From a virus, in IMG/VR virus record IMGVR_UViG_3300012944_000025, positions 1-64,000 of that record: a DNA stretch of 64,000 nucleotides; one strand, given 5' to 3'. Below the pieces are notes generated by a model that saw only the letters and a program-made list of their open reading frames with translations, did not search any database and had not been told where the DNA came from. The stretch's first letter is position 1, and the number at the start of each line of letters is the position of its first letter. Of this stretch, positions 1 through 64,000 are shown one piece after another. Made by a program: the position numbers and the translations under genes.

Positions 1-202
1 CCGAGGCGGTGGCGCTGTTCGAGCGCGCCCGGCCGTCGCTGTAGAAGTCGCATCTGCGTTGGATCTCCCCGTAGTTCGTCTTCGCGAGCCCGTGCGTGAT
101 GCCCGTGTTGACGACGACGCCACGGGGAAATACGCGGCCCTCGTCATCCTCCTCGTCGGGAAACGCGACCAGGCACGCCATGCAGTCCACGCGGCTATCC
201 AT
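1..202 (-). CDS. DCMxC zinc-finger family protein, CxxC-first form (truncated by the window edge; not in the ORF track)
   Basis: Manual translation MDSRVDCMACLVAFPDEEDDEGRVFPRGVVVNTGITHGLAKTNYGEIQRRCDFY... Confidence 0.8.
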   Translation of the reverse strand, partial: MDSRVDCMACLVAFPDEEDDEGRVFPRGVVVNTGITHGLAKTNYGEIQRRCDFYSDGRARSNSATAS

Positions 203-665
203 CGCGCTCCGCCTCCGCCTCGTGTTTCTCCCATTCCCGACGCTGCCAGGCAATATGCTCCTCCTGATAGACCAAGAATCTTCGTGCCTCGGGCAGAAAC
301 GTCATCGTCTCCTCGGTCGGCGATTCGAGCCCCTCAAGCAGGCGGACGAGCCGCCTGGACACACGATGGATCACTTCGCCCGTCGTTGAGACACGAAAGC
401 CGCGCATCTGAGGCTTCTTGACCTTCTTAACCCTCGGTTGTTTCGGCGGAGCCTCCGCTGCCAAGCGCTGTTCCTCCACGACGATGTCGTGGTTGGTCTT
501 CTTGAGTCGAGCCTTGTCATTTGCGACGTCTGCGAGATGGGCCTCGCGCCGGGACCACTCCGCTTTGTCGTGGCACTTGCCCCACGTTTTGGCCTCCGTT
601 GCTCTGATTTCCAGGCGTGCTTGTAGTTCAGCTCTGAGCGCCTTGAGTCGTTCAAACTCTTCCAT
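195..665 (-). CDS. Hypothetical coiled-coil protein
   Basis: MEEFERLKALRAELQ...; stop overlaps the next gene's start. Confidence 0.6.
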   Translation of the reverse strand: MEEFERLKALRAELQARLEIRATEAKTWGKCHDKAEWSRREAHLADVANDKARLKKTNHDIVVEEQRLAAEAPPKQPRVKKVKKPQMRGFRVSTTGEVIHRVSRRLVRLLEGLESPTEETMTFLPEARRFLVYQEEHIAWQRREWEKHEAEAERDG

Positions 666-683
666 CGGTGCTAGCCTCTCTCG

Positions 684-842
684 ATGATTGCCATCGTTCC
701 ACTTCTCGTCGCAGTCGTCGGCTTGCTCATCCACGCACTCGCGTCGAACACCAAGCTCGCGGAGGTCGGCCGCGCGCTCATGTGGTGCGGCATCCTGGTG
801 ACCTTGTGGGTCATGGCCGGCCGCACGGTGAAGGTGTTTTAG
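684..842 (+). CDS. Small two-TM membrane protein (52 aa; below ORF-track cutoff)
   Basis: Manual translation MIAIVPLLVAVVGLLIHALASNTKLAEVGRALMWCGILVTLWVMAGRTVKVF*. Confidence 0.65.
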   Translation: MIAIVPLLVAVVGLLIHALASNTKLAEVGRALMWCGILVTLWVMAGRTVKVF

Positions 843-1048
843 TCGCGCGCGATCGCCACCAGGCACGTCATGCAGTCGACGCGCCCTCCATGCCTAGGCG
901 CGCCTCGAACCCATCGCAGCATCAGTCCGATGTGCACCCAGTTCTCCGGCTCACAACCGAGCCGCGCGACATAGCTCCCCCCGCCCTCCTCGATAACCGC
1001 GTGGGTGACGTCGTTGGGCGTGGTGAGCGTCATGCCGTACCACGGCAT
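839..1048 (-). CDS. DCMxC zinc-finger family protein
   Basis: DVTHAV...LGC...VDCMTCLV. Confidence 0.8.
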   Translation of the reverse strand: MPWYGMTLTTPNDVTHAVIEEGGGSYVARLGCEPENWVHIGLMLRWVRGAPRHGGRVDCMTCLVAIARD

Positions 1049-1362
1049 CAGGACGGCGCCGCGCCGTTGACGAACAGGCGCCAGAGCAGCAGGGTGGTCG
1101 AGTCGACGAAGCCGTCGTGGAGTTTCTTGCCGAACACGTCTCTGGTGCACGTGTCGTCGATCTGGAACTCCATGTAGGCCTGGTCGCCATTGATAGCCAG
1201 GGCTGCGAAGCGGCCGTTGGGGCCGTCGACGCGGAACCCCGGACACAAGACGCCCGGCGGTTCGACCCACAACGAGCCGCGCGTGATGACGCAGTCATCG
1301 GGCAGGGTGTGGCGAGCCCAGCGCATCACGTCCTTCAGAGGCTTGGGCAGGTTGTTATTCAT
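1048..1362 (-). CDS. Hypothetical protein
   Basis: MNNNLPKPLKD...; stop overlaps the next start. Confidence 0.55.
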   Translation of the reverse strand: MNNNLPKPLKDVMRWARHTLPDDCVITRGSLWVEPPGVLCPGFRVDGPNGRFAALAINGDQAYMEFQIDDTCTRDVFGKKLHDGFVDSTTLLLWRLFVNGAAPS

Positions 1363-1378
1363 GTTTACCTCGTAAACT
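1362..1378. promoter_or_regulatory. 17-bp palindromic operator-like site
   Basis: TGTTTA-CCTCG-TAAACT, overlapping a start codon. Confidence 0.55.
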
Positions 1379-1453
1379 TGTTCTGATGCACCAGGCAGGT
1401 CATGTTTCTCCCCGCCGGGCATTCCCGAGGACTCCCTCGAAAGGTGCCCGGGG

Positions 1454-1654
1454 CTACCTGGGAACCCGCTTAGTCCCGTCCGCAACAAGCCACCCGAAGC
1501 CATCCCACGCGAGCGTACACAGGGTGACGTGCATCTCACCGGCGAGCCAAAGCAGCGTGGCATGTGTGGTTCCCCTGCTGTCTCGGTAGGCACCCTCGCA
1601 TGGTAGGCCTTGGGCCTCGCGAACCAAGCATGTCATGCAGTCGATGTCGCTCAT
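1454..1654 (-). CDS. DCMxC zinc-finger family protein, CxxC-first form
   Basis: MSDIDCMTCLV...GTTHA...TLC. Confidence 0.85.
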   Translation of the reverse strand: MSDIDCMTCLVREAQGLPCEGAYRDSRGTTHATLLWLAGEMHVTLCTLAWDGFGWLVADGTKRVPR

Positions 1655-1884
1655 CGGGGAACCGATCTGACCTCGTGGAGGGGTATCCCGCCTAGCCTCA
1701 CGTGCTGTGCGAGCGAGCAGGCCAGCACGCGAGCATCACGGTAGTCGACCGTGTAGTCCCCGACCTCCTGGCGCCGTATGATCAGGGTGCCATGCGTGAT
1801 GTGGTCGTAGTCCTGGTAGGTGGCGGAGCTGGGCATGCCCTGCCCCATTGCCACCAGGCAGGACATGCAGTCGACGTCGCTCAT
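1651..1884 (-). CDS. DCMxC zinc-finger family protein, CxxC-first form
   Basis: MSDVDCMSCLV...HITHG...LAC; ATGA overlaps at both ends. Confidence 0.85.
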   Translation of the reverse strand: MSDVDCMSCLVAMGQGMPSSATYQDYDHITHGTLIIRRQEVGDYTVDYRDARVLACSLAQHVRLGGIPLHEVRSVPR

Positions 1885-2078
1885 CGCGGTACCCAGGTCG
1901 CCCCTGCGGTGCTCCACAGCTCCCGGTTGCGAGAGTCCCGGCGCATGGTGCACGCGAGCGCCGCTCTCGTCGGCGTGCGTAGTGTGGCGTGGGTGATCCC
2001 GTCGTCCCCGCGGTGAGTGCCGCCGGCGGGTACGCCTCGGGACAGCGCCACCAGGCAGGCCATGCAGTCGACGGTCAT
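1881..2078 (-). CDS. DCMxC zinc-finger family protein, CxxC-first form
   Basis: MTVDCMACLV...GITHA...LAC. Confidence 0.85.
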   Translation of the reverse strand: MTVDCMACLVALSRGVPAGGTHRGDDGITHATLRTPTRAALACTMRRDSRNRELWSTAGATWVPR

Positions 2079-2281
2079 TACCGCACCAACACGACACACC
2101 GCGTTGTCCAACCGGTTTGACCGTTTAGCTCGTACGTTCGTAGGCTGCAGGTGATGAAGTGGCTGGCTGTCCATGAGACTGTAGATACCGCGTGCACGAT
2201 GCCACCTCTCGAAGTTGTTGAGACGGCCTCTGGTGCGCCACGTCCCAGGTTGACCAAGCACGTCATGCAGTCGATGGTCAT
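2078..2281 (-). CDS. DCMxC zinc-finger family protein, CxxC-first form
   Basis: MTIDCMTCLV...GIVHA...ITC. Confidence 0.85.
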   Translation of the reverse strand: MTIDCMTCLVNLGRGAPEAVSTTSRGGIVHAVSTVSWTASHFITCSLRTYELNGQTGWTTRCVVLVR

Positions 2282-2583
2282 GGTCCGTACCTCACGGGAA
2301 ACTTCATCGGCTTCTTGGCGAGCTTGCGGAAGGCCATCTTGAAGCGCGCCCAAGACACAGAGGGCCGCGGTGCCTGCCGTGGCCGCAGCCCGCGCATCGC
2401 GCGAATCACCGCGTCGTACCAGAACATGCGGAAGTTGATCTTCCGGTCGAATCGGCACGTCAGTCGTTCCTGGCCCAGCCAGTCCGCGTACGTTGCGTGC
2501 GTGATGGCGCCGAGGATGAGGACGGGGCCATCGGCGGCGCGCATTTGCGCCTCGGCCACCAGGCAGGCCATGCAGTCGATCAT
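2278..2583 (-). CDS. DCMxC zinc-finger family protein, CxxC-first form
   Basis: MIDCMACLV...AITHA...LTC plus a basic tail. Confidence 0.85.
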   Translation of the reverse strand: MIDCMACLVAEAQMRAADGPVLILGAITHATYADWLGQERLTCRFDRKINFRMFWYDAVIRAMRGLRPRQAPRPSVSWARFKMAFRKLAKKPMKFPVRYGP

Positions 2584-2804
2584 AGGCTAGCTCCCTTCCT
2601 CAACCGCCAGCGCAGGATTCTACCGCTCCCGCGGACGGGCTCGTATCGACACGCGGCCCGAATGATGCCGGGGCCCATCTCGTACATGGCTGCATGGCTG
2701 ACGCCCTTGTGCTTGATTCGATCGAGCATCACCGAGGTGTCGTAGTCGTCATCGAGCCCTCGCGCCAGGTTGACCAGGCACGTCATGCAGTCGACGTCCG
2801 TCAT
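2580..2804 (-). CDS. DCMxC zinc-finger family protein, CxxC-first form
   Basis: MTDVDCMTCLV...GVSHA...AAC. Confidence 0.85.
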   Translation of the reverse strand: MTDVDCMTCLVNLARGLDDDYDTSVMLDRIKHKGVSHAAMYEMGPGIIRAACRYEPVRGSGRILRWRLRKGASL

Positions 2805-3043
2805 TGGTCCCTCAAGGCCCAGTACGACAGATGGCCCTTAAAGAACATCCAGCGCACGGCAATCTTGCTCCACGCGAAGACGTGAGCCGGAAGGCCGACG
2901 AAGTTGTCGGGGTCGCCAGGCAGGACGCTGGCGGTCACGGCGAGAGTCACGGCGCAGATGACGTGCCCGTGCACCATGGTTCTGCCGTCGGTCGGGCAGC
3001 CGCTCGCGAGCTTGACGAGACAGGACATGCAGTCGACACTCAT
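2801..3043 (-). CDS. DCMxC family protein, ligand-swapped variant (CxxC..C..H)
   Basis: MSVDCMSCLVKLASGCPTDG...HVICAV...LPAHVF. Confidence 0.8.
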   Translation of the reverse strand: MSVDCMSCLVKLASGCPTDGRTMVHGHVICAVTLAVTASVLPGDPDNFVGLPAHVFAWSKIAVRWMFFKGHLSYWALRDQ

Positions 3044-3267
3044 GACCACACGCCGCCGCGGAGAACGAGCAGGTTTCGCCTTCCGTCTCTTGGAGATCCG
3101 CCCCAGCCCCCGCCTGCTCTCTTCATCCAACACGCCAACAGTCCCTTGTCCGCGTGGACGGTGAAGATCGCATGCGTGATTTGACCTTCGTCAGTGAGCC
3201 GCTCACCGGAGTCGTTGAGTCCCGTGGCAAGCGAGGTCAGGCACGTCATGCAGTCGACATCCGTCAC
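3040..3267 (-). CDS. DCMxC zinc-finger family protein, CxxC-first form
   Basis: GTG start; TDVDCMTCLT...QITHA...LAC. Confidence 0.8.
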   Translation of the reverse strand: MTDVDCMTCLTSLATGLNDSGERLTDEGQITHAIFTVHADKGLLACWMKRAGGGWGGSPRDGRRNLLVLRGGVWS

Positions 3268-3515
3268 TGATTCCTCCGGGCCTTGCGAGGCACCCAATGC
3301 TCGAAAGACATCCATTGACCCAGGGTATTGCTATACGTAAAGACGTGTGCGGGCAAGACAATCAGACTGTCCGAGTCGTGCTGTGTGTCGGTTAGAACCG
3401 TGGCGCATACGATCCGCCCACGCATCATCGAGCCGCCGTTGGTCGGGCAACCTCGAGCGAGCTTGACGAGGCAGGACATGCAGTCGATGCCGTTCGCTAG
3501 GCGGTTCTCGGCCAC
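3264..3515 (-). CDS. DCMxC family protein, ligand-swapped variant (paralog of 2801-3043)
   Basis: IDCMSCLVKLARGCPTNG...RIVCAT...LPAHVF; start approximate. Confidence 0.75.
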   Translation of the reverse strand: MAENRLANGIDCMSCLVKLARGCPTNGGSMMRGRIVCATVLTDTQHDSDSLIVLPAHVFTYSNTLGQWMSFEHWVPRKARRNQ

Positions 3516-4075
3516 GTCGGAAAGCCCTCGAGAATCTTGCCGTCCTGGCACAACACGATCCGGCTCTTGCCCTCGCCCCACCTGGACTGCATCAGGGCCC
3601 TCACGTCGTCAGGGAAGTCGTCGTATCGAGGCGGCGCGGACCAGTGATGCTTGAGCTTGGGCCGGTGAATCGCGACGCCACCATCGTCGAGCAGGTACAC
3701 GCGGTGCCCGAGCCCTGCGTGGTTCGCTGAGTCGCGGAGGAAGGCCTCGCTCGCCGGGGTGACGTGGCTGACCGAGACGCGGAAGTCCCCATACCTCTCC
3801 TCGCCCTTGGTCAACTCCTGATCCCTGTCGCTCATGCGACGCACGATCGAGCCCCACCGCCCGCCGAGTTCTCCCTTGGTCATCAGGTTGTTGACATGTC
3901 GAAGGCGATCTGTCTCGCCTGCACTCGACACGAAGGCCTTGAGCCAGGGTTTGATGCCCTCCGTGGGAACGGCTTCCAAGGTCTCGACTATCTTGGCCGC
4001 GACCTCGACGTCGGACGCCTCGCTGTTCAACAACAAGATCATGTCGTTCACGCTCTCGGTTTCGTTTTGCGTCAT
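3497..4075 (-). CDS. Hypothetical protein
   Basis: 192-aa ORF with upstream AAGGAG. Confidence 0.7.
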   Translation of the reverse strand: MTQNETESVNDMILLLNSEASDVEVAAKIVETLEAVPTEGIKPWLKAFVSSAGETDRLRHVNNLMTKGELGGRWGSIVRRMSDRDQELTKGEERYGDFRVSVSHVTPASEAFLRDSANHAGLGHRVYLLDDGGVAIHRPKLKHHWSAPPRYDDFPDDVRALMQSRWGEGKSRIVLCQDGKILEGFPTWPRTA

Positions 4076-4097
4076 GTCCGTGTCTCCTTGTCTGCGT

Positions 4098-4271
4098 CTA
4101 TTCTCGCGCCATCAGGACCAGGCAGGTCATGCAGTCGACGGGGGCGTTGGTCACCGTAAAGTGCAAGCGCACGCGGTCCTCAGGCGTCATTCGTAAGCCG
4201 CACAGAGTCGCCAACCACAGTACGTACGGGTTCTCGTGGTGAACGATTGTATCCAAGCTTAGATGCCTCAT
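4098..4271 (-). CDS. DCMxC zinc-finger family protein
   Basis: TIVHH...TLCG...VDCMTCLV. Confidence 0.8.
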   Translation of the reverse strand: MRHLSLDTIVHHENPYVLWLATLCGLRMTPEDRVRLHFTVTNAPVDCMTCLVLMARE

Positions 4272-4501
4272 TACAGCTCTGCCTCGCGGACCAGGCAGAT
4301 CATGCAGTCGACTGGACCCTCGGTCCTCCTGCTCCGAGGGTCTCCCTTGGGCACGAGGCCCTCTGCCTCGAGCGGATGCTCGCGCTCGACGAACCAGACC
4401 CGGCAGAGCGTGTGGGACATCCAAGCCGCCGTCCGATGCCTCTCGAGCCCCAGGACCATCTTGCGATGCGTGACGACGTCGCCGTCGATGACGACGTTCA
4501 C
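4271..4501 (-). CDS. DCMxC zinc-finger family protein
   Basis: VVTHR...TLCR...VDCMICLV. Confidence 0.8.
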   Translation of the reverse strand: MNVVIDGDVVTHRKMVLGLERHRTAAWMSHTLCRVWFVEREHPLEAEGLVPKGDPRSRRTEGPVDCMICLVREAEL

Positions 4502-4779
4502 GACCTCGCCTCCAGCACCAGGCAGGTCATGCAGTCGACCTCGACCTCGGTCGGCATCCCTTGCGGGAACGTCGGCGGGATCATGAGGTTGGGTACCCAG
4601 CGGATGCCGCACAGGGTGCGCGGCAGGCCCGTCCGGCCGTCGTGCCCGTGGGTGACCTCGCCGATCCGGACACGGAGCTTGCCCTGGCAGGCCAGGAGGA
4701 TTCGGTCGTAGGAGGGATCGAGGCCGGCGAGCTGGCGCTGCTGCTCCCGGATCTCCTGCAGCGTCGCCCGGCGCGTCAC
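4498..4779 (-). CDS. DCMxC zinc-finger family protein
   Basis: VRIGEVTHG...TLCG...VDCMTCLV. Confidence 0.8.
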   Translation of the reverse strand: MTRRATLQEIREQQRQLAGLDPSYDRILLACQGKLRVRIGEVTHGHDGRTGLPRTLCGIRWVPNLMIPPTFPQGMPTEVEVDCMTCLVLEARS

Positions 4780-5018
4780 GATCGCCCCGCTTTCACGAGA
4801 CACGACATGCAGTCGACGTCCCTCGACGTCCGCGTGGCCAGCTCGACGGGCCACAGCCTCCGGTGCTCCTTGTGCGTGTAGGAGATGCCGCATAGCGTCT
4901 GCGCCTTCACGTACCCGTTGTTGTACGCGTGGGTGATCACGCCGATGCGGACCTGGTTGCGGAACTTGCGGTGCTTGCGCAGCGGCACGCCGAGCGCGCG
5001 GACTCGCTCGTTCCTCAT
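4776..5018 (-). CDS. DCMxC zinc-finger family protein
   Basis: VRIGVITHA...TLCG...VDCMSCLV. Confidence 0.8.
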   Translation of the reverse strand: MRNERVRALGVPLRKHRKFRNQVRIGVITHAYNNGYVKAQTLCGISYTHKEHRRLWPVELATRTSRDVDCMSCLVKAGRS

Positions 5019-5299
5019 GGCACCGCCCACATGCACATGCGCATGGTGCACTCGATCATCTCGCCTTCCGACGCTCGAGACGTCCTGCGGATCGCGCAGC
5101 CCATGCAGTCCACGTCGTCGGTGGTCTCCACGGCCATGCTCCTCAGGGCACGGGCACCGCACTCGAACAGAGCCTCTTCAAACATCTCGCCGCGGCGCGT
5201 GTACTCCACCACGCGGTGAACCATAGCGTCCCCGGCCCTGACGGCGGGAGGATCGGCTGGCATCATGCTCCAGTAAATCTCGCTGCCGATAGGCTTCAT
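5015..5299 (-). CDS. DCMxC zinc-finger family protein
   Basis: AMVHR...FECG...VDCMGCAI. Confidence 0.8.
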   Translation of the reverse strand: MKPIGSEIYWSMMPADPPAVRAGDAMVHRVVEYTRRGEMFEEALFECGARALRSMAVETTDDVDCMGCAIRRTSRASEGEMIECTMRMCMWAVP

Positions 5300-5550
5300 A
5301 TGTTCGGTCCCTTCTTGATCGAGCCTACCAACGTGACGGCGGGCTCGCGCCCCTCGACGAAGAGCCACTCGGGCTTCACCAGGCAGGTCATGCAGTCGAC
5401 GTCTGCGTCGGATTGATGGCCCATTGGCCGGTCGCCCATGTCGCCGATCACGTACTGGCCGTTGCGAACGTACTGGATCCCGCATCGCGTGATCTGGCGC
5501 GTGCTGTACCGGGCGTGTGTGATGCCGGTGCTCGAGATGCAGACATTCAT
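5296..5550 (-). CDS. DCMxC zinc-finger family protein
   Basis: STGITHA...TRCG...VDCMTCLV. Confidence 0.85.
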   Translation of the reverse strand: MNVCISSTGITHARYSTRQITRCGIQYVRNGQYVIGDMGDRPMGHQSDADVDCMTCLVKPEWLFVEGREPAVTLVGSIKKGPNI

Positions 5551-5777
5551 GGCTCTCCCACCGAAATTAGGGTGTTGGTGTCGATGAATATGGCCCCTTT
5601 GCGCATCTCGTCGTTGCCTTCCCCGGACTGGAAGTCGCATAGCCGGTAGCACCCGCCACGCACGCGCCATCGCACGCGGTGGACGATGCCGGTGCCGGGG
5701 TCCCGCCAGCCGATGGGCGTGGTCACGCCGGTCACCAGGCAGGCCATGCAGTCGACGTCGACGGGCTTCGCGCTCAT
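5547..5777 (-). CDS. DCMxC zinc-finger family protein, CxxC-first form
   Basis: MSAKPVDVDCMACLV...GIVHR...RLCD. Confidence 0.8.
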   Translation of the reverse strand: MSAKPVDVDCMACLVTGVTTPIGWRDPGTGIVHRVRWRVRGGCYRLCDFQSGEGNDEMRKGAIFIDTNTLISVGEP

Positions 5778-5778
5778 G

Positions 5779-5795
5779 TTCTTATCCTATAAGCA
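5779..5795. promoter_or_regulatory. 17-bp palindromic operator-like site
   Basis: TTCTTA-TCCTA-TAAGCA between divergent genes. Confidence 0.55.
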
Positions 5796-5810
5796 TGTTA
5801 CCCTGGTCTC

Positions 5811-6218
5811 ATGTTCAACCAGGTGATGATCGAGGCCGTGGCCATTCAAATGCGCGAGCGCCTGGGCCTCGAACCCTGGGAGCCGTTCGCGGCCAGGGCC
5901 CGCGTCAGGCTCCGTGCGTACGGCAACCCCCTCGAGCGTGATCCGGATAGAGGCACCGGCAGGTCGACGCGGGAGGCGTTGCGAGCGCTGGCGGAGTGCC
6001 GGGTGCGAAGCATCGGGACCATTCATGCAATGGGCGATCGGCACGACTTCCGGCGCGTCCGCGACTTGGCCTTCGGTCTCAACCTGCTCGTCCGCGTCGT
6101 CAACGGCGATCCGGATCATCTTCGGGGAACAGCTGGAGGAGTCCTGGTTCACTGGGACCATCACGCGGCGAGCATGGAGCGGAAGAGGCGACTTCAATCT
6201 CCCCACACGGGTTGGTGA
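5811..6218 (+). CDS. Hypothetical protein (plus-strand insertion)
   Basis: 135-aa ORF diverging from an AT-rich junction; 3' end overlaps a minus-strand gene. Confidence 0.5.
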   Translation: MFNQVMIEAVAIQMRERLGLEPWEPFAARARVRLRAYGNPLERDPDRGTGRSTREALRALAECRVRSIGTIHAMGDRHDFRRVRDLAFGLNLLVRVVNGDPDHLRGTAGGVLVHWDHHAASMERKRRLQSPHTGW

Positions 6219-6441
6219 ACGCGAACGCGATGGGGTCCGGCCGGCGCGCCAGGCGAATCAGGCACGTCATGCAGTCGACAGGGTCGTCGACTACCTCGAC
6301 GATCTCCTTCGCGCGTCTGCTCGGGTCGTTCTTCCAGACGGTCCGAATACCGCAGGCGGTGTACGCGCGCAGCTCGTAGTTGAGGTCGACGTCGTTCGCG
6401 GAGTGCGTGAGGGCGTCGCCCATGAGGCGGACGTTGCTCAC
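6100..6441 (-). CDS. DCMxC zinc-finger family protein
   Basis: VRLMGDALTHS...YTACG...VDCMTCLI. Confidence 0.8.
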   Translation of the reverse strand: MSNVRLMGDALTHSANDVDLNYELRAYTACGIRTVWKNDPSRRAKEIVEVVDDPVDCMTCLIRLARRPDPIAFAFTNPCGEIEVASSAPCSPRDGPSEPGLLQLFPEDDPDRR

Positions 6442-6447
6442 GGTCCT

Positions 6448-6627
6448 TCACGACCGCCATTGGCGAGCCAGCCACAGCGCATCCACGATAGGCCACGCGA
6501 ACGCGAATACGGCGACTTCCTCAGGGTCATGGAAACGTTTACGCACGTGCCGGATGACGCCGATCGCAGCCAGATGAATGAGAGCGATCAAGCAATAGAC
6601 TACGCCGATGGCGGATTCTAGGTTCAT
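6448..6627 (-). CDS. Small membrane protein
   Basis: MNLESAIGVVYCLIALIHLAAIGVI...; two hydrophobic segments. Confidence 0.55.
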   Translation of the reverse strand: MNLESAIGVVYCLIALIHLAAIGVIRHVRKRFHDPEEVAVFAFAWPIVDALWLARQWRS

Positions 6628-6956
6628 AGCTTGTGGTAGTTGCACGGGTCTTCCGCATAGCAGCACTCGGTGATGTGATCGTAGGGCGGCCCGAACTTCT
6701 GCATCATCCAGCAGATATCACCGAAGTGGTTGAGGCTTGGTTTGCTCGTCCGGAGAGGAACCTCGAAGACCTCGGCCCGCGTCAGGCAGGTCATGCAGCT
6801 GACCGGCTCGTCAACTTTTGCGGCGTCGTCTTGAAATTCGATGCCGCACCGGGTCCTGCACAGCAGCGTGGACCACAGCGCGAGGTGCACCATGGCTCCG
6901 CTGCTCCGTAGCGTGGTCGGGGCGCTTTCGCCTTGGAGCCGGGGGACCCGCGTCAC
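6624..6956 (-). CDS. DCMxC zinc-finger family protein
   Basis: AMVHL...TRCG...VSCMTCLT. Confidence 0.8.
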   Translation of the reverse strand: MTRVPRLQGESAPTTLRSSGAMVHLALWSTLLCRTRCGIEFQDDAAKVDEPVSCMTCLTRAEVFEVPLRTSKPSLNHFGDICWMMQKFGPPYDHITECCYAEDPCNYHKL

Positions 6957-7231
6957 AGGTAGCCCAGCCGCTTAGCGACGCGCTCGATCTCGTCTCTGGC
7001 CTCCTCCGGGGTAGCGCCGCGGTCCAGACAGGCCGTGACGATCTCGATCATCTTTCGCGCCCAATTTCGACCTTCTTGATTGCTGTAGATCAGCCACGAA
7101 ACCATTGTTTCGTGGAACGCCTTCTCGAATCGGTCCTTGACGTCTTTCGACAACAGGTCCGCGATCGCGGTTGAGGCACCGTATGCAATCGCCGCGCCCT
7201 CACCGTATACATCGTGCTTGATTTCGATCAT
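6953..7231 (-). CDS. Hypothetical protein
   Basis: 92-aa ORF with 4-nt overlaps on both sides. Confidence 0.65.
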   Translation of the reverse strand: MIEIKHDVYGEGAAIAYGASTAIADLLSKDVKDRFEKAFHETMVSWLIYSNQEGRNWARKMIEIVTACLDRGATPEEARDEIERVAKRLGYL

Positions 7232-7554
7232 TTGATTTTCATCTCCTCGCTCACGAAGTTGATCTTGTTGACCGCGGCAACGTTGGCTACCGACACGCCG
7301 ATGCTCTGGCAGGAGTTGAAGATCACCTTACGCAAAGGACGCACCAGGCACGTCATGCAGTCGCACTCGTCCTCGACGACCACGGCGACGACGCAAGCGT
7401 TGGTCCGCTGGTCTTCTGCTCGCCATGCGAAGTCAGCCACGCACTCCGTGTAGCCGCCTACGTCGTCCGCCCAGACCACGTTGTGCGTCAGCACGTCGCC
7501 CGCCAGGCGCACGCGGCGGTCTTCCGATGTCCCGCCGATACGACTGATGTTCAC
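7228..7554 (-). CDS. DCMxC zinc-finger family protein
   Basis: VRLAGDVLTHN...YTEC...CDCMTCLV. Confidence 0.8.
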   Translation of the reverse strand: MNISRIGGTSEDRRVRLAGDVLTHNVVWADDVGGYTECVADFAWRAEDQRTNACVVAVVVEDECDCMTCLVRPLRKVIFNSCQSIGVSVANVAAVNKINFVSEEMKIK

Positions 7555-7808
7555 GGGTCAAACTCCAGCGTGTATAGTCCCGGCAGCGTCATGGTAAAAT
7601 TGACGGTGATCCTGTCGGCCGCGCCGCGCATCTCCTGGACCAGGCAGCTCATGCAGTCCACGGGGTCGGTGGATTCCGTGCCCCCGATGATGCGATAGAC
7701 CGCGGGCCACGGGACGACTTCGGTGCTGTACAAGATGCCGCACGTGGTGATGCCACCGATAGTGTCCGCGTGCGTGATCATGCCGGTGCTCTCGATGCGC
7801 ACGCTCAT
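7551..7808 (-). CDS. DCMxC zinc-finger family protein
   Basis: GMITHA...TTCG...VDCMSCLV. Confidence 0.85.
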   Translation of the reverse strand: MSVRIESTGMITHADTIGGITTCGILYSTEVVPWPAVYRIIGGTESTDPVDCMSCLVQEMRGAADRITVNFTMTLPGLYTLEFDP

Positions 7809-8029
7809 CGCGGCCTCGACACCGAGACCAAGCAGGTCATGCACGTGGCGACGTCGTCGGTGTCCTCAGGGAGCGACATGACCGCGGGGCTCCACCACAA
7901 GGTGAGGTGCTTCCATCGCGCGGTGATGCCGCACTCGGTGATCAGTTCGCTAGGGCGGGTGGTGATTCCCCACGCCACGATGTGCACGATGCCGCGGCAG
8001 TCGACTGTGAGTTCCATCGGCTGCGTCAC
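7805..8029 (-). CDS. DCMxC zinc-finger family protein
   Basis: GIVHI...TECG...ATCMTCLV. Confidence 0.8.
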   Translation of the reverse strand: MTQPMELTVDCRGIVHIVAWGITTRPSELITECGITARWKHLTLWWSPAVMSLPEDTDDVATCMTCLVSVSRPR

Positions 8030-8412
8030 CGCCGACCTTGCATGGCCTTGCCCATCGCTACATGGAACGCCTTGGCCGCTGGCCATTCGAGCAGCGCACC
8101 CTCGTTGACCTTGCCAATGTTCCGTTCGCGATCTGGACTCTCGTCCTTGAGGGATATCCACAAGCCTCGCGCACGTCCGTCGGACATCAAGCGAACGTGC
8201 ATGTCGTATATCGTAACCGCGCATGTTTTGTCGAGGATGATCGATGGGTTCGGCACGTTAACGCCTGTGGCCTCGAGCATCCGTCGGCGAAGATCGTCGT
8301 CCAGTTTTTCCTGCAACCAGCGGTCGAGAAGGACGTCGGGCTCGACGTTCTCGCGTTCGGCGACCCTGGCTAGGCTCGCCAAAGTTCGTGACGTGATGTC
8401 AATCAGCGGCAT
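8026..8412 (-). CDS. Hypothetical protein
   Basis: 128-aa ORF in the coupled minus-strand run. Confidence 0.6.
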   Translation of the reverse strand: MPLIDITSRTLASLARVAERENVEPDVLLDRWLQEKLDDDLRRRMLEATGVNVPNPSIILDKTCAVTIYDMHVRLMSDGRARGLWISLKDESPDRERNIGKVNEGALLEWPAAKAFHVAMGKAMQGRR

Positions 8413-8635
8413 GGCGGACCTCCCAAACGATGCAGGTCATGCAGGTCAAATCTTTCTTGGTCCACGTCACGTTGGCCAGGGGCCATGTTCCCGAAGCGTG
8501 GCTCCAGCGGGCTTCAAATCCGCATCGTGCAGCGCACAGATTCATTGAGTTTGCATAGCTGAACACGTGATGCACGACGTCTTGAGCGTCGACCGCATTG
8601 TTCCAGCTGTTGGGCTTGAGCACGGTGATGGCCAT
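8399..8635 (-). CDS. DCMxC zinc-finger family protein
   Basis: DVVHH...ARCG...LTCMTCIV. Confidence 0.8.
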   Translation of the reverse strand: MAITVLKPNSWNNAVDAQDVVHHVFSYANSMNLCAARCGFEARWSHASGTWPLANVTWTKKDLTCMTCIVWEVRHAAD

Positions 8636-8639
8636 CGAG

Positions 8640-9083
8640 CTACGCGGCGGCACGGCGGGCCTCCGCCACGAGGCACGACATGCAGTCGACGGGATTGTTG
8701 CGGTCCCCTTCGATGTCCTCAACTATGACCTCGCACAAGGTGAGCCAGCCGTCGAGGTAATTCCAGTCCTGGGGCTTCCCGTCGGCGTCGACGAAGGCCT
8801 CGTCGTCGAGCAGATGCCCGACCCCGTCGGGGCCTCGCCAGCAGCGGACGTTCCGCCGCACGGTGAGCGCGATGCACGTCATGCAGTCCATCGGCTCGTC
8901 GAGGTCCGGGACGCCGTGCTCGAGGTTGGCGCCGCAGGTCGTCGCCCATTCGGACGGAGTTGCTTCGCAACCACCACCCGAATAGGTGTCGTCGTCGAAT
9001 CGGTGGCCGACGCCGTCCGGCGTGCGCCAGCACAGGACGTCGTGTCCGCCTTGGGGGTCATCGTCGTTGCGGGAGTCGTCCAC
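8640..9083 (-). CDS. Tandem two-domain DCMxC zinc-finger protein
   Basis: CWRTPDGVGH...TTCG...MDCMTCIA followed by CWRGPDGVGH...TLCE...VDCMSCLV. Confidence 0.85.
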   Translation of the reverse strand: MDDSRNDDDPQGGHDVLCWRTPDGVGHRFDDDTYSGGGCEATPSEWATTCGANLEHGVPDLDEPMDCMTCIALTVRRNVRCWRGPDGVGHLLDDEAFVDADGKPQDWNYLDGWLTLCEVIVEDIEGDRNNPVDCMSCLVAEARRAAA

Positions 9084-9675
9084 GGCTTTTTCTTTCCTGC
9101 GCGCGTTGCGCCTTGGTGATCGCAGCTCGGCAGTCTGGGCAGTTCGGCGGCTTTTTGACGACCTCGATCCCCATCATGAATCCCGCGCCGCATGGCGCAT
9201 GGCGTTCGAACCTCAGCATGTCGGGTCGTAGCGCATGTCGGATGCCGTCCGGGCCCTGCAGGCTTATGGTCTGGGGCATGGAGTCCGGCTTGCCGCCGCA
9301 GGGTACGCAGTTCGGTGGGTTCCCGCTGCCGTACGCCGTACGAAGGCTCGCGCCGCACACCGCTCGCCAGGGGTTGTTTTGGCTGAGCACGTGACGGTCT
9401 CCGCCCTTGGTCCACCAGCTTGGCGTGGCACGGTTTGGAGTCTTTCGGGGCATCAGGCGCGTCCGCCTGGCTACGCGGATGATGCAGGTCATGCAGTCGA
9501 CCGCATCGAACCGCGCGCGGGTTGCCACGGTCAGCGAGGCGCCGCAGGTCGCCGTTCGTGTGGTCGGATGGTAGGAGTTCACCCGACGCGTGCAGATGTG
9601 ATGCGTGACCCCGAAGGGATCGCGCCAGCCGTTCTCGCGAGGCTTACGCATCCCGACGAATTTCTCCGCAACCAA
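9058..9675 (-). CDS. Three-domain His/Cys zinc-finger protein (one DCMxC, two PPNCxxC)
   Basis: GVTHH..ATCG..VDCMTCII; GDRHV..AVCG..PPNCVPC; GIRHA..APCG..PPNCPDC; may be two genes. Confidence 0.75.
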   Translation of the reverse strand: MVAEKFVGMRKPRENGWRDPFGVTHHICTRRVNSYHPTTRTATCGASLTVATRARFDAVDCMTCIIRVARRTRLMPRKTPNRATPSWWTKGGDRHVLSQNNPWRAVCGASLRTAYGSGNPPNCVPCGGKPDSMPQTISLQGPDGIRHALRPDMLRFERHAPCGAGFMMGIEVVKKPPNCPDCRAAITKAQRAQERKSRGRLPQRR

Positions 9676-9703
9676 GTTTGGTTAACTTCATCGAAGCTTC
9701 CTT

Positions 9704-9720
9704 AGTTTACCGCGTAATCA
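9704..9720. promoter_or_regulatory. 17-bp palindromic operator-like site
   Basis: AGTTTA-CCGCG-TAATCA in an AT-rich gap. Confidence 0.5.
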
Positions 9721-9915
9721 TTCGCGGGCCGCGGTCACGACGCATGTCATGCACGTCGCGGGGAGCCTGCGCAGCCGATGGTAAGTCAGGTAGAGCGCTA
9801 TCCCGCACCAGGTTGTTCCCGAGCGCGTCACCTTGTCGGCCCAGCGCTCGTACTCGCGGAGCCCGTGGGTCATTCCGCCGTGGTCGACCCAGACGAGGTC
9901 CTTGCGGCCCTTCAC
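9718..9915 (-). CDS. DCMxC zinc-finger family protein
   Basis: GMTHG...TWCG...ATCMTCVV. Confidence 0.8.
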   Translation of the reverse strand: MKGRKDLVWVDHGGMTHGLREYERWADKVTRSGTTWCGIALYLTYHRLRRLPATCMTCVVTAARE

Positions 9916-10124
9916 GGCTTCCTCAGCATCAGGCACGCCATGCAGGTGACGTCCGTCCCCTCGGGGAGGTACTCGTAGTCGCCGGGCGCGAAGGCCTCTC
10001 CTAGTTTCGCACACGTCAGGGCTACCCACCCGTTGTCGAACCGAACCCAGCCGTGCGCGATCTTGGGGTCGAATCGACGATTCCTGACGACCACGGGCCT
10101 GTCGTCCCTGACCGCGGGCGTCAT
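9912..10124 (-). CDS. DCMxC zinc-finger family protein
   Basis: KIAHG...LTCA...VTCMACLM. Confidence 0.8.
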   Translation of the reverse strand: MTPAVRDDRPVVVRNRRFDPKIAHGWVRFDNGWVALTCAKLGEAFAPGDYEYLPEGTDVTCMACLMLRKP

Positions 10125-10333
10125 CGGGCCACGCGAACCAGGCAGGTCATGCAGTCGGGGTCGACCGTGTCCGAGATGGTCGACCCGTGCACGGCGTACT
10201 CGTGGCCGCACGCGGACTTGATGACGAAGACCCTTGGGCGCGCGTCCCTGACGTGCGACTCGATCAGGAAGGCGTCCTCTTGCGCGGCAAGGTGCCGCAC
10301 GCCGTTGCTGCCAGGAAACGTCGGCAGGGTCAT
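10121..10333 (-). CDS. DCMxC zinc-finger family protein
   Basis: GVRHL...SACG...PDCMTCLV. Confidence 0.8.
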   Translation of the reverse strand: MTLPTFPGSNGVRHLAAQEDAFLIESHVRDARPRVFVIKSACGHEYAVHGSTISDTVDPDCMTCLVRVAR

Positions 10334-10539
10334 CGGTCCTTGACTAGGCACACCATGCAGCTCACGTCCCCGCGCTTCCGTAGGCTGATCTTGGGTATCA
10401 CGTTGTACCGCAGGTCGCAGGCGGTCAGGATGTCGGCGCCGCCGACGTTCCGGTTCTCGGCGCCATGCTTCACGCGATGCATGACGTTGCGGCCGTCCTT
10501 GAACCTCAGGCCTTGAAATGTCTCCTTGCCGGTGATCAC
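10330..10539 (-). CDS. DCMxC zinc-finger family protein
   Basis: NVMHR...TACD...VSCMVCLV. Confidence 0.8.
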   Translation of the reverse strand: MITGKETFQGLRFKDGRNVMHRVKHGAENRNVGGADILTACDLRYNVIPKISLRKRGDVSCMVCLVKDR

Positions 10540-10690
10540 AGCATCCTCGCGGCCTCGAGGTGCTGAATTGCCATCTCCACCTGTTTCATGCGGCGCAGTT
10601 CCTTACCTCGAAGCGGCTTGGTCTTGAGGCCCCGGTACAGCCGGTCGACCATCGCGTACGCGACGTCGAGGCGCTCCTTGTCGATGTCCT

Positions 10691-10957
10691 TCACGGATTG
10701 TTTCCCTTTCGCGCCGCGTCCTCGGCGGCTTCTCGCTCCTTGCGTCTCCACACACTCTCCAACTCCCGTGTCGAAAGCGGCACCAGGATCAGTGAGCATG
10801 GCTGCGGCAAGGTCTGCGTCGCGGTGCCCTCCTCGTTGGCTGGCACCGCGATGTACGAGTGATGCGTGTCGTTCGTCGACACACGGTAGACAGCGATCCA
10901 ACGCGCGCCGTGGGCCTCGACCATGATGGGCATGCCGAAGCGTTCCATGTCGAACAT
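10691..10957 (-). CDS. Hypothetical protein
   Basis: 88-aa ORF in the coupled run. Confidence 0.55.
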   Translation of the reverse strand: MFDMERFGMPIMVEAHGARWIAVYRVSTNDTHHSYIAVPANEEGTATQTLPQPCSLILVPLSTRELESVWRRKEREAAEDAARKGNNP

Positions 10958-11162
10958 TACAGGGTTTTCTCCAATTCCTTGATGAGCAGCCGCAGCTCGT
11001 CCACGACGTCAGGCGCGTCGGCGTCGCATCCCTCGTAGACCAGCGCCTGGATCTTGTCCATGAACCGCCGGCCGCGCTCGATGGCCTTGCGCCGCGTGCG
11101 GTAGGTCGCGGTGGTCTTCTTGAGCCATGGACCCTCGGATGCGATGACTTCGCGCTGAAGCT

Positions 11163-11483
11163 TCATGTAATGAACCACAGCACGCCCTCGGCGACCAAGC
11201 CCACGGTCTCCGGCGACGCCGCGCGGCGGACGTGGGTGCGCAGCAGGTTGGGATCCGTCGGGTGGTCGACGTACTCGCAGATGAGCCACCCACCGAACTC
11301 GAAGTCGAGCCGCTTCCACATCTTGTTGGGGAACGCTCCGGTCGGGTTGGACGTCGAGTACTCGAGCAGCCATGCCAGCCGCTCGTTCTCAATGACCGTG
11401 ACCGCGCCGAGCGTGGGCAGCTCGATCTTCTTGTAGACGAAGGTCCCATCGGGGCTTCTTGCGTATCGTTGTTCCATTGTCAT
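11163..11483 (-). CDS. Hypothetical protein
   Basis: MTMEQRY...LLEYSTSNPTG...WKR; AAGGAG upstream. Confidence 0.65.
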   Translation of the reverse strand: MTMEQRYARSPDGTFVYKKIELPTLGAVTVIENERLAWLLEYSTSNPTGAFPNKMWKRLDFEFGGWLICEYVDHPTDPNLLRTHVRRAASPETVGLVAEGVLWFIT

Positions 11484-11662
11484 TTCTCCTTGACCAGGCA
11501 GGTCATGCAGTCGGTCGGCTCCGACGACGTCTTCGCGCCGATGGGTCCGTACAAGCCGCACCAGGTCACCGCATTCCATCGGCGGCTGCAGGTCCCTGGT
11601 TGCAAGTAACCCTCCCGAGCAACCATCGCGTGCGTCACGCCGTTGCCGTCGGTCCACGTCAT
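11480..11662 (-). CDS. DCMxC zinc-finger family protein
   Basis: MTWTDGNGVTHA...TWCG...TDCMTCLV. Confidence 0.85.
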   Translation of the reverse strand: MTWTDGNGVTHAMVAREGYLQPGTCSRRWNAVTWCGLYGPIGAKTSSEPTDCMTCLVKEK

Positions 11663-12012
11663 CGCACGAGCTTCTGCTTGTACAGCCACTCCGATCCGAG
11701 CGCGTTGCGCAGTTGGCGAAGCTCGGGCCTGCAGTCTCCCCGGTCCCACTCCTTCTTGAGCCACATGCGCCAGTGGCAGCCGTGCCGCGAGCGCCAGTCG
11801 CGCAGGGCGGTCAGCTGATCGACCGAGATGATGAACGCGTAGGGTGTATTTTCAAATACGTCATCGCCCCACAGACCCATTGCCCACAGGCGCGCATCCT
11901 TCCACGTCGCGAACCTCTTCGCGGCCTCGACCGAGTTCGTGGTCTCGGGCGCACGCTGGCCCACGGGCTCATCGAGCACCAGATGCTCGCGCCACGCGAT
12001 CACCCAGCGCAT
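11659..12012 (-). CDS. Hypothetical protein
   Basis: 117-aa Trp-rich ORF in the coupled run. Confidence 0.6.
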   Translation of the reverse strand: MRWVIAWREHLVLDEPVGQRAPETTNSVEAAKRFATWKDARLWAMGLWGDDVFENTPYAFIISVDQLTALRDWRSRHGCHWRMWLKKEWDRGDCRPELRQLRNALGSEWLYKQKLVR

Positions 12013-12230
12013 AACCTATTCAACCCGACGAGACATCCCATGCAATCGACCTTAGAAAGCCTTCGCTTGCTGGTGTTCCGCCACGGCACGTCCGTCTCCG
12101 CGTGGCACAGCGTAATAACGTGCCCGATCACCGGGCAGTTGGGTGTCGCTCGACACTCTTCACAGAACGCGCGCACCGCGTGCGTGATCCCGTGGAACTT
12201 CAATAGCCGGATTTCGCCTATAATGTTCAT
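12000..12230 (-). CDS. DCMxC zinc-finger family protein (RLLK-HG subfamily)
   Basis: RLLKFHGITHAV...TLCH...DVPW...VDCMGCLV. Confidence 0.8.
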   Translation of the reverse strand: MNIIGEIRLLKFHGITHAVRAFCEECRATPNCPVIGHVITLCHAETDVPWRNTSKRRLSKVDCMGCLVGLNRLCAG

Positions 12231-12487
12231 AATTTGCTCAGGCGAACCTGGCACCCCATGCAGTTGACCTGGGTCTCCCGGAATCGTTTCGTGTGCTGCC
12301 ATGGCAGATTCGTCCTCCATCGACACAGGGTCTCGGTGATCCTGATCGGGTTGTTCACGTCCATGAAGTCAGGCACTGTTCGCCAGACGGCGTGCGTGAC
12401 CCCGCCGTGCTTCATCAGGCGCATGATGGCGACGCCTCTCTCGAGCACGAGCGGAGAGCCGTTCACGTAGGTTATGGACGTGACCAC
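12227..12487 (-). CDS. DCMxC zinc-finger family protein (RLLK-HG subfamily)
   Basis: RLMKHGGVTHAV...TLCR...NLPW...VNCMGCQV. Confidence 0.8.
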   Translation of the reverse strand: MVTSITYVNGSPLVLERGVAIMRLMKHGGVTHAVWRTVPDFMDVNNPIRITETLCRWRTNLPWQHTKRFRETQVNCMGCQVRLSKL

Positions 12488-12490
12488 GGC

Positions 12491-12772
12491 CTACAACCGT
12501 CCCATCGCGACGAGGCAGCCTATGCAGTCGATCCTTGAGGGTTTGAATCGACTCGTACGGGACCACGGGACGTCGGACTCCCCTCGGCATGCCGTCACCG
12601 TCTTGGCTGCCGCCTCGGGCACCGGCGGACAGCACGCGACTACGTGAGTGACGCCGTGGTCCTTCAGCAGGCGAAGGGGAATCCGCTGGCCGCGGAGGAT
12701 GACCGCGTCGCCCGCGAGGTATCGGTTCTTGGCTAATCCGTGAGACTGGCTGCGCGGTGGCAGCGGTCTCAT
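12491..12772 (-). CDS. DCMxC zinc-finger family protein (RLLK-HG subfamily)
   Basis: RLLKDHGVTHVV...TACR...DVPW...IDCIGCLV. Confidence 0.8.
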   Translation of the reverse strand: MRPLPPRSQSHGLAKNRYLAGDAVILRGQRIPLRLLKDHGVTHVVACCPPVPEAAAKTVTACRGESDVPWSRTSRFKPSRIDCIGCLVAMGRL

Positions 12773-13107
12773 GCCCACGGCGAGACCACAACGGGCGACG
12801 GGGTGGGCTGCCGTGGATCGCCGATCGACACCTCGACCCAGACCTCGCGCAGGTAGAGGCGCTCCCTCGCCGGCGCGCCGGGTTTCGCATCGTCGTACTC
12901 GACGCGCTTCTCGAACACCCAGCCGGCCTGCTCTCGGCCTCCGCCGGGCTTGTCGCGCCACATCGAGCGCACGCGGCCGAACTCCTTGGTCATGCTCTTG
13001 AGCAAGGGTCGAAGCTCGTTGTCGGCGAACTTGGTCTCGAACCAGCCGACCTCGCTGTAGCGGATCCCCTTGGTCATGTTGACGTAGTTCTCTTTGATCC
13101 AGAGCAT
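12769..13107 (-). CDS. Hypothetical protein
   Basis: 112-aa ORF, GGAGG upstream. Confidence 0.65.
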   Translation of the reverse strand: MLWIKENYVNMTKGIRYSEVGWFETKFADNELRPLLKSMTKEFGRVRSMWRDKPGGGREQAGWVFEKRVEYDDAKPGAPARERLYLREVWVEVSIGDPRQPTPSPVVVSPWA

Positions 13108-13367
13108 CAGGTCTCCTCCTTCCAGTCTCGCATCGCAACGAGACGCGCCATGCAGTCGATGTCGACGTCCCCTGCGTGCTCCCGTTCGTGCAGCATGTGC
13201 GGCCCGTCGGGTCGGTTGGTCACGCGATGCCAGAAACGCAGCGACGAGCTGGAGTCTTCGTAGGTCAGCTGGTATTGCCTGAACTCAATGCCGCACGCGG
13301 TTCTCGCAACAGAGAATTCGACGTGTGAGAAGGCGTGGACGATGCCCTCGCCCACCAGCCGCCTCAC
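13107..13367 (-). CDS. DCMxC family protein lacking the last Cys (IDCMARLV)
   Basis: GIVHA...TACG...IDCMARLV; codon CGT is one change from TGT. Confidence 0.75.
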   Translation of the reverse strand: MRRLVGEGIVHAFSHVEFSVARTACGIEFRQYQLTYEDSSSSLRFWHRVTNRPDGPHMLHEREHAGDVDIDCMARLVAMRDWKEET

Positions 13368-13606
13368 GTCGAGTCTCGGACGATGCAGGTCATGCAGCTG
13401 ACGTCGGCGACGTGCCCAAGCACGATCATCTTGCGAGTCCCGCCATACGGAGCTTCAGCCGCGATCAGCAAGCCTTCCGAGGTGTAGCGCTGCCACTGGT
13501 TCTTGGGCGTCGCGAACTCGTAGCCGCAGTGGGTCTGTCCGATCCACTCGCCGTACGTCCAGTTCGCCGAGTGAACCACACCAGAAGCCTCCGTCAGCCG
13601 CAGCAA
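13364..13606 (-). CDS. DCMxC zinc-finger family protein
   Basis: GVVHS...THCG...VSCMTCIV; start approximate. Confidence 0.75.
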   Translation of the reverse strand: MLRLTEASGVVHSANWTYGEWIGQTHCGYEFATPKNQWQRYTSEGLLIAAEAPYGGTRKMIVLGHVADVSCMTCIVRDST

Positions 13607-14103
13607 GCCGCCGCCTCCGCTTCCAGCTCGACCGCGGCCTGGACCAGCTCGCGGGTCTCCTGAGGGACCTTGGCCCACTGCGCAGGCGTCAGGTTTGCGG
13701 TGTCGGCCAGGAGGGAGCCGAGCCACTGCTGCAGCTCCTTGGTCCATGCCCTCCAGTCGACCCCGGCGCCAACCGGCTGAGCTTTGCGGTCCTTCTCGTT
13801 CAGCATCTCGACGGAGGTCTTCGGTGCTGACGACCAGTCTTGAGGGGTCACGACAGCCGCCAGCCGCCAGCCACGGCCTCCGATGTACTTGACGGTTCCG
13901 GCCCGCTTCAGTCGCGTCATCACGCGGCCCACCATGATGTAAGCCCGCGTCTTGGACAGACCTCTCACCTTGGCCGTGTTAACGACGTGGTCGACGATGT
14001 CCTGAAGCTTGACGTTCGTGCCCTTCGGTGCGGCAGCCAACTTCTTCAGGGCGTGCTCTTCGACCATCTTGTTGACGTATTGATTCACGTTCTTCTTGCT
14101 CAT
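13594..14103 (-). CDS. Putative winged-helix DNA-binding protein
   Basis: LQDIVDHV...VGRVMTRLKRAGTVKYIGGRGWRL resembles a wHTH recognition helix and wing. Confidence 0.5.
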   Translation of the reverse strand: MSKKNVNQYVNKMVEEHALKKLAAAPKGTNVKLQDIVDHVVNTAKVRGLSKTRAYIMVGRVMTRLKRAGTVKYIGGRGWRLAAVVTPQDWSSAPKTSVEMLNEKDRKAQPVGAGVDWRAWTKELQQWLGSLLADTANLTPAQWAKVPQETRELVQAAVELEAEAAACCG

Positions 14104-14390
14104 CAGCTTGGGTCCTTCCACGTTGGTCTCGCCGCGTACGTCAGGCACGACATGCAGTTGACGTCCACGCCGGGCGTCCGCTTCCACGGCAGGTTGTCAT
14201 CCATCGTCCAGCACAGGCGGTACAGCTCCTCGTAGCCTGCCTGGTTCCTCGTAACCGCCATCCAGTGGATCATGCCGTCCACGCCCTCGTACCCCGCGGC
14301 GGTGAAGCCGAGCAGCTGGGTGTCGAGCCGGCTCCACCACTTGTTGACCTCGTCGTCGGTCGCGGGGACATCGACCTCGTCGAAGCTCAC
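14103..14390 (-). CDS. DCMxC zinc-finger family protein
   Basis: GMIHW...RLCW...VNCMSCLT. Confidence 0.8.
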   Translation of the reverse strand: MSFDEVDVPATDDEVNKWWSRLDTQLLGFTAAGYEGVDGMIHWMAVTRNQAGYEELYRLCWTMDDNLPWKRTPGVDVNCMSCLTYAARPTWKDPS

Positions 14391-14697
14391 TGCTTCGCCG
14401 CGCCGGTCCCTCGAACCAGACCGGTTTGAACTCTCGCCTCGCGCTGCGCGACCAGACCCTCGAGGGTGCGCATGGTCGTGCGCAGGATCTGGCCTTCGGT
14501 CTCCCCGACAAGCTCGCACAGGATGATGTGCATCTGGTCGAGGATCATGCCGTCCCGAACTAGGGCATCGCGAGGGTTGTTGGTCGGAACCGCAGCGCGG
14601 GCGCGGGCCAGGGACTCGACCATGGCGTTCAGCAGCACGCTGCGAAGCTCTGTCCATGTCGCACGCTGGACCTTCTCGCTCTCGAAGTTGATGTCGC

Positions 14698-14916
14698 TCA
14701 CGATTCCCTCGAATTCCGGGCTTCGGCGACCAGGCACGCCATGCAGTCGACGTCCTTGCCGGAGCCCTCGGTGAACATTTTCATGATCGCGTCGAGCGTT
14801 CGCTCGAACACGATGAGCCCGCAGGCCATTCCTGCGGTACCATCCCCGGAACTTAGACCCGCGCAGTGTGTAATTCCGTCGACGAGGAGCGTCACACGCT
14901 TATCGATCGCGCTCAC
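14698..14916 (-). CDS. DCMxC zinc-finger family protein
   Basis: GITHC...MACG...VDCMACLV. Confidence 0.85.
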   Translation of the reverse strand: MSAIDKRVTLLVDGITHCAGLSSGDGTAGMACGLIVFERTLDAIMKMFTEGSGKDVDCMACLVAEARNSRES

Positions 14917-15137
14917 GACGCCCGCCGGACCCGGCAGGTCATGCAGTTGACCTCGAACCCGGGCGTCACCACCGGACGTTCTCCGTCGCTGTCAGGGTCG
15001 CCGTCGCCGTACTTCATGCCCGCGTAGGTCCAGGACCCAAACTTTAGACCACAGGCCGTGTCGAGGCGGAACGCGCTCCCGCCCCAAAGAGACTCTGGCT
15101 GGCCGTGCGAGATGCCGTCGGAAGTCACGATGATCAC
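14913..15137 (-). CDS. DCMxC zinc-finger family protein
   Basis: GISHG...TACG...VNCMTCRV. Confidence 0.85.
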   Translation of the reverse strand: MIIVTSDGISHGQPESLWGGSAFRLDTACGLKFGSWTYAGMKYGDGDPDSDGERPVVTPGFEVNCMTCRVRRAS

Positions 15138-15146
15138 GCCGACTCC

Positions 15147-15407
15147 TTACCTGCCATACAGGAACTCCTTGGGCATCCCAAGCGCGGCTGCCATTCTTTC
15201 CTCGATGGACGGCCGGTTGGCACGTACCAGGCATGTCATGCAGTCGACGTCGTATCCCAATCCCGTGTTCCGAGAGCCCGGCGGATAGGGGATGCTGATG
15301 CCGCACAACGTCCAGGACGGAGCGACGTCGTTCACGAGGTGAACCACCAGACCGTCGTAGCTCTTCCAAGCCTCTAGGTCACGCGCGCTCATCGAGGTCC
15401 TGATCAT
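15147..15407 (-). CDS. DCMxC zinc-finger family protein
   Basis: LVVHL...TLCG...VDCMTCLV. Confidence 0.85.
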   Translation of the reverse strand: MIRTSMSARDLEAWKSYDGLVVHLVNDVAPSWTLCGISIPYPPGSRNTGLGYDVDCMTCLVRANRPSIEERMAAALGMPKEFLYGR

Positions 15408-15615
15408 ACCGCTCGTGGTTGACCAGGCACGCCATGCAGTTGACGTCCGCCTCGGTCTCGTAGGCGCCTTCGGCCTCGACCCACACTCCGCACGCGGCCA
15501 CGACTATCTGCTCGCCCTCGTCGTTCTCCGCGTCGCCCAGCCAGCACGCGTGCGTCAGCGGACAGGGTGGCCACAGCCGCATGTCGATGGCCTGGCCTCG
15601 CGCGATCGGGGTCAT
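15379..15615 (-). CDS. DCMxC zinc-finger family protein
   Basis: PLTHA...AACG...VNCMACLV. Confidence 0.85.
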   Translation of the reverse strand: MTPIARGQAIDMRLWPPCPLTHACWLGDAENDEGEQIVVAACGVWVEAEGAYETEADVNCMACLVNHERYDQDLDERA

Positions 15616-15806
15616 TGGCGGGCCTCGTGAACGAGGCAGGTCATGCAATCAATCACCGCGTCGTCCGAGGCGTACTCGGCCGTACGACGCCAGTCAACGC
15701 CGCACGCCGTGAAGCTCGCAAAGCCGCCGGTGGTCATCTGCGTGACGACGTGAACCATGCCGTCGCGGGTGCGAACCGGCTGGCCTCTTCCGCCAATCAG
15801 GTACAT
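15612..15806 (-). CDS. DCMxC zinc-finger family protein
   Basis: GMVHV...TACG...IDCMTCLV; AGGAG upstream. Confidence 0.85.
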   Translation of the reverse strand: MYLIGGRGQPVRTRDGMVHVVTQMTTGGFASFTACGVDWRRTAEYASDDAVIDCMTCLVHEARQ

Positions 15807-16024
15807 GTGATTCTCCTAGTTTTGCAGGAATCTCTCCAGCACGCGCGCGAGCCACGCGCGAATGACAGGCGGCGTCAGCTCGACGGTGACGTCTCGCTCC
15901 TTGCTGGTGGCGAACCCGGCCGTTGAATCCCCGTGGGTAGAAAGCCAGATGCGCCACCCCGCGTGCTCGCCGACGATCACGTCGGCCTCCCTGTGCCACG
16001 TTCGACAGCCCAGATACGCCGCGA

Positions 16025-16288
16025 TCAAGCTGTCCCGCTCTCCGGCGGTGACCCTTCGGTGCATGCCTCATCATAGGTCGGAAGCTTGACAAGGCAGGAC
16101 ATGCAGTCGACGAGGGCCTCGGTCTCGGCCTCAGCCATGCGGCGGGACCAGTACGAGGAGATCATGAGCGGATTGCCCCGTCGCACGGTCCAGAAGCGGA
16201 TGTCGCAGGCTGTGCACCCCGCGAGTTCGTGACTGGGCTCGAGTACCACCGCGTGGGTGACCCCATGAAAATCTTCGACCGCGTTCAT
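16025..16288 (-). CDS. DCMxC zinc-finger family protein
   Basis: GVTHA...TACD...VDCMSCLV. Confidence 0.85.
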   Translation of the reverse strand: MNAVEDFHGVTHAVVLEPSHELAGCTACDIRFWTVRRGNPLMISSYWSRRMAEAETEALVDCMSCLVKLPTYDEACTEGSPPESGTA

Positions 16289-16512
16289 TGCCGGGCCTCG
16301 CGAACCAAGCACGTCATGCAGTCGACCTGCATGTCGACCTCGTCCATTGGAACCGTCCCTGACCACGAGCAGGAATCGGGACCTCGCACGCCGTAGTAGA
16401 AGTTCTTCACGCACAGGGTCTGGCCTGGAAGCCCACCCTCGCGCGTGGAGAACGTTGTGGGCGGGGTCCGGGCCCGATGTGTGATGCCGAGCAGGTCTTT
16501 TACGGCTGCCAC
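16285..16512 (-). CDS. DCMxC zinc-finger family protein
   Basis: GITHR...TLCV...VDCMTCLV. Confidence 0.8.
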   Translation of the reverse strand: MAAVKDLLGITHRARTPPTTFSTREGGLPGQTLCVKNFYYGVRGPDSCSWSGTVPMDEVDMQVDCMTCLVREARQ

Positions 16513-16709
16513 GTTCTTGCCTTCGCCACAAGGCACGACATGCAGTCGACCGCTGGCACGCCCGCTATGCCCATGCCGATTTCGTAGATCTCCGCCAGCC
16601 CGCAAGGCTGCCCGCAGCTCGCGATTACGCTGCTGTTCATCCACTGGAGGGCCGTGTGCGTGATACCGTTCAGTGTGGCCCGGACGACGTTGTAGCCTCG
16701 CGTCGTCAC
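16500..16709 (-). CDS. DCMxC zinc-finger family protein
   Basis: GITHT...ASCG...VDCMSCLV. Confidence 0.85.
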   Translation of the reverse strand: MTTRGYNVVRATLNGITHTALQWMNSSVIASCGQPCGLAEIYEIGMGIAGVPAVDCMSCLVAKARTWQP

Positions 16710-18022
16710 GGCGCCGACGTTCTCATCGGCCCGAGGTTGATCGGGGGTTCAACCTGAGACACGTAGCGCGCCCGGCGGGCGACGTCGCAGCAAGATGCCA
16801 CGAACGTGCTGGTGTGCTCATTCGAGTACGTGATCGCCAGACGCTCGGCTAGCTCGGGGTCCTCGACGATGCGGCGAGCCAGGGTCGCGCGGCTTGCGTG
16901 GTCGAGTGGTCCGAAGTGAACCACCTGGTCGATGCGCCCCTTGCGCGCCTTGATCGCGGGGTCGACCTTCTCGAGGTGGTTGGTGGTCACCACCAGCAGC
17001 ACGCCGTCGTGGCGCTCGATGCCGTCGATGGCATTGAGCAGCGCGTTGAACGTGAGCCCGCCCGACGTCAGCATCCCTGACGGCGGCGCGACGTTCTTGT
17101 CGCCGTTGAACACCCGGTCGATGTCCTCGATCAGGGCCATGCACGGCGCGTCGGTGGCCATCTGCAGCCACGCGTTCCGCAAGTCCTCGTTGTTCATGGT
17201 CGCGAGGTCGAAGACGTGAACCGGCAGGTCCAGCTCGACGGCGACACAGCGCGCGTGGCTGGTCTTGCCGCTGCCCGGGGCGCCCTCGTAGAGGAACCCA
17301 GCCCTCCACGGGATGCCGCGCCGGACGCACCATACGCGATCGGCGAACCATCGACGAATCGCCTCGGTGGCGCCTCGGACCGTGGTGGTCATGACCATGT
17401 CGTCGAGGCCTTCGAGGGTCGGCCGCGGCTCGATGTCCTCCGGGTCGTGGCACAGCAGGCGTCGGGCACTGCCTCGCACGGTGAGGTTCGATGATCCGCT
17501 TATCGCCTTCGGCGCTCGACCACCCTCGCGATCCATCGACAAGGACCGACCGTGATGGTGGGTGACGTGGTGCCGCTGGCGCACCTGACGAAGGTCCTCG
17601 CTCGCCCACGCGCACGCGTCGATGATCAGGCGCTCGGGATCGAGCATGCTGCGTAGCACCGAGAGGCGAAACGACATGTGGCCATCCAGGAGCGGCTTGT
17701 CCGCCTTGGTCACCCAGACTGGGCGTCGACGAAACCAGAACATGCTCGAGGCCCGGTCCTGCTCCTCGTAGGGTACGATCTCGCTGTGCCCGTGGGCGCG
17801 CATGTACTGGGTCTGCGCCGCGTACGCGCGCGGCCCGCCCCCACGCCTGCCCTGCGCGTGCAGGTACGACGTGACCGCCCGGACGACGTCATTCTCGATC
17901 CAGACGCTGACGACGGCGAACCCGCGGATCCAGGCGAGGATGGCCCTGACGTAGCCCGTAGCCGCGGCCACGAACCCGACCAGCACGGCGACGCCGCCGA
18001 GGATGGTGTCTCGCTGGGTCAC
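16706..18022 (-). CDS. BCS1-like AAA+ ATPase with N-terminal TM segment
   Basis: GIPWRAGFLYEGAPGSGKTS (Walker A), LIEDID (Walker B), LTFNALLNAIDG, TTNHLEKVDPA..GRID. Confidence 0.85.
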   Translation of the reverse strand: MTQRDTILGGVAVLVGFVAAATGYVRAILAWIRGFAVVSVWIENDVVRAVTSYLHAQGRRGGGPRAYAAQTQYMRAHGHSEIVPYEEQDRASSMFWFRRRPVWVTKADKPLLDGHMSFRLSVLRSMLDPERLIIDACAWASEDLRQVRQRHHVTHHHGRSLSMDREGGRAPKAISGSSNLTVRGSARRLLCHDPEDIEPRPTLEGLDDMVMTTTVRGATEAIRRWFADRVWCVRRGIPWRAGFLYEGAPGSGKTSHARCVAVELDLPVHVFDLATMNNEDLRNAWLQMATDAPCMALIEDIDRVFNGDKNVAPPSGMLTSGGLTFNALLNAIDGIERHDGVLLVVTTNHLEKVDPAIKARKGRIDQVVHFGPLDHASRATLARRIVEDPELAERLAITYSNEHTSTFVASCCDVARRARYVSQVEPPINLGPMRTSAP

Positions 18023-18378
18023 AGACGGACCTCGATCCACGCGTCCTGGAACGCAGACCACTCCTCGTCGCCGTCGTCATCGATTACCCCGGTTAACGCG
18101 ATGGGTTCGAGGCTGGCGAGCGGGAAGACGCGGAAGATGGTGGGAGGTACGCAGCCGAAGTCCTTGCGTTGTTTGGCGTATGCGCGTGCCGCGTCCTCCT
18201 GCGTAGTTGCTCCAACGATCATGCGGAAGGGGTTGTTGTTGTCGTCGTGATCGCGGCAACCGCCGTTAACCAGCCATACGCGCGCGGAGCGAGATGCATC
18301 AAGAGGGACGTCCACCTCGATGACCTTGTGTTTGTTGTTCTCATACACGCCTTGATGACCTTTAACGATGATGTTCAT
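18019..18378 (-). CDS. Hypothetical protein
   Basis: MNIIVKGHQG...; lower-GC segment. Confidence 0.55.
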   Translation of the reverse strand: MNIIVKGHQGVYENNKHKVIEVDVPLDASRSARVWLVNGGCRDHDDNNNPFRMIVGATTQEDAARAYAKQRKDFGCVPPTIFRVFPLASLEPIALTGVIDDDGDEEWSAFQDAWIEVRL

Positions 18379-18428
18379 GATTTCTCTCTTTCTTTTTTCG
18401 TTGTATGGTTCGTGACCGGAGGTCCCAC

Positions 18429-18902
18429 GTGAGAAAACTTTTCCGGATGAAGTACGAGTCGTGCAACGGGCAATGCTACAGCCATGACGACGTGGTTCAG
18501 ATCCACGATTTGGGGCTGGATGCTGTAGGAGCCGCGGAGTTCTTGCGGCGCCTGCTCGCGATGCACGAGCCAAGCTGCGGCAACCCCAACATCTCGTTTA
18601 GCCTCGACGTCGAGGACAATCTGTCCGACCAGCGGTCGTTGTACGTCGCGGCGATGCAACGCTATGGCGCATTGGATTTGCATGTAGATGTCACACCGCT
18701 AGGCGCCATGAACAAGCTGATTGATGGCGCGCTAGCCTGGTACGGTAGCGTCGAATACCAGGTTATCGCCTCGCAGGCGCCCGGCGCCGGTCGCGCCGTT
18801 TGCCTCCACGGGGAGGAGACCGCGCTGGTGGAGTTTGCGATCGCGCGCTCGGGGCTTCCGCCGCAGGAGCAGCAGGCTCTTCGGGCCCAGTTCGCGAGCT
18901 GA
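18429..18902 (+). CDS. Hypothetical protein
   Basis: GGAGG then GTG start; open frame to 18902. Confidence 0.55.
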   Translation: MRKLFRMKYESCNGQCYSHDDVVQIHDLGLDAVGAAEFLRRLLAMHEPSCGNPNISFSLDVEDNLSDQRSLYVAAMQRYGALDLHVDVTPLGAMNKLIDGALAWYGSVEYQVIASQAPGAGRAVCLHGEETALVEFAIARSGLPPQEQQALRAQFAS

Positions 18903-19166
18903 CCATCGCCGTCGTGATTGCCATCTTCAATGCACTAAGGGCGCGTAGCGTGGCTCGAGGGTCCACGAGACGCACCTTGATTTGACCATCTAACACCTGA
19001 CAAACCGCGGCGAGCAGGTCATCTTCGTCGGGTCCGTTCGGCGTGTTCCAGCCCGAGATGTCCCGGAGCGCGATGGCGACTCGGAGCCTTGGCAAGCGCG
19101 CCTGCCCAAGGGTCACGTCGATCACAGTTGCGACTGGGACCGCTGCAGAAGGATGGTCGTTGGCGC

Positions 19167-19379
19167 TCACAACATCACGCAGCGCCATGCGTTCGCGTTC
19201 TTCTCCAGTCGGCAGATCCACGTCTGGCTCCGCCACCGGCATTCCTTGAAGGGGACGTCTGCGGCGCTTCCGTCGAACAAGTTGGGCGCTGCGCGGTCGA
19301 CGCACGCACCAGACATCGGTGCAGGCTCGCCTACGCCACAAGATGCGAGCAGAACGCAAACCAGGGTCATTTTTGCCAT
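19167..19379 (-). CDS. Small Cys-rich putative lipoprotein
   Basis: MAKMTLVCVLLASC lipobox-like; AAGGAG upstream. Confidence 0.6.
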   Translation of the reverse strand: MAKMTLVCVLLASCGVGEPAPMSGACVDRAAPNLFDGSAADVPFKECRWRSQTWICRLEKNANAWRCVML

Positions 19380-19427
19380 GTCGTAATTCTCCTTCGGGTT
19401 GGATCGAGTTCGATATACCTTGGTGAC

Positions 19428-20927
19428 ATGTGCAACTATTTTCTCATCTTTGTATTTCTGGTGTCGGCCTGCACCGCGCGGCAACCATCCGTTCCCGTCG
19501 AACAGATCACACCTCGAACCGCGGCGGTTGCGTTGACGCAAGCCCCGTGCACTCGACTACCCTCCGAGTTCGGCGCATTGCCAAGCGATGGCGTAGACGA
19601 TCGCGTCGCGCTCCAGGCTTGGCTCAACGCCTGTGCAGGTCTTCGCGCGCAGCTGACAACCGGAACCTGGGACGTGGTGACTCCAATCGTTCCACGCGCG
19701 ATAACTATGTTGACGGTGCCTGCAGGCACGATGCTCGAGGGTTTCGGCTTGGACGTTGTGCTCCGATTCTCCGGCGACAACGGCAAGCGTGACTGGACAG
19801 GTCTCCTGCCTGGTGGTGATGGCGTGAGCATGTCTCGCATGCGGTTCGAGACCGCGTTCACGGCGGGAACCACGGTGGAACAAACCCACGTTGTCCGCGT
19901 GATCGGCCAACTTCGAGGGTTTCACCTGTCGCACTTTACGTGCGATCACCTCCCCGAGGGGTCCAAAAGCGGGGATTGCATTCAGCTTGTGGGGTACTCA
20001 CCTGATCGACTGATGTACGATATCGAAATCGACCACGGAATTTTCCTCCGCAGCGGGCGAAGCGGCATCGGCCTGCACTCCGGCCTGCGAGGAACGCTCG
20101 CAGGAGAGCACATGACATCGAGATTCCATGACAACGTGTTTGTTTCGATGCGGACTCCGGATATCGATGGTGAGGGCTCCGGTGACGTAGTCGGTCTGGA
20201 AATAGACCACAACGAGCATCGGATGCCGGCTGTACCAGGGAGCGCGATCTCGATAGAAATCCAGGGAGCGACCAACGTGTGGATGCACGACATCGTGTCT
20301 CATGGTCGTGGGTTTGGCCTGTATGGATGCGACGGATGTCGTTTTGACCACAATACGGTGGAGCAAATCGTGCCGGGCGTTTCCACCGTCACGCTGTGGC
20401 AGACGGGGTCAGGAACATCGTTCTCCGACGAACGGTATTCACGAACCGATGATGCAGGTGCCCTCCCCGTTTTGCAGGTTTCGCACAGGATCGGCGCCCC
20501 CAGGGACGTGTCTGTGCGTGACAGCGTGATGACTCACCACGCCGGGCCGTCTGCGCTGCAGTTTGTCGGGATACAGGGTGTTGCGATCAGCGACATTGTG
20601 GTGACTTACGATGGGCCCCCCGGGGTCGCTGACGCCGTGTCGGTGATTGGGTCTGGTCAAGCCGGCGGAATCCTCTGCGACGGTGTCGCAGGGATTCGGT
20701 CTACGAATGTCGAAGTGTCCGATCTTAGTGCAGTAGGCCCTCATCGCGCCGTGGTCAAGACCAGCGGGTCGTACTGCGGGGTCGGATCGCTTTCGGTTCG
20801 CCGCACGAAGTCAACTCAGGCCGCGCAGGGCCTTCGGTGCGAAGGGGTGAGCACGGGTGCAGGTATCACGGGCCCCATTGTTCTCGCGGGCAACGCGATG
20901 CCCGTGAACGCTTGCGCTGGTTACTGA
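19428..20927 (+). CDS. Putative lipoprotein with right-handed beta-helix (pectate-lyase-like) domain
   Basis: MCNYFLIFVFLVSAC lipobox-like; FGALPSDGVDDRVALQAWLNA (pectate_lyase_3-type start); repetitive beta-strand pattern (GDCIQL, IDHN, FHDN). Confidence 0.75.
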   Translation: MCNYFLIFVFLVSACTARQPSVPVEQITPRTAAVALTQAPCTRLPSEFGALPSDGVDDRVALQAWLNACAGLRAQLTTGTWDVVTPIVPRAITMLTVPAGTMLEGFGLDVVLRFSGDNGKRDWTGLLPGGDGVSMSRMRFETAFTAGTTVEQTHVVRVIGQLRGFHLSHFTCDHLPEGSKSGDCIQLVGYSPDRLMYDIEIDHGIFLRSGRSGIGLHSGLRGTLAGEHMTSRFHDNVFVSMRTPDIDGEGSGDVVGLEIDHNEHRMPAVPGSAISIEIQGATNVWMHDIVSHGRGFGLYGCDGCRFDHNTVEQIVPGVSTVTLWQTGSGTSFSDERYSRTDDAGALPVLQVSHRIGAPRDVSVRDSVMTHHAGPSALQFVGIQGVAISDIVVTYDGPPGVADAVSVIGSGQAGGILCDGVAGIRSTNVEVSDLSAVGPHRAVVKTSGSYCGVGSLSVRRTKSTQAAQGLRCEGVSTGAGITGPIVLAGNAMPVNACAGY

Positions 20928-20944
20928 TGTTGACGAGATAAACA
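20928..20944. promoter_or_regulatory. 17-bp palindromic operator-like site
   Basis: TGTTGA-CGAGA-TAAACA, intergenic. Confidence 0.55.
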
Positions 20945-20966
20945 CCATGGGTTTAGGCTGTCGGTC

Positions 20967-21290
20967 ATGAGCCAAATCAACGACAAGGCCAAGACCGCGT
21001 TGTTCGCCTACGTGGGCGCGATTGCGAACGAGCAGGCGACCCGCGTGAACGCGCTGATGGAGAACGTCAAGCGCGCCTGCGAGGTCGGGGACGCGGCCGC
21101 CGCGCGAGAGGCCACGCGCCAGGCCGTGGAGGAGTTCATCACCCTCGGCAGGGCCGTGGATCACGCCAGCGCCACGCTGAGGCTGCCATCGCTGGGCTGG
21201 CAGCACGACCAGGGCGTGTCGAGGCCGCTCGACGGGCTCGAGGCCGACCTCGGGTCGGACCCCGCGACGTTGAAGATGAAGAGCACCTAG
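20967..21290 (+). CDS. Hypothetical helical protein
   Basis: 107-aa ORF downstream of a palindromic site. Confidence 0.6.
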   Translation: MSQINDKAKTALFAYVGAIANEQATRVNALMENVKRACEVGDAAAAREATRQAVEEFITLGRAVDHASATLRLPSLGWQHDQGVSRPLDGLEADLGSDPATLKMKST

Positions 21291-22720
21291 TCGGGCTCGA
21301 CGATCCGCCGGCTGACGACGCGCACCGTCCTCGCCTCGGTGTCCACCTCCACGACGTCGCCCTCGCCCCAGCGCTGGAGGGCCCGCTCCGCTCGAACCAC
21401 CGGGATGGCCTGCTCGCGGGCCACCTGCACGAGGTGGGCAACCTCGCCGCCCTCCTCGCTGATCACCGCGGCCGCGGCCTGCACTGCCCACAGGTATCTC
21501 GAATGCAGATTCGGGACGACCACCACGAGCCCTGGAGCGGGCGTCTTGCCCGGAAGACCGTGGACGACCACGCCCGTGACCCTGGCCCCGGTCACCAGGG
21601 TCGTGACCTTCTCCTCCTCGGCGCGCACGCGGTCCTCGAACTCATCCTGCAGTCGGCTGTGCAGGCGACCGGCGGCCTCGGCCTTTGCGCCGCCCCAGTA
21701 GAGGTCGCGGTCCAGAGGGTCGAATCCGCCACCGATCACCCAATCGGTGTGGTTTGGCTCGTCCAGCGCCATCTTCATGCCCGACGGACTGATCGTCCTC
21801 CACTCGGGAAGGAATTGGTCGTAGTACTTCAGTCTCGCAAAGGCCCAGCGCAAGAACGGCGCGCGGGGGACCATCGCCTTTCCCGCGGGAACCTCGCCAC
21901 GGGCCTCCCACGCCAGCTCGATCAGATCGTCACCCGCCTGCGCGAGGATGAGCGCGCGAAGGTCCGCGACGCGCCGCAGGCGGGACTCCTCCTCGGCCTT
22001 CTCCCGCGCCTCCTGCTCCTGCTCCGCGAGCTTGCGGCGCATGGCTTTCTCGTTGGGCTGGCGCGGCTTGGCGATCGAGTACCCCGGCGGCCAGCGCTCT
22101 GGGTCGTGCCCGTACGACGTCGAGTGCCCGCGCTTCTCGAGCGTGCGCCCGGCGGCCAGGTACTCCTCGAGCGCCTCCTGCGGCCGCGCCGGCGGCTGGT
22201 GCCAGTGCGGGCGCTCCACGCACGCGCGGAAGATGACCTCGCGCTCGAAGTGCGGGCTCTCGGGGTCCTTGTACGAGACGTGGTCGACGACGATCTCGTC
22301 CTTGCCGCAGTAGTGCCAACCGCGGTTCTTGATGCCTCGACCGCCGGGCGGCGTGTACGTCAGCATCCCGTGGTCGTTCTTGAGGTCCATCGGCCCGACG
22401 TCTTGCACGTACGCGACCGGCTGCCACCAGCGGTCTCGCAGGCGGATGCGCCCGGCGTGCAGCCACGCGATCCGCGTCTGGTACTTCCGGTGCGCCTTCG
22501 ACACCACTTGCATCGAGCGCTCGTCGCCCTCGAGCGCGGCCTTGCCGTCGCATAGCCGTTGCGCGATCTTGGGGATGGTGTCGTCGACCGCCGGGTCGCC
22601 GGAGCCGATGCTGGTCGCTAGGCGGTAGGCCGCGTCCGGTGCGTCGTCCAGCATGCGCGCCTGGATCAGCCGCGTGAACGCCTGGCCCGTGATGCGAAAG
22701 TGCGCGACTTCCGCGGTCAC
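21287..22720 (-). CDS. Protein with C-terminal PEP-utilising-enzyme mobile (phosphohistidine swivel) domain
   Basis: AAAVISEEGGEVAHLVQVAREQAIPVV...GDVVEVD resembles the GG.TSHAAI.ARE.GIP.V signature. Confidence 0.75.
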   Translation of the reverse strand: MTAEVAHFRITGQAFTRLIQARMLDDAPDAAYRLATSIGSGDPAVDDTIPKIAQRLCDGKAALEGDERSMQVVSKAHRKYQTRIAWLHAGRIRLRDRWWQPVAYVQDVGPMDLKNDHGMLTYTPPGGRGIKNRGWHYCGKDEIVVDHVSYKDPESPHFEREVIFRACVERPHWHQPPARPQEALEEYLAAGRTLEKRGHSTSYGHDPERWPPGYSIAKPRQPNEKAMRRKLAEQEQEAREKAEEESRLRRVADLRALILAQAGDDLIELAWEARGEVPAGKAMVPRAPFLRWAFARLKYYDQFLPEWRTISPSGMKMALDEPNHTDWVIGGGFDPLDRDLYWGGAKAEAAGRLHSRLQDEFEDRVRAEEEKVTTLVTGARVTGVVVHGLPGKTPAPGLVVVVPNLHSRYLWAVQAAAAVISEEGGEVAHLVQVAREQAIPVVRAERALQRWGEGDVVEVDTEARTVRVVSRRIVEPD

Positions 22721-23073
22721 CGTACGCTCTCAGGCCATGGCGAGTCGTAGTTCTCGTCGGGGTGTCGCCGCTGAAGCAGCTGGCGGATCGCCTCGACCTC
22801 CTCTGGTGTGACCTTGTTCTTCTTGATCTGCTTCCGAAGCACCTCGGGATTCATACGCGCGTTCTCCGCTTGTCGAAGGCGCGTCGCGAGGTCCTTGACT
22901 TCGGCATCCACGTCACATGTCGAACTCAGCTCCATGACCTTCACGCCGCTCAGCTGAGCCGTCGACATCTGTCCGTCGTTGATCCGTTCGGCGAGCATCT
23001 CCACGGGCGTTCGCGTGACACCGTGGGTTCTTCTGCCATGAACGTCGTCGAACAACACGATGTATGTCGTCAT
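22717..23073 (-). CDS. Hypothetical protein
   Basis: MTTYIVLFDD...; coupled to neighbours. Confidence 0.6.
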   Translation of the reverse strand: MTTYIVLFDDVHGRRTHGVTRTPVEMLAERINDGQMSTAQLSGVKVMELSSTCDVDAEVKDLATRLRQAENARMNPEVLRKQIKKNKVTPEEVEAIRQLLQRRHPDENYDSPWPESVR

Positions 23074-23576
23074 ACTGTTCTCCCTGTGACGATCTCGACC
23101 CGCAGGCCGCGGAGCATGTCGAACAGCGCCGGGTTCGGTGGTGGGACATACTTGCCCTCGTCGACCACGAGATGCCGCGTATCTTTGGTCCGGCAGTGCG
23201 TGTGCGTGCACTTGGTCGCGCCCTCGAGCTGTTTCCAGCCGGGCAGGGGCACGCGGAACGCGCCGGGATCGTCGGCGGCGATGAACGCGTCGATCCAGAG
23301 CCGACCATCACTAGCCATGCGGAACACGACGCCCGCGAGTCCGATGCGGAACAGGACGGCTGTGTCGTGCTCGAAATCAGTGGCGCCATGGTTCTTGGCT
23401 TCGATCATCCACGACCCCCGCTGGTTAGAGCGCTCGGTGATGTTGACGTCGCCGGCGTAGATCCACGCGTGGCCCTTGTAGTCGGCGTGCACCGTGATGA
23501 TGGTCGACAGCTCCCTGCGGTCGTCCCGGCGGAAGTCGAGCACCTCCGGCGGCTTGAAGTCAGTCCTCTTCGTCAT
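23070..23576 (-). CDS. Hypothetical protein
   Basis: MTKRTDFKPP...; GGAGG upstream. Confidence 0.6.
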   Translation of the reverse strand: MTKRTDFKPPEVLDFRRDDRRELSTIITVHADYKGHAWIYAGDVNITERSNQRGSWMIEAKNHGATDFEHDTAVLFRIGLAGVVFRMASDGRLWIDAFIAADDPGAFRVPLPGWKQLEGATKCTHTHCRTKDTRHLVVDEGKYVPPPNPALFDMLRGLRVEIVTGRTV

Positions 23577-23756
23577 CCTCGTCCTCCTCTTCCTTGATTT
23601 CCTTCGCGCGCTTGATTGCTTCGTTGTTGAGCGCCTCACTGAACACCTCGTAGGCGCCGGGCGTGGCGAGGATCTGCGCGCCGCTCATCTCGTCGACAAG
23701 AATCTCGAGCGCCGCGTCGAACTCTTCGGTGGTCACTTCGTCTTTTTTGTCGTCGG

Positions 23757-23975
23757 TCACCAGGGCTCCTGTCGGGCCTGTCTCGTCAGGCAGGTCATGC
23801 AGTCAACCAGCGCGTCGTCTTCGATCCGAAAGCAGAATCGTCGCGACCCCTCTCCGTTCAAGCCCTTGTCGAAATGAACGCGCTGGTCGCAATACGTGCG
23901 CGCGTATCGGGCCTCGAGGGGCCGCCACTCCGGGTACGCGGCGTGCGTGACTCTGTCGTCGGTCCGCACGCGCAT
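23757..23975 (-). CDS. DCMxC zinc-finger family protein
   Basis: DRVTHA...TYCD...VDCMTCLT. Confidence 0.8.
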   Translation of the reverse strand: MRVRTDDRVTHAAYPEWRPLEARYARTYCDQRVHFDKGLNGEGSRRFCFRIEDDALVDCMTCLTRQARQEPW

Positions 23976-24012
23976 CGGAACGTACCGGATCGGTTCAGAC
24001 ACGCGGTGCGCG

Positions 24013-24417
24013 TCACCCGTAGACGATCTCCCCGAACAGCGCGCACTGCACGAGTACGTCCGCCGTAGTCGCGTCGCCGCTCTGCTCGATGATGTCCTTG
24101 AAGTGGTGCGGGTACTTGTCGGCGACGATCTGCAGCCCCGCCTTGAGCTTGTCGAGCGACAGCTCGTAGGTCTGGCCCTGCACGGCGCCGGCTTTCTCAT
24201 CGCTGATCTCGATGATCGTGTACTTCGCGGTGAAGTAGTTCCGCCAGCCCGGCTGGTGCTCGCCGACATCAATGCGTGCCCAGTAGTTGGACCCGCCCTC
24301 GATGGAAGTCGTCACCTGATCGTGAAACGTTCCCTCGCTGAGGGGGAAGGTCAGCGTCATCACGATGGGGTTGTTGTGAAACCCTAGGGATGCCTCGAGG
24401 TCCGTGTCTGTCGTCAA
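24013..24417 (-). CDS. Hypothetical phage protein
   Basis: IEGGSNYWA...DATTADVLVQCALFGEIVYG; start approximate. Confidence 0.65.
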   Translation of the reverse strand: MTTDTDLEASLGFHNNPIVMTLTFPLSEGTFHDQVTTSIEGGSNYWARIDVGEHQPGWRNYFTAKYTIIEISDEKAGAVQGQTYELSLDKLKAGLQIVADKYPHHFKDIIEQSGDATTADVLVQCALFGEIVYG

Positions 24418-24710
24418 TGGGTCATTCCTGTCTCCCAGCACCGACTGCCGGGCGTTACGCGATCGCCGCACTCCTCGCATTCGTAAGACTTGCCGCCGCC
24501 GGTGCCGCGCGGAGGCGCATCCTTCTTCTCGATAGCGGCCAGCCAAACCTTGTTGTCGGTCCAGATGACCTTCTTGACCGTCTCGGTCTTGATCTGGCCT
24601 GCCTTGGCGCCGGTCTTGACGGTGACCGAGACAGATTCTCCTTCCTTGATCACCTGGTCGCTTCGGATGCCCCAGTCACCGGACTTGAGCTTCGTGTACG
24701 AGATTGTCAT
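24414..24710 (-). CDS. Hypothetical protein with C-terminal zinc ribbon
   Basis: MTISYTKLKSGDWGIR...CEECG...CWETGMTH. Confidence 0.7.
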   Translation of the reverse strand: MTISYTKLKSGDWGIRSDQVIKEGESVSVTVKTGAKAGQIKTETVKKVIWTDNKVWLAAIEKKDAPPRGTGGGKSYECEECGDRVTPGSRCWETGMTH

Positions 24711-24737
24711 CGCGTTTCCTTTGTGTGATCGTTGGTC

Positions 24738-25490
24738 ATGTACATTCACGCTGACATGAGAGGGTCGGGGACTCTTCTGCTCGCGCTCGACGGCGTTCCC
24801 GTCGGGCTCGTGGTGGAGGCGGACACCTTGGAGGGTTGGGTCCGTCGGTTCGACACCCGGCAGCTCAACTACGACGTGCTGAGCGGGACCGTGATGGGCC
24901 CAACGACGAAGGGACCGCCTCCGACCGGCAGCGTCGCCGACCTGGGCGTCGAGGCCGTCAGCGACAGCCATGCTGAATACCGCCGCCGGGTCGCCGCGTG
25001 TCCGATCGTCCGCGTTGAGGGCAAAGTCGACTTCATCGGCGACACCGCCACGGATCCCGACTGGATGATCGCGCAGCGCCTGGCCGCGGTCCGCATCCGG
25101 CACGGTCTGTCCATCGACGTTTCGGTTGCGCACAGCACGGGCGGGATGATCGCCTCGGTGCTGGAGCGCCTGGCCGCGCAGCTGCGCACGGGGGCCCTGG
25201 TGGCGACCAACGTCGGTCAGAACAGGACGATTGACAGGTTTCCGATCCCCGACGACAAGTGGCGATTCCAGCCGACGGGCCGCATGCGCGTGTCCGTGGA
25301 CTACGAGTCGCCCGATGCTGTCCGTGCGCACGAGGACGTGAAGACCGCCTGGTCCCGTGAGCACCCAGGTCTAGTCCCCGAGTACGTCAGGCGCTGCACC
25401 GAGGGCGAGGCCAAGATCGTGGAGGAGGTCGAGACGAACATCGACCACCGGGTTCGATCCGCCCGACTGCGCAGTCAGATCCAAAAGTAG
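24738..25490 (+). CDS. Hypothetical protein
   Basis: 250-aa ORF with GC3-rich codons, followed by a hairpin. Confidence 0.7.
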   Translation: MYIHADMRGSGTLLLALDGVPVGLVVEADTLEGWVRRFDTRQLNYDVLSGTVMGPTTKGPPPTGSVADLGVEAVSDSHAEYRRRVAACPIVRVEGKVDFIGDTATDPDWMIAQRLAAVRIRHGLSIDVSVAHSTGGMIASVLERLAAQLRTGALVATNVGQNRTIDRFPIPDDKWRFQPTGRMRVSVDYESPDAVRAHEDVKTAWSREHPGLVPEYVRRCTEGEAKIVEEVETNIDHRVRSARLRSQIQK

Positions 25491-25494
25491 AAAG

Positions 25495-25521
25495 GGGTCG
25501 CCCGTTTTCGGCGGGCGGCCC
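25495..25521. terminator. Hairpin between convergent genes (likely intrinsic terminator)
   Basis: GGGTCGCCCG-TTTTCGG-CGGGCGGCCC; followed by CTTTCT on the minus strand. Confidence 0.6.
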
Positions 25522-25529
25522 AGACCGAA

Positions 25530-25847
25530 CTACTTGTCCGCCGCGTCGCCGAACACCAGCTCGATCGTGGTCGGCGCGCTGGTCGTCACGGTGAGGTCGC
25601 CTCGCCCGATGATGGGGCGGCCGTCCGCGGTCGTGCCGTTGACCGTGATCTGCGCGTCACCCAGCTTGCCGGTCGTCGCGACGTCGGCGTTGCTGCCGTC
25701 GGTGCTCACCGACACGGTGACGATCGTGTCGTCCGAGGTGGTCCACACCGGCGGGGTGGGGAAGTCGAACGGGACAGTGTTGCCGGCGGCGTCCTTTTCG
25801 GCGAGGGTGACGGAGACGTGCTGGATGTCGGTGATGGTCTTGGCCAT
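25530..25847 (-). CDS. Ig-like (Big-type) domain protein
   Basis: VWTTSDDTIVTV...ATTGKLGDAQITV; Thr/Val-rich beta pattern. Confidence 0.6.
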   Translation of the reverse strand: MAKTITDIQHVSVTLAEKDAAGNTVPFDFPTPPVWTTSDDTIVTVSVSTDGSNADVATTGKLGDAQITVNGTTADGRPIIGRGDLTVTTSAPTTIELVFGDAADK

Positions 25848-26019
25848 GTTCGGTGTTCCTTGCGGTAGGTTGGTGCGGGTCTTCGGCAGCCCGAAGACCA
25901 GCAGGACCTCGCCGGGAACCAACGACAGCAACAACTTTACGTTGCGGTCGAGGCGCTCGAGTATGGTCCGCTTGGTCTCGGTCATCGCGGGGAACCTACC
26001 AGCACAGAGCGTCCTAGCG

Positions 26020-26625
26020 CTAGTCCTGGATGAACTCCTCCACGGGAATTTCATCCTCACCTTCGAACCGGCCGGGTGGGTTTCGCGGATGGCTGGCAAT
26101 GCTTCCTCCACCGCGAGACCAGATACCCGGATTGGGCATCCACTTTATCGACGCCGTCCATCCCATCGCCTCCAACTTCTCACGGCAGTGGTGCTTCGAG
26201 TCGCTGCGTCCGGTCGCCAGGCAGCTCATGCAGTCGACATCCCGGCCGCGGGACTCCAGCCACTTTTGGTCCTTCTTGGAAACGCGGTACGCCTTGCACC
26301 AGGATGGTGTCCGCTTGCCCCCGCTGTTCCGGTCCATCATGTGGGTGATGCCGTTGATCAGCAGCGGCCAGGAGGTCCGGCGCAGCAGCCCTCGGTTGAT
26401 GTACCCCTCACGTTCCCACGAGGTCATCCGTGCCTGGGCTAGCACGGTCTGGCCACCCTCCCACAGACGCAGCGTGAACCCCGGGCGGCTCATCAGGTGT
26501 CCGATGCCCAGGTTGGCGCGCTCCATGGCGAGCGGGAACCACGCCCAGGCTTCCTCGAGCGACAAGATGTCGGGCACGTGCCCACCCTGCGCGGCGGTCA
26601 GGTACTCCTCTCCACAGAAATTCAT
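26020..26625 (-). CDS. Larger protein with an embedded DCMxC zinc-finger domain
   Basis: GITHM...SWCK...VDCMSCLA in the middle of a 201-aa ORF. Confidence 0.75.
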   Translation of the reverse strand: MNFCGEEYLTAAQGGHVPDILSLEEAWAWFPLAMERANLGIGHLMSRPGFTLRLWEGGQTVLAQARMTSWEREGYINRGLLRRTSWPLLINGITHMMDRNSGGKRTPSWCKAYRVSKKDQKWLESRGRDVDCMSCLATGRSDSKHHCREKLEAMGWTASIKWMPNPGIWSRGGGSIASHPRNPPGRFEGEDEIPVEEFIQD

Positions 26626-26632
26626 AAATCCC

Positions 26633-27058
26633 CTATCGAAGTCGCCGAATGCGCGCGACCATCGCGCGGATCGCCGGCGTCCTCGTCAGCTGTTCGAGCA
26701 TTCTCGGCAACGTCTCGGGTCGCGGGATAAAGATTCCGAGGGACGACGCCGTCTCCATCCACATCGTGTTCGACCAGGCCGTCAGATCGTGCGGCACGTC
26801 GTGGGACACGCAGATCACGTGCTCGACCGCTCGGGCCTTCAGCTCGAAGCCGACCAATCGCTCGCGCTCGTGCTCCGGCTCGTTCTCGACGATATCGGTG
26901 ATTGCCTGGTGGATTCGCGTCCGCGTCCATGGCGGCTCGAGGTGAACGTCCAGCGCGTGACACGCCTCGTGGGCCGCGTCTCGAAGGTCTCGAGCGTCCG
27001 AGCCCCGGGCGCGGACCGCGGCGAGCAGGCCTACGCGTCCCGCCGGCGCAGTAGCCAC
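26633..27058 (-). CDS. Hypothetical protein with HExxH motif
   Basis: AAHEACHAL...E; possible zincin-like motif; start approximate. Confidence 0.45.
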   Translation of the reverse strand: MATAPAGRVGLLAAVRARGSDARDLRDAAHEACHALDVHLEPPWTRTRIHQAITDIVENEPEHERERLVGFELKARAVEHVICVSHDVPHDLTAWSNTMWMETASSLGIFIPRPETLPRMLEQLTRTPAIRAMVARIRRLR

Positions 27059-27456
27059 GCTCGGATCGCCGGGTAATGGAGGTAGAACGCCGGCGAGCAG
27101 GGGAGCCGCTCGACCACGTAGGCCGGGTCCCACCACGCCACGTCGTCGTGGTCGAGCATCTCGAGCGAACCCGTGTCGAGATTGACGTGATACAGCTCGA
27201 CGACGAACTGCACCTCGAGGTCCAGGATCGGCGTCGTCGCGATCCAATCGCCGACGACGACGCCGAGGTTCAGCTCCTCCTTCCACTCCCTGGTGAGGGC
27301 ATCCTGCGACGTCTCGCCCTCCTCGACCTTTCCGCCGGGAAGCTCCCAGAGACCGGGCCGCTTCCCCACGCCCCGCCGCTTCCCCATCAAGACTCGGCCA
27401 TCCTTGTTGACAGCCATCCCGGAAACCACGCACATCGGTCTCGTTGCGATCTTCAT
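27031..27456 (-). CDS. NUDIX hydrolase (MutT-like)
   Basis: Nudix box WELPGGKVEEGETSQDALTREWKEELNL. Confidence 0.9.
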   Translation of the reverse strand: MKIATRPMCVVSGMAVNKDGRVLMGKRRGVGKRPGLWELPGGKVEEGETSQDALTREWKEELNLGVVVGDWIATTPILDLEVQFVVELYHVNLDTGSLEMLDHDDVAWWDPAYVVERLPCSPAFYLHYPAIRAWLLRRRDA

Positions 27457-27484
27457 GCCCTGCAGCCTTTCGCACGTTCGCTTT

Positions 27485-27501
27485 TGTTGACACACGAATC
27501 A
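27485..27501. promoter_or_regulatory. 17-bp palindromic operator-like site
   Basis: TGTTGA-CACAC-GAATCA between divergent genes. Confidence 0.4.
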
Positions 27502-27525
27502 CCCACGTGTGACCGTGGGCACCTC

Positions 27526-27894
27526 ATGAATCCACAGATCCACAAGGGAAACTACGCCATCATCGGCATCGTTCTCACCGACTACGATGGGAACGTCGAC
27601 AGCACGACGGCCATCACGATGTCGGCACCTGGTTCGCTTGTCGTCGAGCCTGCCGCACCGGGTGCTGCAAACCGTATTTTCTATGTCAGTGTTCCGGTGT
27701 CGGCTACGACAAGCTCCCCCGGACAGCAGGTCGGCTTGTTGGCCACGATCCCCGCCTCGGGGTCTGGCGCCGGGGCCCCGAACGTGATCAAGTCCGTGAC
27801 TTTCATTTTCGACACGGTGGTTCCGATCGACCACCGGGCAGCCGCAGCTGCGCCCGGCACCCCGGGTGCGGAGCAGCCCCTTCCGCACCCGTAG
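27526..27894 (+). CDS. Hypothetical beta-rich protein
   Basis: MNPQIHKGNYAIIG...; 122 aa, diverges from NUDIX across a palindrome. Confidence 0.6.
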   Translation: MNPQIHKGNYAIIGIVLTDYDGNVDSTTAITMSAPGSLVVEPAAPGAANRIFYVSVPVSATTSSPGQQVGLLATIPASGSGAGAPNVIKSVTFIFDTVVPIDHRAAAAAPGTPGAEQPLPHP

Positions 27895-27897
27895 GCG

Positions 27898-28107
27898 CTA
27901 CCGGTCTGTGTCTTTGGCAAGCTGAGTTCTCCTGCGACGCGCCGCGTCCCCTGCACGGATAAGCGCGTCGAGGCAATCGAGGCAGTCCGTGTCGGCGACC
28001 GCGGTTCCGACCTTCAACGAGACCCGCCCGCACCAGGTCTCGTCGGACATTCGTCCAGTGTCGAGGCGCTTTCCGCGCGTCAGGTGGCGCACGCCGAGAG
28101 CGTACAC
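27898..28107 (-). CDS. Divergent zinc-finger family member (TDCLDCL)
   Basis: GVRHL...TWCG...TDCLDCLD; start approximate. Confidence 0.65.
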   Translation of the reverse strand: MYALGVRHLTRGKRLDTGRMSDETWCGRVSLKVGTAVADTDCLDCLDALIRAGDAARRRRTQLAKDTDR

Positions 28108-28370
28108 CGGTGGCACTCCCGCCGCACTCTGCTGTAGTATTCCTGGTCGATACAAATCACCTCGCCGGAGCCGTGACCGCACCACGTCAACCGTGCGGCG
28201 CGTACCAGACAGCCCATGCAATCGACTTGTCGCCGCCAGCTTGCCGGCAACAGGTTCCGATAGCAAAGCCGGTCACCGTAGTCCTCGACGCCGCACAAGG
28301 TAACCAAGCTCGCGAAGCCGATTACGTTGTAGTGGACGACGCGCCTTCGGTCCGTGACCTTGTGAATCAC
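28080..28370 (-). CDS. DCMxC zinc-finger family protein
   Basis: RVVHY...TLCG...VDCMGCLV plus a Cys-rich tail. Confidence 0.8.
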   Translation of the reverse strand: MIHKVTDRRRVVHYNVIGFASLVTLCGVEDYGDRLCYRNLLPASWRRQVDCMGCLVRAARLTWCGHGSGEVICIDQEYYSRVRRECHRCTLSACAT

Positions 28371-28603
28371 CCGACGCGCTCCGCCGCGAGGCACGTCATG
28401 CAGTCGACAAGATTCTCGGGCTTGCGCAGATGCGACAGCGCGCCACCGTGCTTGTCGATCAGCAGCCGACGACAGTGAAAGTGGAGCACGATGTCGTCGT
28501 ACGACCCGATGCGCAGCTGCGCCTTGTGCGTGACCCCGTCGTCGGTCGCCGCGTGCACCGCGTAGATGCCTGTGTTGACCGTTAGCACGAAGCCTTTACG
28601 CAT
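28367..28603 (-). CDS. DCMxC zinc-finger family protein
   Basis: DGVTHK...FHCR...VDCMTCLA. Confidence 0.8.
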   Translation of the reverse strand: MRKGFVLTVNTGIYAVHAATDDGVTHKAQLRIGSYDDIVLHFHCRRLLIDKHGGALSHLRKPENLVDCMTCLAAERVG

Positions 28604-28831
28604 CACGGTGCTTATTGAACGCGGCGACCAGCTCCTCGTTGCGCTCGGCGGCGCGCTTCTTCGCGCGCTGGAGAAGCTCGACCATCCGGTCGACATCGGC
28701 CTCCGATGCGAACAGCAGGCTGTCGTTGGTGTCGATCCGGACCTGCCACCGGGACATCCCGAGCGCGACGTCGACCATGAACGGCTTGCCGCCGACGAGC
28801 AGGCCGTCGATGTTCTCTTCGCCCCGGGGCA

Positions 28832-29272
28832 TCAGCGGGGCTCGGCCTGGTTGCGTTGCATGATGAACGCGGTCATCGCATCCCGTGCCTTCTCGGAGGC
28901 CTCCGCCCGGCGACGAGCGATGTCCTCGACGCGACGGATGACCTCCTCGCACAGCGACCACAATGCGGCCTCGAGGGTCTCACCCTGCGTGCTCGTCGTG
29001 TGGTCCTGACCGAGAATCTTTGTCGAGACCACGAAGCCCCATGTGCGGTCGCTCAGGTGCGAGTCGTCCTGGTCGTCGTAGATGCGCTGCCGCTTGAAGC
29101 CGACGTCCACGGACAGACTCTGATCGCCCCACCCGGTGAGCTGGCCGAGCAGGGTCAACAGCTCGGGCGTCGTCGGATGAACTCCGCCGTGCGCGGGACA
29201 ACGGCCTCTCCAGGTCGCGTTCTCCGCGCAAACCGAGGCGGGCGGAGCGCCCATCGAATGCGTGCATCTCAT
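28832..29272 (-). CDS. Hypothetical protein with N-terminal CxHx..C..CxxH motif
   Basis: MRCTH...VCAE...RCPAHGG. Confidence 0.6.
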   Translation of the reverse strand: MRCTHSMGAPPASVCAENATWRGRCPAHGGVHPTTPELLTLLGQLTGWGDQSLSVDVGFKRQRIYDDQDDSHLSDRTWGFVVSTKILGQDHTTSTQGETLEAALWSLCEEVIRRVEDIARRRAEASEKARDAMTAFIMQRNQAEPR

Positions 29273-29565
29273 GGCATCACGTGCTTTCTCTCGGCTCGAC
29301 CGCGGAGCGGCTGCGTCTCCGGGACGTGCGCTCGAACCATCGCGAGCGCGTCCGCATCCCCGACGCCGGTCCGCTCCCGGATCATGTCGATGATGGTGTC
29401 GAACTGGAGCTTCTCGCCCGAGTCCAGCCCCTTGCGGATGGTGTCCCGCCGGGTCAGCTCCTCGGACAGGGCTTTCTCGAGAGCCTGCAGTAGGTCGCCA
29501 TCGAGACGCAATGCGTCCGCAACAAGTTGTCGGATTTCAGGATGATAGTAGGGGTCTTGGCTCAT
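29269..29565 (-). CDS. Hypothetical protein
   Basis: 98-aa ORF starting just after a palindromic site. Confidence 0.6.
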   Translation of the reverse strand: MSQDPYYHPEIRQLVADALRLDGDLLQALEKALSEELTRRDTIRKGLDSGEKLQFDTIIDMIRERTGVGDADALAMVRAHVPETQPLRGRAERKHVMP

Positions 29566-29574
29566 TTTCCCTTT

Positions 29575-29591
29575 TGCTCATTACATAAGCG
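29575..29591. promoter_or_regulatory. 17-bp palindromic operator-like site
   Basis: TGCTCA-TTACA-TAAGCG between divergent genes. Confidence 0.5.
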
Positions 29592-29694
29592 TGACGCAGG
29601 CGCCCGTCGAGCTTTCGCGGCCGTGCGGATTCGCTCGCGCTGAAAACGACGCGCCAGTCTTGTGTCAATAGCCGAGACAGGCGCAAAACAAGGC

Positions 29695-30054
29695 ATGTCC
29701 AACGTGCTTATCGTTGACGACGTCCCGGACATCACGCACACGATGTCCATTCTGCTCCAGCTTCGCGGGCATCGAACCGCCGAGGCGTTCACGGGCGCCC
29801 AGGCGATACAGCTGATGAGGACCCGCTGCTTCGACGCCTTTCTGCTCGACGTCAGCCTTCCTGACATCAGCGGGATCGAGGTCGCTCGCGCGGTCCGCCA
29901 AAGGTACGGTCAGAAGCCGAAGATACTCGCGGTTACCGGGTGGGGACACCGCGAGATGCGGACGCGCTGCCTCGGCGCGGGCTTCGACTATCATGTGACG
30001 AAGCCGGCGGACGGGCGCCGTATCATCGCGCTCATCGAGCGTGACAAGTCATAG
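29695..30054 (+). CDS. Single-domain response regulator (CheY-like receiver)
   Basis: VLIVDD...LLDVSLPDISG (phospho-Asp)...AVTGWG...GFDYHVTKP. Confidence 0.92.
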   Translation: MSNVLIVDDVPDITHTMSILLQLRGHRTAEAFTGAQAIQLMRTRCFDAFLLDVSLPDISGIEVARAVRQRYGQKPKILAVTGWGHREMRTRCLGAGFDYHVTKPADGRRIIALIERDKS

Positions 30055-30235
30055 CGACCAGGCAGGTCATGCAGTCGATCTCGCCGAACGCGAGGTCTCC
30101 ATCTCGCACTTGCCAGCGCCGATCAGGCACGACGCCTCTTGTACGCGCTCACCGCAACGGCGCCCCGACGCCGTGTGTGGGCCTGCACCCCGGCACCGAC
30201 GCGTAGCAGTCGGAGCAGGATCCGCAGAAGCGCCT

Positions 30236-30628
30236 TCATCGGCGCCTTCCACGGATCCAGAACTTCCGCCTCTTGTCGTCAAAGATCGCTGTCGACTTTC
30301 CCGTTGTTCGTGGCGTGCTGATCAGAATCGTGCCGCTCGACCGCGACGACATTCGCCCGGTGCTCGTGCGGAACGGTGGTAGCGGCGCGCCCGGCGGGCG
30401 AACCAAGCACGCCATGCAGTCCACCTCCTTGCCTGGCGCCGCCGGCGTGTTCGCGGGGATGTAGCTCCCCGTGCACCACCAGCTGCTGCCCTCCTGCGTG
30501 ACATAGTGGCCCCGTTTCGCGGGGTTGCGCCGACGCTTTTGCTTCGCGGTCTTGACGAACCTGACGGTGCCGCGGACGTGGTGGGTGACGCCGTGCTCGT
30601 CGGTCGCCTCGCTGATCCCCCTGGTCAC
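30236..30628 (-). CDS. DCMxC zinc-finger family protein
   Basis: DEHGVTHH...WWCT...VDCMACLV. Confidence 0.8.
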   Translation of the reverse strand: MTRGISEATDEHGVTHHVRGTVRFVKTAKQKRRRNPAKRGHYVTQEGSSWWCTGSYIPANTPAAPGKEVDCMACLVRPPGAPLPPFRTSTGRMSSRSSGTILISTPRTTGKSTAIFDDKRRKFWIRGRRR

Positions 30629-30813
30629 TTCTTGTTCTTGTAGAATATCGCGATCGTCACGCAGTGATACTCGTTGTCCGAGGACTGCGTGAGCCGCACG
30701 TCGGTGATGACGAACGTCGGGTTGCGCTTGCGCCACGCGGTCACGTCGTCACCCATCTTCTCGCGATCCACATGCTTCGATACGCTGAACATCGCCATTC
30801 CATCGAAATCCAT
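30625..30813 (-). CDS. Hypothetical protein
   Basis: MDFDGMAMFS...TQSSDNEYHCVTIAIFY; AGGAG upstream. Confidence 0.65.
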   Translation of the reverse strand: MDFDGMAMFSVSKHVDREKMGDDVTAWRKRNPTFVITDVRLTQSSDNEYHCVTIAIFYKNKK

Positions 30814-31156
30814 GTCTGTTCTCCTGTTGCCGTGTCCTGACGCTGCGTTGCGTCGCGCCCTCGTCCTCCGCGCGATGTCCCACCGGCCGTTGCCGGGCAG
30901 GGACGGAGCGACTGTGGAGGCCGCCGTTCGTCCTTGCCCGGGGCAGCCTGTCGGCTACTTCAGGGGTTTGACGTCCACGGCGGTCTCCTTTCCGAGGTGC
31001 TCAACGGGTGCTGCTTCGCGCGGATCTACGGGATGGTCTTCAGGAAGCCCTCGAGGGTGATCGTGACCTCCGCCTTGTCGTAGGCGTACTTAGCCGAGGA
31101 GCGCTCGGCCGACCGCTGGATTCCGTAGGTCACTTGCGTGGTCTTCATCGTTGTCA

Positions 31157-31594
31157 CTACCTTCTCGGCGCCGGGCGCCGGGGTGTCATCAGCGGCCCCA
31201 CGATGGTATGGCCTCCGATGTCGTCGTCATCGTCGATTTCGTTGCGGATCTCGTCGGGCGTCGGCACGGGGTGCCGCGGCTTGATCGCGGGCCCCTTCAA
31301 CGTGGAGGTCCGCGCGGGCTTGAGCACCGGCGCCGGCCCCCTCGGGGAGAACAGCGGCCCGATGATCGTCTTGCCGTTCGGGTCGGTGTCCTCTTCGCCG
31401 CTGAAGTCGGTCCGTGCGAGCGGAACTTCCTGCTCGAAGCCCTCACGGTCCTCGAGCGCGCCGCGCATGATGATCTCGTCGTCGGCGTCCAGGTACACGT
31501 AGGTCCCTGGCACCAGCTCGGCCACGCCCAGCGTGATCGTCAGCCGCTCGCCGCCGTTGGCGAACAGCGTCTCGTCGTCCATATCCCAGTCCAT
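31157..31594 (-). CDS. Acidic, Pro-rich protein with a repeated TI(I/V)GPL motif
   Basis: GKTIIGPLFSPR and GHTIVGPLMTPR; GGAGG upstream. Confidence 0.6.
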   Translation of the reverse strand: MDWDMDDETLFANGGERLTITLGVAELVPGTYVYLDADDEIIMRGALEDREGFEQEVPLARTDFSGEEDTDPNGKTIIGPLFSPRGPAPVLKPARTSTLKGPAIKPRHPVPTPDEIRNEIDDDDDIGGHTIVGPLMTPRRPAPRR

Positions 31595-31999
31595 GCGTCC
31601 TCCTCTCGGGCTTGCGATACCGATTGCCCTGACGCCAGTGGCGTCATCTCCTCCTCGCCTCTCGCCGCCTGCTCGCCCGCTACTCGACCGCGGGGGGCCA
31701 CTCTTCCGGCTTGGGCGCCGCGTGCATCGCCTGGATGGCTCCCTTGTACCCGTTGCGCTGAGCGATCACGACGTTGAACGCCGCGAACGCGTCCTTCGAG
31801 GTGCCCGACGGATCCACGCCCCGGGTTCCCGCGACGTACACGAACCGCCACATCTCGTCGGTACTCAGCTTCGCGATCTCGGGATCCATCCGGTCGGCGA
31901 GCCCCGGGTCGTTCCCCGGGGTTCCCTGCGCGAACGCCTCGAACAGCTGGTCTGCAAGCTCTTTTCCAGTCATCGATTTCTCCTTCGTGGTTGTCTCGG

Positions 32000-32245
32000 T
32001 CACATTAGCCTGATGCAGGCCATGCACGTCACGCTGGTAATTAGCGTCGACACGCGCTTGACTTGGTTGACGTGTGGGTTTGGGCACTTCCAGCCTTCGC
32101 AGGCCAGGGAGAGCTTCGGCTTACCGGCTTTCTGCAGCTCGCGGACGATGTTGCGCCCGGAATCGTTCGCCTTGCCGTGCGTCTCGGAGTACGGCGCCCA
32201 GTGGGTGATGCCGACGCCGTCTCGGACTGCGATACCTACGGCCAT
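32000..32245 (-). CDS. DCMxC zinc-finger family protein
   Basis: GITHW...LACE...VTCMACIR. Confidence 0.8.
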   Translation of the reverse strand: MAVGIAVRDGVGITHWAPYSETHGKANDSGRNIVRELQKAGKPKLSLACEGWKCPNPHVNQVKRVSTLITSVTCMACIRLM

Positions 32246-32484
32246 TATCGGATGCCTTCCATCTCAATCTCGATGGTCACGGCGCCGTCTGGGTGGACGG
32301 AGATGACCCTGCCGATCATGTTCTTGTTCGTGTCGAACAAACATCGACGAGCCTCGGCGACGAGGCACGACATGCAGTCCACGACCGCGTCGTCCGCCGG
32401 GCGAGGGTCCATCGGCTCGAGGTTGATCCCGCACCAGGTCCGGCGGAGGTCGTCCATGAACTCGTCGACGCCGTGAGTGATCAC
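32245..32484 (-). CDS. DCMxC zinc-finger family protein
   Basis: VITHG...TWCG...VDCMSCLV. Confidence 0.8.
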   Translation of the reverse strand: MITHGVDEFMDDLRRTWCGINLEPMDPRPADDAVVDCMSCLVAEARRCLFDTNKNMIGRVISVHPDGAVTIEIEMEGIR

Positions 32485-33044
32485 GGCCCCCTCCCGACGA
32501 GCGTCATGCACGTCATGCAGTCGACCATCGCACTCTCATAGGTCGCGCGGGCCTTGCTGAGCCTGTCGAAGTTGACGGCGCTCGCGCCCGCGAGCGGGTG
32601 TATCCCGAGCAGGTGCGCGCCACAGACCCCGCGCAGGCGCCTGCCGGCTGGCAGCCTCGCGTGCGTGATCCCCTGGTCGTCGACCCACGGCGTGGGCGTC
32701 CCGAGGTCCAGCGACAGCAGGAGACCGCGGGGCGTGATTACGCCGTTCGTCTCGATCAGGTCGCGGGTGAGCAGCGCGCTGCGCGAATTCGGCTGCGCCA
32801 TGCGCTCGTTGACCAGCACGTTCACCCACGTGTTGGGATCGAATGGCACCGCCCCCGTGGCGAACGGGTCATCGAGCTTGCGGCACCTGTCGCACGTTGC
32901 CTGGCGACCGTTCGCGGGGGTTACAGGCCTGTCGAACGGCTTGCTGCACAGCGCGATCACGGTGGTCGGACTCGACCGCGTCAGGTTCGCCACGTGAACC
33001 GCGGTGCCCTGCGAGGCCACGAAAGCCCAGCTCAGCACGGTCAC
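32481..33044 (-). CDS. Two-zinc-finger protein
   Basis: AVHV..ALCS..ATCDRC and GITHA..GVCG..VDCMTCMT. Confidence 0.8.
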   Translation of the reverse strand: MTVLSWAFVASQGTAVHVANLTRSSPTTVIALCSKPFDRPVTPANGRQATCDRCRKLDDPFATGAVPFDPNTWVNVLVNERMAQPNSRSALLTRDLIETNGVITPRGLLLSLDLGTPTPWVDDQGITHARLPAGRRLRGVCGAHLLGIHPLAGASAVNFDRLSKARATYESAMVDCMTCMTLVGRGP

Positions 33045-33307
33045 GATCGCCTTGCTGCTCGGACGAGGCACGCCATGCAGTCGATCGGCTTGTCGCTGAC
33101 GATCGGGTAGAGGGGGATGCCAAACAGCCTACAAGGCCAGCCCCAGTCGTGCGTCACGCCGTTCTCGTCGATGGTCGTCGCGCCGTGCGGCGCGCAGAGC
33201 CCGCAAGGAATGCCGTCGCTTCTCGGTGCCGTCCGATGACAGCGCGAGCAGCGGTCTCCTGTACAGGGGCGCCGTTCACCCGGACGGGCTGGCATCGTCT
33301 CGATCAC
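33041..33307 (-). CDS. DCMxC zinc-finger protein with an extra N-terminal zinc ribbon
   Basis: CSRC..CGLC then GVTHD..WPCR..IDCMACLV. Confidence 0.8.
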   Translation of the reverse strand: MIETMPARPGERRPCTGDRCSRCHRTAPRSDGIPCGLCAPHGATTIDENGVTHDWGWPCRLFGIPLYPIVSDKPIDCMACLVRAARRS

Positions 33308-33621
33308 TCCGCGTCCGGCCCCGCGAGGAGCCAGTAGAGGGCAACGTCAATTTCGGTATCGCCTTGCTTGGCGAACGTTGTGACCAGGTCCCACTTTTCC
33401 ACTCCTCGGGCATCCTTCCCTCGCTTCTCTATAATCATGGGGCTGCTGTTGACAAAGAACCTGTTTCCCTTCTGTGTACCACCTGGCGCCACAACGCGGT
33501 AATCCCCCGTGCTCGATCGAATGCGATGGTCGACCGACCTCGTGAGAACGCAGTCCCCCGGCTCGGGCGCTTCGAGCATTCGTGGGACCCTGCGGTCGTT
33601 CGGGTCTTTGTTCTCAGGCAT
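33304..33621 (-). CDS. Hypothetical protein
   Basis: 105-aa ORF, AAGGAG upstream. Confidence 0.6.
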   Translation of the reverse strand: MPENKDPNDRRVPRMLEAPEPGDCVLTRSVDHRIRSSTGDYRVVAPGGTQKGNRFFVNSSPMIIEKRGKDARGVEKWDLVTTFAKQGDTEIDVALYWLLAGPDAE

Positions 33622-33630
33622 GTTGTCTCC

Positions 33631-33981
33631 TTACTTCGAGGTTTGCATCGACCCCGGTTTGGTCAGCTCCACGATCTTGGCCCAGGCGCGGAGCAGGTTC
33701 ATGTCCGTGTAGTGACTATCGGCCATTCGCAGGACCTCGCCCATCGCGAAGACCTGGATATCCTCGACGGTGATGTGCGACTTGGCTGCGCTGACCTGGT
33801 CGAGAACGATGAGCCACACGTTCTCGGTGATGATGTCGGATGCGGCGCTTGCGAACCCGTCAGACCCCGTCGCGGCCCGGGTGTGCAGCAGCGCGAGGCG
33901 CTTCTTCGCCTTCTTGGTGACGTCGGCCAGCCGCGCGTCGAGACGCTTCCGGTCGACGCAGTCGTACATCGCCTGCGGCAC
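33631..33981 (-). CDS. Hypothetical protein
   Basis: 116-aa ORF in the minus-strand run. Confidence 0.55.
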   Translation of the reverse strand: MPQAMYDCVDRKRLDARLADVTKKAKKRLALLHTRAATGSDGFASAASDIITENVWLIVLDQVSAAKSHITVEDIQVFAMGEVLRMADSHYTDMNLLRAWAKIVELTKPGSMQTSK

Positions 33982-33982
33982 G

Positions 33983-34330
33983 TCAGGCCGCCTTGAGGGC
34001 CTTGAGCGTCATGCGGTGCGCCTTGCGCATCGACTTGTCGAGCACCGACCAGTCGGTGACGTGCAGGCCAACGTTGCGCGCGTACTCCTTGAGTCGCAGC
34101 ACGTCCCACGCTCCCCTGGTCAGCCGCATCCTGCGGCTGGTGAGGACCTTGGCCCCGTCGTCGAGCGGCGTGTAGCCGCTGACGAAGATCAGCTGGTCCT
34201 CGGTTTGGCTGAGCAACACGACGACCTCGTCGTGGCGCAACGAGAAGCGGGTGCCCTGCTTGACGATGTGATCGAACGACGTCTGTTCCGACAGGCGGAA
34301 CGAGACCTTCTCCAGCATCTTGAATTTCAT
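33983..34330 (-). CDS. Hypothetical protein
   Basis: MKFKMLEKVSF...; GGAGG upstream. Confidence 0.65.
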   Translation of the reverse strand: MKFKMLEKVSFRLSEQTSFDHIVKQGTRFSLRHDEVVVLLSQTEDQLIFVSGYTPLDDGAKVLTSRRMRLTRGAWDVLRLKEYARNVGLHVTDWSVLDKSMRKAHRMTLKALKAA

Positions 34331-34704
34331 TTGGAATCCTCCAACCATTTCATCCGACGTGTGAACAGCCTGTCCTTCGCAGCCGGCGACAGCCCCTCCA
34401 TGCAGGGTCCGCCGGCCCTCATGTCCGAGAAGAAGTTCTCCTCGATCTGCGACCACAGCTCGAGGTAGGTCCAGCCCTCCTCGCAGCCGAAGTGATTCCG
34501 GATCTCGACGCACGACAAGCACGTCTTGAACTCCGACCACGACCCGTCCCACAGGCCCTTGACGTGCTCGTACTTCGTACCCTTGGGGATCGTCTCGTTA
34601 CACTCGGTACAGCGATGGTCCTTGGCCGCCTTGCGCGTGTGCACGTTGCTCACCGACGGGTGGTCGCCGTGCTCGCTGCTGAGGGGGCAGCACGTGAATG
34701 TCAC
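34327..34704 (-). CDS. Phage zinc-ribbon protein
   Basis: RKAAKDHRCTECNETIPKGTKYE...KTCLSC. Confidence 0.7.
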   Translation of the reverse strand: MTFTCCPLSSEHGDHPSVSNVHTRKAAKDHRCTECNETIPKGTKYEHVKGLWDGSWSEFKTCLSCVEIRNHFGCEEGWTYLELWSQIEENFFSDMRAGGPCMEGLSPAAKDRLFTRRMKWLEDSK

Positions 34705-35093
34705 GCGTCCTCGAGCGCGACGTCGTACTCGTCGTCGTCCCAGTGCGCGGATTCGCCGCAGCGCGGGCACGTCCAGAACCAGTCCGGACGGTTCAGCTGA
34801 CGCAAGTACTGCTCCTCGGTGAGGAACTGCTGGCCGTGATCGTCGCAGAGCACCGCGAACGGCGTGCGCCGGGCCACCAGGCACGACATGCAATCGACGG
34901 GATCGTCGGTGGTCGGTCCGGTTCCGTCGGGGGCGAGTCGCGCGCGGACCACGCGGAAGCCCATCGCGGCGAGGTTCACGCCCGGCGGCTCGTCGAACAC
35001 GATGACGCCGCACGCCGTGGTCGCCGTCCGCCAGACGCGGACGTCGTGCACCAGGCCGTCGACGCAGCGCACGTTCGCCCGGTGCGCCGTCAC
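34701..35093 (-). CDS. DCMxC zinc-finger protein fused to a second Zn module
   Basis: GLVHD..TACG..VDCMSCLV then LCDDHG...WTCPRCG. Confidence 0.8.
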   Translation of the reverse strand: MTAHRANVRCVDGLVHDVRVWRTATTACGVIVFDEPPGVNLAAMGFRVVRARLAPDGTGPTTDDPVDCMSCLVARRTPFAVLCDDHGQQFLTEEQYLRQLNRPDWFWTCPRCGESAHWDDDEYDVALEDA

Positions 35094-35833
35094 TCGGTGA
35101 TCCCCTTGGCAGCGAGGTAGTCCTTCTGCGGGATGTACGCGCCGGTGGCCTTGTCCCGGAACCCCCACCCACCGGTCTTGCGTCCCGCCACGAACAGCGA
35201 CCAGCTGCCCACGGCGGGGTTCAGCAGGTCCACGCGGTGGAAGTCGTCCCCGCGGATGACGTTGACGGTTCCGGGCATCACCACCCGCGTCTCCCCGCCC
35301 CGCTCCTCGCGATACCCGCCGGCCAGGACGATCGCCACGGCCAGGTCCCATGGGTGGTTGTGCTGATCGCGATCGGCGTCCCCGCGGTGGAACTTGTGTA
35401 GGAACACAGCGAACGGGAGATCGCTGCCCTCGTCGTCGACGTCGCGCGGTCCCTCGGGCCACAGGTACCATCGCGTGAGGTACGGATCTCCGTTGGTCGA
35501 GATCGTCCGGTTGGGTAGCTTCTCGGTGACCGCCTCGAGCTTGCGAACCACGGTGATCTCGTCGTGCGCGATCAGCCCGAGTAGCCCTGCGACCCGGTTC
35601 GAGGCGAGGACCAGAAGCTCGGCGGCCGAGGACGGCATGGCCTCCTCGATGGCCGCGAGGCGCTGTTGCAGCGCGGGAACGTTGACCACGCCGTCCTCGA
35701 CCGAGCCGTTGGCGATTATCGTTTCAAGGTTGTCGATTCGGCGCTCGAGGACTCGGAGGTCTCGTTCGCGGTCGCTCTTGACGAGTTCAAACGCCAATTT
35801 CAGGCGCTCGTGGTCCCGTTTCAATGCGTCCAT
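35090..35833 (-). CDS. Coiled-coil plus C-terminal cupin-like phage protein
   Basis: PYLTRWYL...FLHKF...HNHPW...GGYREE...FHRVDL...WGF. Confidence 0.7.
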   Translation of the reverse strand: MDALKRDHERLKLAFELVKSDRERDLRVLERRIDNLETIIANGSVEDGVVNVPALQQRLAAIEEAMPSSAAELLVLASNRVAGLLGLIAHDEITVVRKLEAVTEKLPNRTISTNGDPYLTRWYLWPEGPRDVDDEGSDLPFAVFLHKFHRGDADRDQHNHPWDLAVAIVLAGGYREERGGETRVVMPGTVNVIRGDDFHRVDLLNPAVGSWSLFVAGRKTGGWGFRDKATGAYIPQKDYLAAKGITE

Positions 35834-36434
35834 CTCATGCCAGCTCACGTGTCCTTGCCTTTCTCGCGCGGTGCCGCGCGTATGAAATTCCTGCGATGAC
35901 AGGCCAGACGGGCCACGCCGCGCAGCCGAGCGCGACACGCCACCATGGGCCGGTCTTGCGCATCAGTCCGCCGAGCGCCGCGGTGATGGCCGCCCATACG
36001 ACCACGATCGTCACCGCAACCTCACGTACAACCCCATCCTGTGGGCGCCATCGTGTCCCTTCGGCAGCTCGCAATACGAGTCCTCGCAGTGAGGTGGCTT
36101 GATGGTCTCGGCCAGGCCTGACCCGCCGCAAGCCTGACACGATTGCCAGCCATGCCCCCATCCGACGAAGGTCATCCCAACGGGATGATTCACCTCCTCA
36201 GTGTCCGGCGCGCACGATGGGCACAGCTCTCGTCCGGCGCCGTCGAGAGTGATCTTGCTCATGGGTCGATCTTCCAGTGCCCGACGGCAACGCCATCCTG
36301 GCCTCGAATGTCGCCCTCCTTGGTCTCGATCGAGATGAACTTGTTGTGCCCGACGGACAGCAGGTACAGGTACAGCGCGACGAGCTTGCGCCCCTTCTCG
36401 TCGTCGACGACATCAGGGATGTCGATAACCGCGG

Positions 36435-36848
36435 TCAGGCGCACGTCTTCCTCGCCTTCTTGCGCCGGGGTGTCCGGGCGAGCGTCCGGGCCGTGGCCTC
36501 GGCTCGCTCCCGTTCCTCGGTCGCGAGCCGCTCCTGGTGGAGTTTGTGGTACTTCATGAAGTCACTCCTGACGCGGTTCAGGTCCTCCACCTGGCCGGTG
36601 AAGGTGCTGAGGACGTACCAAGACCGGCCGGGCATCAGCGGGTGACTGCCGTACTGCAGGCGGCAGAACCGGATCTGAATGGCCTTGGCCTCCTCGATGG
36701 TGTCGACGCTGAACACGGGCAGCGCCCTGCCGTTGAACACCTTCTCCTTGGTGACGGTGTCCCGATAGGTCACCGTGCCGTCCGCGCAGACGTGGATCAT
36801 GTAGCGCCGCTTGAACGCGGCGTTGATTTCCTCGTTGGTTATGGTCAT
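36435..36848 (-). CDS. Hypothetical protein
   Basis: MTITNEEINAAF...ALPVFSVDTIEEA. Confidence 0.65.
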   Translation of the reverse strand: MTITNEEINAAFKRRYMIHVCADGTVTYRDTVTKEKVFNGRALPVFSVDTIEEAKAIQIRFCRLQYGSHPLMPGRSWYVLSTFTGQVEDLNRVRSDFMKYHKLHQERLATEERERAEATARTLARTPRRKKARKTCA

Positions 36849-37286
36849 TTGACCCCGCTGCATCGCGGGCATCGCAGCTTGTCCTTCGGGCGGGCGGTCA
36901 ACGTCCAGCCGTGAGGCAGCGCGTCCTCTTCGATGGTGAAGGTTGCCAGCGTACGCCCCAGTCCTTGGGATTCGTAGCTGTTGTACCGAGCCGTCGCCGG
37001 TAGGATCACCGACTGCGTCTCCTTGCACTCGTCGCAGCGCAGCGTGCACGGTATCTCGAGCATCCTCGTTCTCCTCCGGTCGACAGGTTACCCGACAGCT
37101 AGCCGTGCAGCCCGTTGCGCACGCGCTGGATGCGAACGAGCGCGTTGCTGTACGCTTTCTTGTCCGTCTCGTCCGCCTGCTTGTTTTGACCGAGCTTGTG
37201 GATTCGCTCCTCCGCCTGTGACAGCACCTCGCTGACCTTGGTTAGGCATTCGCTAAGCTCGATGTCGATGAAACCTTCAGCCCTGC

Positions 37287-37502
37287 TCATGTGTTGTCGC
37301 TTTCTTGCCGTACGAGGCAGGTCATGCAATCGACATCGGCGCTGCGGGGACGGTCCTTGTCGTCCCAGCAGCTCCGCAACCGACGACTGGCCCCGCAGGG
37401 AGCCCGCGCCGTGTACCAGCCGGCGTGGCGGTTGTCGCGACGCTGGTCGGAAAGGGGTAACCAGGCATGCGTGATGCCCGTCTTGTCGCGCCACGCGCTC
37501 AC
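37287..37502 (-). CDS. DCMxC zinc-finger family protein
   Basis: WRDKTGITHA...APCG...VDCMTCLV. Confidence 0.85.
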   Translation of the reverse strand: MSAWRDKTGITHAWLPLSDQRRDNRHAGWYTARAPCGASRRLRSCWDDKDRPRSADVDCMTCLVRQESDNT

Positions 37503-37649
37503 GGCGGCCTCCGGCAGCTGACGACCATCGATCCGCCGATCGTGACTGGCCGCATATCACCACAAAGCGGGACGGACCTCGGTCTCGAAGGTCGCACGAT
37601 CGCCGCGCCACCCGCGATCGCAACCAACAGAAGGACTACTAGACCCGCG

Positions 37650-38162
37650 TTAGTCGGCGGCGGGGGTCTCATTGGGCATGACCTCGACGCCGGCAATGAT
37701 CTCCGCGATGACGCCCATGATCGCCTCGAAGGCTTCACTGCCGGGCGTCTGCCACTCCTTGGCGTCCCAGACGGTGACCTCGACCCATGGCAGAGTCAGG
37801 TTCTTCCGATGAAGCAGGTTGACCTGCTCCATCAGCGGGCGCTCCTCTGTCGGCATCCAGTCGACCGACACGCGGTTTGTTTCGGTCTCGATGACAACGA
37901 ACGCAGTGCCGTCCTTGAAGTTCGCTCTGGTCGGCCCCGGCACCTTGGCGAACTTCGCTGTGCACTCGGTCACCATCGTGAGCGCCCGGTTGACCGCTTT
38001 GAGCACGATCTTCGCCTCGTTCCCTGGGATCTTGGTGAGGTGGTGCTTCGCGGGCACAAGGATGTTCGGCAGACTGTGGAACATGCCCACCGCGACCTCG
38101 TGCGCGGTCTTGGGGATCCACTCCTCGACGGTGCCGTCGGCGGGCTCTTCTTTCTTGCTCAT
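37650..38162 (-). CDS. Hypothetical protein
   Basis: MSKKEEPADG...; AAGGAG upstream. Confidence 0.65.
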   Translation of the reverse strand: MSKKEEPADGTVEEWIPKTAHEVAVGMFHSLPNILVPAKHHLTKIPGNEAKIVLKAVNRALTMVTECTAKFAKVPGPTRANFKDGTAFVVIETETNRVSVDWMPTEERPLMEQVNLLHRKNLTLPWVEVTVWDAKEWQTPGSEAFEAIMGVIAEIIAGVEVMPNETPAAD

Positions 38163-38557
38163 GATTCTCCTTTCAGCGCGGCTATCAGAGCGTCCGCGCG
38201 GGCGAGCGCGCCCTCGCGCTGTGTGATGAGATCGTCGATCTGGCTCGCTACGCTGGCGAGCAGCCGCTCGACGCTCAGCTGCGCGAACACCTCCGTGCGT
38301 CGCTCGCGTGAGCACGACGCGAGCACCACTTCGCCCGCGTCGCTCTCGACGATCAGTCGCCACTGCCCTCCGGTCTTGCCGAACACCAGCTTCTCGTTGT
38401 CGGTCAGGCCGACGGAGACGCGCACGCTGATGTGCAGGCGGAGGGCCTCCTCGATCTCGCCGATCAGCGTCGAGAGCTTCGAGTCCAACTCCTGAATTCT
38501 CCTGTTCTTCGATCCGACCGCGGCCAACACGTCGGGAAGTTTGGCGTTATCTGGCAT
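38159..38557 (-). CDS. Hypothetical protein
   Basis: 132-aa ORF coupled to the next gene. Confidence 0.65.
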   Translation of the reverse strand: MPDNAKLPDVLAAVGSKNRRIQELDSKLSTLIGEIEEALRLHISVRVSVGLTDNEKLVFGKTGGQWRLIVESDAGEVVLASCSRERRTEVFAQLSVERLLASVASQIDDLITQREGALARADALIAALKGES

Positions 38558-38589
38558 GCTTATCCTTCGAGCGCCTCGCGCTCCGCGCC

Positions 38590-38811
38590 TTACGGAGTCT
38601 GTCCCGTCGGTGGGACGACGGTCGCGGTGCCGCAGGTGTCCGTGTCATTGCAGGTCGCGCTGGCGCAGCCGACCGTGCAGTTGCGCCGCGTCACGCAACC
38701 GATGCTTGCCGGGCAACCAGCGACGGAACCTCCGCCGACGCGGGCGAGCTGCACGCTCCCGAGGTGAAGAATCGTCTCACGCGCCAACACCAGACGTTTT
38801 GACTTGATCAT
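38590..38811 (-). CDS. Putative RiPP (lanthipeptide-like) precursor peptide
   Basis: Leader MIKSKRLVLARETILHL...LARVGGG; Cys/Ser/Thr-rich core with 6 Cys. Confidence 0.6.
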   Translation of the reverse strand: MIKSKRLVLARETILHLGSVQLARVGGGSVAGCPASIGCVTRRNCTVGCASATCNDTDTCGTATVVPPTGQTP

Positions 38812-38823
38812 GTTGCTTCGTTC

Positions 38824-39210
38824 CTATCCTTCGAGCGCCTTGCGCTCCTCTTCCAGGTTGCGATTGAGGGCCTTGTGCGAGTCGAACTTGTCGCCGTACC
38901 GCACCTTGAGCTTCGCGATGTTCCGCTCGTGCGCCTCGGAGATGGAGCGCTTGATCGCGTGAAGCATCACGGCCTGGTACCAGGACAGGTCCCCGTTCTC
39001 CTCGAGGATGTTGACCTCGTCGAGCGCCTTGCCGTAGATGATGTGCTTCTTCAGCGCGTCGGCCAGCTCGCCGACCTCGCTCGACATGCCGAGCACGGCG
39101 TGGATCAGACGGGCGACGACGACGTCGTGATCATGATCCCCTCCGAGCCTGACGAAGTCCGGGGTACTTTCGGTGCGCAGGGCGTCCTCTTGGTACTGGT
39201 TGTCGTTCAT
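38824..39210 (-). CDS. MazG-like nucleotide pyrophosphohydrolase
   Basis: YQEDALRT...LGMSSEVGELADALKKHIIYG...EENGDLSWY...NIAKLKVRY. Confidence 0.88.
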   Translation of the reverse strand: MNDNQYQEDALRTESTPDFVRLGGDHDHDVVVARLIHAVLGMSSEVGELADALKKHIIYGKALDEVNILEENGDLSWYQAVMLHAIKRSISEAHERNIAKLKVRYGDKFDSHKALNRNLEEERKALEG

Positions 39211-39214
39211 GCGA

Positions 39215-39231
39215 TGTTTATCCCATGAGCA
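39215..39231. promoter_or_regulatory. 17-bp palindromic operator-like site
   Basis: TGTTTA-TCCCA-TGAGCA directly upstream of the MazG-like gene. Confidence 0.55.
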
Positions 39232-39258
39232 AAGCACCCCGTCACATGCTTATGCCAA

Positions 39259-39657
39259 CTATTCGAGGTCGTCCTCGGGTCCGAGCGGGCCCTGGTTGTG
39301 GCGATGCGCAGCTCGCGTCGCGGCTGCCATCGCATCGTTGGTCTGCCGGGTCAGCTTGCTGACGTGCGCCTGCAGCTCGGACATGCTGGTTCTCGCGGCG
39401 TCGAGGTTTGCCTTGGCGATCGCGTTGCGCCGATCGTCGGCGTACCTCGCGTCCGTCCAGTCCCGGATTAGCTCGAGCATGCCGATCACCTGGACCTGAT
39501 CGAGCACGTGCCCGCCGCGGACGCGCTTGACCAGTCCGTCGATGAACTGGCTCCTGCCGGTGTTCAAGGCGATCGCGACCTCCCCAGGGACCGCATAGGT
39601 CACGGGGCTGTCGGACACGGTCGGCGTCTCAGTCTTCTCCTGCTTCTTCCTGCTCAT
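39259..39657 (-). CDS. Hypothetical protein
   Basis: 132-aa ORF. Confidence 0.6.
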   Translation of the reverse strand: MSRKKQEKTETPTVSDSPVTYAVPGEVAIALNTGRSQFIDGLVKRVRGGHVLDQVQVIGMLELIRDWTDARYADDRRNAIAKANLDAARTSMSELQAHVSKLTRQTNDAMAAATRAAHRHNQGPLGPEDDLE

Positions 39658-40258
39658 CTCTTGTCGTCGACTTTCCGCGGGGAACCCGCGTTGGTTATTT
39701 CGATGTCCATCGGGCGAGGATCAGCTGTTCGAACGCCTTGGCGGTCGCTGGGTCCGCGCCCGCGTCGCGCAACATGCGCTTGATCTCGGCACGCGGCACG
39801 CCGTTGGGGTTGTCGTAAAGCTGGTGGAATTTCTCGTTCCATCCGACGAGCGGCTCGTACGTCAGGCTTGCCTTCACGCGCTTCTCGCACTCGCCCTTGC
39901 ACTCGTCGCAGAGCGCCATCGCGCCCTTGCGGCCGTCGGGACCGGCTTCGACCTCGCGGGCGTACCAGGTCGGCTTCTTGGTGCAGCGGCCCCACTTCCC
40001 GCCGACGTCACCGCCCATGACCCAGGGGTTGTACGCTGACTTGATGTCGGCCTGGCACCGCTCGTGGTCGACGGGCTCGAGGGGCTTGGCCTTCTTGTCG
40101 TTCTTCGTCACTTGGTCTCCTCGTACGCGCGAAGCGCGGTCCACGCCGCAGCCTCAACGCCCTCCTGCGAGCCACCCAGCCGGCTGAGGGCTCGGAAGAT
40201 CGCGAGCCATCGGCGGTTTCTCCGTGTGTTCTCCAGGCCCAGTTCCGGGACCAGCAGC

Positions 40259-40714
40259 TCAGGCATCGTCCATGTCCGACGCTCCGATCGTCTCCTCCAT
40301 CGTCCCCTCGTGCAGCTCATCGCCCTTGCCGCACTCGCAGGTCACCTTGTAGGTGAGGCTCGCGCCGAGGCGGGGCCGCTTGCCGCCCTCCTCGACCTGC
40401 TCGGGATCGTCACAGGTCGCGGTCAGCTCGCAGCCCTCCTTCCAGGTCCAGCCGCCGCCCTTCTTCTCGACGAGGTGCGCCTCGAGCTTGTCGTGATCAA
40501 GGGTGAACTCCTCCGACATCTCGAGCGACGCTTCCTTCATGGTCTCGCCGCAGCACTCGCTGTTCCGAGTAATCTGCACGGTCGCGTGGACGTTCCCAGT
40601 GACGGTTCCATCCTCCAGCACGAGGTCGAGGTGCTCGACCTCGAACGACTCCTCCTCGGGCTCCTGGAACTCCAGCGACGCGAACTTGTTGCAGCCGGGG
40701 CACTTGTTGGCCAT
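40259..40714 (-). CDS. Acidic Cys-containing hypothetical protein
   Basis: MANKCPGCNKF...ECCG...CECG. Confidence 0.6.
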   Translation of the reverse strand: MANKCPGCNKFASLEFQEPEEESFEVEHLDLVLEDGTVTGNVHATVQITRNSECCGETMKEASLEMSEEFTLDHDKLEAHLVEKKGGGWTWKEGCELTATCDDPEQVEEGGKRPRLGASLTYKVTCECGKGDELHEGTMEETIGASDMDDA

Positions 40715-41175
40715 CAGGCTTCCTTGTCGGGCTCGGGGTTGACCGCCGCCTTGTACGCCTCGCGCTCCTCCTTGGTGAGCGCGCTGAATGCCGGCGCGGC
40801 GATGCCGCTTCGGGCTCCATGCTCCGCGGCGCACAACGCGAACACCAGTGCGGCCTTCTCGAGGTCGTCGACCGCGGCGTCGTGGTTGGGCTTGTTCTTC
40901 GGCGTGTTCTTGGTGTGCGCGTGCTTGTGCGACGCGGCGCGCAGGGCTCGCCGCGCTGCCTGCAGGCGGAAGTACGGATCATCGAGCTTCATGTCTTGCC
41001 CTTTCTGTGCTTGCTTCGGGCTCGAATCGCCGCGACGCGCTCTCCGATGTAGGCCACCGCGTTGAGTGAGCCGATCTTCGACGGGTCGCGGCCGTCGCTC
41101 CAGTCCGTGTCGAGATAGGTGTCTATCGCCTCGACGAGGTGCTTGGGCAGGCGAATGGTCACGGTGTTGGGCATG

Positions 41176-41550
41176 TCATTCCTCCATGTCCCGAATGAAC
41201 GGCCCGTGCTGCGCCTCGGTCCAGAAGCCGAGCCTTCGTCCGCCTTCGACGACGAACTCGACGCGTTGGCCCCTTCCGGACTTCCGTGCCTTGGCGCTTA
41301 CGACACGGGCCGCGAGCATCTCGGTTCTTCCGCCCACAGCGTCGATCTGGAACACGCGCAAGATGTACTCCCCGACGGTCTCCGCCCCCACCACCTCTAT
41401 GGTGATTGGCGCCAGGCCATCAAGCACGAACAAGCTTTCCTTCAGTTCGACACCGACAAACCACACGCAGGTCGCGACTGTCTCCTGAATGGCGTTGATG
41501 GTCATCGGCGGGCCGCCGCTCTTCAGACGTACGGAATCGCCGGGCTTCAC
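41176..41550 (-). CDS. YodC/DUF2158-like N-terminal domain protein
   Basis: MKPGDSVRLKSGGPPMTI...CVWF. Confidence 0.75.
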   Translation of the reverse strand: MKPGDSVRLKSGGPPMTINAIQETVATCVWFVGVELKESLFVLDGLAPITIEVVGAETVGEYILRVFQIDAVGGRTEMLAARVVSAKARKSGRGQRVEFVVEGGRRLGFWTEAQHGPFIRDMEE

Positions 41551-41755
41551 GAGGATGCCTTGTATTCGATCGTATCAGGAGCCACGACCATCGTGTATTC
41601 ACCCGGACCGAGGCTTGTCGGGCGAACACGAAGGTCGTGACCGACCTGCCCTTCGTCTTTTCGACGCGTCGGGCCGTAAACCCAGACTTCGACCAAGTCC
41701 CTAGTGTTGCCAGGGCCGATGCTACGAATCCAGTTTGCAAGTCTAGGTTTGTTGC

Positions 41756-42526
41756 TCATTGTCGCTTTCCTTGCAGCTGAATCAACGGAGGCCCCGCAAC
41801 TCTCTTCTCTGAAGAGAAGCAGAACCTGCACGCCGCGCACGCGCCTTCGTGCTCGGCGCCGTCGCGGGCGGTGGCCGGGCAGGCGCGCGGCTCAGGATCC
41901 CACTGCGCCCGCCTGGACATCTTGTGCTCCTCGAACACGACGGACACCCAGCGCGGGACCTTGTCCTCCGGGCTCCTGCGCGCCCACGCCGCATAGAACT
42001 GCGGCCTGTTCTTCAGGACGAGCAGCCGTGTGGCCTCGGTGTTCGTCCGTGTCGTCGTGGAGTCCAAGCTGAGCATGACGTGCAGGTTCGGTAGGTTTGG
42101 TAACAAACCTGCCAGCTCGAGCTTCCGGGTCGCCACCCACACGGCCAACTCCGGGAACTCGACGGCGATGCACGTCGTGAAGAACACCGATCCCGGTTGG
42201 AGGTCGCCGACGCCGAACATCCGTACGAAGTTCTGTTTTTTCAAAACAGCTCTGGCGATGCGCCGGGCCTCGTGCCGGAGTACGGCCTTGTCGGCGGACG
42301 CGAAGAACGCCGCGTTGCGCGCCTGCGACGCGAGGGCCGCGTCGTACGTCAGGCGACCGAGGAGGCCGTAGCAGTACTCGGCGCAACCCTTGGTCGGCCT
42401 GCACGTCCGCGCGATGGCGACGTTGATCGAGCAGCCGGTCTTGGAGTTGGTGGAGAGGGACACCTCGAACGCGTCGGCGAGACCGAGCCGCGGCGTTCGA
42501 CCGCGGATGACGGACAGACGGCTCAT
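41756..42526 (-). CDS. GP88-like Cys-rich phage protein (radical-SAM-like)
   Basis: NSKTG...TCRPTKGCAEYCY...VRMFGVGDL...WVATRK...CPAT...CAACRFC. Confidence 0.65.
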   Translation of the reverse strand: MSRLSVIRGRTPRLGLADAFEVSLSTNSKTGCSINVAIARTCRPTKGCAEYCYGLLGRLTYDAALASQARNAAFFASADKAVLRHEARRIARAVLKKQNFVRMFGVGDLQPGSVFFTTCIAVEFPELAVWVATRKLELAGLLPNLPNLHVMLSLDSTTTRTNTEATRLLVLKNRPQFYAAWARRSPEDKVPRWVSVVFEEHKMSRRAQWDPEPRACPATARDGAEHEGACAACRFCFSSEKRVAGPPLIQLQGKRQ

Positions 42527-42716
42527 TGCACCGGCTCCCGGGTCACGATGTACGCCGTGCAGCTGGACACGATGTTCACGGCGAAGATTTCCTCCTTCCC
42601 TGCCTCCTCGATGCTCGCGAGCTTCTCGGCGAGGTTGAGGTGCATGATGTTGCCACTGTCATAGCCGACGGTTCCAACGGGCTTGCCTGATACGTCGTAG
42701 GTTCGCCACTTGAATT

Positions 42717-42917
42717 TCATCGAAAGACCAATTGCCGGACCTGTCCTTTTTTGTTCTCAACCAAAACCGAACCGCCTGATTCCTTTACTTCCTGTAGGTA
42801 CATTTCTGTACCAATACCCTGACGAATTACTTCGGTCATGGTGATGCTCCGCTTGGAAGCCAATCGCTTCAGTGTCCTGAAGGTTTCAATATCGATGTTG
42901 AACGTAAGTTTGGTCAT
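42717..42917 (-). CDS. Ribbon-helix-helix (CopG-like) protein
   Basis: MTKLTFNIDIETFRTLKRLASKRSITMTEVIRQGI; locally AT-rich. Confidence 0.75.
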   Translation of the reverse strand: MTKLTFNIDIETFRTLKRLASKRSITMTEVIRQGIGTEMYLQEVKESGGSVLVENKKGQVRQLVFR

Positions 42918-43169
42918 AGTGGTTTTTGTCCGCGAGGCCCCCAGCGCGTGCCGGCCGCGCGAGACGCGGCCATTGAGCTGTCCAAGACGCGCCACGTCTC
43001 TTCCGGCGAGACCCCAGCAGCCTCGTTGGCTGTCAAGGCCGCCCTGCGCGCCGCCGTCCACGTACCGACGGGCTTGGCCTCGTCGATCGCATAGCCCGCC
43101 ACGCCCTCCTGCACCACCGCGACGCCCCACCGGTCCTGGGTCAGCGCGACCGGGACCCACGCCGCTGCG

Positions 43170-43667
43170 TTAGACATTGCCGTCCCAGTACGCGTGCACG
43201 TCGTGTTTGCACGCGGCGCACTGCACCCTCGCCGTGCTCGCGACGCGCAGGTTGCTCGGCAGGCGCTGCTGGTCTCTCTCGCCCTTGATCTCGTCGCTGT
43301 CCTTGGTCAGGTGCCCGTTCCAGAAGTTGAGCAGCAGGTCCGCGCAGAGCAGCGCCTGCGGCTGCCGCAGGTCCGCCCGGCAGGACGGGCACCTTGCCGG
43401 CACGGCTATCCTCGTCTCCGTGATCGTGACGCGGGAGACGGTCACCGCGTGCTGGGGTCCTCTCAACGGCGTGATCTTCGTGTCCTCCTTGATGGCGTCG
43501 ATTCGACCGGGGAACACCGACAGCCCGATGACGACGCCCTCGGCCTCGCGATACGCGGCGGCCTTCGCGGCCACGCCGTCGATCGCATGCACCTGGGTCA
43601 CGTAGGCCTCCTTGGTGTCGGCGTACGCGCCCACGACGGTGAACCACTCGTGTGATTGGTCAGCCAA
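43170..43667 (-). CDS. Hypothetical protein with zinc ribbon
   Basis: CPSC...CAAC. Confidence 0.6.
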   Translation of the reverse strand: MADQSHEWFTVVGAYADTKEAYVTQVHAIDGVAAKAAAYREAEGVVIGLSVFPGRIDAIKEDTKITPLRGPQHAVTVSRVTITETRIAVPARCPSCRADLRQPQALLCADLLLNFWNGHLTKDSDEIKGERDQQRLPSNLRVASTARVQCAACKHDVHAYWDGNV

Positions 43668-44424
43668 GCGCGTACGCTTTCTGCAGCATCCACCCGTTCC
43701 ACGGCAGGCGGACGAGCGCGGTCATGCGGACGAGCGGGACGCAGGCGCACTCCGGGCAGGCGGCCTTCCGCATCTGTGGGACGACCTCCGCGCCCTCGGG
43801 CGCGGCCTCCCTGATCTGCTCGAGTGCCGCGAACTGGCTGGTGTCGAGGTGATCCACGGGCAGCACGAACATCTGGACGCTGCCGGTGCAGCCCTTGTCG
43901 CAGTCGCACGCCTGGTACGCCTTGATCGTCGTGTACTCCTCCTCGGGAATGTTGAAGATTTGATCCATTGCCTCTTCGATGATTTCCTCGTCCTTGAGGA
44001 ACCCTTCTCGCCGCCGCTCGACCATGTCCGGGTCGCAAGTATCCTCGATCCACTTCGTGATGGCCTCGGCGTGTCGGGCCTTGGCCTGTCCTTCCTTGCG
44101 TCGACGGACGGCCTCTTCCTGGATGACCCGCGCGGCTGCGGCCTCGGCCTCGACGCGAGCCGCCTCCTCCGCGGCCAGCTCCACGCCTCGCCGCGCGGCT
44201 CGCGCCTCGAGACCACGGAGCACGGAGCCGAACGTCGCGTCGACCACGCCCGGACCCTCGAGGGTCTCGTCCGCCGCCACCACCTGCGCGATCTGGTCGA
44301 GCGCGTCCTCCGGGACGTCCACGAGGTCCTCGTCCGCCACGGAGACCTTCACGACGCCGACCGTCGTCTTCCGCGCCAGGATCGCGTCGCGTGCGGCTAT
44401 CCGAAGGCGGATCTCGACGCTCAC
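43660..44424 (-). CDS. Hypothetical protein
   Basis: Helical N-terminus; C-terminal CDC..C..CPEC. Confidence 0.65.
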   Translation of the reverse strand: MSVEIRLRIAARDAILARKTTVGVVKVSVADEDLVDVPEDALDQIAQVVAADETLEGPGVVDATFGSVLRGLEARAARRGVELAAEEAARVEAEAAAARVIQEEAVRRRKEGQAKARHAEAITKWIEDTCDPDMVERRREGFLKDEEIIEEAMDQIFNIPEEEYTTIKAYQACDCDKGCTGSVQMFVLPVDHLDTSQFAALEQIREAAPEGAEVVPQMRKAACPECACVPLVRMTALVRLPWNGWMLQKAYALG

Positions 44425-44658
44425 GTTCGATGCTCCGCGCACGTCACCTCGTCGGTCGGCCTGGTGTCGCCATCGACCACGGCGGGCTTGTCGCAGTACG
44501 CACACGTGAGCGCGGCCTGCTTGACCCACGCGACGAGCTTCGCGGGCGTGGCCTTGTTGTACTCGGCAACCGCGGCCTCGATCGCGGCCTCGCTTCCCCC
44601 GCGCTCTATGATCGCGGTCTGGTGGTCCTCGTACGCGCTGAGGTATGTGGGCATTCTG

Positions 44659-45081
44659 CTAGCCTTCCTCGTTTTCGATGCTCCAAGCAAGCGCTCTCGC
44701 GTCCTGCGCTTTTTGATGTCGCTTGCGGAGGTTCATCAGACGCTCCACGAGCGGGAACTTTGCGTGCACGGTGGGCAAGTAATAGTTGATCCCGACGGCG
44801 TCGTTAGTCTTGGCCAGCTCGACTTCCATGATCGCGCTGGAGCACAGCGGACAGAGACCGAATCCGTCAGAGGGCAGCCGCTCGTCTCTGAACTCGTTGA
44901 TTTGGCAGTCTACGATCACCGTGTCGTCACCGAGGCGCATGGCCGCCATGCCGCAGCAGTCGAACCGCCACCCCGTGCCCGACTTGCCCGTGAGGCACGA
45001 CATATTGATCGGGCACGTCGCGCAGTCCACGGGGGTGATGTCCGTGTCGGGCGTGTCGGGGATCTGGAGGAACGGAATCAC
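44659..45081 (-). CDS. Cys-rich hypothetical protein
   Basis: DCATCP..SC..DCCG..DC..LCPLC. Confidence 0.6.
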   Translation of the reverse strand: MIPFLQIPDTPDTDITPVDCATCPINMSCLTGKSGTGWRFDCCGMAAMRLGDDTVIVDCQINEFRDERLPSDGFGLCPLCSSAIMEVELAKTNDAVGINYYLPTVHAKFPLVERLMNLRKRHQKAQDARALAWSIENEEG

Positions 45082-45082
45082 C

Positions 45083-45631
45083 TCAGTACTCCACGATGTC
45101 CGCGGGCACGTCGTGGTCCCCGAGGGGCTGCTGCGCCCGGACGGTCACGCGACCCGACGGCGTCACGCGGATCAGCGTGACCGTCTGCCTCTTGTCGACC
45201 CAGCCCTTGACGGGACCCGACAGGATGTCGACGCACTGCTCCGGGCTGCTCAGGCTCTCCGCGATGCAAGACATGCTGCGCGGGCACCCCTCGCAGATTC
45301 GACCGGGCTCGTCGACGGGGACCAGCGCCCGCGTCGGAACGAGCACCTGCTTGCCCTCGAGCTGGAGTTTGCGCAGGTAGACCCTCAGGGCCCCGGCGTT
45401 GACCTCCGTGCGGATGGCATCCCGGAGTTCCGGGTCCGGGATCAGCGCGTTCTGTTGGGCGGCCCCGAGACGCCACATCACGGGGTGCTTGATGGCGTCG
45501 ATCGCGTAGATGAGGCGGGCGACCGCCTGAATGGGCAGGTCGAACATGCGCGCCAGAACCTCGGCGAGGTCCTTCTCCACCCCCGCGACGTTGGTCTCGC
45601 GGAGGGCTTGCTTGAGTCTCTCGGTGGGCAT
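45083..45631 (-). CDS. Hypothetical protein
   Basis: MPTERLKQAL...CEGC..SC..C; AGGAG upstream; diverges from thyX. Confidence 0.65.
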   Translation of the reverse strand: MPTERLKQALRETNVAGVEKDLAEVLARMFDLPIQAVARLIYAIDAIKHPVMWRLGAAQQNALIPDPELRDAIRTEVNAGALRVYLRKLQLEGKQVLVPTRALVPVDEPGRICEGCPRSMSCIAESLSSPEQCVDILSGPVKGWVDKRQTVTLIRVTPSGRVTVRAQQPLGDHDVPADIVEY

Positions 45632-45648
45632 AGCGTCTCCTGGTCGGT

Positions 45649-45665
45649 TGATTATAAGATAAACA
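45649..45665. promoter_or_regulatory. 17-bp palindromic operator-like site
   Basis: TGATTA-TAAGA-TAAACA between thyX and its divergent neighbour. Confidence 0.6.
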
Positions 45666-45676
45666 GCGGAGGAAAC

Positions 45677-46510
45677 ATGTACTCGACACGCGTCTTGAAG
45701 GACTCGCTCGCACCCTGCGGCAAGCGGCTGACCACCTGGGAGCTTACCTACCCTCGGTTCGTTCACGCCGAGCTGATGACGCACCGGATGTTCAGCCGAA
45801 ACAGCGCGTCCAGCCGCGCGATCCCCACCGAGAAGCTGATGGCTCGGGTCCGGGAGGACCCCGCGCTGCCCCAGTGGTGGGGCAGGAACCAGTCTGGCAT
45901 GCAGGCGAACGAGGAGCTGGACGGCGCCTCGCGGGCCGAGGCCGAGCGCCTCTGGCTGGCCGCACGGGACCAGATGCTCGTGGCCGTCGAGCAGCTCGGC
46001 AAGGTCGGGCTTCACAAGCAGCTCGCGAACCGGCTCATCGAGCCGTGGATGTTCATCACGGTCCTCGTCTCCTCGACTGAGTACAGCAACTGGTTTCACC
46101 TGCGCAACCACCGCATGGCCCAGCCGGAGATTGCCTGGGTTGCCAGGGCCATGTGGCAGCACTACCAGGAGCACCGACCGACCGAGATTCCCGAGGGTGG
46201 GTGGCATCTTCCGCTGGTCCAGCCCGAGGAGGTCACCGCCCTCGGCGAAGTGATGGCGAAGAAGGTGTCCACCGGGCGCTGCGCCCGCGTGTCGTACCTG
46301 ACCCACGAGGGTGTTCGCGATCCGGACAAGGACGTCGAGCTGCACGACAGGCTGTGCTCGGGGCCGGCGACCGGCGAGCCCGGCCACTGGTCCCCGTTCG
46401 AGCACGTCGCAATGGCGCTCGTGGAACCCGTGCGCAGCGGCAACTTTTTGGGTTGGGCTCAGTACCGAAAAGCGTTCGACACGGAGCACTTCGGCGATCG
46501 GATGCCCTAA
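45677..46510 (+). CDS. thyX: FAD-dependent thymidylate synthase (phage type)
   Basis: RLTTWELTYPRFVHAELMTHRMFSRNSASSRAIP...HKQLANRLIEPW...RCARVSY...HWSPFEH; GGAGG upstream. Confidence 0.92.
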   Translation: MYSTRVLKDSLAPCGKRLTTWELTYPRFVHAELMTHRMFSRNSASSRAIPTEKLMARVREDPALPQWWGRNQSGMQANEELDGASRAEAERLWLAARDQMLVAVEQLGKVGLHKQLANRLIEPWMFITVLVSSTEYSNWFHLRNHRMAQPEIAWVARAMWQHYQEHRPTEIPEGGWHLPLVQPEEVTALGEVMAKKVSTGRCARVSYLTHEGVRDPDKDVELHDRLCSGPATGEPGHWSPFEHVAMALVEPVRSGNFLGWAQYRKAFDTEHFGDRMP

Positions 46511-46840
46511 CGCTCGGCTAGCGTGAAGTGGAACGGCCAGTCGACCTCGACACCTAGGCCGTCCCCGCAGGTCCCCCGATCCCCGATCCGCTCCCACTCC
46601 TCGAACGCGTGCGCCATGGTGTCGATTCGATACCGGGCGACGTTGGTCAGGTAGGCCTCGAGATCCCTGATTCGAGGCCCCGCCAGGGTCTTCACCGTGT
46701 GAACCGCGAGCACGCACGCCGCGCACGCAGGTGACCACGTCTCGATCCAGATCCTCCCGTGCGGGCACGTGCGGCATGGCAGGCAGTACGCGGACGCGCC
46801 CACCGTCTCGAGGTCCTCGACGTTGCCGCATCGGAGGCAC

Positions 46841-48208
46841 TCAGGCTCCCTGGTCGGCCTCCGTCTTCGCGACATTCGCCGAAGAATATCTTTCCGCGTC
46901 AGCTCGCGCCAGCGCCCCATCTTCGGTGTCGAGCAGCGCGCTGGCGAGCACCGCGGCCTCGCCGCGGGCGGTGCGCGCGGCCTCGCCCTTGGCCACGGCG
47001 AGGACCACCTGGAACGCCGCGAGGGTGAGCAGTCGACGGTCGATGCCGATCATCTTGTTGTCGTCGATAGGGCGGCACGCGGACTTTCCCGCGAACTCGA
47101 CGACAACGTACTCGCGCGTGACCAGATTGACGACCTTCAGGACGCCGCGCTCGACCTCCGTGAGCTGCGAGGGCAGGAACCGCGCTCGAACCTGACCCTC
47201 GAGCGACGCCTTGGCGTGCTCGGGCGACAATCCCGTCTTCGCCAGCAACTCCCGCAGCGTCGCGTTGACCATCGTGGGCTTGGCGCCGAGGCTGGTGATC
47301 TCGTCCGCCTCGGCCATGGTCGACACGGGCACCGCGTTGTCGCCGTGCTCGGCCACGAACTGCGCCTTCATGTGACCCACGAGACGCTCGTCGGTGCGCC
47401 AGCGGAAGTGGCGGGACTCGTCCGCGTTGCTCTTCGCGAGGTCGTACGCGCGGCGGGCCAGCGCCTCTCCGGCGTGCTGGACGTCCTTTCGCCCGCTCAG
47501 CACGCTGGCCCAGAGGTCGGACAGCGCGGTCCCCAGCGTCCACTCGTCGATCATCTGGCGATCTCGGTCGAGCTGGATGTCGCGCAGGTCGTACCCGCAG
47601 TCGAGCCGCTCGAACCTGCGGACGAACACCCCGCGGGCGTAGACCATTCCGCGCCGATCCTCCGAGAGGATCAGGGACCCCTGGTCCACCGCGACGACCT
47701 CGTCCGGGGGCGGCGGCGTCAGGAAGAGGAACAGCGGGCGCAGGGCGTCCCACACCTCCTTGGTGACGTTGTCGATGGTGACGACGAAGTCCGGGGTCGG
47801 CGTGATCGCGCGCGAGTAGAACGTCAGCAGCTCCTGCCCGGACAGCGGGCCGTCCTCGACCCGGTCGAACGTGCACTTCCAGCTCGTGTCCGCGTTGCGA
47901 AACGCCACGGGATGCCCGGCCCGGGTGAGCGCCATGCACCCGATCGCGAAGCCCTCGCCGAAGCGCCCGCGGACGTCGCGTCCCCGCTTGCCGCTCTTGC
48001 CGAGCACCAGCAGGGTGGCGGGGTCCACGATCGTCTCGCGCGTCTTGATGACGAGCTGCGACCTCTCCTTCGAGTGCTTGATCTCCATGGCGTTGCGCGG
48101 GTTCAGTTCCTCGGCGTCTTTGGCGTTGGAGATAAGCTCGCGGATCCCCTCCCACACGCCCCATGACCCGCAGTACTCGGTGTCGATCGTCAGCTGAATC
48201 TTCGACAT
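46841..48208 (-). CDS. GHKL (HATPase_c) ATPase domain protein
   Basis: IRELISNAKDA (N box), LGKSGK, GRFGEGFAIG (G box). Confidence 0.8.
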   Translation of the reverse strand: MSKIQLTIDTEYCGSWGVWEGIRELISNAKDAEELNPRNAMEIKHSKERSQLVIKTRETIVDPATLLVLGKSGKRGRDVRGRFGEGFAIGCMALTRAGHPVAFRNADTSWKCTFDRVEDGPLSGQELLTFYSRAITPTPDFVVTIDNVTKEVWDALRPLFLFLTPPPPDEVVAVDQGSLILSEDRRGMVYARGVFVRRFERLDCGYDLRDIQLDRDRQMIDEWTLGTALSDLWASVLSGRKDVQHAGEALARRAYDLAKSNADESRHFRWRTDERLVGHMKAQFVAEHGDNAVPVSTMAEADEITSLGAKPTMVNATLRELLAKTGLSPEHAKASLEGQVRARFLPSQLTEVERGVLKVVNLVTREYVVVEFAGKSACRPIDDNKMIGIDRRLLTLAAFQVVLAVAKGEAARTARGEAAVLASALLDTEDGALARADAERYSSANVAKTEADQGA

Positions 48209-48251
48209 TTGAATCTCCTGGTTTGCTTGATTGACTCAAGCTTCGGACTGT

Positions 48252-48268
48252 TGTTTGCTGGGTAAACA
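48252..48268. promoter_or_regulatory. 17-bp palindromic operator-like site
   Basis: TGTTTG-CTGGG-TAAACA; a second palindrome GCTTGA-N5-TCAAGC lies at 48225-48241. Confidence 0.55.
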
Positions 48269-48290
48269 CCTCCAGGACGGAGGGCACCCG

Positions 48291-48488
48291 ATGGCACGAC
48301 CGATGAATGTCGACAAGAGAGTGGCCGCGATCGCTCAGATCACGCGGCGCACGCGGCTCAACGCCGCGAAGGCTCGGCGCATGGCGGACGAGCTGACTCG
48401 GTTCCCCCGCGGCGGCAAGGCGCAGCGCGCGGCCGAGCGCGCCAGGGTCCTCGCCGACGGTCTCGAGCAGGCCATCAAGGCCGCCTGA
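48291..48488 (+). CDS. Small basic protein
   Basis: MARPMNVDKR...; GGAGG upstream; TGATG overlap with the next gene. Confidence 0.6.
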   Translation: MARPMNVDKRVAAIAQITRRTRLNAAKARRMADELTRFPRGGKAQRAAERARVLADGLEQAIKAA

Positions 48489-48883
48489 TGTTCCGACCCG
48501 TCAGCGCGCTGCCGTATCGCCTGGTGTCGCGGAACGCCCAGGCGCTGCTCATCCGGAGGCCGCCGGGCGGCCTGCTGGCCGACGACCTGTCGGCCTGGGA
48601 CGGCCGCGTGGCCGCGTGCCTGGCCGACGTCGCCGCGCACGACCTTCGGGGCGTCGTGCGGGACGTCCTGAACAACCCCCAGATCCGGGCGATCGTGTTC
48701 GCCCACGCGCCCCGCTGCCGAGAGACCTACGCCGCGTTCTGGGCCGGGTCCGACGGGCTCGAGGGCATCGACGACGAGCACGTCACGACGGTCCGGCAGT
48801 TCGTGGATTTGTACGACGACGACTTCGCGCTGCGCGGACCGCAGCAGCCGTTCTCTCCCACCAGAGTCATGTACCTCCGTTGA
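48488..48883 (+). CDS. Hypothetical protein (weak MtrA-like motif)
   Basis: LRGVVRDVLNNPQIRAIVF resembles the N..NPNIR.L motif of MtrA-like domains. Confidence 0.5.
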   Translation: MFRPVSALPYRLVSRNAQALLIRRPPGGLLADDLSAWDGRVAACLADVAAHDLRGVVRDVLNNPQIRAIVFAHAPRCRETYAAFWAGSDGLEGIDDEHVTTVRQFVDLYDDDFALRGPQQPFSPTRVMYLR

Positions 48884-48894
48884 AAGGACGTCAG

Positions 48895-49638
48895 ATGCAG
48901 CGCAACGTCATCGGCATCTTCGGCAAGTCGAAGTCCGGCAAGAACACCGTCGGGGACATGATCGCGTCGACGTGCAAGGGCACGGTGCAGATCGCGTTCG
49001 CCGACAAGCTCAAGTCGGTGTGCATGGAGCTGTTCGGGCTCACGAGCCAGGACCTCAACACCGACGAGGGCAAGGCCAAGCCGACCTCGCTGCCCTGCCC
49101 GACCTGTCCGATGTGCAGGAGCATCAACGTGGTCGCCGCGCCGACGATGCTCGCGTTCGCATCGTTCTATGACCAGCCGGTGGTGAACCACAAGGGCCCG
49201 CGCCAGGCCGAGTGCAAGGCGTGCGGCGCGGTGGGGTCTCCCGATTCGTTCGTCGGGTTCTGGACCCCGCGGATGATCCTGCAGCACGTTGGCACGGAGG
49301 GCATCCGCCGCGTGGATCCCCTGGCCTGGGCCCGATTCACAATGAAGACCGCCGTGACCGCTCTCGACCGAGGCGTCGAACGTATCATGGTGGTTACCGA
49401 TGGGCGATTCCGATCCGAGCTGGACGCGGTTCGCGCGGCCGGCGGCATCGCGTGGCGGCTCCGCAGGCCGGAGACCGATGACGCGACGACGGGCATCGCG
49501 GGCCACGTCTCCGAGGTCGAGATCGACGGGATCCCGGACGGGGACTTCGACGAGGTGATCACGAACGACGGCTCGCTCGACGACCTGTTGCACGCGGTCA
49601 AGGCAGCGCTGGCGCCTGCTCCCCCGCGCGCGGCCTGA
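48895..49638 (+). CDS. Deoxynucleoside monophosphate kinase with zinc-ribbon insertion
   Basis: GIFGKSKSGKNT, AFADKLK, TPRMILQHVGTE, VTDGRF..E, HVSE; insert CPTCPMC...CKAC. Confidence 0.85.
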   Translation: MQRNVIGIFGKSKSGKNTVGDMIASTCKGTVQIAFADKLKSVCMELFGLTSQDLNTDEGKAKPTSLPCPTCPMCRSINVVAAPTMLAFASFYDQPVVNHKGPRQAECKACGAVGSPDSFVGFWTPRMILQHVGTEGIRRVDPLAWARFTMKTAVTALDRGVERIMVVTDGRFRSELDAVRAAGGIAWRLRRPETDDATTGIAGHVSEVEIDGIPDGDFDEVITNDGSLDDLLHAVKAALAPAPPRAA

Positions 49639-49853
49639 CTATCTCAAGACGATCGTTACGATGCCCTTGCAGGGCTTGTTCTTGTCGTCTCGTCGCTGAA
49701 CAGTCCCGCAGCAGGCGCACGAGTTGAAGTCGTCGTCGCGGAACTTGAACCAGCAGTGCTGGCCGGGATATCGCGCTACCCACTCGGTTTGCGACGCGCA
49801 ATCCCCCGCCAGAAGGGCTTCGGCCATTCTGGCCTTCCAGACCTCGGAAGACA

Positions 49854-50177
49854 TTACTTGTCGCTGTCGTAGTGAGCCTGGGCCTCGCGGCAAATCTCGT
49901 CAAACCGATCCACGCCGCCGGGGAACGTTCGCCGCATGTGGATGGTGGCGACGGCGACGGCGAACACCTGCTGCTCGACGGAGAGCCCGCGGTTCGCCCC
50001 GTCGGTTCCCACGCGCTCCAGCAGAGCGCGGCTGAATTCGTCAGCGTTGTCGAGGTGATCGACGCTGTTGAACACCTTGGCGGCCACTGCGAGGCCCCGC
50101 GCGATCTGTTCGGGCGAGGCCGTTTGGCCGTCGCTGTACTTGACGTACTCGGATGGGATTGGGTCGAACTTGTTCAC
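49854..50177 (-). CDS. Hypothetical protein
   Basis: GTG start VNKFDPIPS... Confidence 0.55.
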   Translation of the reverse strand: MNKFDPIPSEYVKYSDGQTASPEQIARGLAVAAKVFNSVDHLDNADEFSRALLERVGTDGANRGLSVEQQVFAVAVATIHMRRTFPGGVDRFDEICREAQAHYDSDK

Positions 50178-51099
50178 GGCTTGTCCCTCCTCAGGGTGCA
50201 CAGCTTGACGACGCCGGCGCCGGTCACGATGTGTGGCTTGGCCAGCTCGCCAGGCTCGGCCCGGCGGACACCGTCGGGGAACGTCTGTCCCGGATGCTCG
50301 ACGTTGGGATAGATCGACTGGGCGGCGCACCATCCGTGGCGCCCTTCCTTTCGATTTCCGCCGACGACGATGGGGTCGTAGTGCGCGCACGTCGTGCAGG
50401 GCTTGTCGCTCATGTGGTCCTCAGCATGGGTGTGACTCCGTTGGCTCGCAGTATCGGCGCGAGCTTGGCGTCGCGTCCAGCGGTCATGAGGGCTCGAGCC
50501 AGCACCAGCGTCCCCTGGTTCAAAGTCATGCTGGCGAACGACACGGTGTACCGACCGCAGGACAGCGCGGCGGCCGGCTCGTCCTTGGGTAGCATGTCGT
50601 CCTGGGTGTACACCGCGCTGAGCAAGCGTTGTGCCCGGGGGAGCGAGGCCGTGGCCTTCTTGAGCGCGGTCACGCACCGGGCAAGGCGTCCGAGCGCGTC
50701 CTCCGGCTTGTTCACGTCGGTTCCGACGATCTCGATCGAGCACGAGCGGAACCGCAGGATGCAGGCCCGCGACGGACGCAGGTCCGCGTCCATGTCCTTG
50801 TCCGACAAGTCGATTCGACCCTTCGGGGGCTCGACGGGAACCGCCCGCAGTGGATCCACGATGCGCCACGGATCCTTCACGTCCTGATTAGCATACCGGA
50901 CAACGAGGTGTTTATGCAATCGATGTGGGCCAGCTCGAACTCATCGCCGATCAGGGCGTCGATGCTCTTGGTGCTCGGGTTGCGTCCGATGCCCTGCACG
51001 ATCATCGCCATCTGCACGCGGTCCCCCGGAGAAAGCAGCTTCCTGCATCGCGCACAGGTGGTGGCGGGGACGCGTTGCTTGAGGATGTCGAGGGTCACG

Positions 51100-51786
51100 C
51101 TACTCCTCCATGCCAGGGATGGGACCACGCGAGGCTCGAACCGGCCCGAACGTCCTGCGATGAACCTGGTCGAGCAGGCCGTCGCGTTGCAGCTGGTCGA
51201 GGTGCTTCGGCGTGGGATACCCGCGATTCTTGTCGAATCCCCACCCCGGATACTCGCCCGCGATTCGCGTGACATGGCGGTCATGGCACGCCTTGGCCAC
51301 GATCGACGCCGCGCCGATGCGCCAGTCGAGCGCGTCGCCGCCGGGAACCATGCGAACGGGGCAGGGGACGTCTGGCCTCGCGAGGTCCCCGTCAACCAGA
51401 ACGAGAATCGCGTCCTTCTCGATATGGAACTTTCCGGGGTTGACCGTCATTACCAATTGCTCGACGCAGCGCTGGATGGCGAGTCGCAGAGCCTCGGGAA
51501 ACACCTCCCGCAGAAGCCTGGCGTCGATCTCCGCCGCGGAACGCTCGATGATCGCGTGCGCCACCGCGGCAGCCCGGATCGCGAGGTCGAGCGCCCCGCG
51601 CTGCTCGGGTACCTTGATCTTTTTCGAGTCGTCGGCCGCCAGCGTCTTGACGCCGCGCACGCCGCGCCACGCCGTTGTCACGCGGGGCGCGTCCGCGCGG
51701 AACGCGACCGCGGCGACCACGAGAGGGCCCGCGATCGCGCCGCACCCGACTTCGTCGACGCCAATTACATAGCGGGGTTCACTCAC
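51100..51786 (-). CDS. rnhB: Ribonuclease HII
   Basis: IGVDEVGCGAIAGPL, DDSKK, LVDG, IGAASIVAK, NRGYPT..H, HRRTF. Confidence 0.92.
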   Translation of the reverse strand: MSEPRYVIGVDEVGCGAIAGPLVVAAVAFRADAPRVTTAWRGVRGVKTLAADDSKKIKVPEQRGALDLAIRAAAVAHAIIERSAAEIDARLLREVFPEALRLAIQRCVEQLVMTVNPGKFHIEKDAILVLVDGDLARPDVPCPVRMVPGGDALDWRIGAASIVAKACHDRHVTRIAGEYPGWGFDKNRGYPTPKHLDQLQRDGLLDQVHRRTFGPVRASRGPIPGMEE

Positions 51787-52007
51787 TTGCGAAGCCCAAG
51801 GTGTTGCATTATTGCTGCATCCATTCCGTGCTTGAATGCGAGATTCTCGGCCTTGAGGGGACTAATACCGACAAGACATGTCATGCAATTTATTTCAGCG
51901 TCTGTTTCCACGCCTACCTTATAGGCACTACATACGGTTCCCCAGGGCGCCGCTTCGTGAACTATGCCGTCTTGCTCAATGTGTAAGCTACTTGTCGAGG
52001 TACCCAT
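51783..52007 (-). CDS. DCMxC zinc-finger family protein (AT-rich isolated copy)
   Basis: DGIVHE...TVCS...INCMTCLV. Confidence 0.75.
   Translation of the reverse strand: MGTSTSSLHIEQDGIVHEAAPWGTVCSAYKVGVETDAEINCMTCLVGISPLKAENLAFKHGMDAAIMQHLGLRK
51973..51989. promoter_or_regulatory. 17-bp palindromic operator-like site
   Basis: TGCTCA-ATGTG-TAAGCT at the 5' end of a small ORF. Confidence 0.4.
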
Positions 52008-52163
52008 TGAACACCTTCCTCGGAGGGCTTCGTCTGCTGGTTAGCTTGACGGTTTTTCCGCACGGGCACGTTGCCGTCTTCTGGCCGCGCTTGGCCGCGA
52101 CGCGGCGCCCGCAGGAGCAGGTGCGCACGCGCAGCCCCCGCGGCCGGCCCTGCCTGCGCGACG

Positions 52164-52412
52164 TCACGTGTCTTCTCGAACCACGCGATCCGCGCGCGGG
52201 CATCCCGGGTGGCCGATCACCCAGTGAACGTCGAGGGCGATCGCCAGGTTGTGCACGTGCCGAAAGCTTGCGGTCGACCTGCCGTGCTCGATCGCGGCGT
52301 ACTGCGGTCGGGACAATCGAATTCTCTTAGCGAGCTGCTCCTGCGAGAGCCCGCGCGCCTCCCGAACGGCCTTCAGCTGCTTGATGAAAGTCTCGTACGG
52401 GTTCGCGCTCAT
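52164..52412 (-). CDS. XRE-family helix-turn-helix regulator
   Basis: LKAVREARGLSQEQLAKRIRLSRPQYAAIEHGR. Confidence 0.9.
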   Translation of the reverse strand: MSANPYETFIKQLKAVREARGLSQEQLAKRIRLSRPQYAAIEHGRSTASFRHVHNLAIALDVHWVIGHPGCPRADRVVREDT

Positions 52413-52413
52413 G

Positions 52414-54477
52414 TCAGACCGCCTTGCGTGCGAAGTGCTTCGCGAAGAGAGGGAGATACCGCTCGCACATCTCGATGTCGGTAGTCACGAGCCCTCGAGA
52501 CCAGGGGAGAGCTTGGAGCACCATGCCGCCGTACCGCTTGGTCCAGATCCTGTTGTCGAGGATGGCCAGGCAGCCCCTGTCGCCCTTCGACCTAATCAGC
52601 CGGCCGCTGCCCTGCCGGAGGTCGATCAGCATGTCCGTCATCTGTACTTCGACGAACGGGTTCGTCGACAGCTTCTCTCGCGCCTTGACGATTGGATCGT
52701 TGAGCTGCGGGAACGGCAACTTCGCGATGATGACCAGACGCAGCGCGCCGCCGACGACGTCGACGCCCTCCCAGAACGACTTGCTTCCCACGAGGATCGA
52801 ATTATCCACGCTCCGGAACTTGTCCAACGCCGCCGGCGGGTCCCCGTCCCACTCGTTGTTCCGATGGCCCTGCGCGAACGTTCGCCCGGGGAAGCGGGCC
52901 TTCAGTGCGCGCGCGAACGCGTCCAGCTCCTCGTTGGCCGTGGTCAGCACGAACGCGCCGCCGTCGGACAGCTCGACCAGGCGGACGGCGCGCTCAACGC
53001 GAAGTTTGAGCGCGTCGAGGTAGGGTCGATTCTCGTCGTCGGTGGCGTTGCGCGCCGCGCGGTTCACCTGCGCCGCATCCTTGGGCACGTACACGAATCC
53101 CTGCGCGTCGTAGTCGAACGGGCTGGCGAGCACGTCTACGATGTCCGGCTTGATGCCCGTCATCTCCTCGAGGTGCTCGAACGACCCGTTGATCGCCAGG
53201 GTCGCGCTGGTCAGGATCTTGGTCTTCACGCCGCTGAAGAACGAGCCCATGATGCCCGCGAGGCTGACCGGCGAGCAGTACAGCTGGAAGCCGAAGCGCT
53301 CCTCGTTGCTGCCGTAGATCGCCGTAGACCTCAGGATCTTCGCCTTGCGTTGCTCGTACTCCGCATCCTCCTCGGTCTTCCTCCTCGGCACCCGGCCCTG
53401 CGCGAGCTGGAGCCCCCGCGTCAGGTCGTCGAGCTTGCGACGCGAGCGGATCATCACCGACAGGTCCTTCTGCAGGTCAGGGCTGTAGTCGTCGATCTCG
53501 GCCTCGTCCTGGTCCTCCCCGAGGCCGAACCGCTCGAGAGTCCCGTCGACCTCGGTCCGCGCCTCGTCGAGCGCAACGAACACCGCGTTGGTGGCCTCCT
53601 CGTCGTCGCCGAACACGGGGACCTCGCGGAGGTGCGGCTCGCGCCAGTGCGTGTTGGGGACCCGGTCGAACAGCTCGCCCCAGACGCGGACGAGCGCCGC
53701 GTTACGCGGGAACGTACTGAACGTTCCGTTCAGCTGCTCGCTGATCTGCTCGACCACCTTGCGGGACATTCGCGTGGTGAAGGCCCCGCGCACGCCGTCG
53801 GCGAGCTTGTGCGCCTCGTCAACGATCAGCACGTCGTAGGGTCCGCCCACGAGCCGGCCTTGGCCGAATCGCATCTCCACGCCGAGCACGTGGTGGTTGA
53901 TCACCACGATCTTCGACTGGGCCATCTCCTTCTTCATCCGCATGTAGCCGCAGTCCCCCGCCTGGGGGCACCTGCGCCCGACGCAATCCTCCGCGGAGGC
54001 CTCCGGCCACCACGTCGGCGTCGCGCCGTCGTAATCGGCTCGATCACCGTGTCGGCTGTCGGCCAGGAACCGCATGTAGCCCGGGCCAGGGTTGCGCTCC
54101 TGCGCGAGCACGCGGCACGCGTAGTTGCCGTTGCCCTTGCGCGAGGTCGACACGATTTGCGGGCGCCCCTCGGCGTCGATGAGCACCGTCTGAAGGTCCT
54201 GGCCGATCGCCTGGGCGAGCGCCGGGATGTCCTTGGTGACGATCTGGTCCTGCAACTGCTTCTTTGCCGTGGCGATGACGATGCGACGGCGAGGCTCGAG
54301 CAGCGCCGGCAGCATGTACGCGAAGGTCTTTCCCGTGGCCACGCCAGCCTCGACGAAATAGGCGAGGCCCTCCTGGAGGGCGCGGGTGACGTTGTTGGCC
54401 ATGTGGATCTGCGGGGGGCGGATCTCCCGCACGAGCCCCTGCGACGGATCCGACAGCAGGGCTATGGCGTCGCGCAT
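52414..54477 (-). CDS. dinG: DinG-family ATP-dependent DNA helicase
   Basis: EIRPPQ (Q motif), EAGVATGKT, four Cys for Fe-S, IVDEAH, TSATL, SPFDY, SFWEGVDV, KLPFP, QGSGRLIR. Confidence 0.92.
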   Translation of the reverse strand: MRDAIALLSDPSQGLVREIRPPQIHMANNVTRALQEGLAYFVEAGVATGKTFAYMLPALLEPRRRIVIATAKKQLQDQIVTKDIPALAQAIGQDLQTVLIDAEGRPQIVSTSRKGNGNYACRVLAQERNPGPGYMRFLADSRHGDRADYDGATPTWWPEASAEDCVGRRCPQAGDCGYMRMKKEMAQSKIVVINHHVLGVEMRFGQGRLVGGPYDVLIVDEAHKLADGVRGAFTTRMSRKVVEQISEQLNGTFSTFPRNAALVRVWGELFDRVPNTHWREPHLREVPVFGDDEEATNAVFVALDEARTEVDGTLERFGLGEDQDEAEIDDYSPDLQKDLSVMIRSRRKLDDLTRGLQLAQGRVPRRKTEEDAEYEQRKAKILRSTAIYGSNEERFGFQLYCSPVSLAGIMGSFFSGVKTKILTSATLAINGSFEHLEEMTGIKPDIVDVLASPFDYDAQGFVYVPKDAAQVNRAARNATDDENRPYLDALKLRVERAVRLVELSDGGAFVLTTANEELDAFARALKARFPGRTFAQGHRNNEWDGDPPAALDKFRSVDNSILVGSKSFWEGVDVVGGALRLVIIAKLPFPQLNDPIVKAREKLSTNPFVEVQMTDMLIDLRQGSGRLIRSKGDRGCLAILDNRIWTKRYGGMVLQALPWSRGLVTTDIEMCERYLPLFAKHFARKAV

Positions 54478-54498
54478 CGCTGGCTCCTTTCTAGATCA

Positions 54499-54515
54499 TG
54501 TTTATTCGGTAAACA
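54499..54515. promoter_or_regulatory. 17-bp perfect palindromic operator-like site
   Basis: TGTTTA-TTCGG-TAAACA at the dinG / tail-module divergence. Confidence 0.65.
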
Positions 54516-54579
54516 AGCTGGGCGTCGTGATAGGATCCGGCTCACCGATGCTTCTACCAAAGGGGAGCGAGGATTCACG

Positions 54580-55206
54580 ATGGATGACCTGAAGATTGGC
54601 GACTTCTCCAAGCCCGTGACTCCTCAGCCATCTTCCGCGCCGCCGAGGCCCCCGACGCGGGTCGCCACGCCCCCGAGCACGAGGATCCCGAGCAGTCCCG
54701 ACGAAGCCGCGCTCAGCGCGGAGGCCTCCGCGGTCGAGGCCGAGCTTGCGCCGATGCGCACCTATGAGGACACGCTCCGCGAGGCGAAGATCTCGCGCGA
54801 GGAGGCGGCGAAAGTCGTCGACTCCGTCATGGAGAAAGGGTTCTGGTCCGAGACGGTCCAGATCACGAAGTCGACGATCGCGAGGCTCCGGACGAGATCG
54901 TCGAGGGACCGCACGCGCGCGATGGATCGGATCGAAACCGCGCGCCCCTCGTTCGACGCCCACTACTACGACCTGATGAACAAGCTACTACTCGCCGCGT
55001 CTCTCGAGTCGTTCGGCCGCATCAAGTTCGAGCACCCCGCGCCTGGTGCCAAGACTGAGGATGTGGAGAGGGCGTTCGAGGCCCGCTTCAACTACGTCGA
55101 CGCGGTGATGGCCGAGCCCGCTTACGCGCTCCTTCTCCGCGCGTTCCTCAAGTTTGACGAAAAAATCCGGGTCGTGACGGCGGAGGGCGTCGTCGAAAAT
55201 TTCTAG
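54580..55206 (+). CDS. Putative tail assembly chaperone (G-like)
   Basis: MDDLKIG...VVENF*; first gene of the plus-strand module; ends in a slippery heptamer upstream of a tape-measure-like gene. Confidence 0.65.
   Translation: MDDLKIGDFSKPVTPQPSSAPPRPPTRVATPPSTRIPSSPDEAALSAEASAVEAELAPMRTYEDTLREAKISREEAAKVVDSVMEKGFWSETVQITKSTIARLRTRSSRDRTRAMDRIETARPSFDAHYYDLMNKLLLAASLESFGRIKFEHPAPGAKTEDVERAFEARFNYVDAVMAEPAYALLLRAFLKFDEKIRVVTAEGVVENF
55197..55203 (+). other. Programmed -1 ribosomal frameshift site A_AAT_TTC
   Basis: X_XXY_YYZ heptamer directly before the TAG; the -1 frame is open into ORF 55254-55658; GC-rich hairpin downstream. Confidence 0.7.
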
Positions 55207-55253
55207 GTCACCCGGGGGCCAACGCGCGGGCGGTCGCCTTCGCGCGCGGGCAG

Positions 55254-55658
55254 ATGCTTCCCCCGATCGGCTCGGTCGAGGATCGCGTCATGCGCGAGAT
55301 GGTGTTCCGGGAGCGCTCCGAGCGCGTGGCGCACGTGCGCGCGATCGCGGCCATCGTAGCGCGGGTCGTGGGCCGGGACGCGGACAAACTCCTCGGAGAC
55401 GTCGTATCCGAGTACGCGTCGGAGGTATTCCAGGAATCCTACGATCCCGTCGCGCTCGCGCGGAAGGCCCAGCGTCTGCGCGACGCGCAGGCTCAAATCC
55501 GGCGCCGGCGCGTGGAGGACGAGAACACGCTCAGGCGTCTCGACCGCATGGAGTTGCTCGGTCAGGATTTCGATCGCGTGAAGGGCCGAGAATTTGATAG
55601 CAATTCCAAGCCGATACAGCATAGCCTAAGATCTGAACGTGGCCGACGGGACCAGTAA
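55254..55658 (+). CDS. Putative tail assembly chaperone C-terminal extension (T-like)
   Basis: In the -1 frame relative to the upstream gene and open from the slippery site. Confidence 0.65.
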   Translation: MLPPIGSVEDRVMREMVFRERSERVAHVRAIAAIVARVVGRDADKLLGDVVSEYASEVFQESYDPVALARKAQRLRDAQAQIRRRRVEDENTLRRLDRMELLGQDFDRVKGREFDSNSKPIQHSLRSERGRRDQ

Positions 55659-58600
55659 CGAGACCCTTCGCCAGATGCTGGCGGGGTTCAACAGCATGCA
55701 GTCGGCGCTGGGCTTGCTCCCGGTCGCGTCCGGATCACCGACGGTCGGAGTGGGCCAGCCCGTCGGCTCAGCCCCGATGCCGCCGCCTCCGCCGCACCCG
55801 TCCGAGGCCGCCATCGCGGCCATGCAGCGCCATAACGACATGACGCAGCAGACGCTGCAGGCGGCGCAGCAGACGCGCTACCAGCCGCCACCGTCCGCGC
55901 CGACACCCTCGAGCGGCGGGCTCGGACAGTTCAACCCGTTCGTCGCCAATGCCCTCGGCGGCGGGGGCTCGGGCTACGGCCTCCCGAGCCCGGCGACGAT
56001 GACGTCACCCGCTTACGGCATGTTCCGCCCGCCGCCGGCGATGGGCGGGATGCCGTTCGGCGGCCCGATGCGCCTGCCGTCCATCTTCAACCCGCTGGCC
56101 CCCGCCCTGTCGTCACCGCACTTCTCGACCCCGGGGATGCGATCGCTGCAGGTCATGCAGGGCCACGAATCGCAGGCGATGGGCACGCTCGCCGGCGCGA
56201 CAGAGTTCGGACTCGGGCTGGCGGGGTCCGTGGCGGGCGGCGCGCTGGGCTCACTGCTCGGGCCCGTCGGTGCGGTCGCGGGCTCGTGGCTGGGCGGGAA
56301 GCTCGGGCACGCCGCGAGCAACGTCATGGTGGGCACGACGGTGCAGGACGCGGCCCGCGCGAGGATGATCCAGAACACGACCGCTCCGTTCATGGTCACC
56401 GGGTCCAGCCTCGGCCCGACGGGCCAGGGCATGAGCACCGACTCGGCGCTCCGCACGGCCCGCGGCGTCCGGCACATGGCGCACGACCTGGACTTCGAGC
56501 GGACCGGGTTCAACACCCAGGACGCCATGCGGATCATGGGTGGCGCGGCGCAGCACGGCCTGTTGACTGGCGCCCAGTCGCCCGAGGAGATCGTTCGCCG
56601 CGTAAAGGACGTCAGCAAGACCGTCAAGCTGCTGATGCAGGTGACCGGGGACCCCGACGTGCGATCGGCCCTCGCGTCCCTGGGCCAGATGCGAGACCTC
56701 GGCTTCCAGGGCCTGGGGTCTCAGTCGGCGGCGGTTGCCAACCGCGCCGCGTTTGCTCGCATGGCCGGCGTGTCGCAGGCGGCGATGCACGAGTCCTTCG
56801 GTCTGCCGGGCGCCATGATGGCCCAGCAGGTCGGCCTCGCGGGGTCCACCGGCTACGCCGCGGGCATGTCGGGCGGCGCGCTCGCGAACATCGCTGCGTC
56901 GTCCGGCTCGCTCAACGATCTCCAACTCGCTCGCGCGGGCGGTCGGTCGGGGCTCGGCCAGATCAACGCGCTCGCCCAGATTTCCTCGATGCAGAGCGAC
57001 GTGTACCTCGCCGCATCCCTTCGCAAAGGTAGCAAGGGCCTCGAGGTCGACATGGACGCCTACCGCAAGGCGCAGAGCATGTCGGTGGGCGACGTCGCGC
57101 GCGAGGCGGCCGAGCGCATCCACAAAATGGGAGCGGAGGGCATCTTCGAGTGGCGGACGCGGCGCCAGGAGTTCAAGGATCAGGTCGCGCAGAAGCTCTC
57201 GCCCCTCGAGATGGGGATGAACGTGGTGCGCCAGGCGCAGGGCCTCCAGCGGCAGGTGCCGGGCATGAACCTCGGCTCCGCGCTGTTCGCCACCGTGCAG
57301 TCGACCGCCGTTGGCGCCGGGATGAGCGAGGAGCAGGCCGAGCAAACCGCGCGGTCCCTCGAGCTGCAGTTCACCGACCGGAAGTACTGGGAGGGTCAGA
57401 AGCAGCAGCTGAGAGCGCAACGACGGACCGCGATCGATGAGCAGCGCAGCCGCTTTGGGCAGTTCGCGACCCAGGACTTCGGGGACCGCGTGGACCGCCT
57501 GGGGCGGATGGGCATGCTTCGCGCCTCCGACAGGATCGCCTCGCCGTTCCAGCGCCTCGCCGACGGGTTCCGCAGGGTTCGCGAGGGCGAGGAGGCCGCG
57601 GGCTACGGCGAGCACATCTCGCGGCTCTCGGGCGTGGCGGTCATCGGCGACGACGCGGATCGGCGGATGATGCACGCGGCCGGCGGGCGTGGGTTCAGCG
57701 CGGCCTACGCGTCCGGCCTGGGTGACGACCCCCTCGGACGGGATCAGGGTCCGCTGGGCGCCTCCTGGTCGCGCCAGATGAATCGGATGGGCGGGGCCCT
57801 GGGGCTCACCGGAACCAGCGGGGCGAATCGCGTCGCCGCCCTGGCCAGCGAATCGAGGGGCATGTTCGCGACGCCGTTCGGCATCCACCCGTTCAAGTCG
57901 TTCGGCAACGTCGACGACGCGTTCGCGCGCGTGCAGGACGTGGCGGCCGCGGGCTCCGCGGTCCTGGCCTCCGACAGCTTCGACCTGGGCAAGCGCAAGG
58001 CGCTCATCGCGCGGATGGGCGCTCACTCAGGCGGCGTCAGCGCGGGCGCGGTGCTGCAGTCCGCGACCAGTGCGCTCGTTACGCGGATCGACGGCCTGGC
58101 CGCGAGCGTGGCAGGTCCCGAGACCGGCGCGGCGCTCTCACAGAGCGATCTCAAGAACGCGTTCATCAAGGGCGCCGCGGACCGCGGGATGAACGCCCAG
58201 GAGGCCGCGAAGATGTTTGACTCCAACCCGGGCATCGCCGCCGACATGGTCAAGGCCGTGATGTCGTCCGGGACCGCGAAGCAGAAGGAGGTGCTCGGCA
58301 AGTCGGTCGAGATCGGCACCAAGCTCGGTGCGGTCAACATGACGAGGACTCGTGAGGGCCTACGGGACGCGGTGAGGAATCGGCTGTCCGCGGCGGGGCT
58401 CAACGAGCAGTACGCCAGCTTCAACGAGCACGGATTCCGCGGCGGAGGATACGCCGCAAGCGACAAGACCCTGACGGAGCTGGGCTCGGTCGTCGCGCAC
58501 CACTCGCAGGAGGAGGTGGCCGTCGCCGCGGCGCTGGCGGCGCAGGCGTCGGGGGACCCCGCGCAGCGAAAGAAGGGCGACCAGGCGCTCACCGCCCTGC

Positions 58601-59253
58601 GCACCCAGCTCGGCGACAAGCGCGTGGACGAGCTGACCTCGACCGCGCAGGACACGATTCTCAAGGGCGCGTCGGGGGATCTGAAGACCGCGCTGGTGCG
58701 GGTCGCCGCGGAGGGCCAAGGCGGCAACGTGACCAAGCGTGTCGGCGCCGTGTACGAGGCGATCGGCATGAAGAAGCGCGGGGCGGCCACGGACGCGCTG
58801 ATGGACAGGCTGGGCTCCATCAGCTCGAACAAAGACGTCGCGGGGATGGCCGATCCGCTCGAGGCGATTCGTGCCCTGAGCGGCTCCGACCTCGACCGCC
58901 TCGAGGAGGATGACCCGGAGACGGCGAAGCTCCTCCGGGCCGCTGCGGGCGGGGACAAGAAGGCGTACGAGGCGCTGCTCGACAGGTCCGCGCCCTCGCA
59001 GCGCGAGCACCGCGCCGGCAGTCGCGTGTCGGCCATCGACAAGCAGGTCGCCAAGGTCGACGAGATGATCGCCGCAACGTCCCCCGGCGACGACACCGCG
59101 GGCCTGCAGGCCGAGACCGGCAAGCTGTTCGCAGACTCGGTCAAGACGTTCGCGGACGCGGTCAAGGACTTCAAGGGCGCCGGCCAGGCCGACAACCTGA
59201 GCAAGAGCAGCCCGTGGTTCCAGTCGATGATTCCGGGCGCGGGAGGTCGTTGA
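55639..59253 (+). CDS. Tape-measure-like tail protein
   Basis: 1204 aa, Ala/Gly/Met-rich and helical, glycine zipper AGGALGSLLGPVGAVAGSWLGG, located after the chaperone pair. Confidence 0.75.
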   Translation: MADGTSNETLRQMLAGFNSMQSALGLLPVASGSPTVGVGQPVGSAPMPPPPPHPSEAAIAAMQRHNDMTQQTLQAAQQTRYQPPPSAPTPSSGGLGQFNPFVANALGGGGSGYGLPSPATMTSPAYGMFRPPPAMGGMPFGGPMRLPSIFNPLAPALSSPHFSTPGMRSLQVMQGHESQAMGTLAGATEFGLGLAGSVAGGALGSLLGPVGAVAGSWLGGKLGHAASNVMVGTTVQDAARARMIQNTTAPFMVTGSSLGPTGQGMSTDSALRTARGVRHMAHDLDFERTGFNTQDAMRIMGGAAQHGLLTGAQSPEEIVRRVKDVSKTVKLLMQVTGDPDVRSALASLGQMRDLGFQGLGSQSAAVANRAAFARMAGVSQAAMHESFGLPGAMMAQQVGLAGSTGYAAGMSGGALANIAASSGSLNDLQLARAGGRSGLGQINALAQISSMQSDVYLAASLRKGSKGLEVDMDAYRKAQSMSVGDVAREAAERIHKMGAEGIFEWRTRRQEFKDQVAQKLSPLEMGMNVVRQAQGLQRQVPGMNLGSALFATVQSTAVGAGMSEEQAEQTARSLELQFTDRKYWEGQKQQLRAQRRTAIDEQRSRFGQFATQDFGDRVDRLGRMGMLRASDRIASPFQRLADGFRRVREGEEAAGYGEHISRLSGVAVIGDDADRRMMHAAGGRGFSAAYASGLGDDPLGRDQGPLGASWSRQMNRMGGALGLTGTSGANRVAALASESRGMFATPFGIHPFKSFGNVDDAFARVQDVAAAGSAVLASDSFDLGKRKALIARMGAHSGGVSAGAVLQSATSALVTRIDGLAASVAGPETGAALSQSDLKNAFIKGAADRGMNAQEAAKMFDSNPGIAADMVKAVMSSGTAKQKEVLGKSVEIGTKLGAVNMTRTREGLRDAVRNRLSAAGLNEQYASFNEHGFRGGGYAASDKTLTELGSVVAHHSQEEVAVAAALAAQASGDPAQRKKGDQALTALRTQLGDKRVDELTSTAQDTILKGASGDLKTALVRVAAEGQGGNVTKRVGAVYEAIGMKKRGAATDALMDRLGSISSNKDVAGMADPLEAIRALSGSDLDRLEEDDPETAKLLRAAAGGDKKAYEALLDRSAPSQREHRAGSRVSAIDKQVAKVDEMIAATSPGDDTAGLQAETGKLFADSVKTFADAVKDFKGAGQADNLSKSSPWFQSMIPGAGGR

Positions 59254-60212
59254 TGGCGGGACCCTACGGAAGCTACGTCAGCCAGAACAACGCGGCCGCG
59301 GATCCGGCGATCCGACGCCAGCAGGGCATCTTCGCGGACAACCCGCTGTCCACACCGAAGTACGCCCGCAACAGGGGTCCGCGCGACGCCGAGTTCCGCG
59401 ACACCATGGCGCGGATGTTCATCAGCCTGGCGGACGCGGATCCCACGACGCAGACCGCCTACCTGGCGAGCCTTCCACAGGAGGCCAAGGCGCTGGCCCA
59501 AGTTCTCCTGGGAAACAACAACCACGGCTCCTCGGGGTATGTGGACTTCATCCTGACGCAGGCGATCGAGCCCCGGCAGGAGGTCGTCCAGGTCGAGAAG
59601 ACCGTCGGCGACGGCTACGTCGCGTTCTTCTTCGGCGAGGCTCCGCCGACGTTCCAGTACTCCGGGTACCTGCTCAACTCACTGCAGGACGATCAGCGCG
59701 TCGGGTTCGCCATCGCGTACTCGCAGATCCTGCGCGGCACCCAGCTCGCGCGGCGCGGCGCCCTGGCCCGGCTCCGCTACGACTCGGTGATCGTTGAGGG
59801 CGCACTCACCGCGAAGCAGCAGACGCTCAACGCCGACAACGAGCTTGCGGTGCCGTTCGCGTTCAGCTTCCTCGTCAAGAGCTACGTGATCGTGCAGAAC
59901 CCGCTGTTCCAGCGGACCTCGGCGGCCGACTACGTCGCCCTCGCCGCCGACAGCGCCGTCTCGAACCTCGGGCCCGTGGGCCGTCCGTCGGACGTGCGCG
60001 TCAGGTCCTCGATGGTGCTGCCACCTGACCTCGCATCCGTGAGCACGGCCGGCCAGGAGGAGCCCGGCGCGGTCGATCGCACGCAAACCGCGCTCGCGCA
60101 GCTCATGTCCCGCGCGGTTGACTCCGTCCTCGGCTCGCGAACCAGCAACGTGCGGGGCGCGATAGACGGCACGCCGGTCAGCCCTCCGCCCGCGTTCGCA
60201 GGTGCGCTGTGA
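59253..60212 (+). CDS. Putative virion tail/baseplate protein
   Basis: TGATG overlap with the tape-measure-like gene; FFFGEAP..FQYSGYLLN. Confidence 0.6.
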   Translation: MAGPYGSYVSQNNAAADPAIRRQQGIFADNPLSTPKYARNRGPRDAEFRDTMARMFISLADADPTTQTAYLASLPQEAKALAQVLLGNNNHGSSGYVDFILTQAIEPRQEVVQVEKTVGDGYVAFFFGEAPPTFQYSGYLLNSLQDDQRVGFAIAYSQILRGTQLARRGALARLRYDSVIVEGALTAKQQTLNADNELAVPFAFSFLVKSYVIVQNPLFQRTSAADYVALAADSAVSNLGPVGRPSDVRVRSSMVLPPDLASVSTAGQEEPGAVDRTQTALAQLMSRAVDSVLGSRTSNVRGAIDGTPVSPPPAFAGAL

Positions 60213-60619
60213 TCGCCCTCGAGGTCGCCCTGGCGCGGGTGCTCGGCCCATACGGCATCGAGCAGCTGCGGACCCGGTTCCTATTCTCCGTGGTGGACAG
60301 TCGCAACGTCTCCGATGGCGTGCTGGTCGCCGCGCAGATGGCTCTCGAGACGGAGATCGGCGTGATTCTGACAAAGGTGATCGCGCCGTCGCCGAGCGTC
60401 CGAGGTACCGTGATCACGTCTCGGCGCCGGTTTCTCGACGTCGACAACGACCTCCGTGCGAACAGGTTCCTCATCGAACCGGCTCTCGACGATCTCTCGG
60501 GCCTGGGTGCGCCCGATCCCTACGTGGGCCTCCTTCGACGGCACCTCGCCGGTGACTACCCGCGATACCGGGTGTGCGCCACGGCGGCCGTGCTCTCCCT
60601 CGCGGCGGCATTGTCATGA
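60209..60619 (+). CDS. Hypothetical protein in the tail module
   Basis: GTGA/ATGA overlaps on both sides. Confidence 0.6.
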   Translation: MIALEVALARVLGPYGIEQLRTRFLFSVVDSRNVSDGVLVAAQMALETEIGVILTKVIAPSPSVRGTVITSRRRFLDVDNDLRANRFLIEPALDDLSGLGAPDPYVGLLRRHLAGDYPRYRVCATAAVLSLAAALS

Positions 60620-63600
60620 GCGAGTTCTCGTCCAGCCTCCCGCACGGCGCCGCCGCGCTCGTATATATCAACGGGATCGAAGTGCCCGTGGTCCGCGTCT
60701 CGCGGAGGTACGGTGTCTGGCAGGTGCCCGAGGTCCAGGTCTCGATGGTGCCCGACCCCGTGCTCACGCGACTCGGCGCCGAAGACCGCGTGCAGCTCGA
60801 AGTGTTCTACCTCGACGACACCGCCGTCGACCCGAGCGTCGTCCCCCAGTTCCGCCTGTGGTTCGACGGTGAGATCACCGGATGGGGATATCAGAGCCTG
60901 TCCTCCGGTCGCGTCATCACCCTGACCGCGGTCGCTCAGATCGCGATCTTCACGCAGCTGTTCGTCCAGTTCCTGACGACGTTCGACGATCTGCTCGGAC
61001 ACAGCACGCTGCCCGGCGCGGACGCGACCGGCATCGGCGTCCCAACCAGCCAAATCGTGTTTCCGTTCTCGCTGTTCAAGCAGGGCTTGATCTCGGGAGG
61101 CGGGCTCGCGCAGGACGCCTCGTCCATCGTCCGCCCGTTCGACTTCCTGTACAACGTGATCCGCAACATGATCGGGGCTCAGGTCCCGCACGAGCAGCAG
61201 ACGATCCCGGCGGCGAACTTCTTCTCCCGGTGGTCGCGTCTCACCAACTTCCACAACCGATTTGTTGCTTCGCCGTTCTTCGATGAGATAGTCGACAACC
61301 CCAACATCTTCCCGGTCCTTCGCGCCCTACAAAACGTCTCGGCCGTCGACACCATCGCCAGGAACCTCATTCCTAACGTGCAGAACTCCGGGTCCATATG
61401 GGACATGCTCCAGCTGGTCTTTCAGACCATGCTGTTCGAGATCGCGATGGTCCCGTCGATGCCGCTGGTCGCGACGTCTCTTGCGAGCGGCCTGGTGCAG
61501 CAGACCAACTTCTCCGATCACGTCCTCGCGTTCGACCCCGCGCGGATCCCGAACGGCGCGTTCGTCGCGGCCCTGGCCGGCGAGAGCCGGAAGGCCACGC
61601 CGCGCAGGATACCGAGTTACTTCCCCAAGCCGCAGACCCTGTTCGGCATCGCACCGAGCTGCAACGTGATCTTCCCGTCGCAGCTGGTCGCGCTCGCGTA
61701 CGACGAGAACTACGCGACCCAACCGACAAGGCTCTACTTCAACGACGAGACGCTGCTCAACCTGCTCCGCATCCCGCGTGGCGGGTACAGGGAGACCGTG
61801 CACAACGCGCTGACGATCGCCTACCCGCCGGAGGCCGATGCGGCAATGCACGCGCGAGCGCGCGGGGGCGGCAAGCTCAACGGAAAGAACCTGCTGCTGT
61901 GGCCCGAGGAATTCTTCAAGGGCCCCGTGCTCGACCGCAGGGACGTCCCACCGTGGCTGTTCTTTCTCAAGCAGAGCGAGCTGATGAGCACGCCGCCCAC
62001 GGGTCGAACGGCGGACGGCGCGGTGGAGACGCCGCCGGCGCCCGCGCGCACGCCGCAGGTTCCAGCGCCGGCCGCGGTCTCCGTTCCCGCGGGCACGATG
62101 GTCACCGCGGGTCGCGTCGGCACGCAGGCACCCGACGGCACCCGCGTGTTCGGTCGCGCGGTCGAGAATCTTCGTCCCAAGGTCGCGCGGCTGAGCGTCG
62201 TGACCGGGATCCCCACCGACTTCCTGCTCGCCTGGATATCCCAGGAATCCGACGGGAGCATCCGCACCGTGACCCGCCTCAACGAGCGCGGCTTCTTCCA
62301 GATCATGGGTCCGCACGTCTCGGGCGGCACGGCGACGACGCTCAGGGAGTCCGAGGCGGGGATGATTGGGCTGGGGCTCGACGCGACGGGCACGGGCCCC
62401 GACGACACAAACGCGCGCCTGTCGACAGATGAGGACTTCTCGCTGCAGTCCGGTGTTAAGCTCGTGCAGTTCTACCGTCGGTTCGCGAACCGGATAGCGA
62501 TCGAGCAAGGCCTGTCCTGGACCGAGGCAGACATGTGGCGACTCACCAAGCTCGGCCACAACGGCGTCGGGTTCGCGAAGCAGACGGTTCAGGCCGCGAA
62601 GGCCGTGCTTGGCCGGGCCCCGATCTCGTGGGAGGAGATGTACAAAGCCGCGGTGCCGACCCTGTCGGCCGGCGTGGCCAACGTCGTGAACGGGGCCACG
62701 GCTGTGGGCGGCGTGGTCGCGGGCGCCTCCGGAGCGATGATCACCAAGAGCGATCCCCGCCCGACGAGGGCTCCCGTCGCGACGACGGCGCCGAGAACAT
62801 CGACGGACGTTGTGTCCACGCTCGTGGCGCCTCAGGTTCCCGCTGCGGCGCCGCAGGTCAGCGAATCCGTAACCGCGTCGCTCGAGAGCGCGGAGACGGT
62901 TTATCAGCTCTACGCCAAATACGAATTCTTTCGCGAGCGGTACGCCAAGCGGTCGGGCTCAGCGCAGATCGCGTGGAACCCGTACGTCGTCGCCGGCTTC
63001 CCCGCTGTTATCTTCGACCACCGATCGTCCCGCGTCGACATCGCGTGCTACGTGACGACCGTGCAGGACGTCATCGACCTCAGCGCGACCTCAGCGCGAA
63101 AGTCGACGACGATATCGTTCCTATACGGGCGCCAGCTGCAGGAGATGTTCGACCTCATGGCCCGGCAGTTCGCCGACGGCGAGGCGTCGGCGGGCTCGGC
63201 GCCGGCCGAGCCCATCCGGGACGTGCGCAAGGTCATCCAGTCATTCTCCCAGGCGGAGACCTACTACCAGCGGCTGTTCTACGGCGGGCAGCCCTTGTTC
63301 AATAAGGACGCGGCATTCGACTTCCGCAAGATCATCGGATACGCGCCCGACGTCGCCGGCGGCTCTCCGGTCACAATATTCGTGGATGGTCCCGAAGAGG
63401 CTGATCAGGACGACCTCGCGACGGCGCAGGTCCAGCTTGCGCAGCTGACCAGCGATCGAGCGGACAAGACCGCGCAGCTGGCGAGCGTCAGCGCCGGGCT
63501 CTCCACGGCGTCCGCGCAGGCCGCCGCCCTGAACGCGACCGCGTCCAACACCGCAGCGACGCAGCTGGCCGCGCTGGGCAGGCTGGTGTCCGACGGCGCG

Positions 63601-64000
63601 ACCATGGTCTCGCAGCTGCGCGCCGACCTGGTAGCCATCGACGCCAGGATCCAGAAGGCGCTCTCCGTGATTCAGTCCACCCAGGACGTCACGCGCACCG
63701 CGCAGGTCACGCACAACCTGGTCGGCAATCGCGAGCTGGTCCCGCTGGCCTCCGCAGCGCCCCTGTTCAGCGGATACGACGACGCGATGCGGTACGCGTG
63801 GCGACCGATATGCACACTCGACGAGTACGTCGTGTTCCACGACGCCGCGGGTGAGGGCTTGGTTTCCGCGGCCGGCGCCGCGGGTAGTCTCGGCGCGACC
63901 TACTACTCGAGGATTCGTCGGACGACCGCGCCGACGAGCGAGGAGCAAGCCTCGCTTCGCGCGCCCGGCGGCGCCGACGGCCTGACGCCGGCGCAGGCAG
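60616..64000 (+). CDS. Large baseplate-hub-like protein with lytic transglycosylase (SLT-like) domain; runs off the window, absent from the ORF track
   Basis: MSEFSSSLPHGAAALVYINGIEVPV...; no stop found in the stretches read; ~62160-62580 IPTDFLLAWISQESDG...NERGFFQIMG...GHNGVG. Confidence 0.75.
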   Translation, partial: MSEFSSSLPHGAAALVYINGIEVPVVRVSRRYGVWQVPEVQVSMVPDPVLTRLGAEDRVQLEVFYLDDTAVDPSVVPQFRLWFDGEITGWGYQSLSSGRVITLTAVAQIAIFTQLFVQFLTTFDDLLGHSTLPGADATGIGVPTSQIVFPFSLFKQGLISGGGLAQDASSIVRPFDFLYNVIRNMIGAQVPHEQQTIPAANFFSRWSRLTNFHNRFVASPFFDEIVDNPNIFPVLRALQNVSAVDTIARNLIPNVQNSGSIWDMLQLVFQTMLFEIAMVPSMPLVATSLASGLVQQTNFSDHVLAFDPARIPNGAFVAALAGESRKATPRRIPSYFPKPQTLFGIAPSCNVIFPSQLVALAYDENYATQPTRLYFNDETLLNLLRIPRGGYRETVHNALTIAYPPEADAAMHARARGGGKLNGKNLLLWPEEFFKGPVLDRRDVPPWLFFLKQSELMSTPPTGRTADGAVETPPAPARTPQVPAPAAVSVPAGTMVTAGRVGTQAPDGTRVFGRAVENLRPKVARLSVVTGIPTDFLLAWISQESDGSIRTVTRLNERGFFQIMGPHVSGGTATTLRESEAGMIGLGLDATGTGPDDTNARLSTDEDFSLQSGVKLVQFYRRFANRIAIEQGLSWTEADMWRLTKLGHNGVGFAKQTVQAAKAVLGRAPISWEEMYKAAVPTLSAGVANVVNGATAVGGVVAGASGAMITKSDPRPTRAPVATTAPRTSTDVVSTLVAPQVPAAAPQVSESVTASLESAETVYQLYAKYEFFRERYAKRSGSAQIAWNPYVVAGFPAVIFDHRSSRVDIACYVTTVQDVIDLSATSARKSTTISFLYGRQLQEMFDLMARQFADGEASAGSAPAEPIRDVRKVIQSFSQAETYYQRLFYGGQPLFNKDAAFDFRKIIGYAPDVAGGSPVTIFVDGPEEADQDDLATAQVQLAQLTSDRADKTAQLASVSAGLSTASAQAAALNATASNTAATQLAALGRLVSDGATMVSQLRADLVAIDARIQKALSVIQSTQDVTRTAQVTHNLVGNRELVPLASAAPLFSGYDDAMRYAWRPICTLDEYVVFHDAAGEGLVSAAGAAGSLGATYYSRIRRTTAPTSEEQASLRAPGGADGLTPAQA

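What the first reader, a model, noticed from the sequence alone, without database searches (positions are those of the whole stretch)
1..16709. Large array of hypervariable DCMxC zinc-finger mini-genes (~59 copies in the window, ~46 in the first 16.6 kb)
Seen: nearly every small minus-strand gene here encodes a 55-110 aa protein with the scaffold G(I/V)xH...(T/A)xC(G)...(V/I)DCM(T/S/A/G)CL(V), while the sequence between these anchors is almost unrelated. Genes are head-to-tail, mostly coupled by ATGA/GTGA/TAATG overlaps, with motifs often 200-250 bp apart. The array runs off the left edge, and about 13 more copies are scattered out to 52 kb. Established: one His plus three Cys is a Zn-ligand set (compare the small HC3-type fingers of actinobacteria and their phages), and phage early regions hold host-takeover and anti-defence genes. 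Inference: a constant metal-binding scaffold displaying variable loops, i.e. a phage-encoded repertoire of binders (anti-defence, host-protein or nucleic-acid binding). I know of no described phage family expanded to this copy number.
Basis: partly seen in the sequence, partly recalled or inferred. Interest (0 to 1): 0.92.

Follow-up and report, generated by a model that had tools for sequence, protein, structure and literature searches.

The report
Phage multigene family of His-Cys3 mini-proteins
An uncultured large phage gives about a fifth of this contig to nearly 60 very diverged copies of one tiny, unnamed, probably zinc-binding protein, which is one of the largest gene families seen in a phage, and its function is untested.

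Summary
The window holds 57 genes plus 1 remnant of one family; 45 of the genes lie in 1-16709. All are on the minus strand, and 50 of 57 starts overlap the upstream stop. One more copy lies outside the window. The CMxC motif occurs 58 times on the minus strand and 0 times on the plus strand, against 0.84 expected by chance. His, Cys and CxxC are invariant or nearly so; the rest is 18-44% identical. The genes look real: GC3 is 0.81, and omega against a close relative is 0.35-0.60. AlphaFold gives a confident small beta-sheet plus C-terminal helix (pLDDT 87). Twelve copies are circularly permuted.

The contig is about half of a roughly 190 kb phage genome. Four of five relatives examined carry 18-60 copies, each lineage with its own motif dialect. 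No Pfam, PHROG, PDB or BFVD match is significant. The nearest families are zf-HC3 and DUF3039, which share the ligand order, but homology is not shown.

A published analogue exists: about 35 zinc-ribbon copies in Bacillus phage G. It is unrelated by sequence.

Metal binding and function are inferred, not shown. My best reading is a repertoire of metal-stapled binders for host takeover or anti-defence. This scan found the same family before in seven other windows from related phages.

The parts
1..253 (-). family gene, permuted order (DCMAC, then GITH, then C); its 3' end runs off the window
   Evidence: profile E 5.2e-8 in two swapped pieces
839..1048 (-). family gene, canonical, 69 aa
   Evidence: E 1.1e-13
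1454..1654 (-). family gene, permuted, 66 aa
   Evidence: E 2.4e-8, profile 46-59 then 3-31
1651..1884 (-). family gene, permuted, 77 aa
   Evidence: weak profile E 0.013; motif plus later His and Cys
1881..2078 (-). family gene, permuted, 65 aa (the copy folded)
   Evidence: E 6.5e-7
2078..2281 (-). family gene, permuted, 67 aa
   Evidence: E 5.4e-8
2278..2583 (-). family gene, permuted, 101 aa with a C-terminal tail
   Evidence: E 5.6e-5
2580..2804 (-). family gene, permuted, 74 aa
   Evidence: E 1.6e-9
2801..3043 (-). family gene, permuted, with Cys where the others have His (VICA) and His near the usual distal Cys
   Evidence: E 5.2e-6; closest paralog 3264-3551 at 46%
3040..3267 (-). family gene, permuted, 75 aa
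   Evidence: E 1.8e-8
3264..3551 (-). family gene, permuted, Cys-for-His variant; start uncertain
   Evidence: E 2.4e-5
4098..4271 (-). family gene, canonical, 57 aa; the only copy that touches Pfam zf-HC3 (15.7 bits, below the cut-off)
   Evidence: (E 3e-16)
4271..4501 (-). family gene, canonical, 76 aa
   Evidence: E 4e-17
4498..4779 (-). family gene, canonical, 93 aa; ortholog in G1 is 70% identical
4776..5018 (-). family gene, canonical, 80 aa; ortholog in G1 is 72% identical
5015..5299 (-). family gene, canonical, 94 aa
   Evidence: E 8.1e-13
5296..5550 (-). family gene, canonical, 84 aa
   Evidence: E 2.1e-16
5547..5777 (-). family gene, permuted, 76 aa; no family gene directly upstream; ortholog in G1 is 71% identical
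6100..6441 (-). family gene, canonical with a 53-aa tail
   Evidence: E 1.2e-18
6624..6956 (-). family gene, canonical (SCMTC) with a tail
   Evidence: E 1.6e-12
7228..7554 (-). family gene, canonical with a tail
   Evidence: E 9.7e-12
7551..7808 (-). family gene, canonical, 85 aa
   Evidence: E 2.3e-13
7805..8029 (-). family gene, canonical (TCMTC), 74 aa
   Evidence: E 2e-14
8399..8722 (-). family gene, canonical (TCMTC); start uncertain
   Evidence: E 2.4e-15
8640..9083 (-). family gene with two tandem domains, 147 aa
   Evidence: two full-length profile matches, E 2.3e-19
9058..9675 (-). family gene with about three domains; the last two carry NCVPC and NCPDC instead of DCMxC; start at 9675 (TTG) or 9582 (GTG)
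   Evidence: E 6.6e-9; only the first domain is significant
9718..9915 (-). family gene, canonical (TCMTC), 65 aa
9912..10124 (-). family gene, canonical (TCMAC), 70 aa
10121..10333 (-). family gene, canonical, 70 aa
10330..10539 (-). family gene, canonical (SCMVC), 69 aa
11480..11662 (-). family gene, canonical, 60 aa
12000..12230 (-). family gene, canonical; one of three adjacent close paralogs
12227..12466 (-). family gene, canonical (NCMGC)
12491..12772 (-). family gene, canonical (DCIGC variant)
13107..13367 (-). family gene, canonical, but the last Cys is replaced (DCMAR)
   Evidence: E 2.5e-14
13364..13606 (-). family gene, canonical (SCMTC)
14103..14390 (-). family gene, canonical (NCMSC) with an N-terminal extension
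14698..14916 (-). family gene, canonical, 72 aa
14913..15137 (-). family gene, canonical (NCMTC), 74 aa
15147..15407 (-). family gene, canonical with a tail
15379..15615 (-). family gene, canonical (NCMAC)
15612..15806 (-). family gene, canonical, 64 aa; folded; relatives 55-95% identical on other contigs
16025..16288 (-). family gene, canonical with a tail
16285..16536 (-). family gene, canonical; start uncertain
16500..16709 (-). first gene of the dense array, canonical; its GTG start overlaps the stop of the AAA+ ATPase gene
16706..18061 (-). context: AAA+ ATPase gene directly upstream of the array and translationally coupled to it
   Evidence: Pfam AAA E 2e-15; distant phage relatives only
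23757..24002 (-). scattered family gene, canonical; start uncertain (23975, 24002 or 24272)
   Evidence: E 4.9e-16
26020..26625 (-). 201-aa protein with one family domain in the middle; conserved at about 201 aa in relatives
28080..28370 (-). scattered family gene with a Cys-rich tail
28367..28606 (-). scattered family gene, canonical
30032..30148 (-). 38-codon remnant that keeps only the DCMTCLV end of the domain
   Evidence: profile 47-58 only, E 3.1e-4
30236..30628 (-). scattered family gene with a 56-aa tail
32000..32245 (-). scattered family gene (TCMAC)
32245..32484 (-). scattered family gene with a tail
32481..33044 (-). 187-aa protein with a C-terminal family domain
33041..33307 (-). 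scattered family gene with a Cys-rich N-terminal part
34701..35093 (-). scattered family gene followed by a second CxxC-containing tail
37287..37502 (-). scattered family gene, canonical
51783..52007 (-). outlying family gene (NCMTC); low GC3 (0.50)
   Evidence: E 2.8e-10

Best explanation
This is a phage multigene family. About 58 genes on this half-genome contig encode very diverged versions of one ~55-residue domain, and the whole ~190 kb genome probably holds about 67.

In the predicted fold, one His sits on a beta-strand, one Cys follows the next strand, and a CxxC caps a C-terminal helix. Together they most likely hold one metal ion, probably Zn(II), which staples a small beta-sheet to the helix.

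The family grew by local tandem duplication in long, co-directional, translationally coupled operons. It then varied further by domain concatenation and by a shift of gene boundaries that produced circularly permuted copies (CxxC first, then His, then Cys). Each copy has since been kept by selection while its loops and tails diverged.

The most likely job is a repertoire of small, metal-stabilised binding modules made during infection, each aimed at a different host target (takeover or counter-defence).

Shown here: the family, its anchors, coding signatures, the predicted fold, tandem origin, fast but constrained evolution, and clade-wide distribution.

Inferred: metal binding, time of expression, and the binder or anti-defence role.
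For: Family and anchors:
- 57 genes in the window and 58 on the contig.
- His, Cys and the first Cys of CxxC are invariant in 45 of 45 canonical domains. His and all three Cys are invariant in 144 of 144 metagenomic relatives.

Coding and constraint:
- GC3 is 0.81 against GC2 0.51.
- Four syntenic orthologs in the close relative G1 have omega 0.35-0.60 at dS 0.37-0.61. The median for 39 other genes is 0.15.
- Over 20 reciprocal-best pairs, scaffold omega is 0.16 and loop omega is 0.42.

Fold:
- AlphaFold2 gives pLDDT 87.1 and pTM 0.69.
- His lies on strand 10-16, Cys27 follows strand 22-25, and CxxC at 46-49 leads into helix 47-55.

Ligand role:
- Two permuted paralogs carry Cys at the His column and His near the distal Cys column.
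- The position before the first Cys of CxxC takes only D, N, S or T. I recall these as the classical helix N-cap residues.

Tandem origin:
- The best paralog is the adjacent gene in 12 of 58 cases. Random expectation is 2.0, with a maximum of 8 in 2000 draws.
- It lies within two genes in 22 of 58 cases, against 4.0 expected.

Diverse surfaces:
- pI runs from 4.1 to 11.5, with 18 acidic, 16 near-neutral and 24 basic copies.
- Tails of 20-60 aa are variable.

Fast turnover:
- Core genes are 82-93% identical at the DNA level between G0 and G1. The array shares only one 526-bp stretch at 70%.
- Family dN is 4-8 times the core median.
- G0 has 9 consecutive permuted genes where G1 has about 2-3.

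Clade-wide:
- 18-60 copies in 4 of 5 relatives examined. Reversed and shuffled controls gave 0 hits among 12,279 ORFs.

Operon layout:
- 50 of 57 starts are coupled.
- Promoter-like and terminator-like sites are not enriched: 2 against 2.5 expected, and 7 against 9.7.
Against: - No experiment or transcript supports expression or metal binding.
- No member matches a known anti-defence or host-takeover protein.
- The 10 interspersed non-family genes I tested are also unknown: 0 PHROG hits, and one sub-threshold Pfam hit.
- Omega is below 1 in the loops as well (0.42), so there is no signature of an ongoing arms race. dS near 1.3 makes this estimate rough.
- 24 of 58 copies are basic (pI above 8), which would also suit nucleic-acid binding. 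The authors of the one published analogue (phage G) proposed transcription factors or structural DNA-binding proteins.
- The 'early' timing is a guess from position on the long leftward non-structural arm.
- The host is unknown.
- The fold has no significant match in PDB or BFVD, so function cannot be read from structure.
- The permuted model is of low confidence (pLDDT 64.5).
Confidence: 0.45

Rival explanations
1. The copies are nucleic-acid-binding zinc fingers. They would be a large set of phage transcription factors, or structural or architectural DNA- or RNA-binding proteins. The variable loops would read different sequences, or the proteins would coat nucleic acid.
For: Iyer et al. 2021 proposed this reading for the ~35-copy zinc-ribbon expansion of Bacillus phage G (passage read). 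24 of 58 copies have pI above 8. The consensus has an Arg a few residues after CxxC on the helix. Small zinc fingers often bind nucleic acids; this is general knowledge and was not tested here.
Against: 18 of 58 copies are acidic (pI 4.1-5.7) and 16 are near neutral, which is hard to reconcile with one shared nucleic-acid-binding mode. No HTH or other DNA-binding domain is fused in any of the 17 longer relatives. About 60 specific regulators would be far more than a ~190 kb genome appears to need (inference). There is no structural match to known DNA-binding fingers.
Confidence: 0.2
2. The His-Cys3 site holds an iron-sulfur cluster or a redox-active site and not structural zinc. The family would then act in redox sensing or redox chemistry, as 3Cys-1His [2Fe-2S] proteins do.
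For: From general knowledge, a 3Cys-1His set can ligate Fe-S clusters as well as Zn. Sequence alone cannot tell the metal. All ligands are invariant.
Against: The ligand spacing and the CxxC at a helix N-terminus are typical of structural zinc sites (general knowledge). There is no match to CDGSH or Wbl-type motifs in Pfam: 0 such hits in 45 plus 144 members. One copy has lost the last Cys (DCMAR, 13107-13367) yet still looks like a normal gene. About 60 redox proteins with unrelated surfaces has no obvious rationale (inference).
Confidence: 0.1
3. The copies are virion-associated proteins: internal or ejected proteins, or decoration proteins made late and packaged. They would not be intracellular early proteins.
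For: One permuted copy sits between two baseplate-region genes on the structural strand (genome 68753-68992 plus strand). From memory, some large phages inject sets of small internal proteins.
Against: 57 of 58 copies lie on the opposite strand from the structural block (55-72 kb, plus strand). They sit in the arm that holds helicase, RNase HII, ThyX-domain and AAA+ genes. No signal or propeptide-like shared N-terminus is seen in the alignments.
Confidence: 0.07
4. The array is largely non-functional: repeated or selfish ORFs, or over-called frames in high-GC DNA.
For: There is no expression data. The genes are small and several starts are uncertain. One remnant (30032-30148) and one copy lacking the last Cys show that decay does occur.
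Against: GC3 is the highest codon position in 56 of 58 genes. Omega is below 1 in orthologs at dS 0.4-1.3. The four ligands are invariant across 144 of 144 relatives from other contigs. Translational coupling holds in 50 of 57 genes. There are 0 motif hits on the opposite strand.
Confidence: 0.03

Closest known systems
Zinc-ribbon expansion of Bacillus phage G (about 35 copies, e.g. gp32 YP_009015343.1; Iyer et al. 2021, Viruses 13:63, PMC7824862; I read the passage in section 3.4.3 and did not see its supplement S1.4)
   Same: A lineage-specific expansion of a small Cys-rich, presumably zinc-binding protein to tens of copies in one large phage genome. Its function is also untested.
   Different: The sequence and ligand set are unrelated. 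gp32 has a C4 ribbon (CPxCG...CPHGC) followed by a helical part. Our profile finds 0 matches in the whole 497,513-bp phage G record. Here the copy number is higher (58 on half a genome; 60 in a complete 188 kb relative) in a genome about 2.6 times smaller. The copies are mostly in tight tandem operons, some are circularly permuted, and the expansion is shared by a whole clade.
Pfam zf-HC3 (PF16827), an uncharacterised short His-Cys3 zinc-finger family
   Same: The ligand order is the same (His, Cys, CxxC) and the size is similar. In the ESM Atlas, the nearest structure cluster to the 64-aa member is a 78-aa Actinomycetota cluster of which 23% carry zf-HC3 (TM 0.62 by query, 0.53 by that row).
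   Different: No member reaches the 25-bit cut-off. The best hit in this genome is 15.7 bits. Only 2 of 45 window domains and 1 of 144 relatives hit at all, with E 0.006-0.013. I found no report of zf-HC3 as a multi-copy phage family: the single paper listed mentions it once, for an archaeal domain (passage read).
Pfam DUF3039 (PF11238), a conserved actinobacterial protein of unknown function
   Same: It has an H...ALCGK...CPxC pattern: His, then a Cys-Gly, then CxxC near the C-terminus, in the same order as GITH...TxCG...DCMxC. DUF3039 proteins themselves give sub-threshold zf-HC3 scores of 18-20 bits.
   Different: Profile-profile comparison of our 45 domains with 7 DUF3039 proteins gives probability 1.4% and E 0.036 over 26 columns, so homology is not shown. 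The DUF3039 proteins are highly conserved (54-93% identical among the 7) and were seen once per genome in the 10 genomes with a hit. Ours are about 60 per genome and 18-44% identical.
Multigene families of large eukaryotic DNA viruses (for example African swine fever virus MGF families, poxvirus ankyrin and host-range families); recalled from memory, not tested here
   Same: Tens of diverged paralogs in tandem blocks, with copy-number differences between close relatives. In those viruses they are generally linked to host interaction.
   Different: Those have other folds and other hosts, and the comparison is one of evolutionary pattern only. No comparable single family at about a fifth of all genes turned up for a phage in my literature searches.

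Membership tests
Pfam zf-HC3 (PF16827) | Score at or above the curated gathering cut-off (25 bits) of the Pfam model | tested here: not met
   Own genome: 1 match, 15.7 bits, E 0.0015. 2 of 45 window domains (best E 0.0058) and 1 of 144 relatives (E 0.013) give sub-threshold hits. None is over the cut-off.
Pfam zf-HC3 (PF16827) | His-Cys3 ligand set in the order H, C, CxxC within about 60 residues | tested here: met
   His, Cys and the first Cys of CxxC are invariant, and the second Cys is at 90% or more, in 45 domains. All four are invariant in 144 relatives.
Pfam zf-HC3 (PF16827) | Shared three-dimensional fold | tested here: inconclusive
   Atlas structure neighbour with 23% zf-HC3 members has TM 0.62/0.53 over 58 residues, using the Atlas's own model at pLDDT 0.64. 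I had no solved or predicted zf-HC3 structure to compare directly.
Pfam DUF3039 (PF11238) | Significant sequence or profile similarity to DUF3039 proteins | tested here: not met
   hhalign of A1 against 7 DUF3039 proteins (each Pfam E 1e-28 to 1e-32) gives probability 1.4%, E 0.036, 26 columns. There are 0 DUF3039 hits among the 45 plus 144 members scanned.
Phage G zinc-ribbon expansion (Iyer et al. 2021) | Sequence relationship to gp32-type C4 zinc ribbons | tested here: not met
   The profile of our family finds 0 matches at E up to 0.1 in the whole phage G record. gp32 has CPxCG...CPHGC and no His ligand at the matching place.
Treble-clef or zinc-ribbon folds in solved structures | Significant structural match of the confident model to a solved zinc finger | tested here: inconclusive
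PHROGs viral protein families | Significant match to any PHROG | tested here: not met
   10 full-length members: best E 0.0067, each to a different PHROG of unknown function. 45 domains: 10 different PHROGs hit by 1 member each, best E 0.01.

The most novel reading that the evidence does not exclude
The array is a phage-encoded library of metal-stapled mini-binders, in which each paralog neutralises a different host defence or takeover target.

New specificities would arise by three routes: tandem duplication, concatenation of domains, and register shifts of gene boundaries that create circular permutants.

Within any one genome the CxxC helix has a nearly uniform 'dialect': DCMxC here, TCLxC or TCFxC in G2 and G4, and TCVxC or TCAxC in G3. 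In this reading, that uniformity exists because all copies must dock to one shared partner that co-evolves with them. The AAA+ ATPase encoded directly upstream and coupled to the array is one candidate, and a loading or processing factor is another.
Probability: 0.12. Interest if true: 0.88.

Novelty: new variant of a known kind. Interest (0 to 1): 0.66.

Why it matters
If this reading is right, a whole clade of uncultured ~160-190 kb phages spends about a fifth of its genes on one undescribed, 55-residue metal-stapled scaffold with diversified surfaces.

That would be a natural mini-binder library and a rich source of new host-takeover or counter-defence proteins.

It is also a clean natural case of circular permutation arising inside a tandem gene array.

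Finally, it raises an open evolutionary puzzle. Tens of otherwise saturated paralogs share a lineage-specific motif dialect. This points either to separate founder expansions in each lineage or to a shared partner or concerted evolution.

The scaffold is small, predicted with confidence and tolerant of loop variation, so it could also interest protein engineers.

Tried and rejected
Searches and tests that gave nothing useful:
- Pfam, PHROGs, PDB sequences, Foldseek against PDB, VIA-align wide and BFVD gave no significant match. The BFVD top rows were three unnamed viral proteins at E 0.37-0.81, TM 0.50-0.63.
- Cultured or deposited phages: blastn of 16001-24000 and of 52414-59253 found nothing. 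tblastn of two members found only chance-level hits, E 0.7-1. The nearest terminases are 28% identical.
- Cellular genomes: P0005 gave no relative. A degenerate DNA pattern for VDCMxCLV gave 7 single hits, and 0 of 7 match more than the motif itself.
- Fusions: 17 longer relatives of 171-212 aa, none with a Pfam domain.
- Neighbouring non-family genes: 10 tested, 0 PHROG hits, and one sub-threshold Pfam hit (DUF5983, 24 bits against a cut-off of 27).
D is GAC in 38 of 43 against 0.84 (p 0.32). The second Cys is TGC in 49 of 54 against 0.89 (p 0.45). Only the first Cys is more uniform, 54 of 54 (p 0.002). Synonymous variety at V and L is large. So I see no sign of recent conversion. This does not exclude old events.
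- Independent versus ancient expansion: with the motif removed, best hits fall in the own genome only slightly more often than expected (G0 39% against 27%, G3 50% against 35%). On a FastTree tree of 170 domains and 51 columns, the lineage label changes 64 times, against 79.8 +/- 3.6 for shuffled labels. The sequences are saturated, so the question stays open.
- Expression: no RNA holder is listed. Two DNA runs labelled soil metagenome hold small shares (0.10 and 0.06) that I did not lay, so I draw nothing on habitat or expression from them.
- The Atlas search with a permuted copy gave a low-confidence model (pLDDT 0.59) and mixed neighbours, so it was uninformative.
- zf-HC3 in 201 genomes of the class of a Microbacterium genome: 0 over the cut-off, 10 sub-threshold. 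The first try at E 1e-5 found none in 121 genomes because my threshold was too strict.
- The two ~1,200-aa proteins have no relatives among solved structures.
- Supplements are closed. Supplement S1.4 of Iyer et al. 2021, which lists the phage G copies, was not seen.

Full report
WHAT THE DNA IS

The window is the first 64,000 bases of a single 89,580-bp contig with 64.8% G+C. It is a tailed-phage genome. Outside the window there are matches to a large terminase (PHROG E 1.2e-42), a baseplate wedge protein, a peptidase/endolysin-type protein, a ribonucleotide reductase and a PolIII-alpha-like DNA polymerase that is cut by the contig end. Inside the window there are an AAA+ ATPase, a DinG-type helicase, RNase HII and a ThyX-domain protein. 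No tRNA gene is found in the window. CheckV rates the contig 48% complete.

The closest relative in IMG/VR is G1 (156,126 bp), whose terminase is 96% identical. It is collinear with contig positions 41.7-89.6 kb at 82-93% DNA identity. Ortholog positions show that G1 starts at about 6 kb of our contig and runs on past our left edge. A more distant relative, G3, is a complete 187,862-bp record whose ends overlap by 89 bp. The full genome is therefore about 190 kb, and the window shows about a third of it.

No deposited phage is close. blastn finds nothing, and the best terminase match among 50,697 records is 28% identical.

CHECK OF THE OBSERVATION

The pentapeptide xCMxC occurs 58 times in minus-strand frames and never in plus-strand frames. 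Shuffled windows give 0.84 on average and at most 4.

After gene modelling the window holds 57 family genes and one 38-codon remnant. 45 genes lie in 1-16709, where they fill 69% of the DNA. Twelve more lie between 23.7 and 52.0 kb. One further copy lies at 68753-68992 on the plus strand, outside the window. The family takes 17.8% of the contig.

Other numbers:
- 50 of 57 starts overlap or abut the upstream stop.
- Lengths are 57-201 aa, median 80.
- 30 of 45 motif spacings in the dense array are 170-310 bp.

An alignment of 45 canonical domains has an invariant His, middle Cys and first Cys of CxxC. Met and the second Cys are nearly invariant. Identity to the first row is only 18-44%.

ARE THEY REAL GENES?

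- GC at codon positions 1, 2 and 3 is 0.59, 0.51 and 0.81. GC3 is the highest position in 56 of 58 genes.
- Against G1, 39 non-family orthologs have median identity 91%, dN 0.047, dS 0.41 and omega 0.15. The four syntenic family orthologs are 56-72% identical, with dN 0.19-0.37, dS 0.37-0.61 and omega 0.35-0.60.
- Pooling 20 reciprocal-best pairs (7 G0-G1, 13 G2-G4), the scaffold codons around the ligands give omega 0.16 (70% identity). All other codons give omega 0.42 (44% identity), at dS about 1.3.

So the copies are coding and individually constrained. Their loops change about 2.5 times faster than the scaffold, and there is no net positive selection. 'Hypervariable' is better read as 'old and deeply diverged'. 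The closest full-length pair of paralogs within the contig is 46% identical.

ANATOMY

AlphaFold2 on the 45-row alignment gives a confident model with pLDDT 87.1 and pTM 0.69; the five models ranged from 64 to 87. It shows three to four short strands and a C-terminal helix. The His is on strand 10-16, Cys27 comes just after strand 22-25, and CxxC at 46-49 leads into helix 47-55. I could not read coordinates, so the ligand distances were not measured.

Twelve copies have the halves in the other order: the motif sits 2-10 codons after the start, followed by GITH and then Cys. These are nine consecutive genes at 1454-3551, plus 1-253, 5547-5777 and the plus-strand copy. They were left out of the profile. 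Even so, 10 of 12 match it in two pieces in swapped order, with profile positions ~45-60 first and ~3-31 afterwards. The second pieces are individually weak, with E from 0.025 to 70. Their own alignment shows the His and Cys columns after the motif in 10 of 12.

Three of the permuted copies have no family gene directly upstream that could supply the missing half. Relatives from other contigs hold a permuted and a canonical domain in one polypeptide, for example P0065 and P0079. The permuted form therefore looks like a unit of its own. Its model is of low confidence (pLDDT 64.5), but its secondary structure has the expected helix-first order.

Two permuted paralogs (2801-3043 and 3264-3551) carry Cys at the His column and a His near the distal Cys column. 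That fits these positions being metal ligands.

Other variants are a two-domain gene (8640-9083), a gene of about three domains with NCVPC and NCPDC motifs (9058-9675), one copy that has lost the last Cys (13107-13367), and one remnant (30032-30148).

ORIGIN AND SPREAD

The best paralog is the adjacent gene in 12 of 58 cases, where 2.0 is expected, and lies within two genes in 22 of 58, where 4.0 is expected. This points to growth by local tandem duplication.

A profile search of 1.84 billion cluster representatives finds 444 clusters at E up to 0.001, 9 at 1e-10 or better, and none at 1e-30. A word-indexed search finds 62 proteins, none with a Pfam domain or a name beyond 'hypothetical protein'. 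They lie on contigs of up to 192 kb.

Using the terminase I fetched 18 related IMG/VR loci and read five whole records. An iterated profile finds:
- 48-55 ORFs in our contig;
- 18-19 in G1, whose contig begins inside the array and lacks the counterpart of our 6-41.7 kb;
- 20 in G2;
- 55-60 in the complete G3;
- 24-27 in G4;
- 0 in G5, whose terminase is only 45% identical.

Reversed and shuffled controls give 0 hits among 12,279 ORFs. G1 has 9 copies beyond our left edge. If our phage is like G1 there, its full genome would hold about 67 copies; this is an inference.

Each lineage has its own motif dialect: DCMxC in G0 and G1, TCLxC or TCFxC in G2 and G4, and TCVxC or TCAxC in G3. With the motif removed, similarity no longer sorts the copies clearly by lineage, and codon choice shows no recent conversion. 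I cannot tell separate founder expansions from an old array with a shared constraint on that helix. This remains unexplained.

COMPARISON WITH WHAT IS KNOWN

Pfam zf-HC3 (PF16827) is the only named family that any member touches. All scores are below the cut-off: 15.7 bits in this genome, 2 of 45 domains and 1 of 144 relatives. The ESM Atlas puts a 78-aa Actinomycetota cluster, 23% zf-HC3, nearest in structure.

While collecting zf-HC3 proteins from 201 actinobacterial genomes I found only sub-threshold hits. The three of these that I scanned are DUF3039 proteins, with Pfam E 1e-28 to 1e-32, and seven were aligned. They share the H...CG...CxxC order. However, the profile-profile test gives probability 1.4%. 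So the ligand order is the same, but homology is not shown.

In the literature, Iyer et al. [quoted passage not shown] Its example, gp32, is a C4 ribbon, and our profile finds nothing in phage G. My other searches found no description of this family or of a larger single-family expansion in a phage. These searches cover open-access text only.

This scan has met the same family before in seven other windows of related uncultured phages. Those notes agree with what I tested here.

HOW IT MOST LIKELY WORKS

Shown: one small domain, four invariant potential ligands placed where a sheet meets a helix, tandem growth, constrained but fast divergence of everything else, very different charges (pI 4.1-11.5), variable tails, gene turnover between close relatives, and long coupled operons without enriched promoter or terminator signals.

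Inferred: a metal ion, probably zinc, staples the fold so that almost any loop sequence is tolerated. The copies then act as a repertoire of small binders against different host targets during infection.

Rivals are nucleic-acid binding (24 of 58 copies are basic; proposed for phage G), an Fe-S or redox site, virion proteins, and non-function. The coding and constraint signatures argue against non-function.

The interspersed genes tested (10) and the longer relatives (17 proteins, no known domain) give no functional clue.

VERDICT

This is a real, clade-wide and unusually large phage multigene family built on an undescribed His-Cys3 scaffold, with circular permutants. In kind it resembles the phage G zinc-ribbon expansion, but it is unrelated to it and denser. 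Its function and its metal are untested.

Noticed in passing
window 684-842 (+): A 52-aa hydrophobic ORF sits on the opposite strand inside the array (GC3 0.87). It is 96% identical to its counterpart in relative G1 (dN 0.018, omega 0.08), far more conserved than the family genes around it. It may be a small membrane protein.
   Followed up: partly
window 39215-39231 and 54499-54515: The 17-bp palindrome TGYTYA-N5-TRARCA noted by earlier readers matches exactly twice in the window, against 0.02 expected in 100 shuffles. One site lies in the divergent gap between the helicase gene and the structural block.
   Followed up: partly
window 55639-59253 (+) and genome 60574-64194 (+): Two adjacent proteins of about 1,200 aa (GC3 0.92 and 0.87) have no family match. 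The first gave 0 Pfam families and the second 0 PHROG families, and neither matches a PDB sequence. They are 93-94% identical in G1.
   Followed up: partly
locus L021 (G1) 903-1601 (+): In the close relative, one family domain is preceded by a long Gly/Asn/Asp/Tyr-rich low-complexity repeat (GNGDGYG-like). This form is not seen in our contig.
   Followed up: no
window 16706-18061 (-): The AAA+ ATPase gene (Pfam AAA E 2e-15) has its nearest deposited relatives in Brevundimonas jumbo phages at about 32% identity. Its stop overlaps the start of the first array gene.
   Followed up: partly
window 6-41.7 kb versus G1: The relative's 156-kb contig ends on both sides of this 35-kb stretch, and our contig ends inside the array as well. 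Assemblies of this clade seem to break in or near the family arrays.
   Followed up: partly
window 21287-22720 (-) and 41756-42526 (-): A 477-aa protein has a PEP-utilising mobile domain (E 2.1e-9), and a 256-aa protein matches Pfam GP88 (E 4.3e-15). Both are unusual accessory genes that I did not examine further.
   Followed up: no
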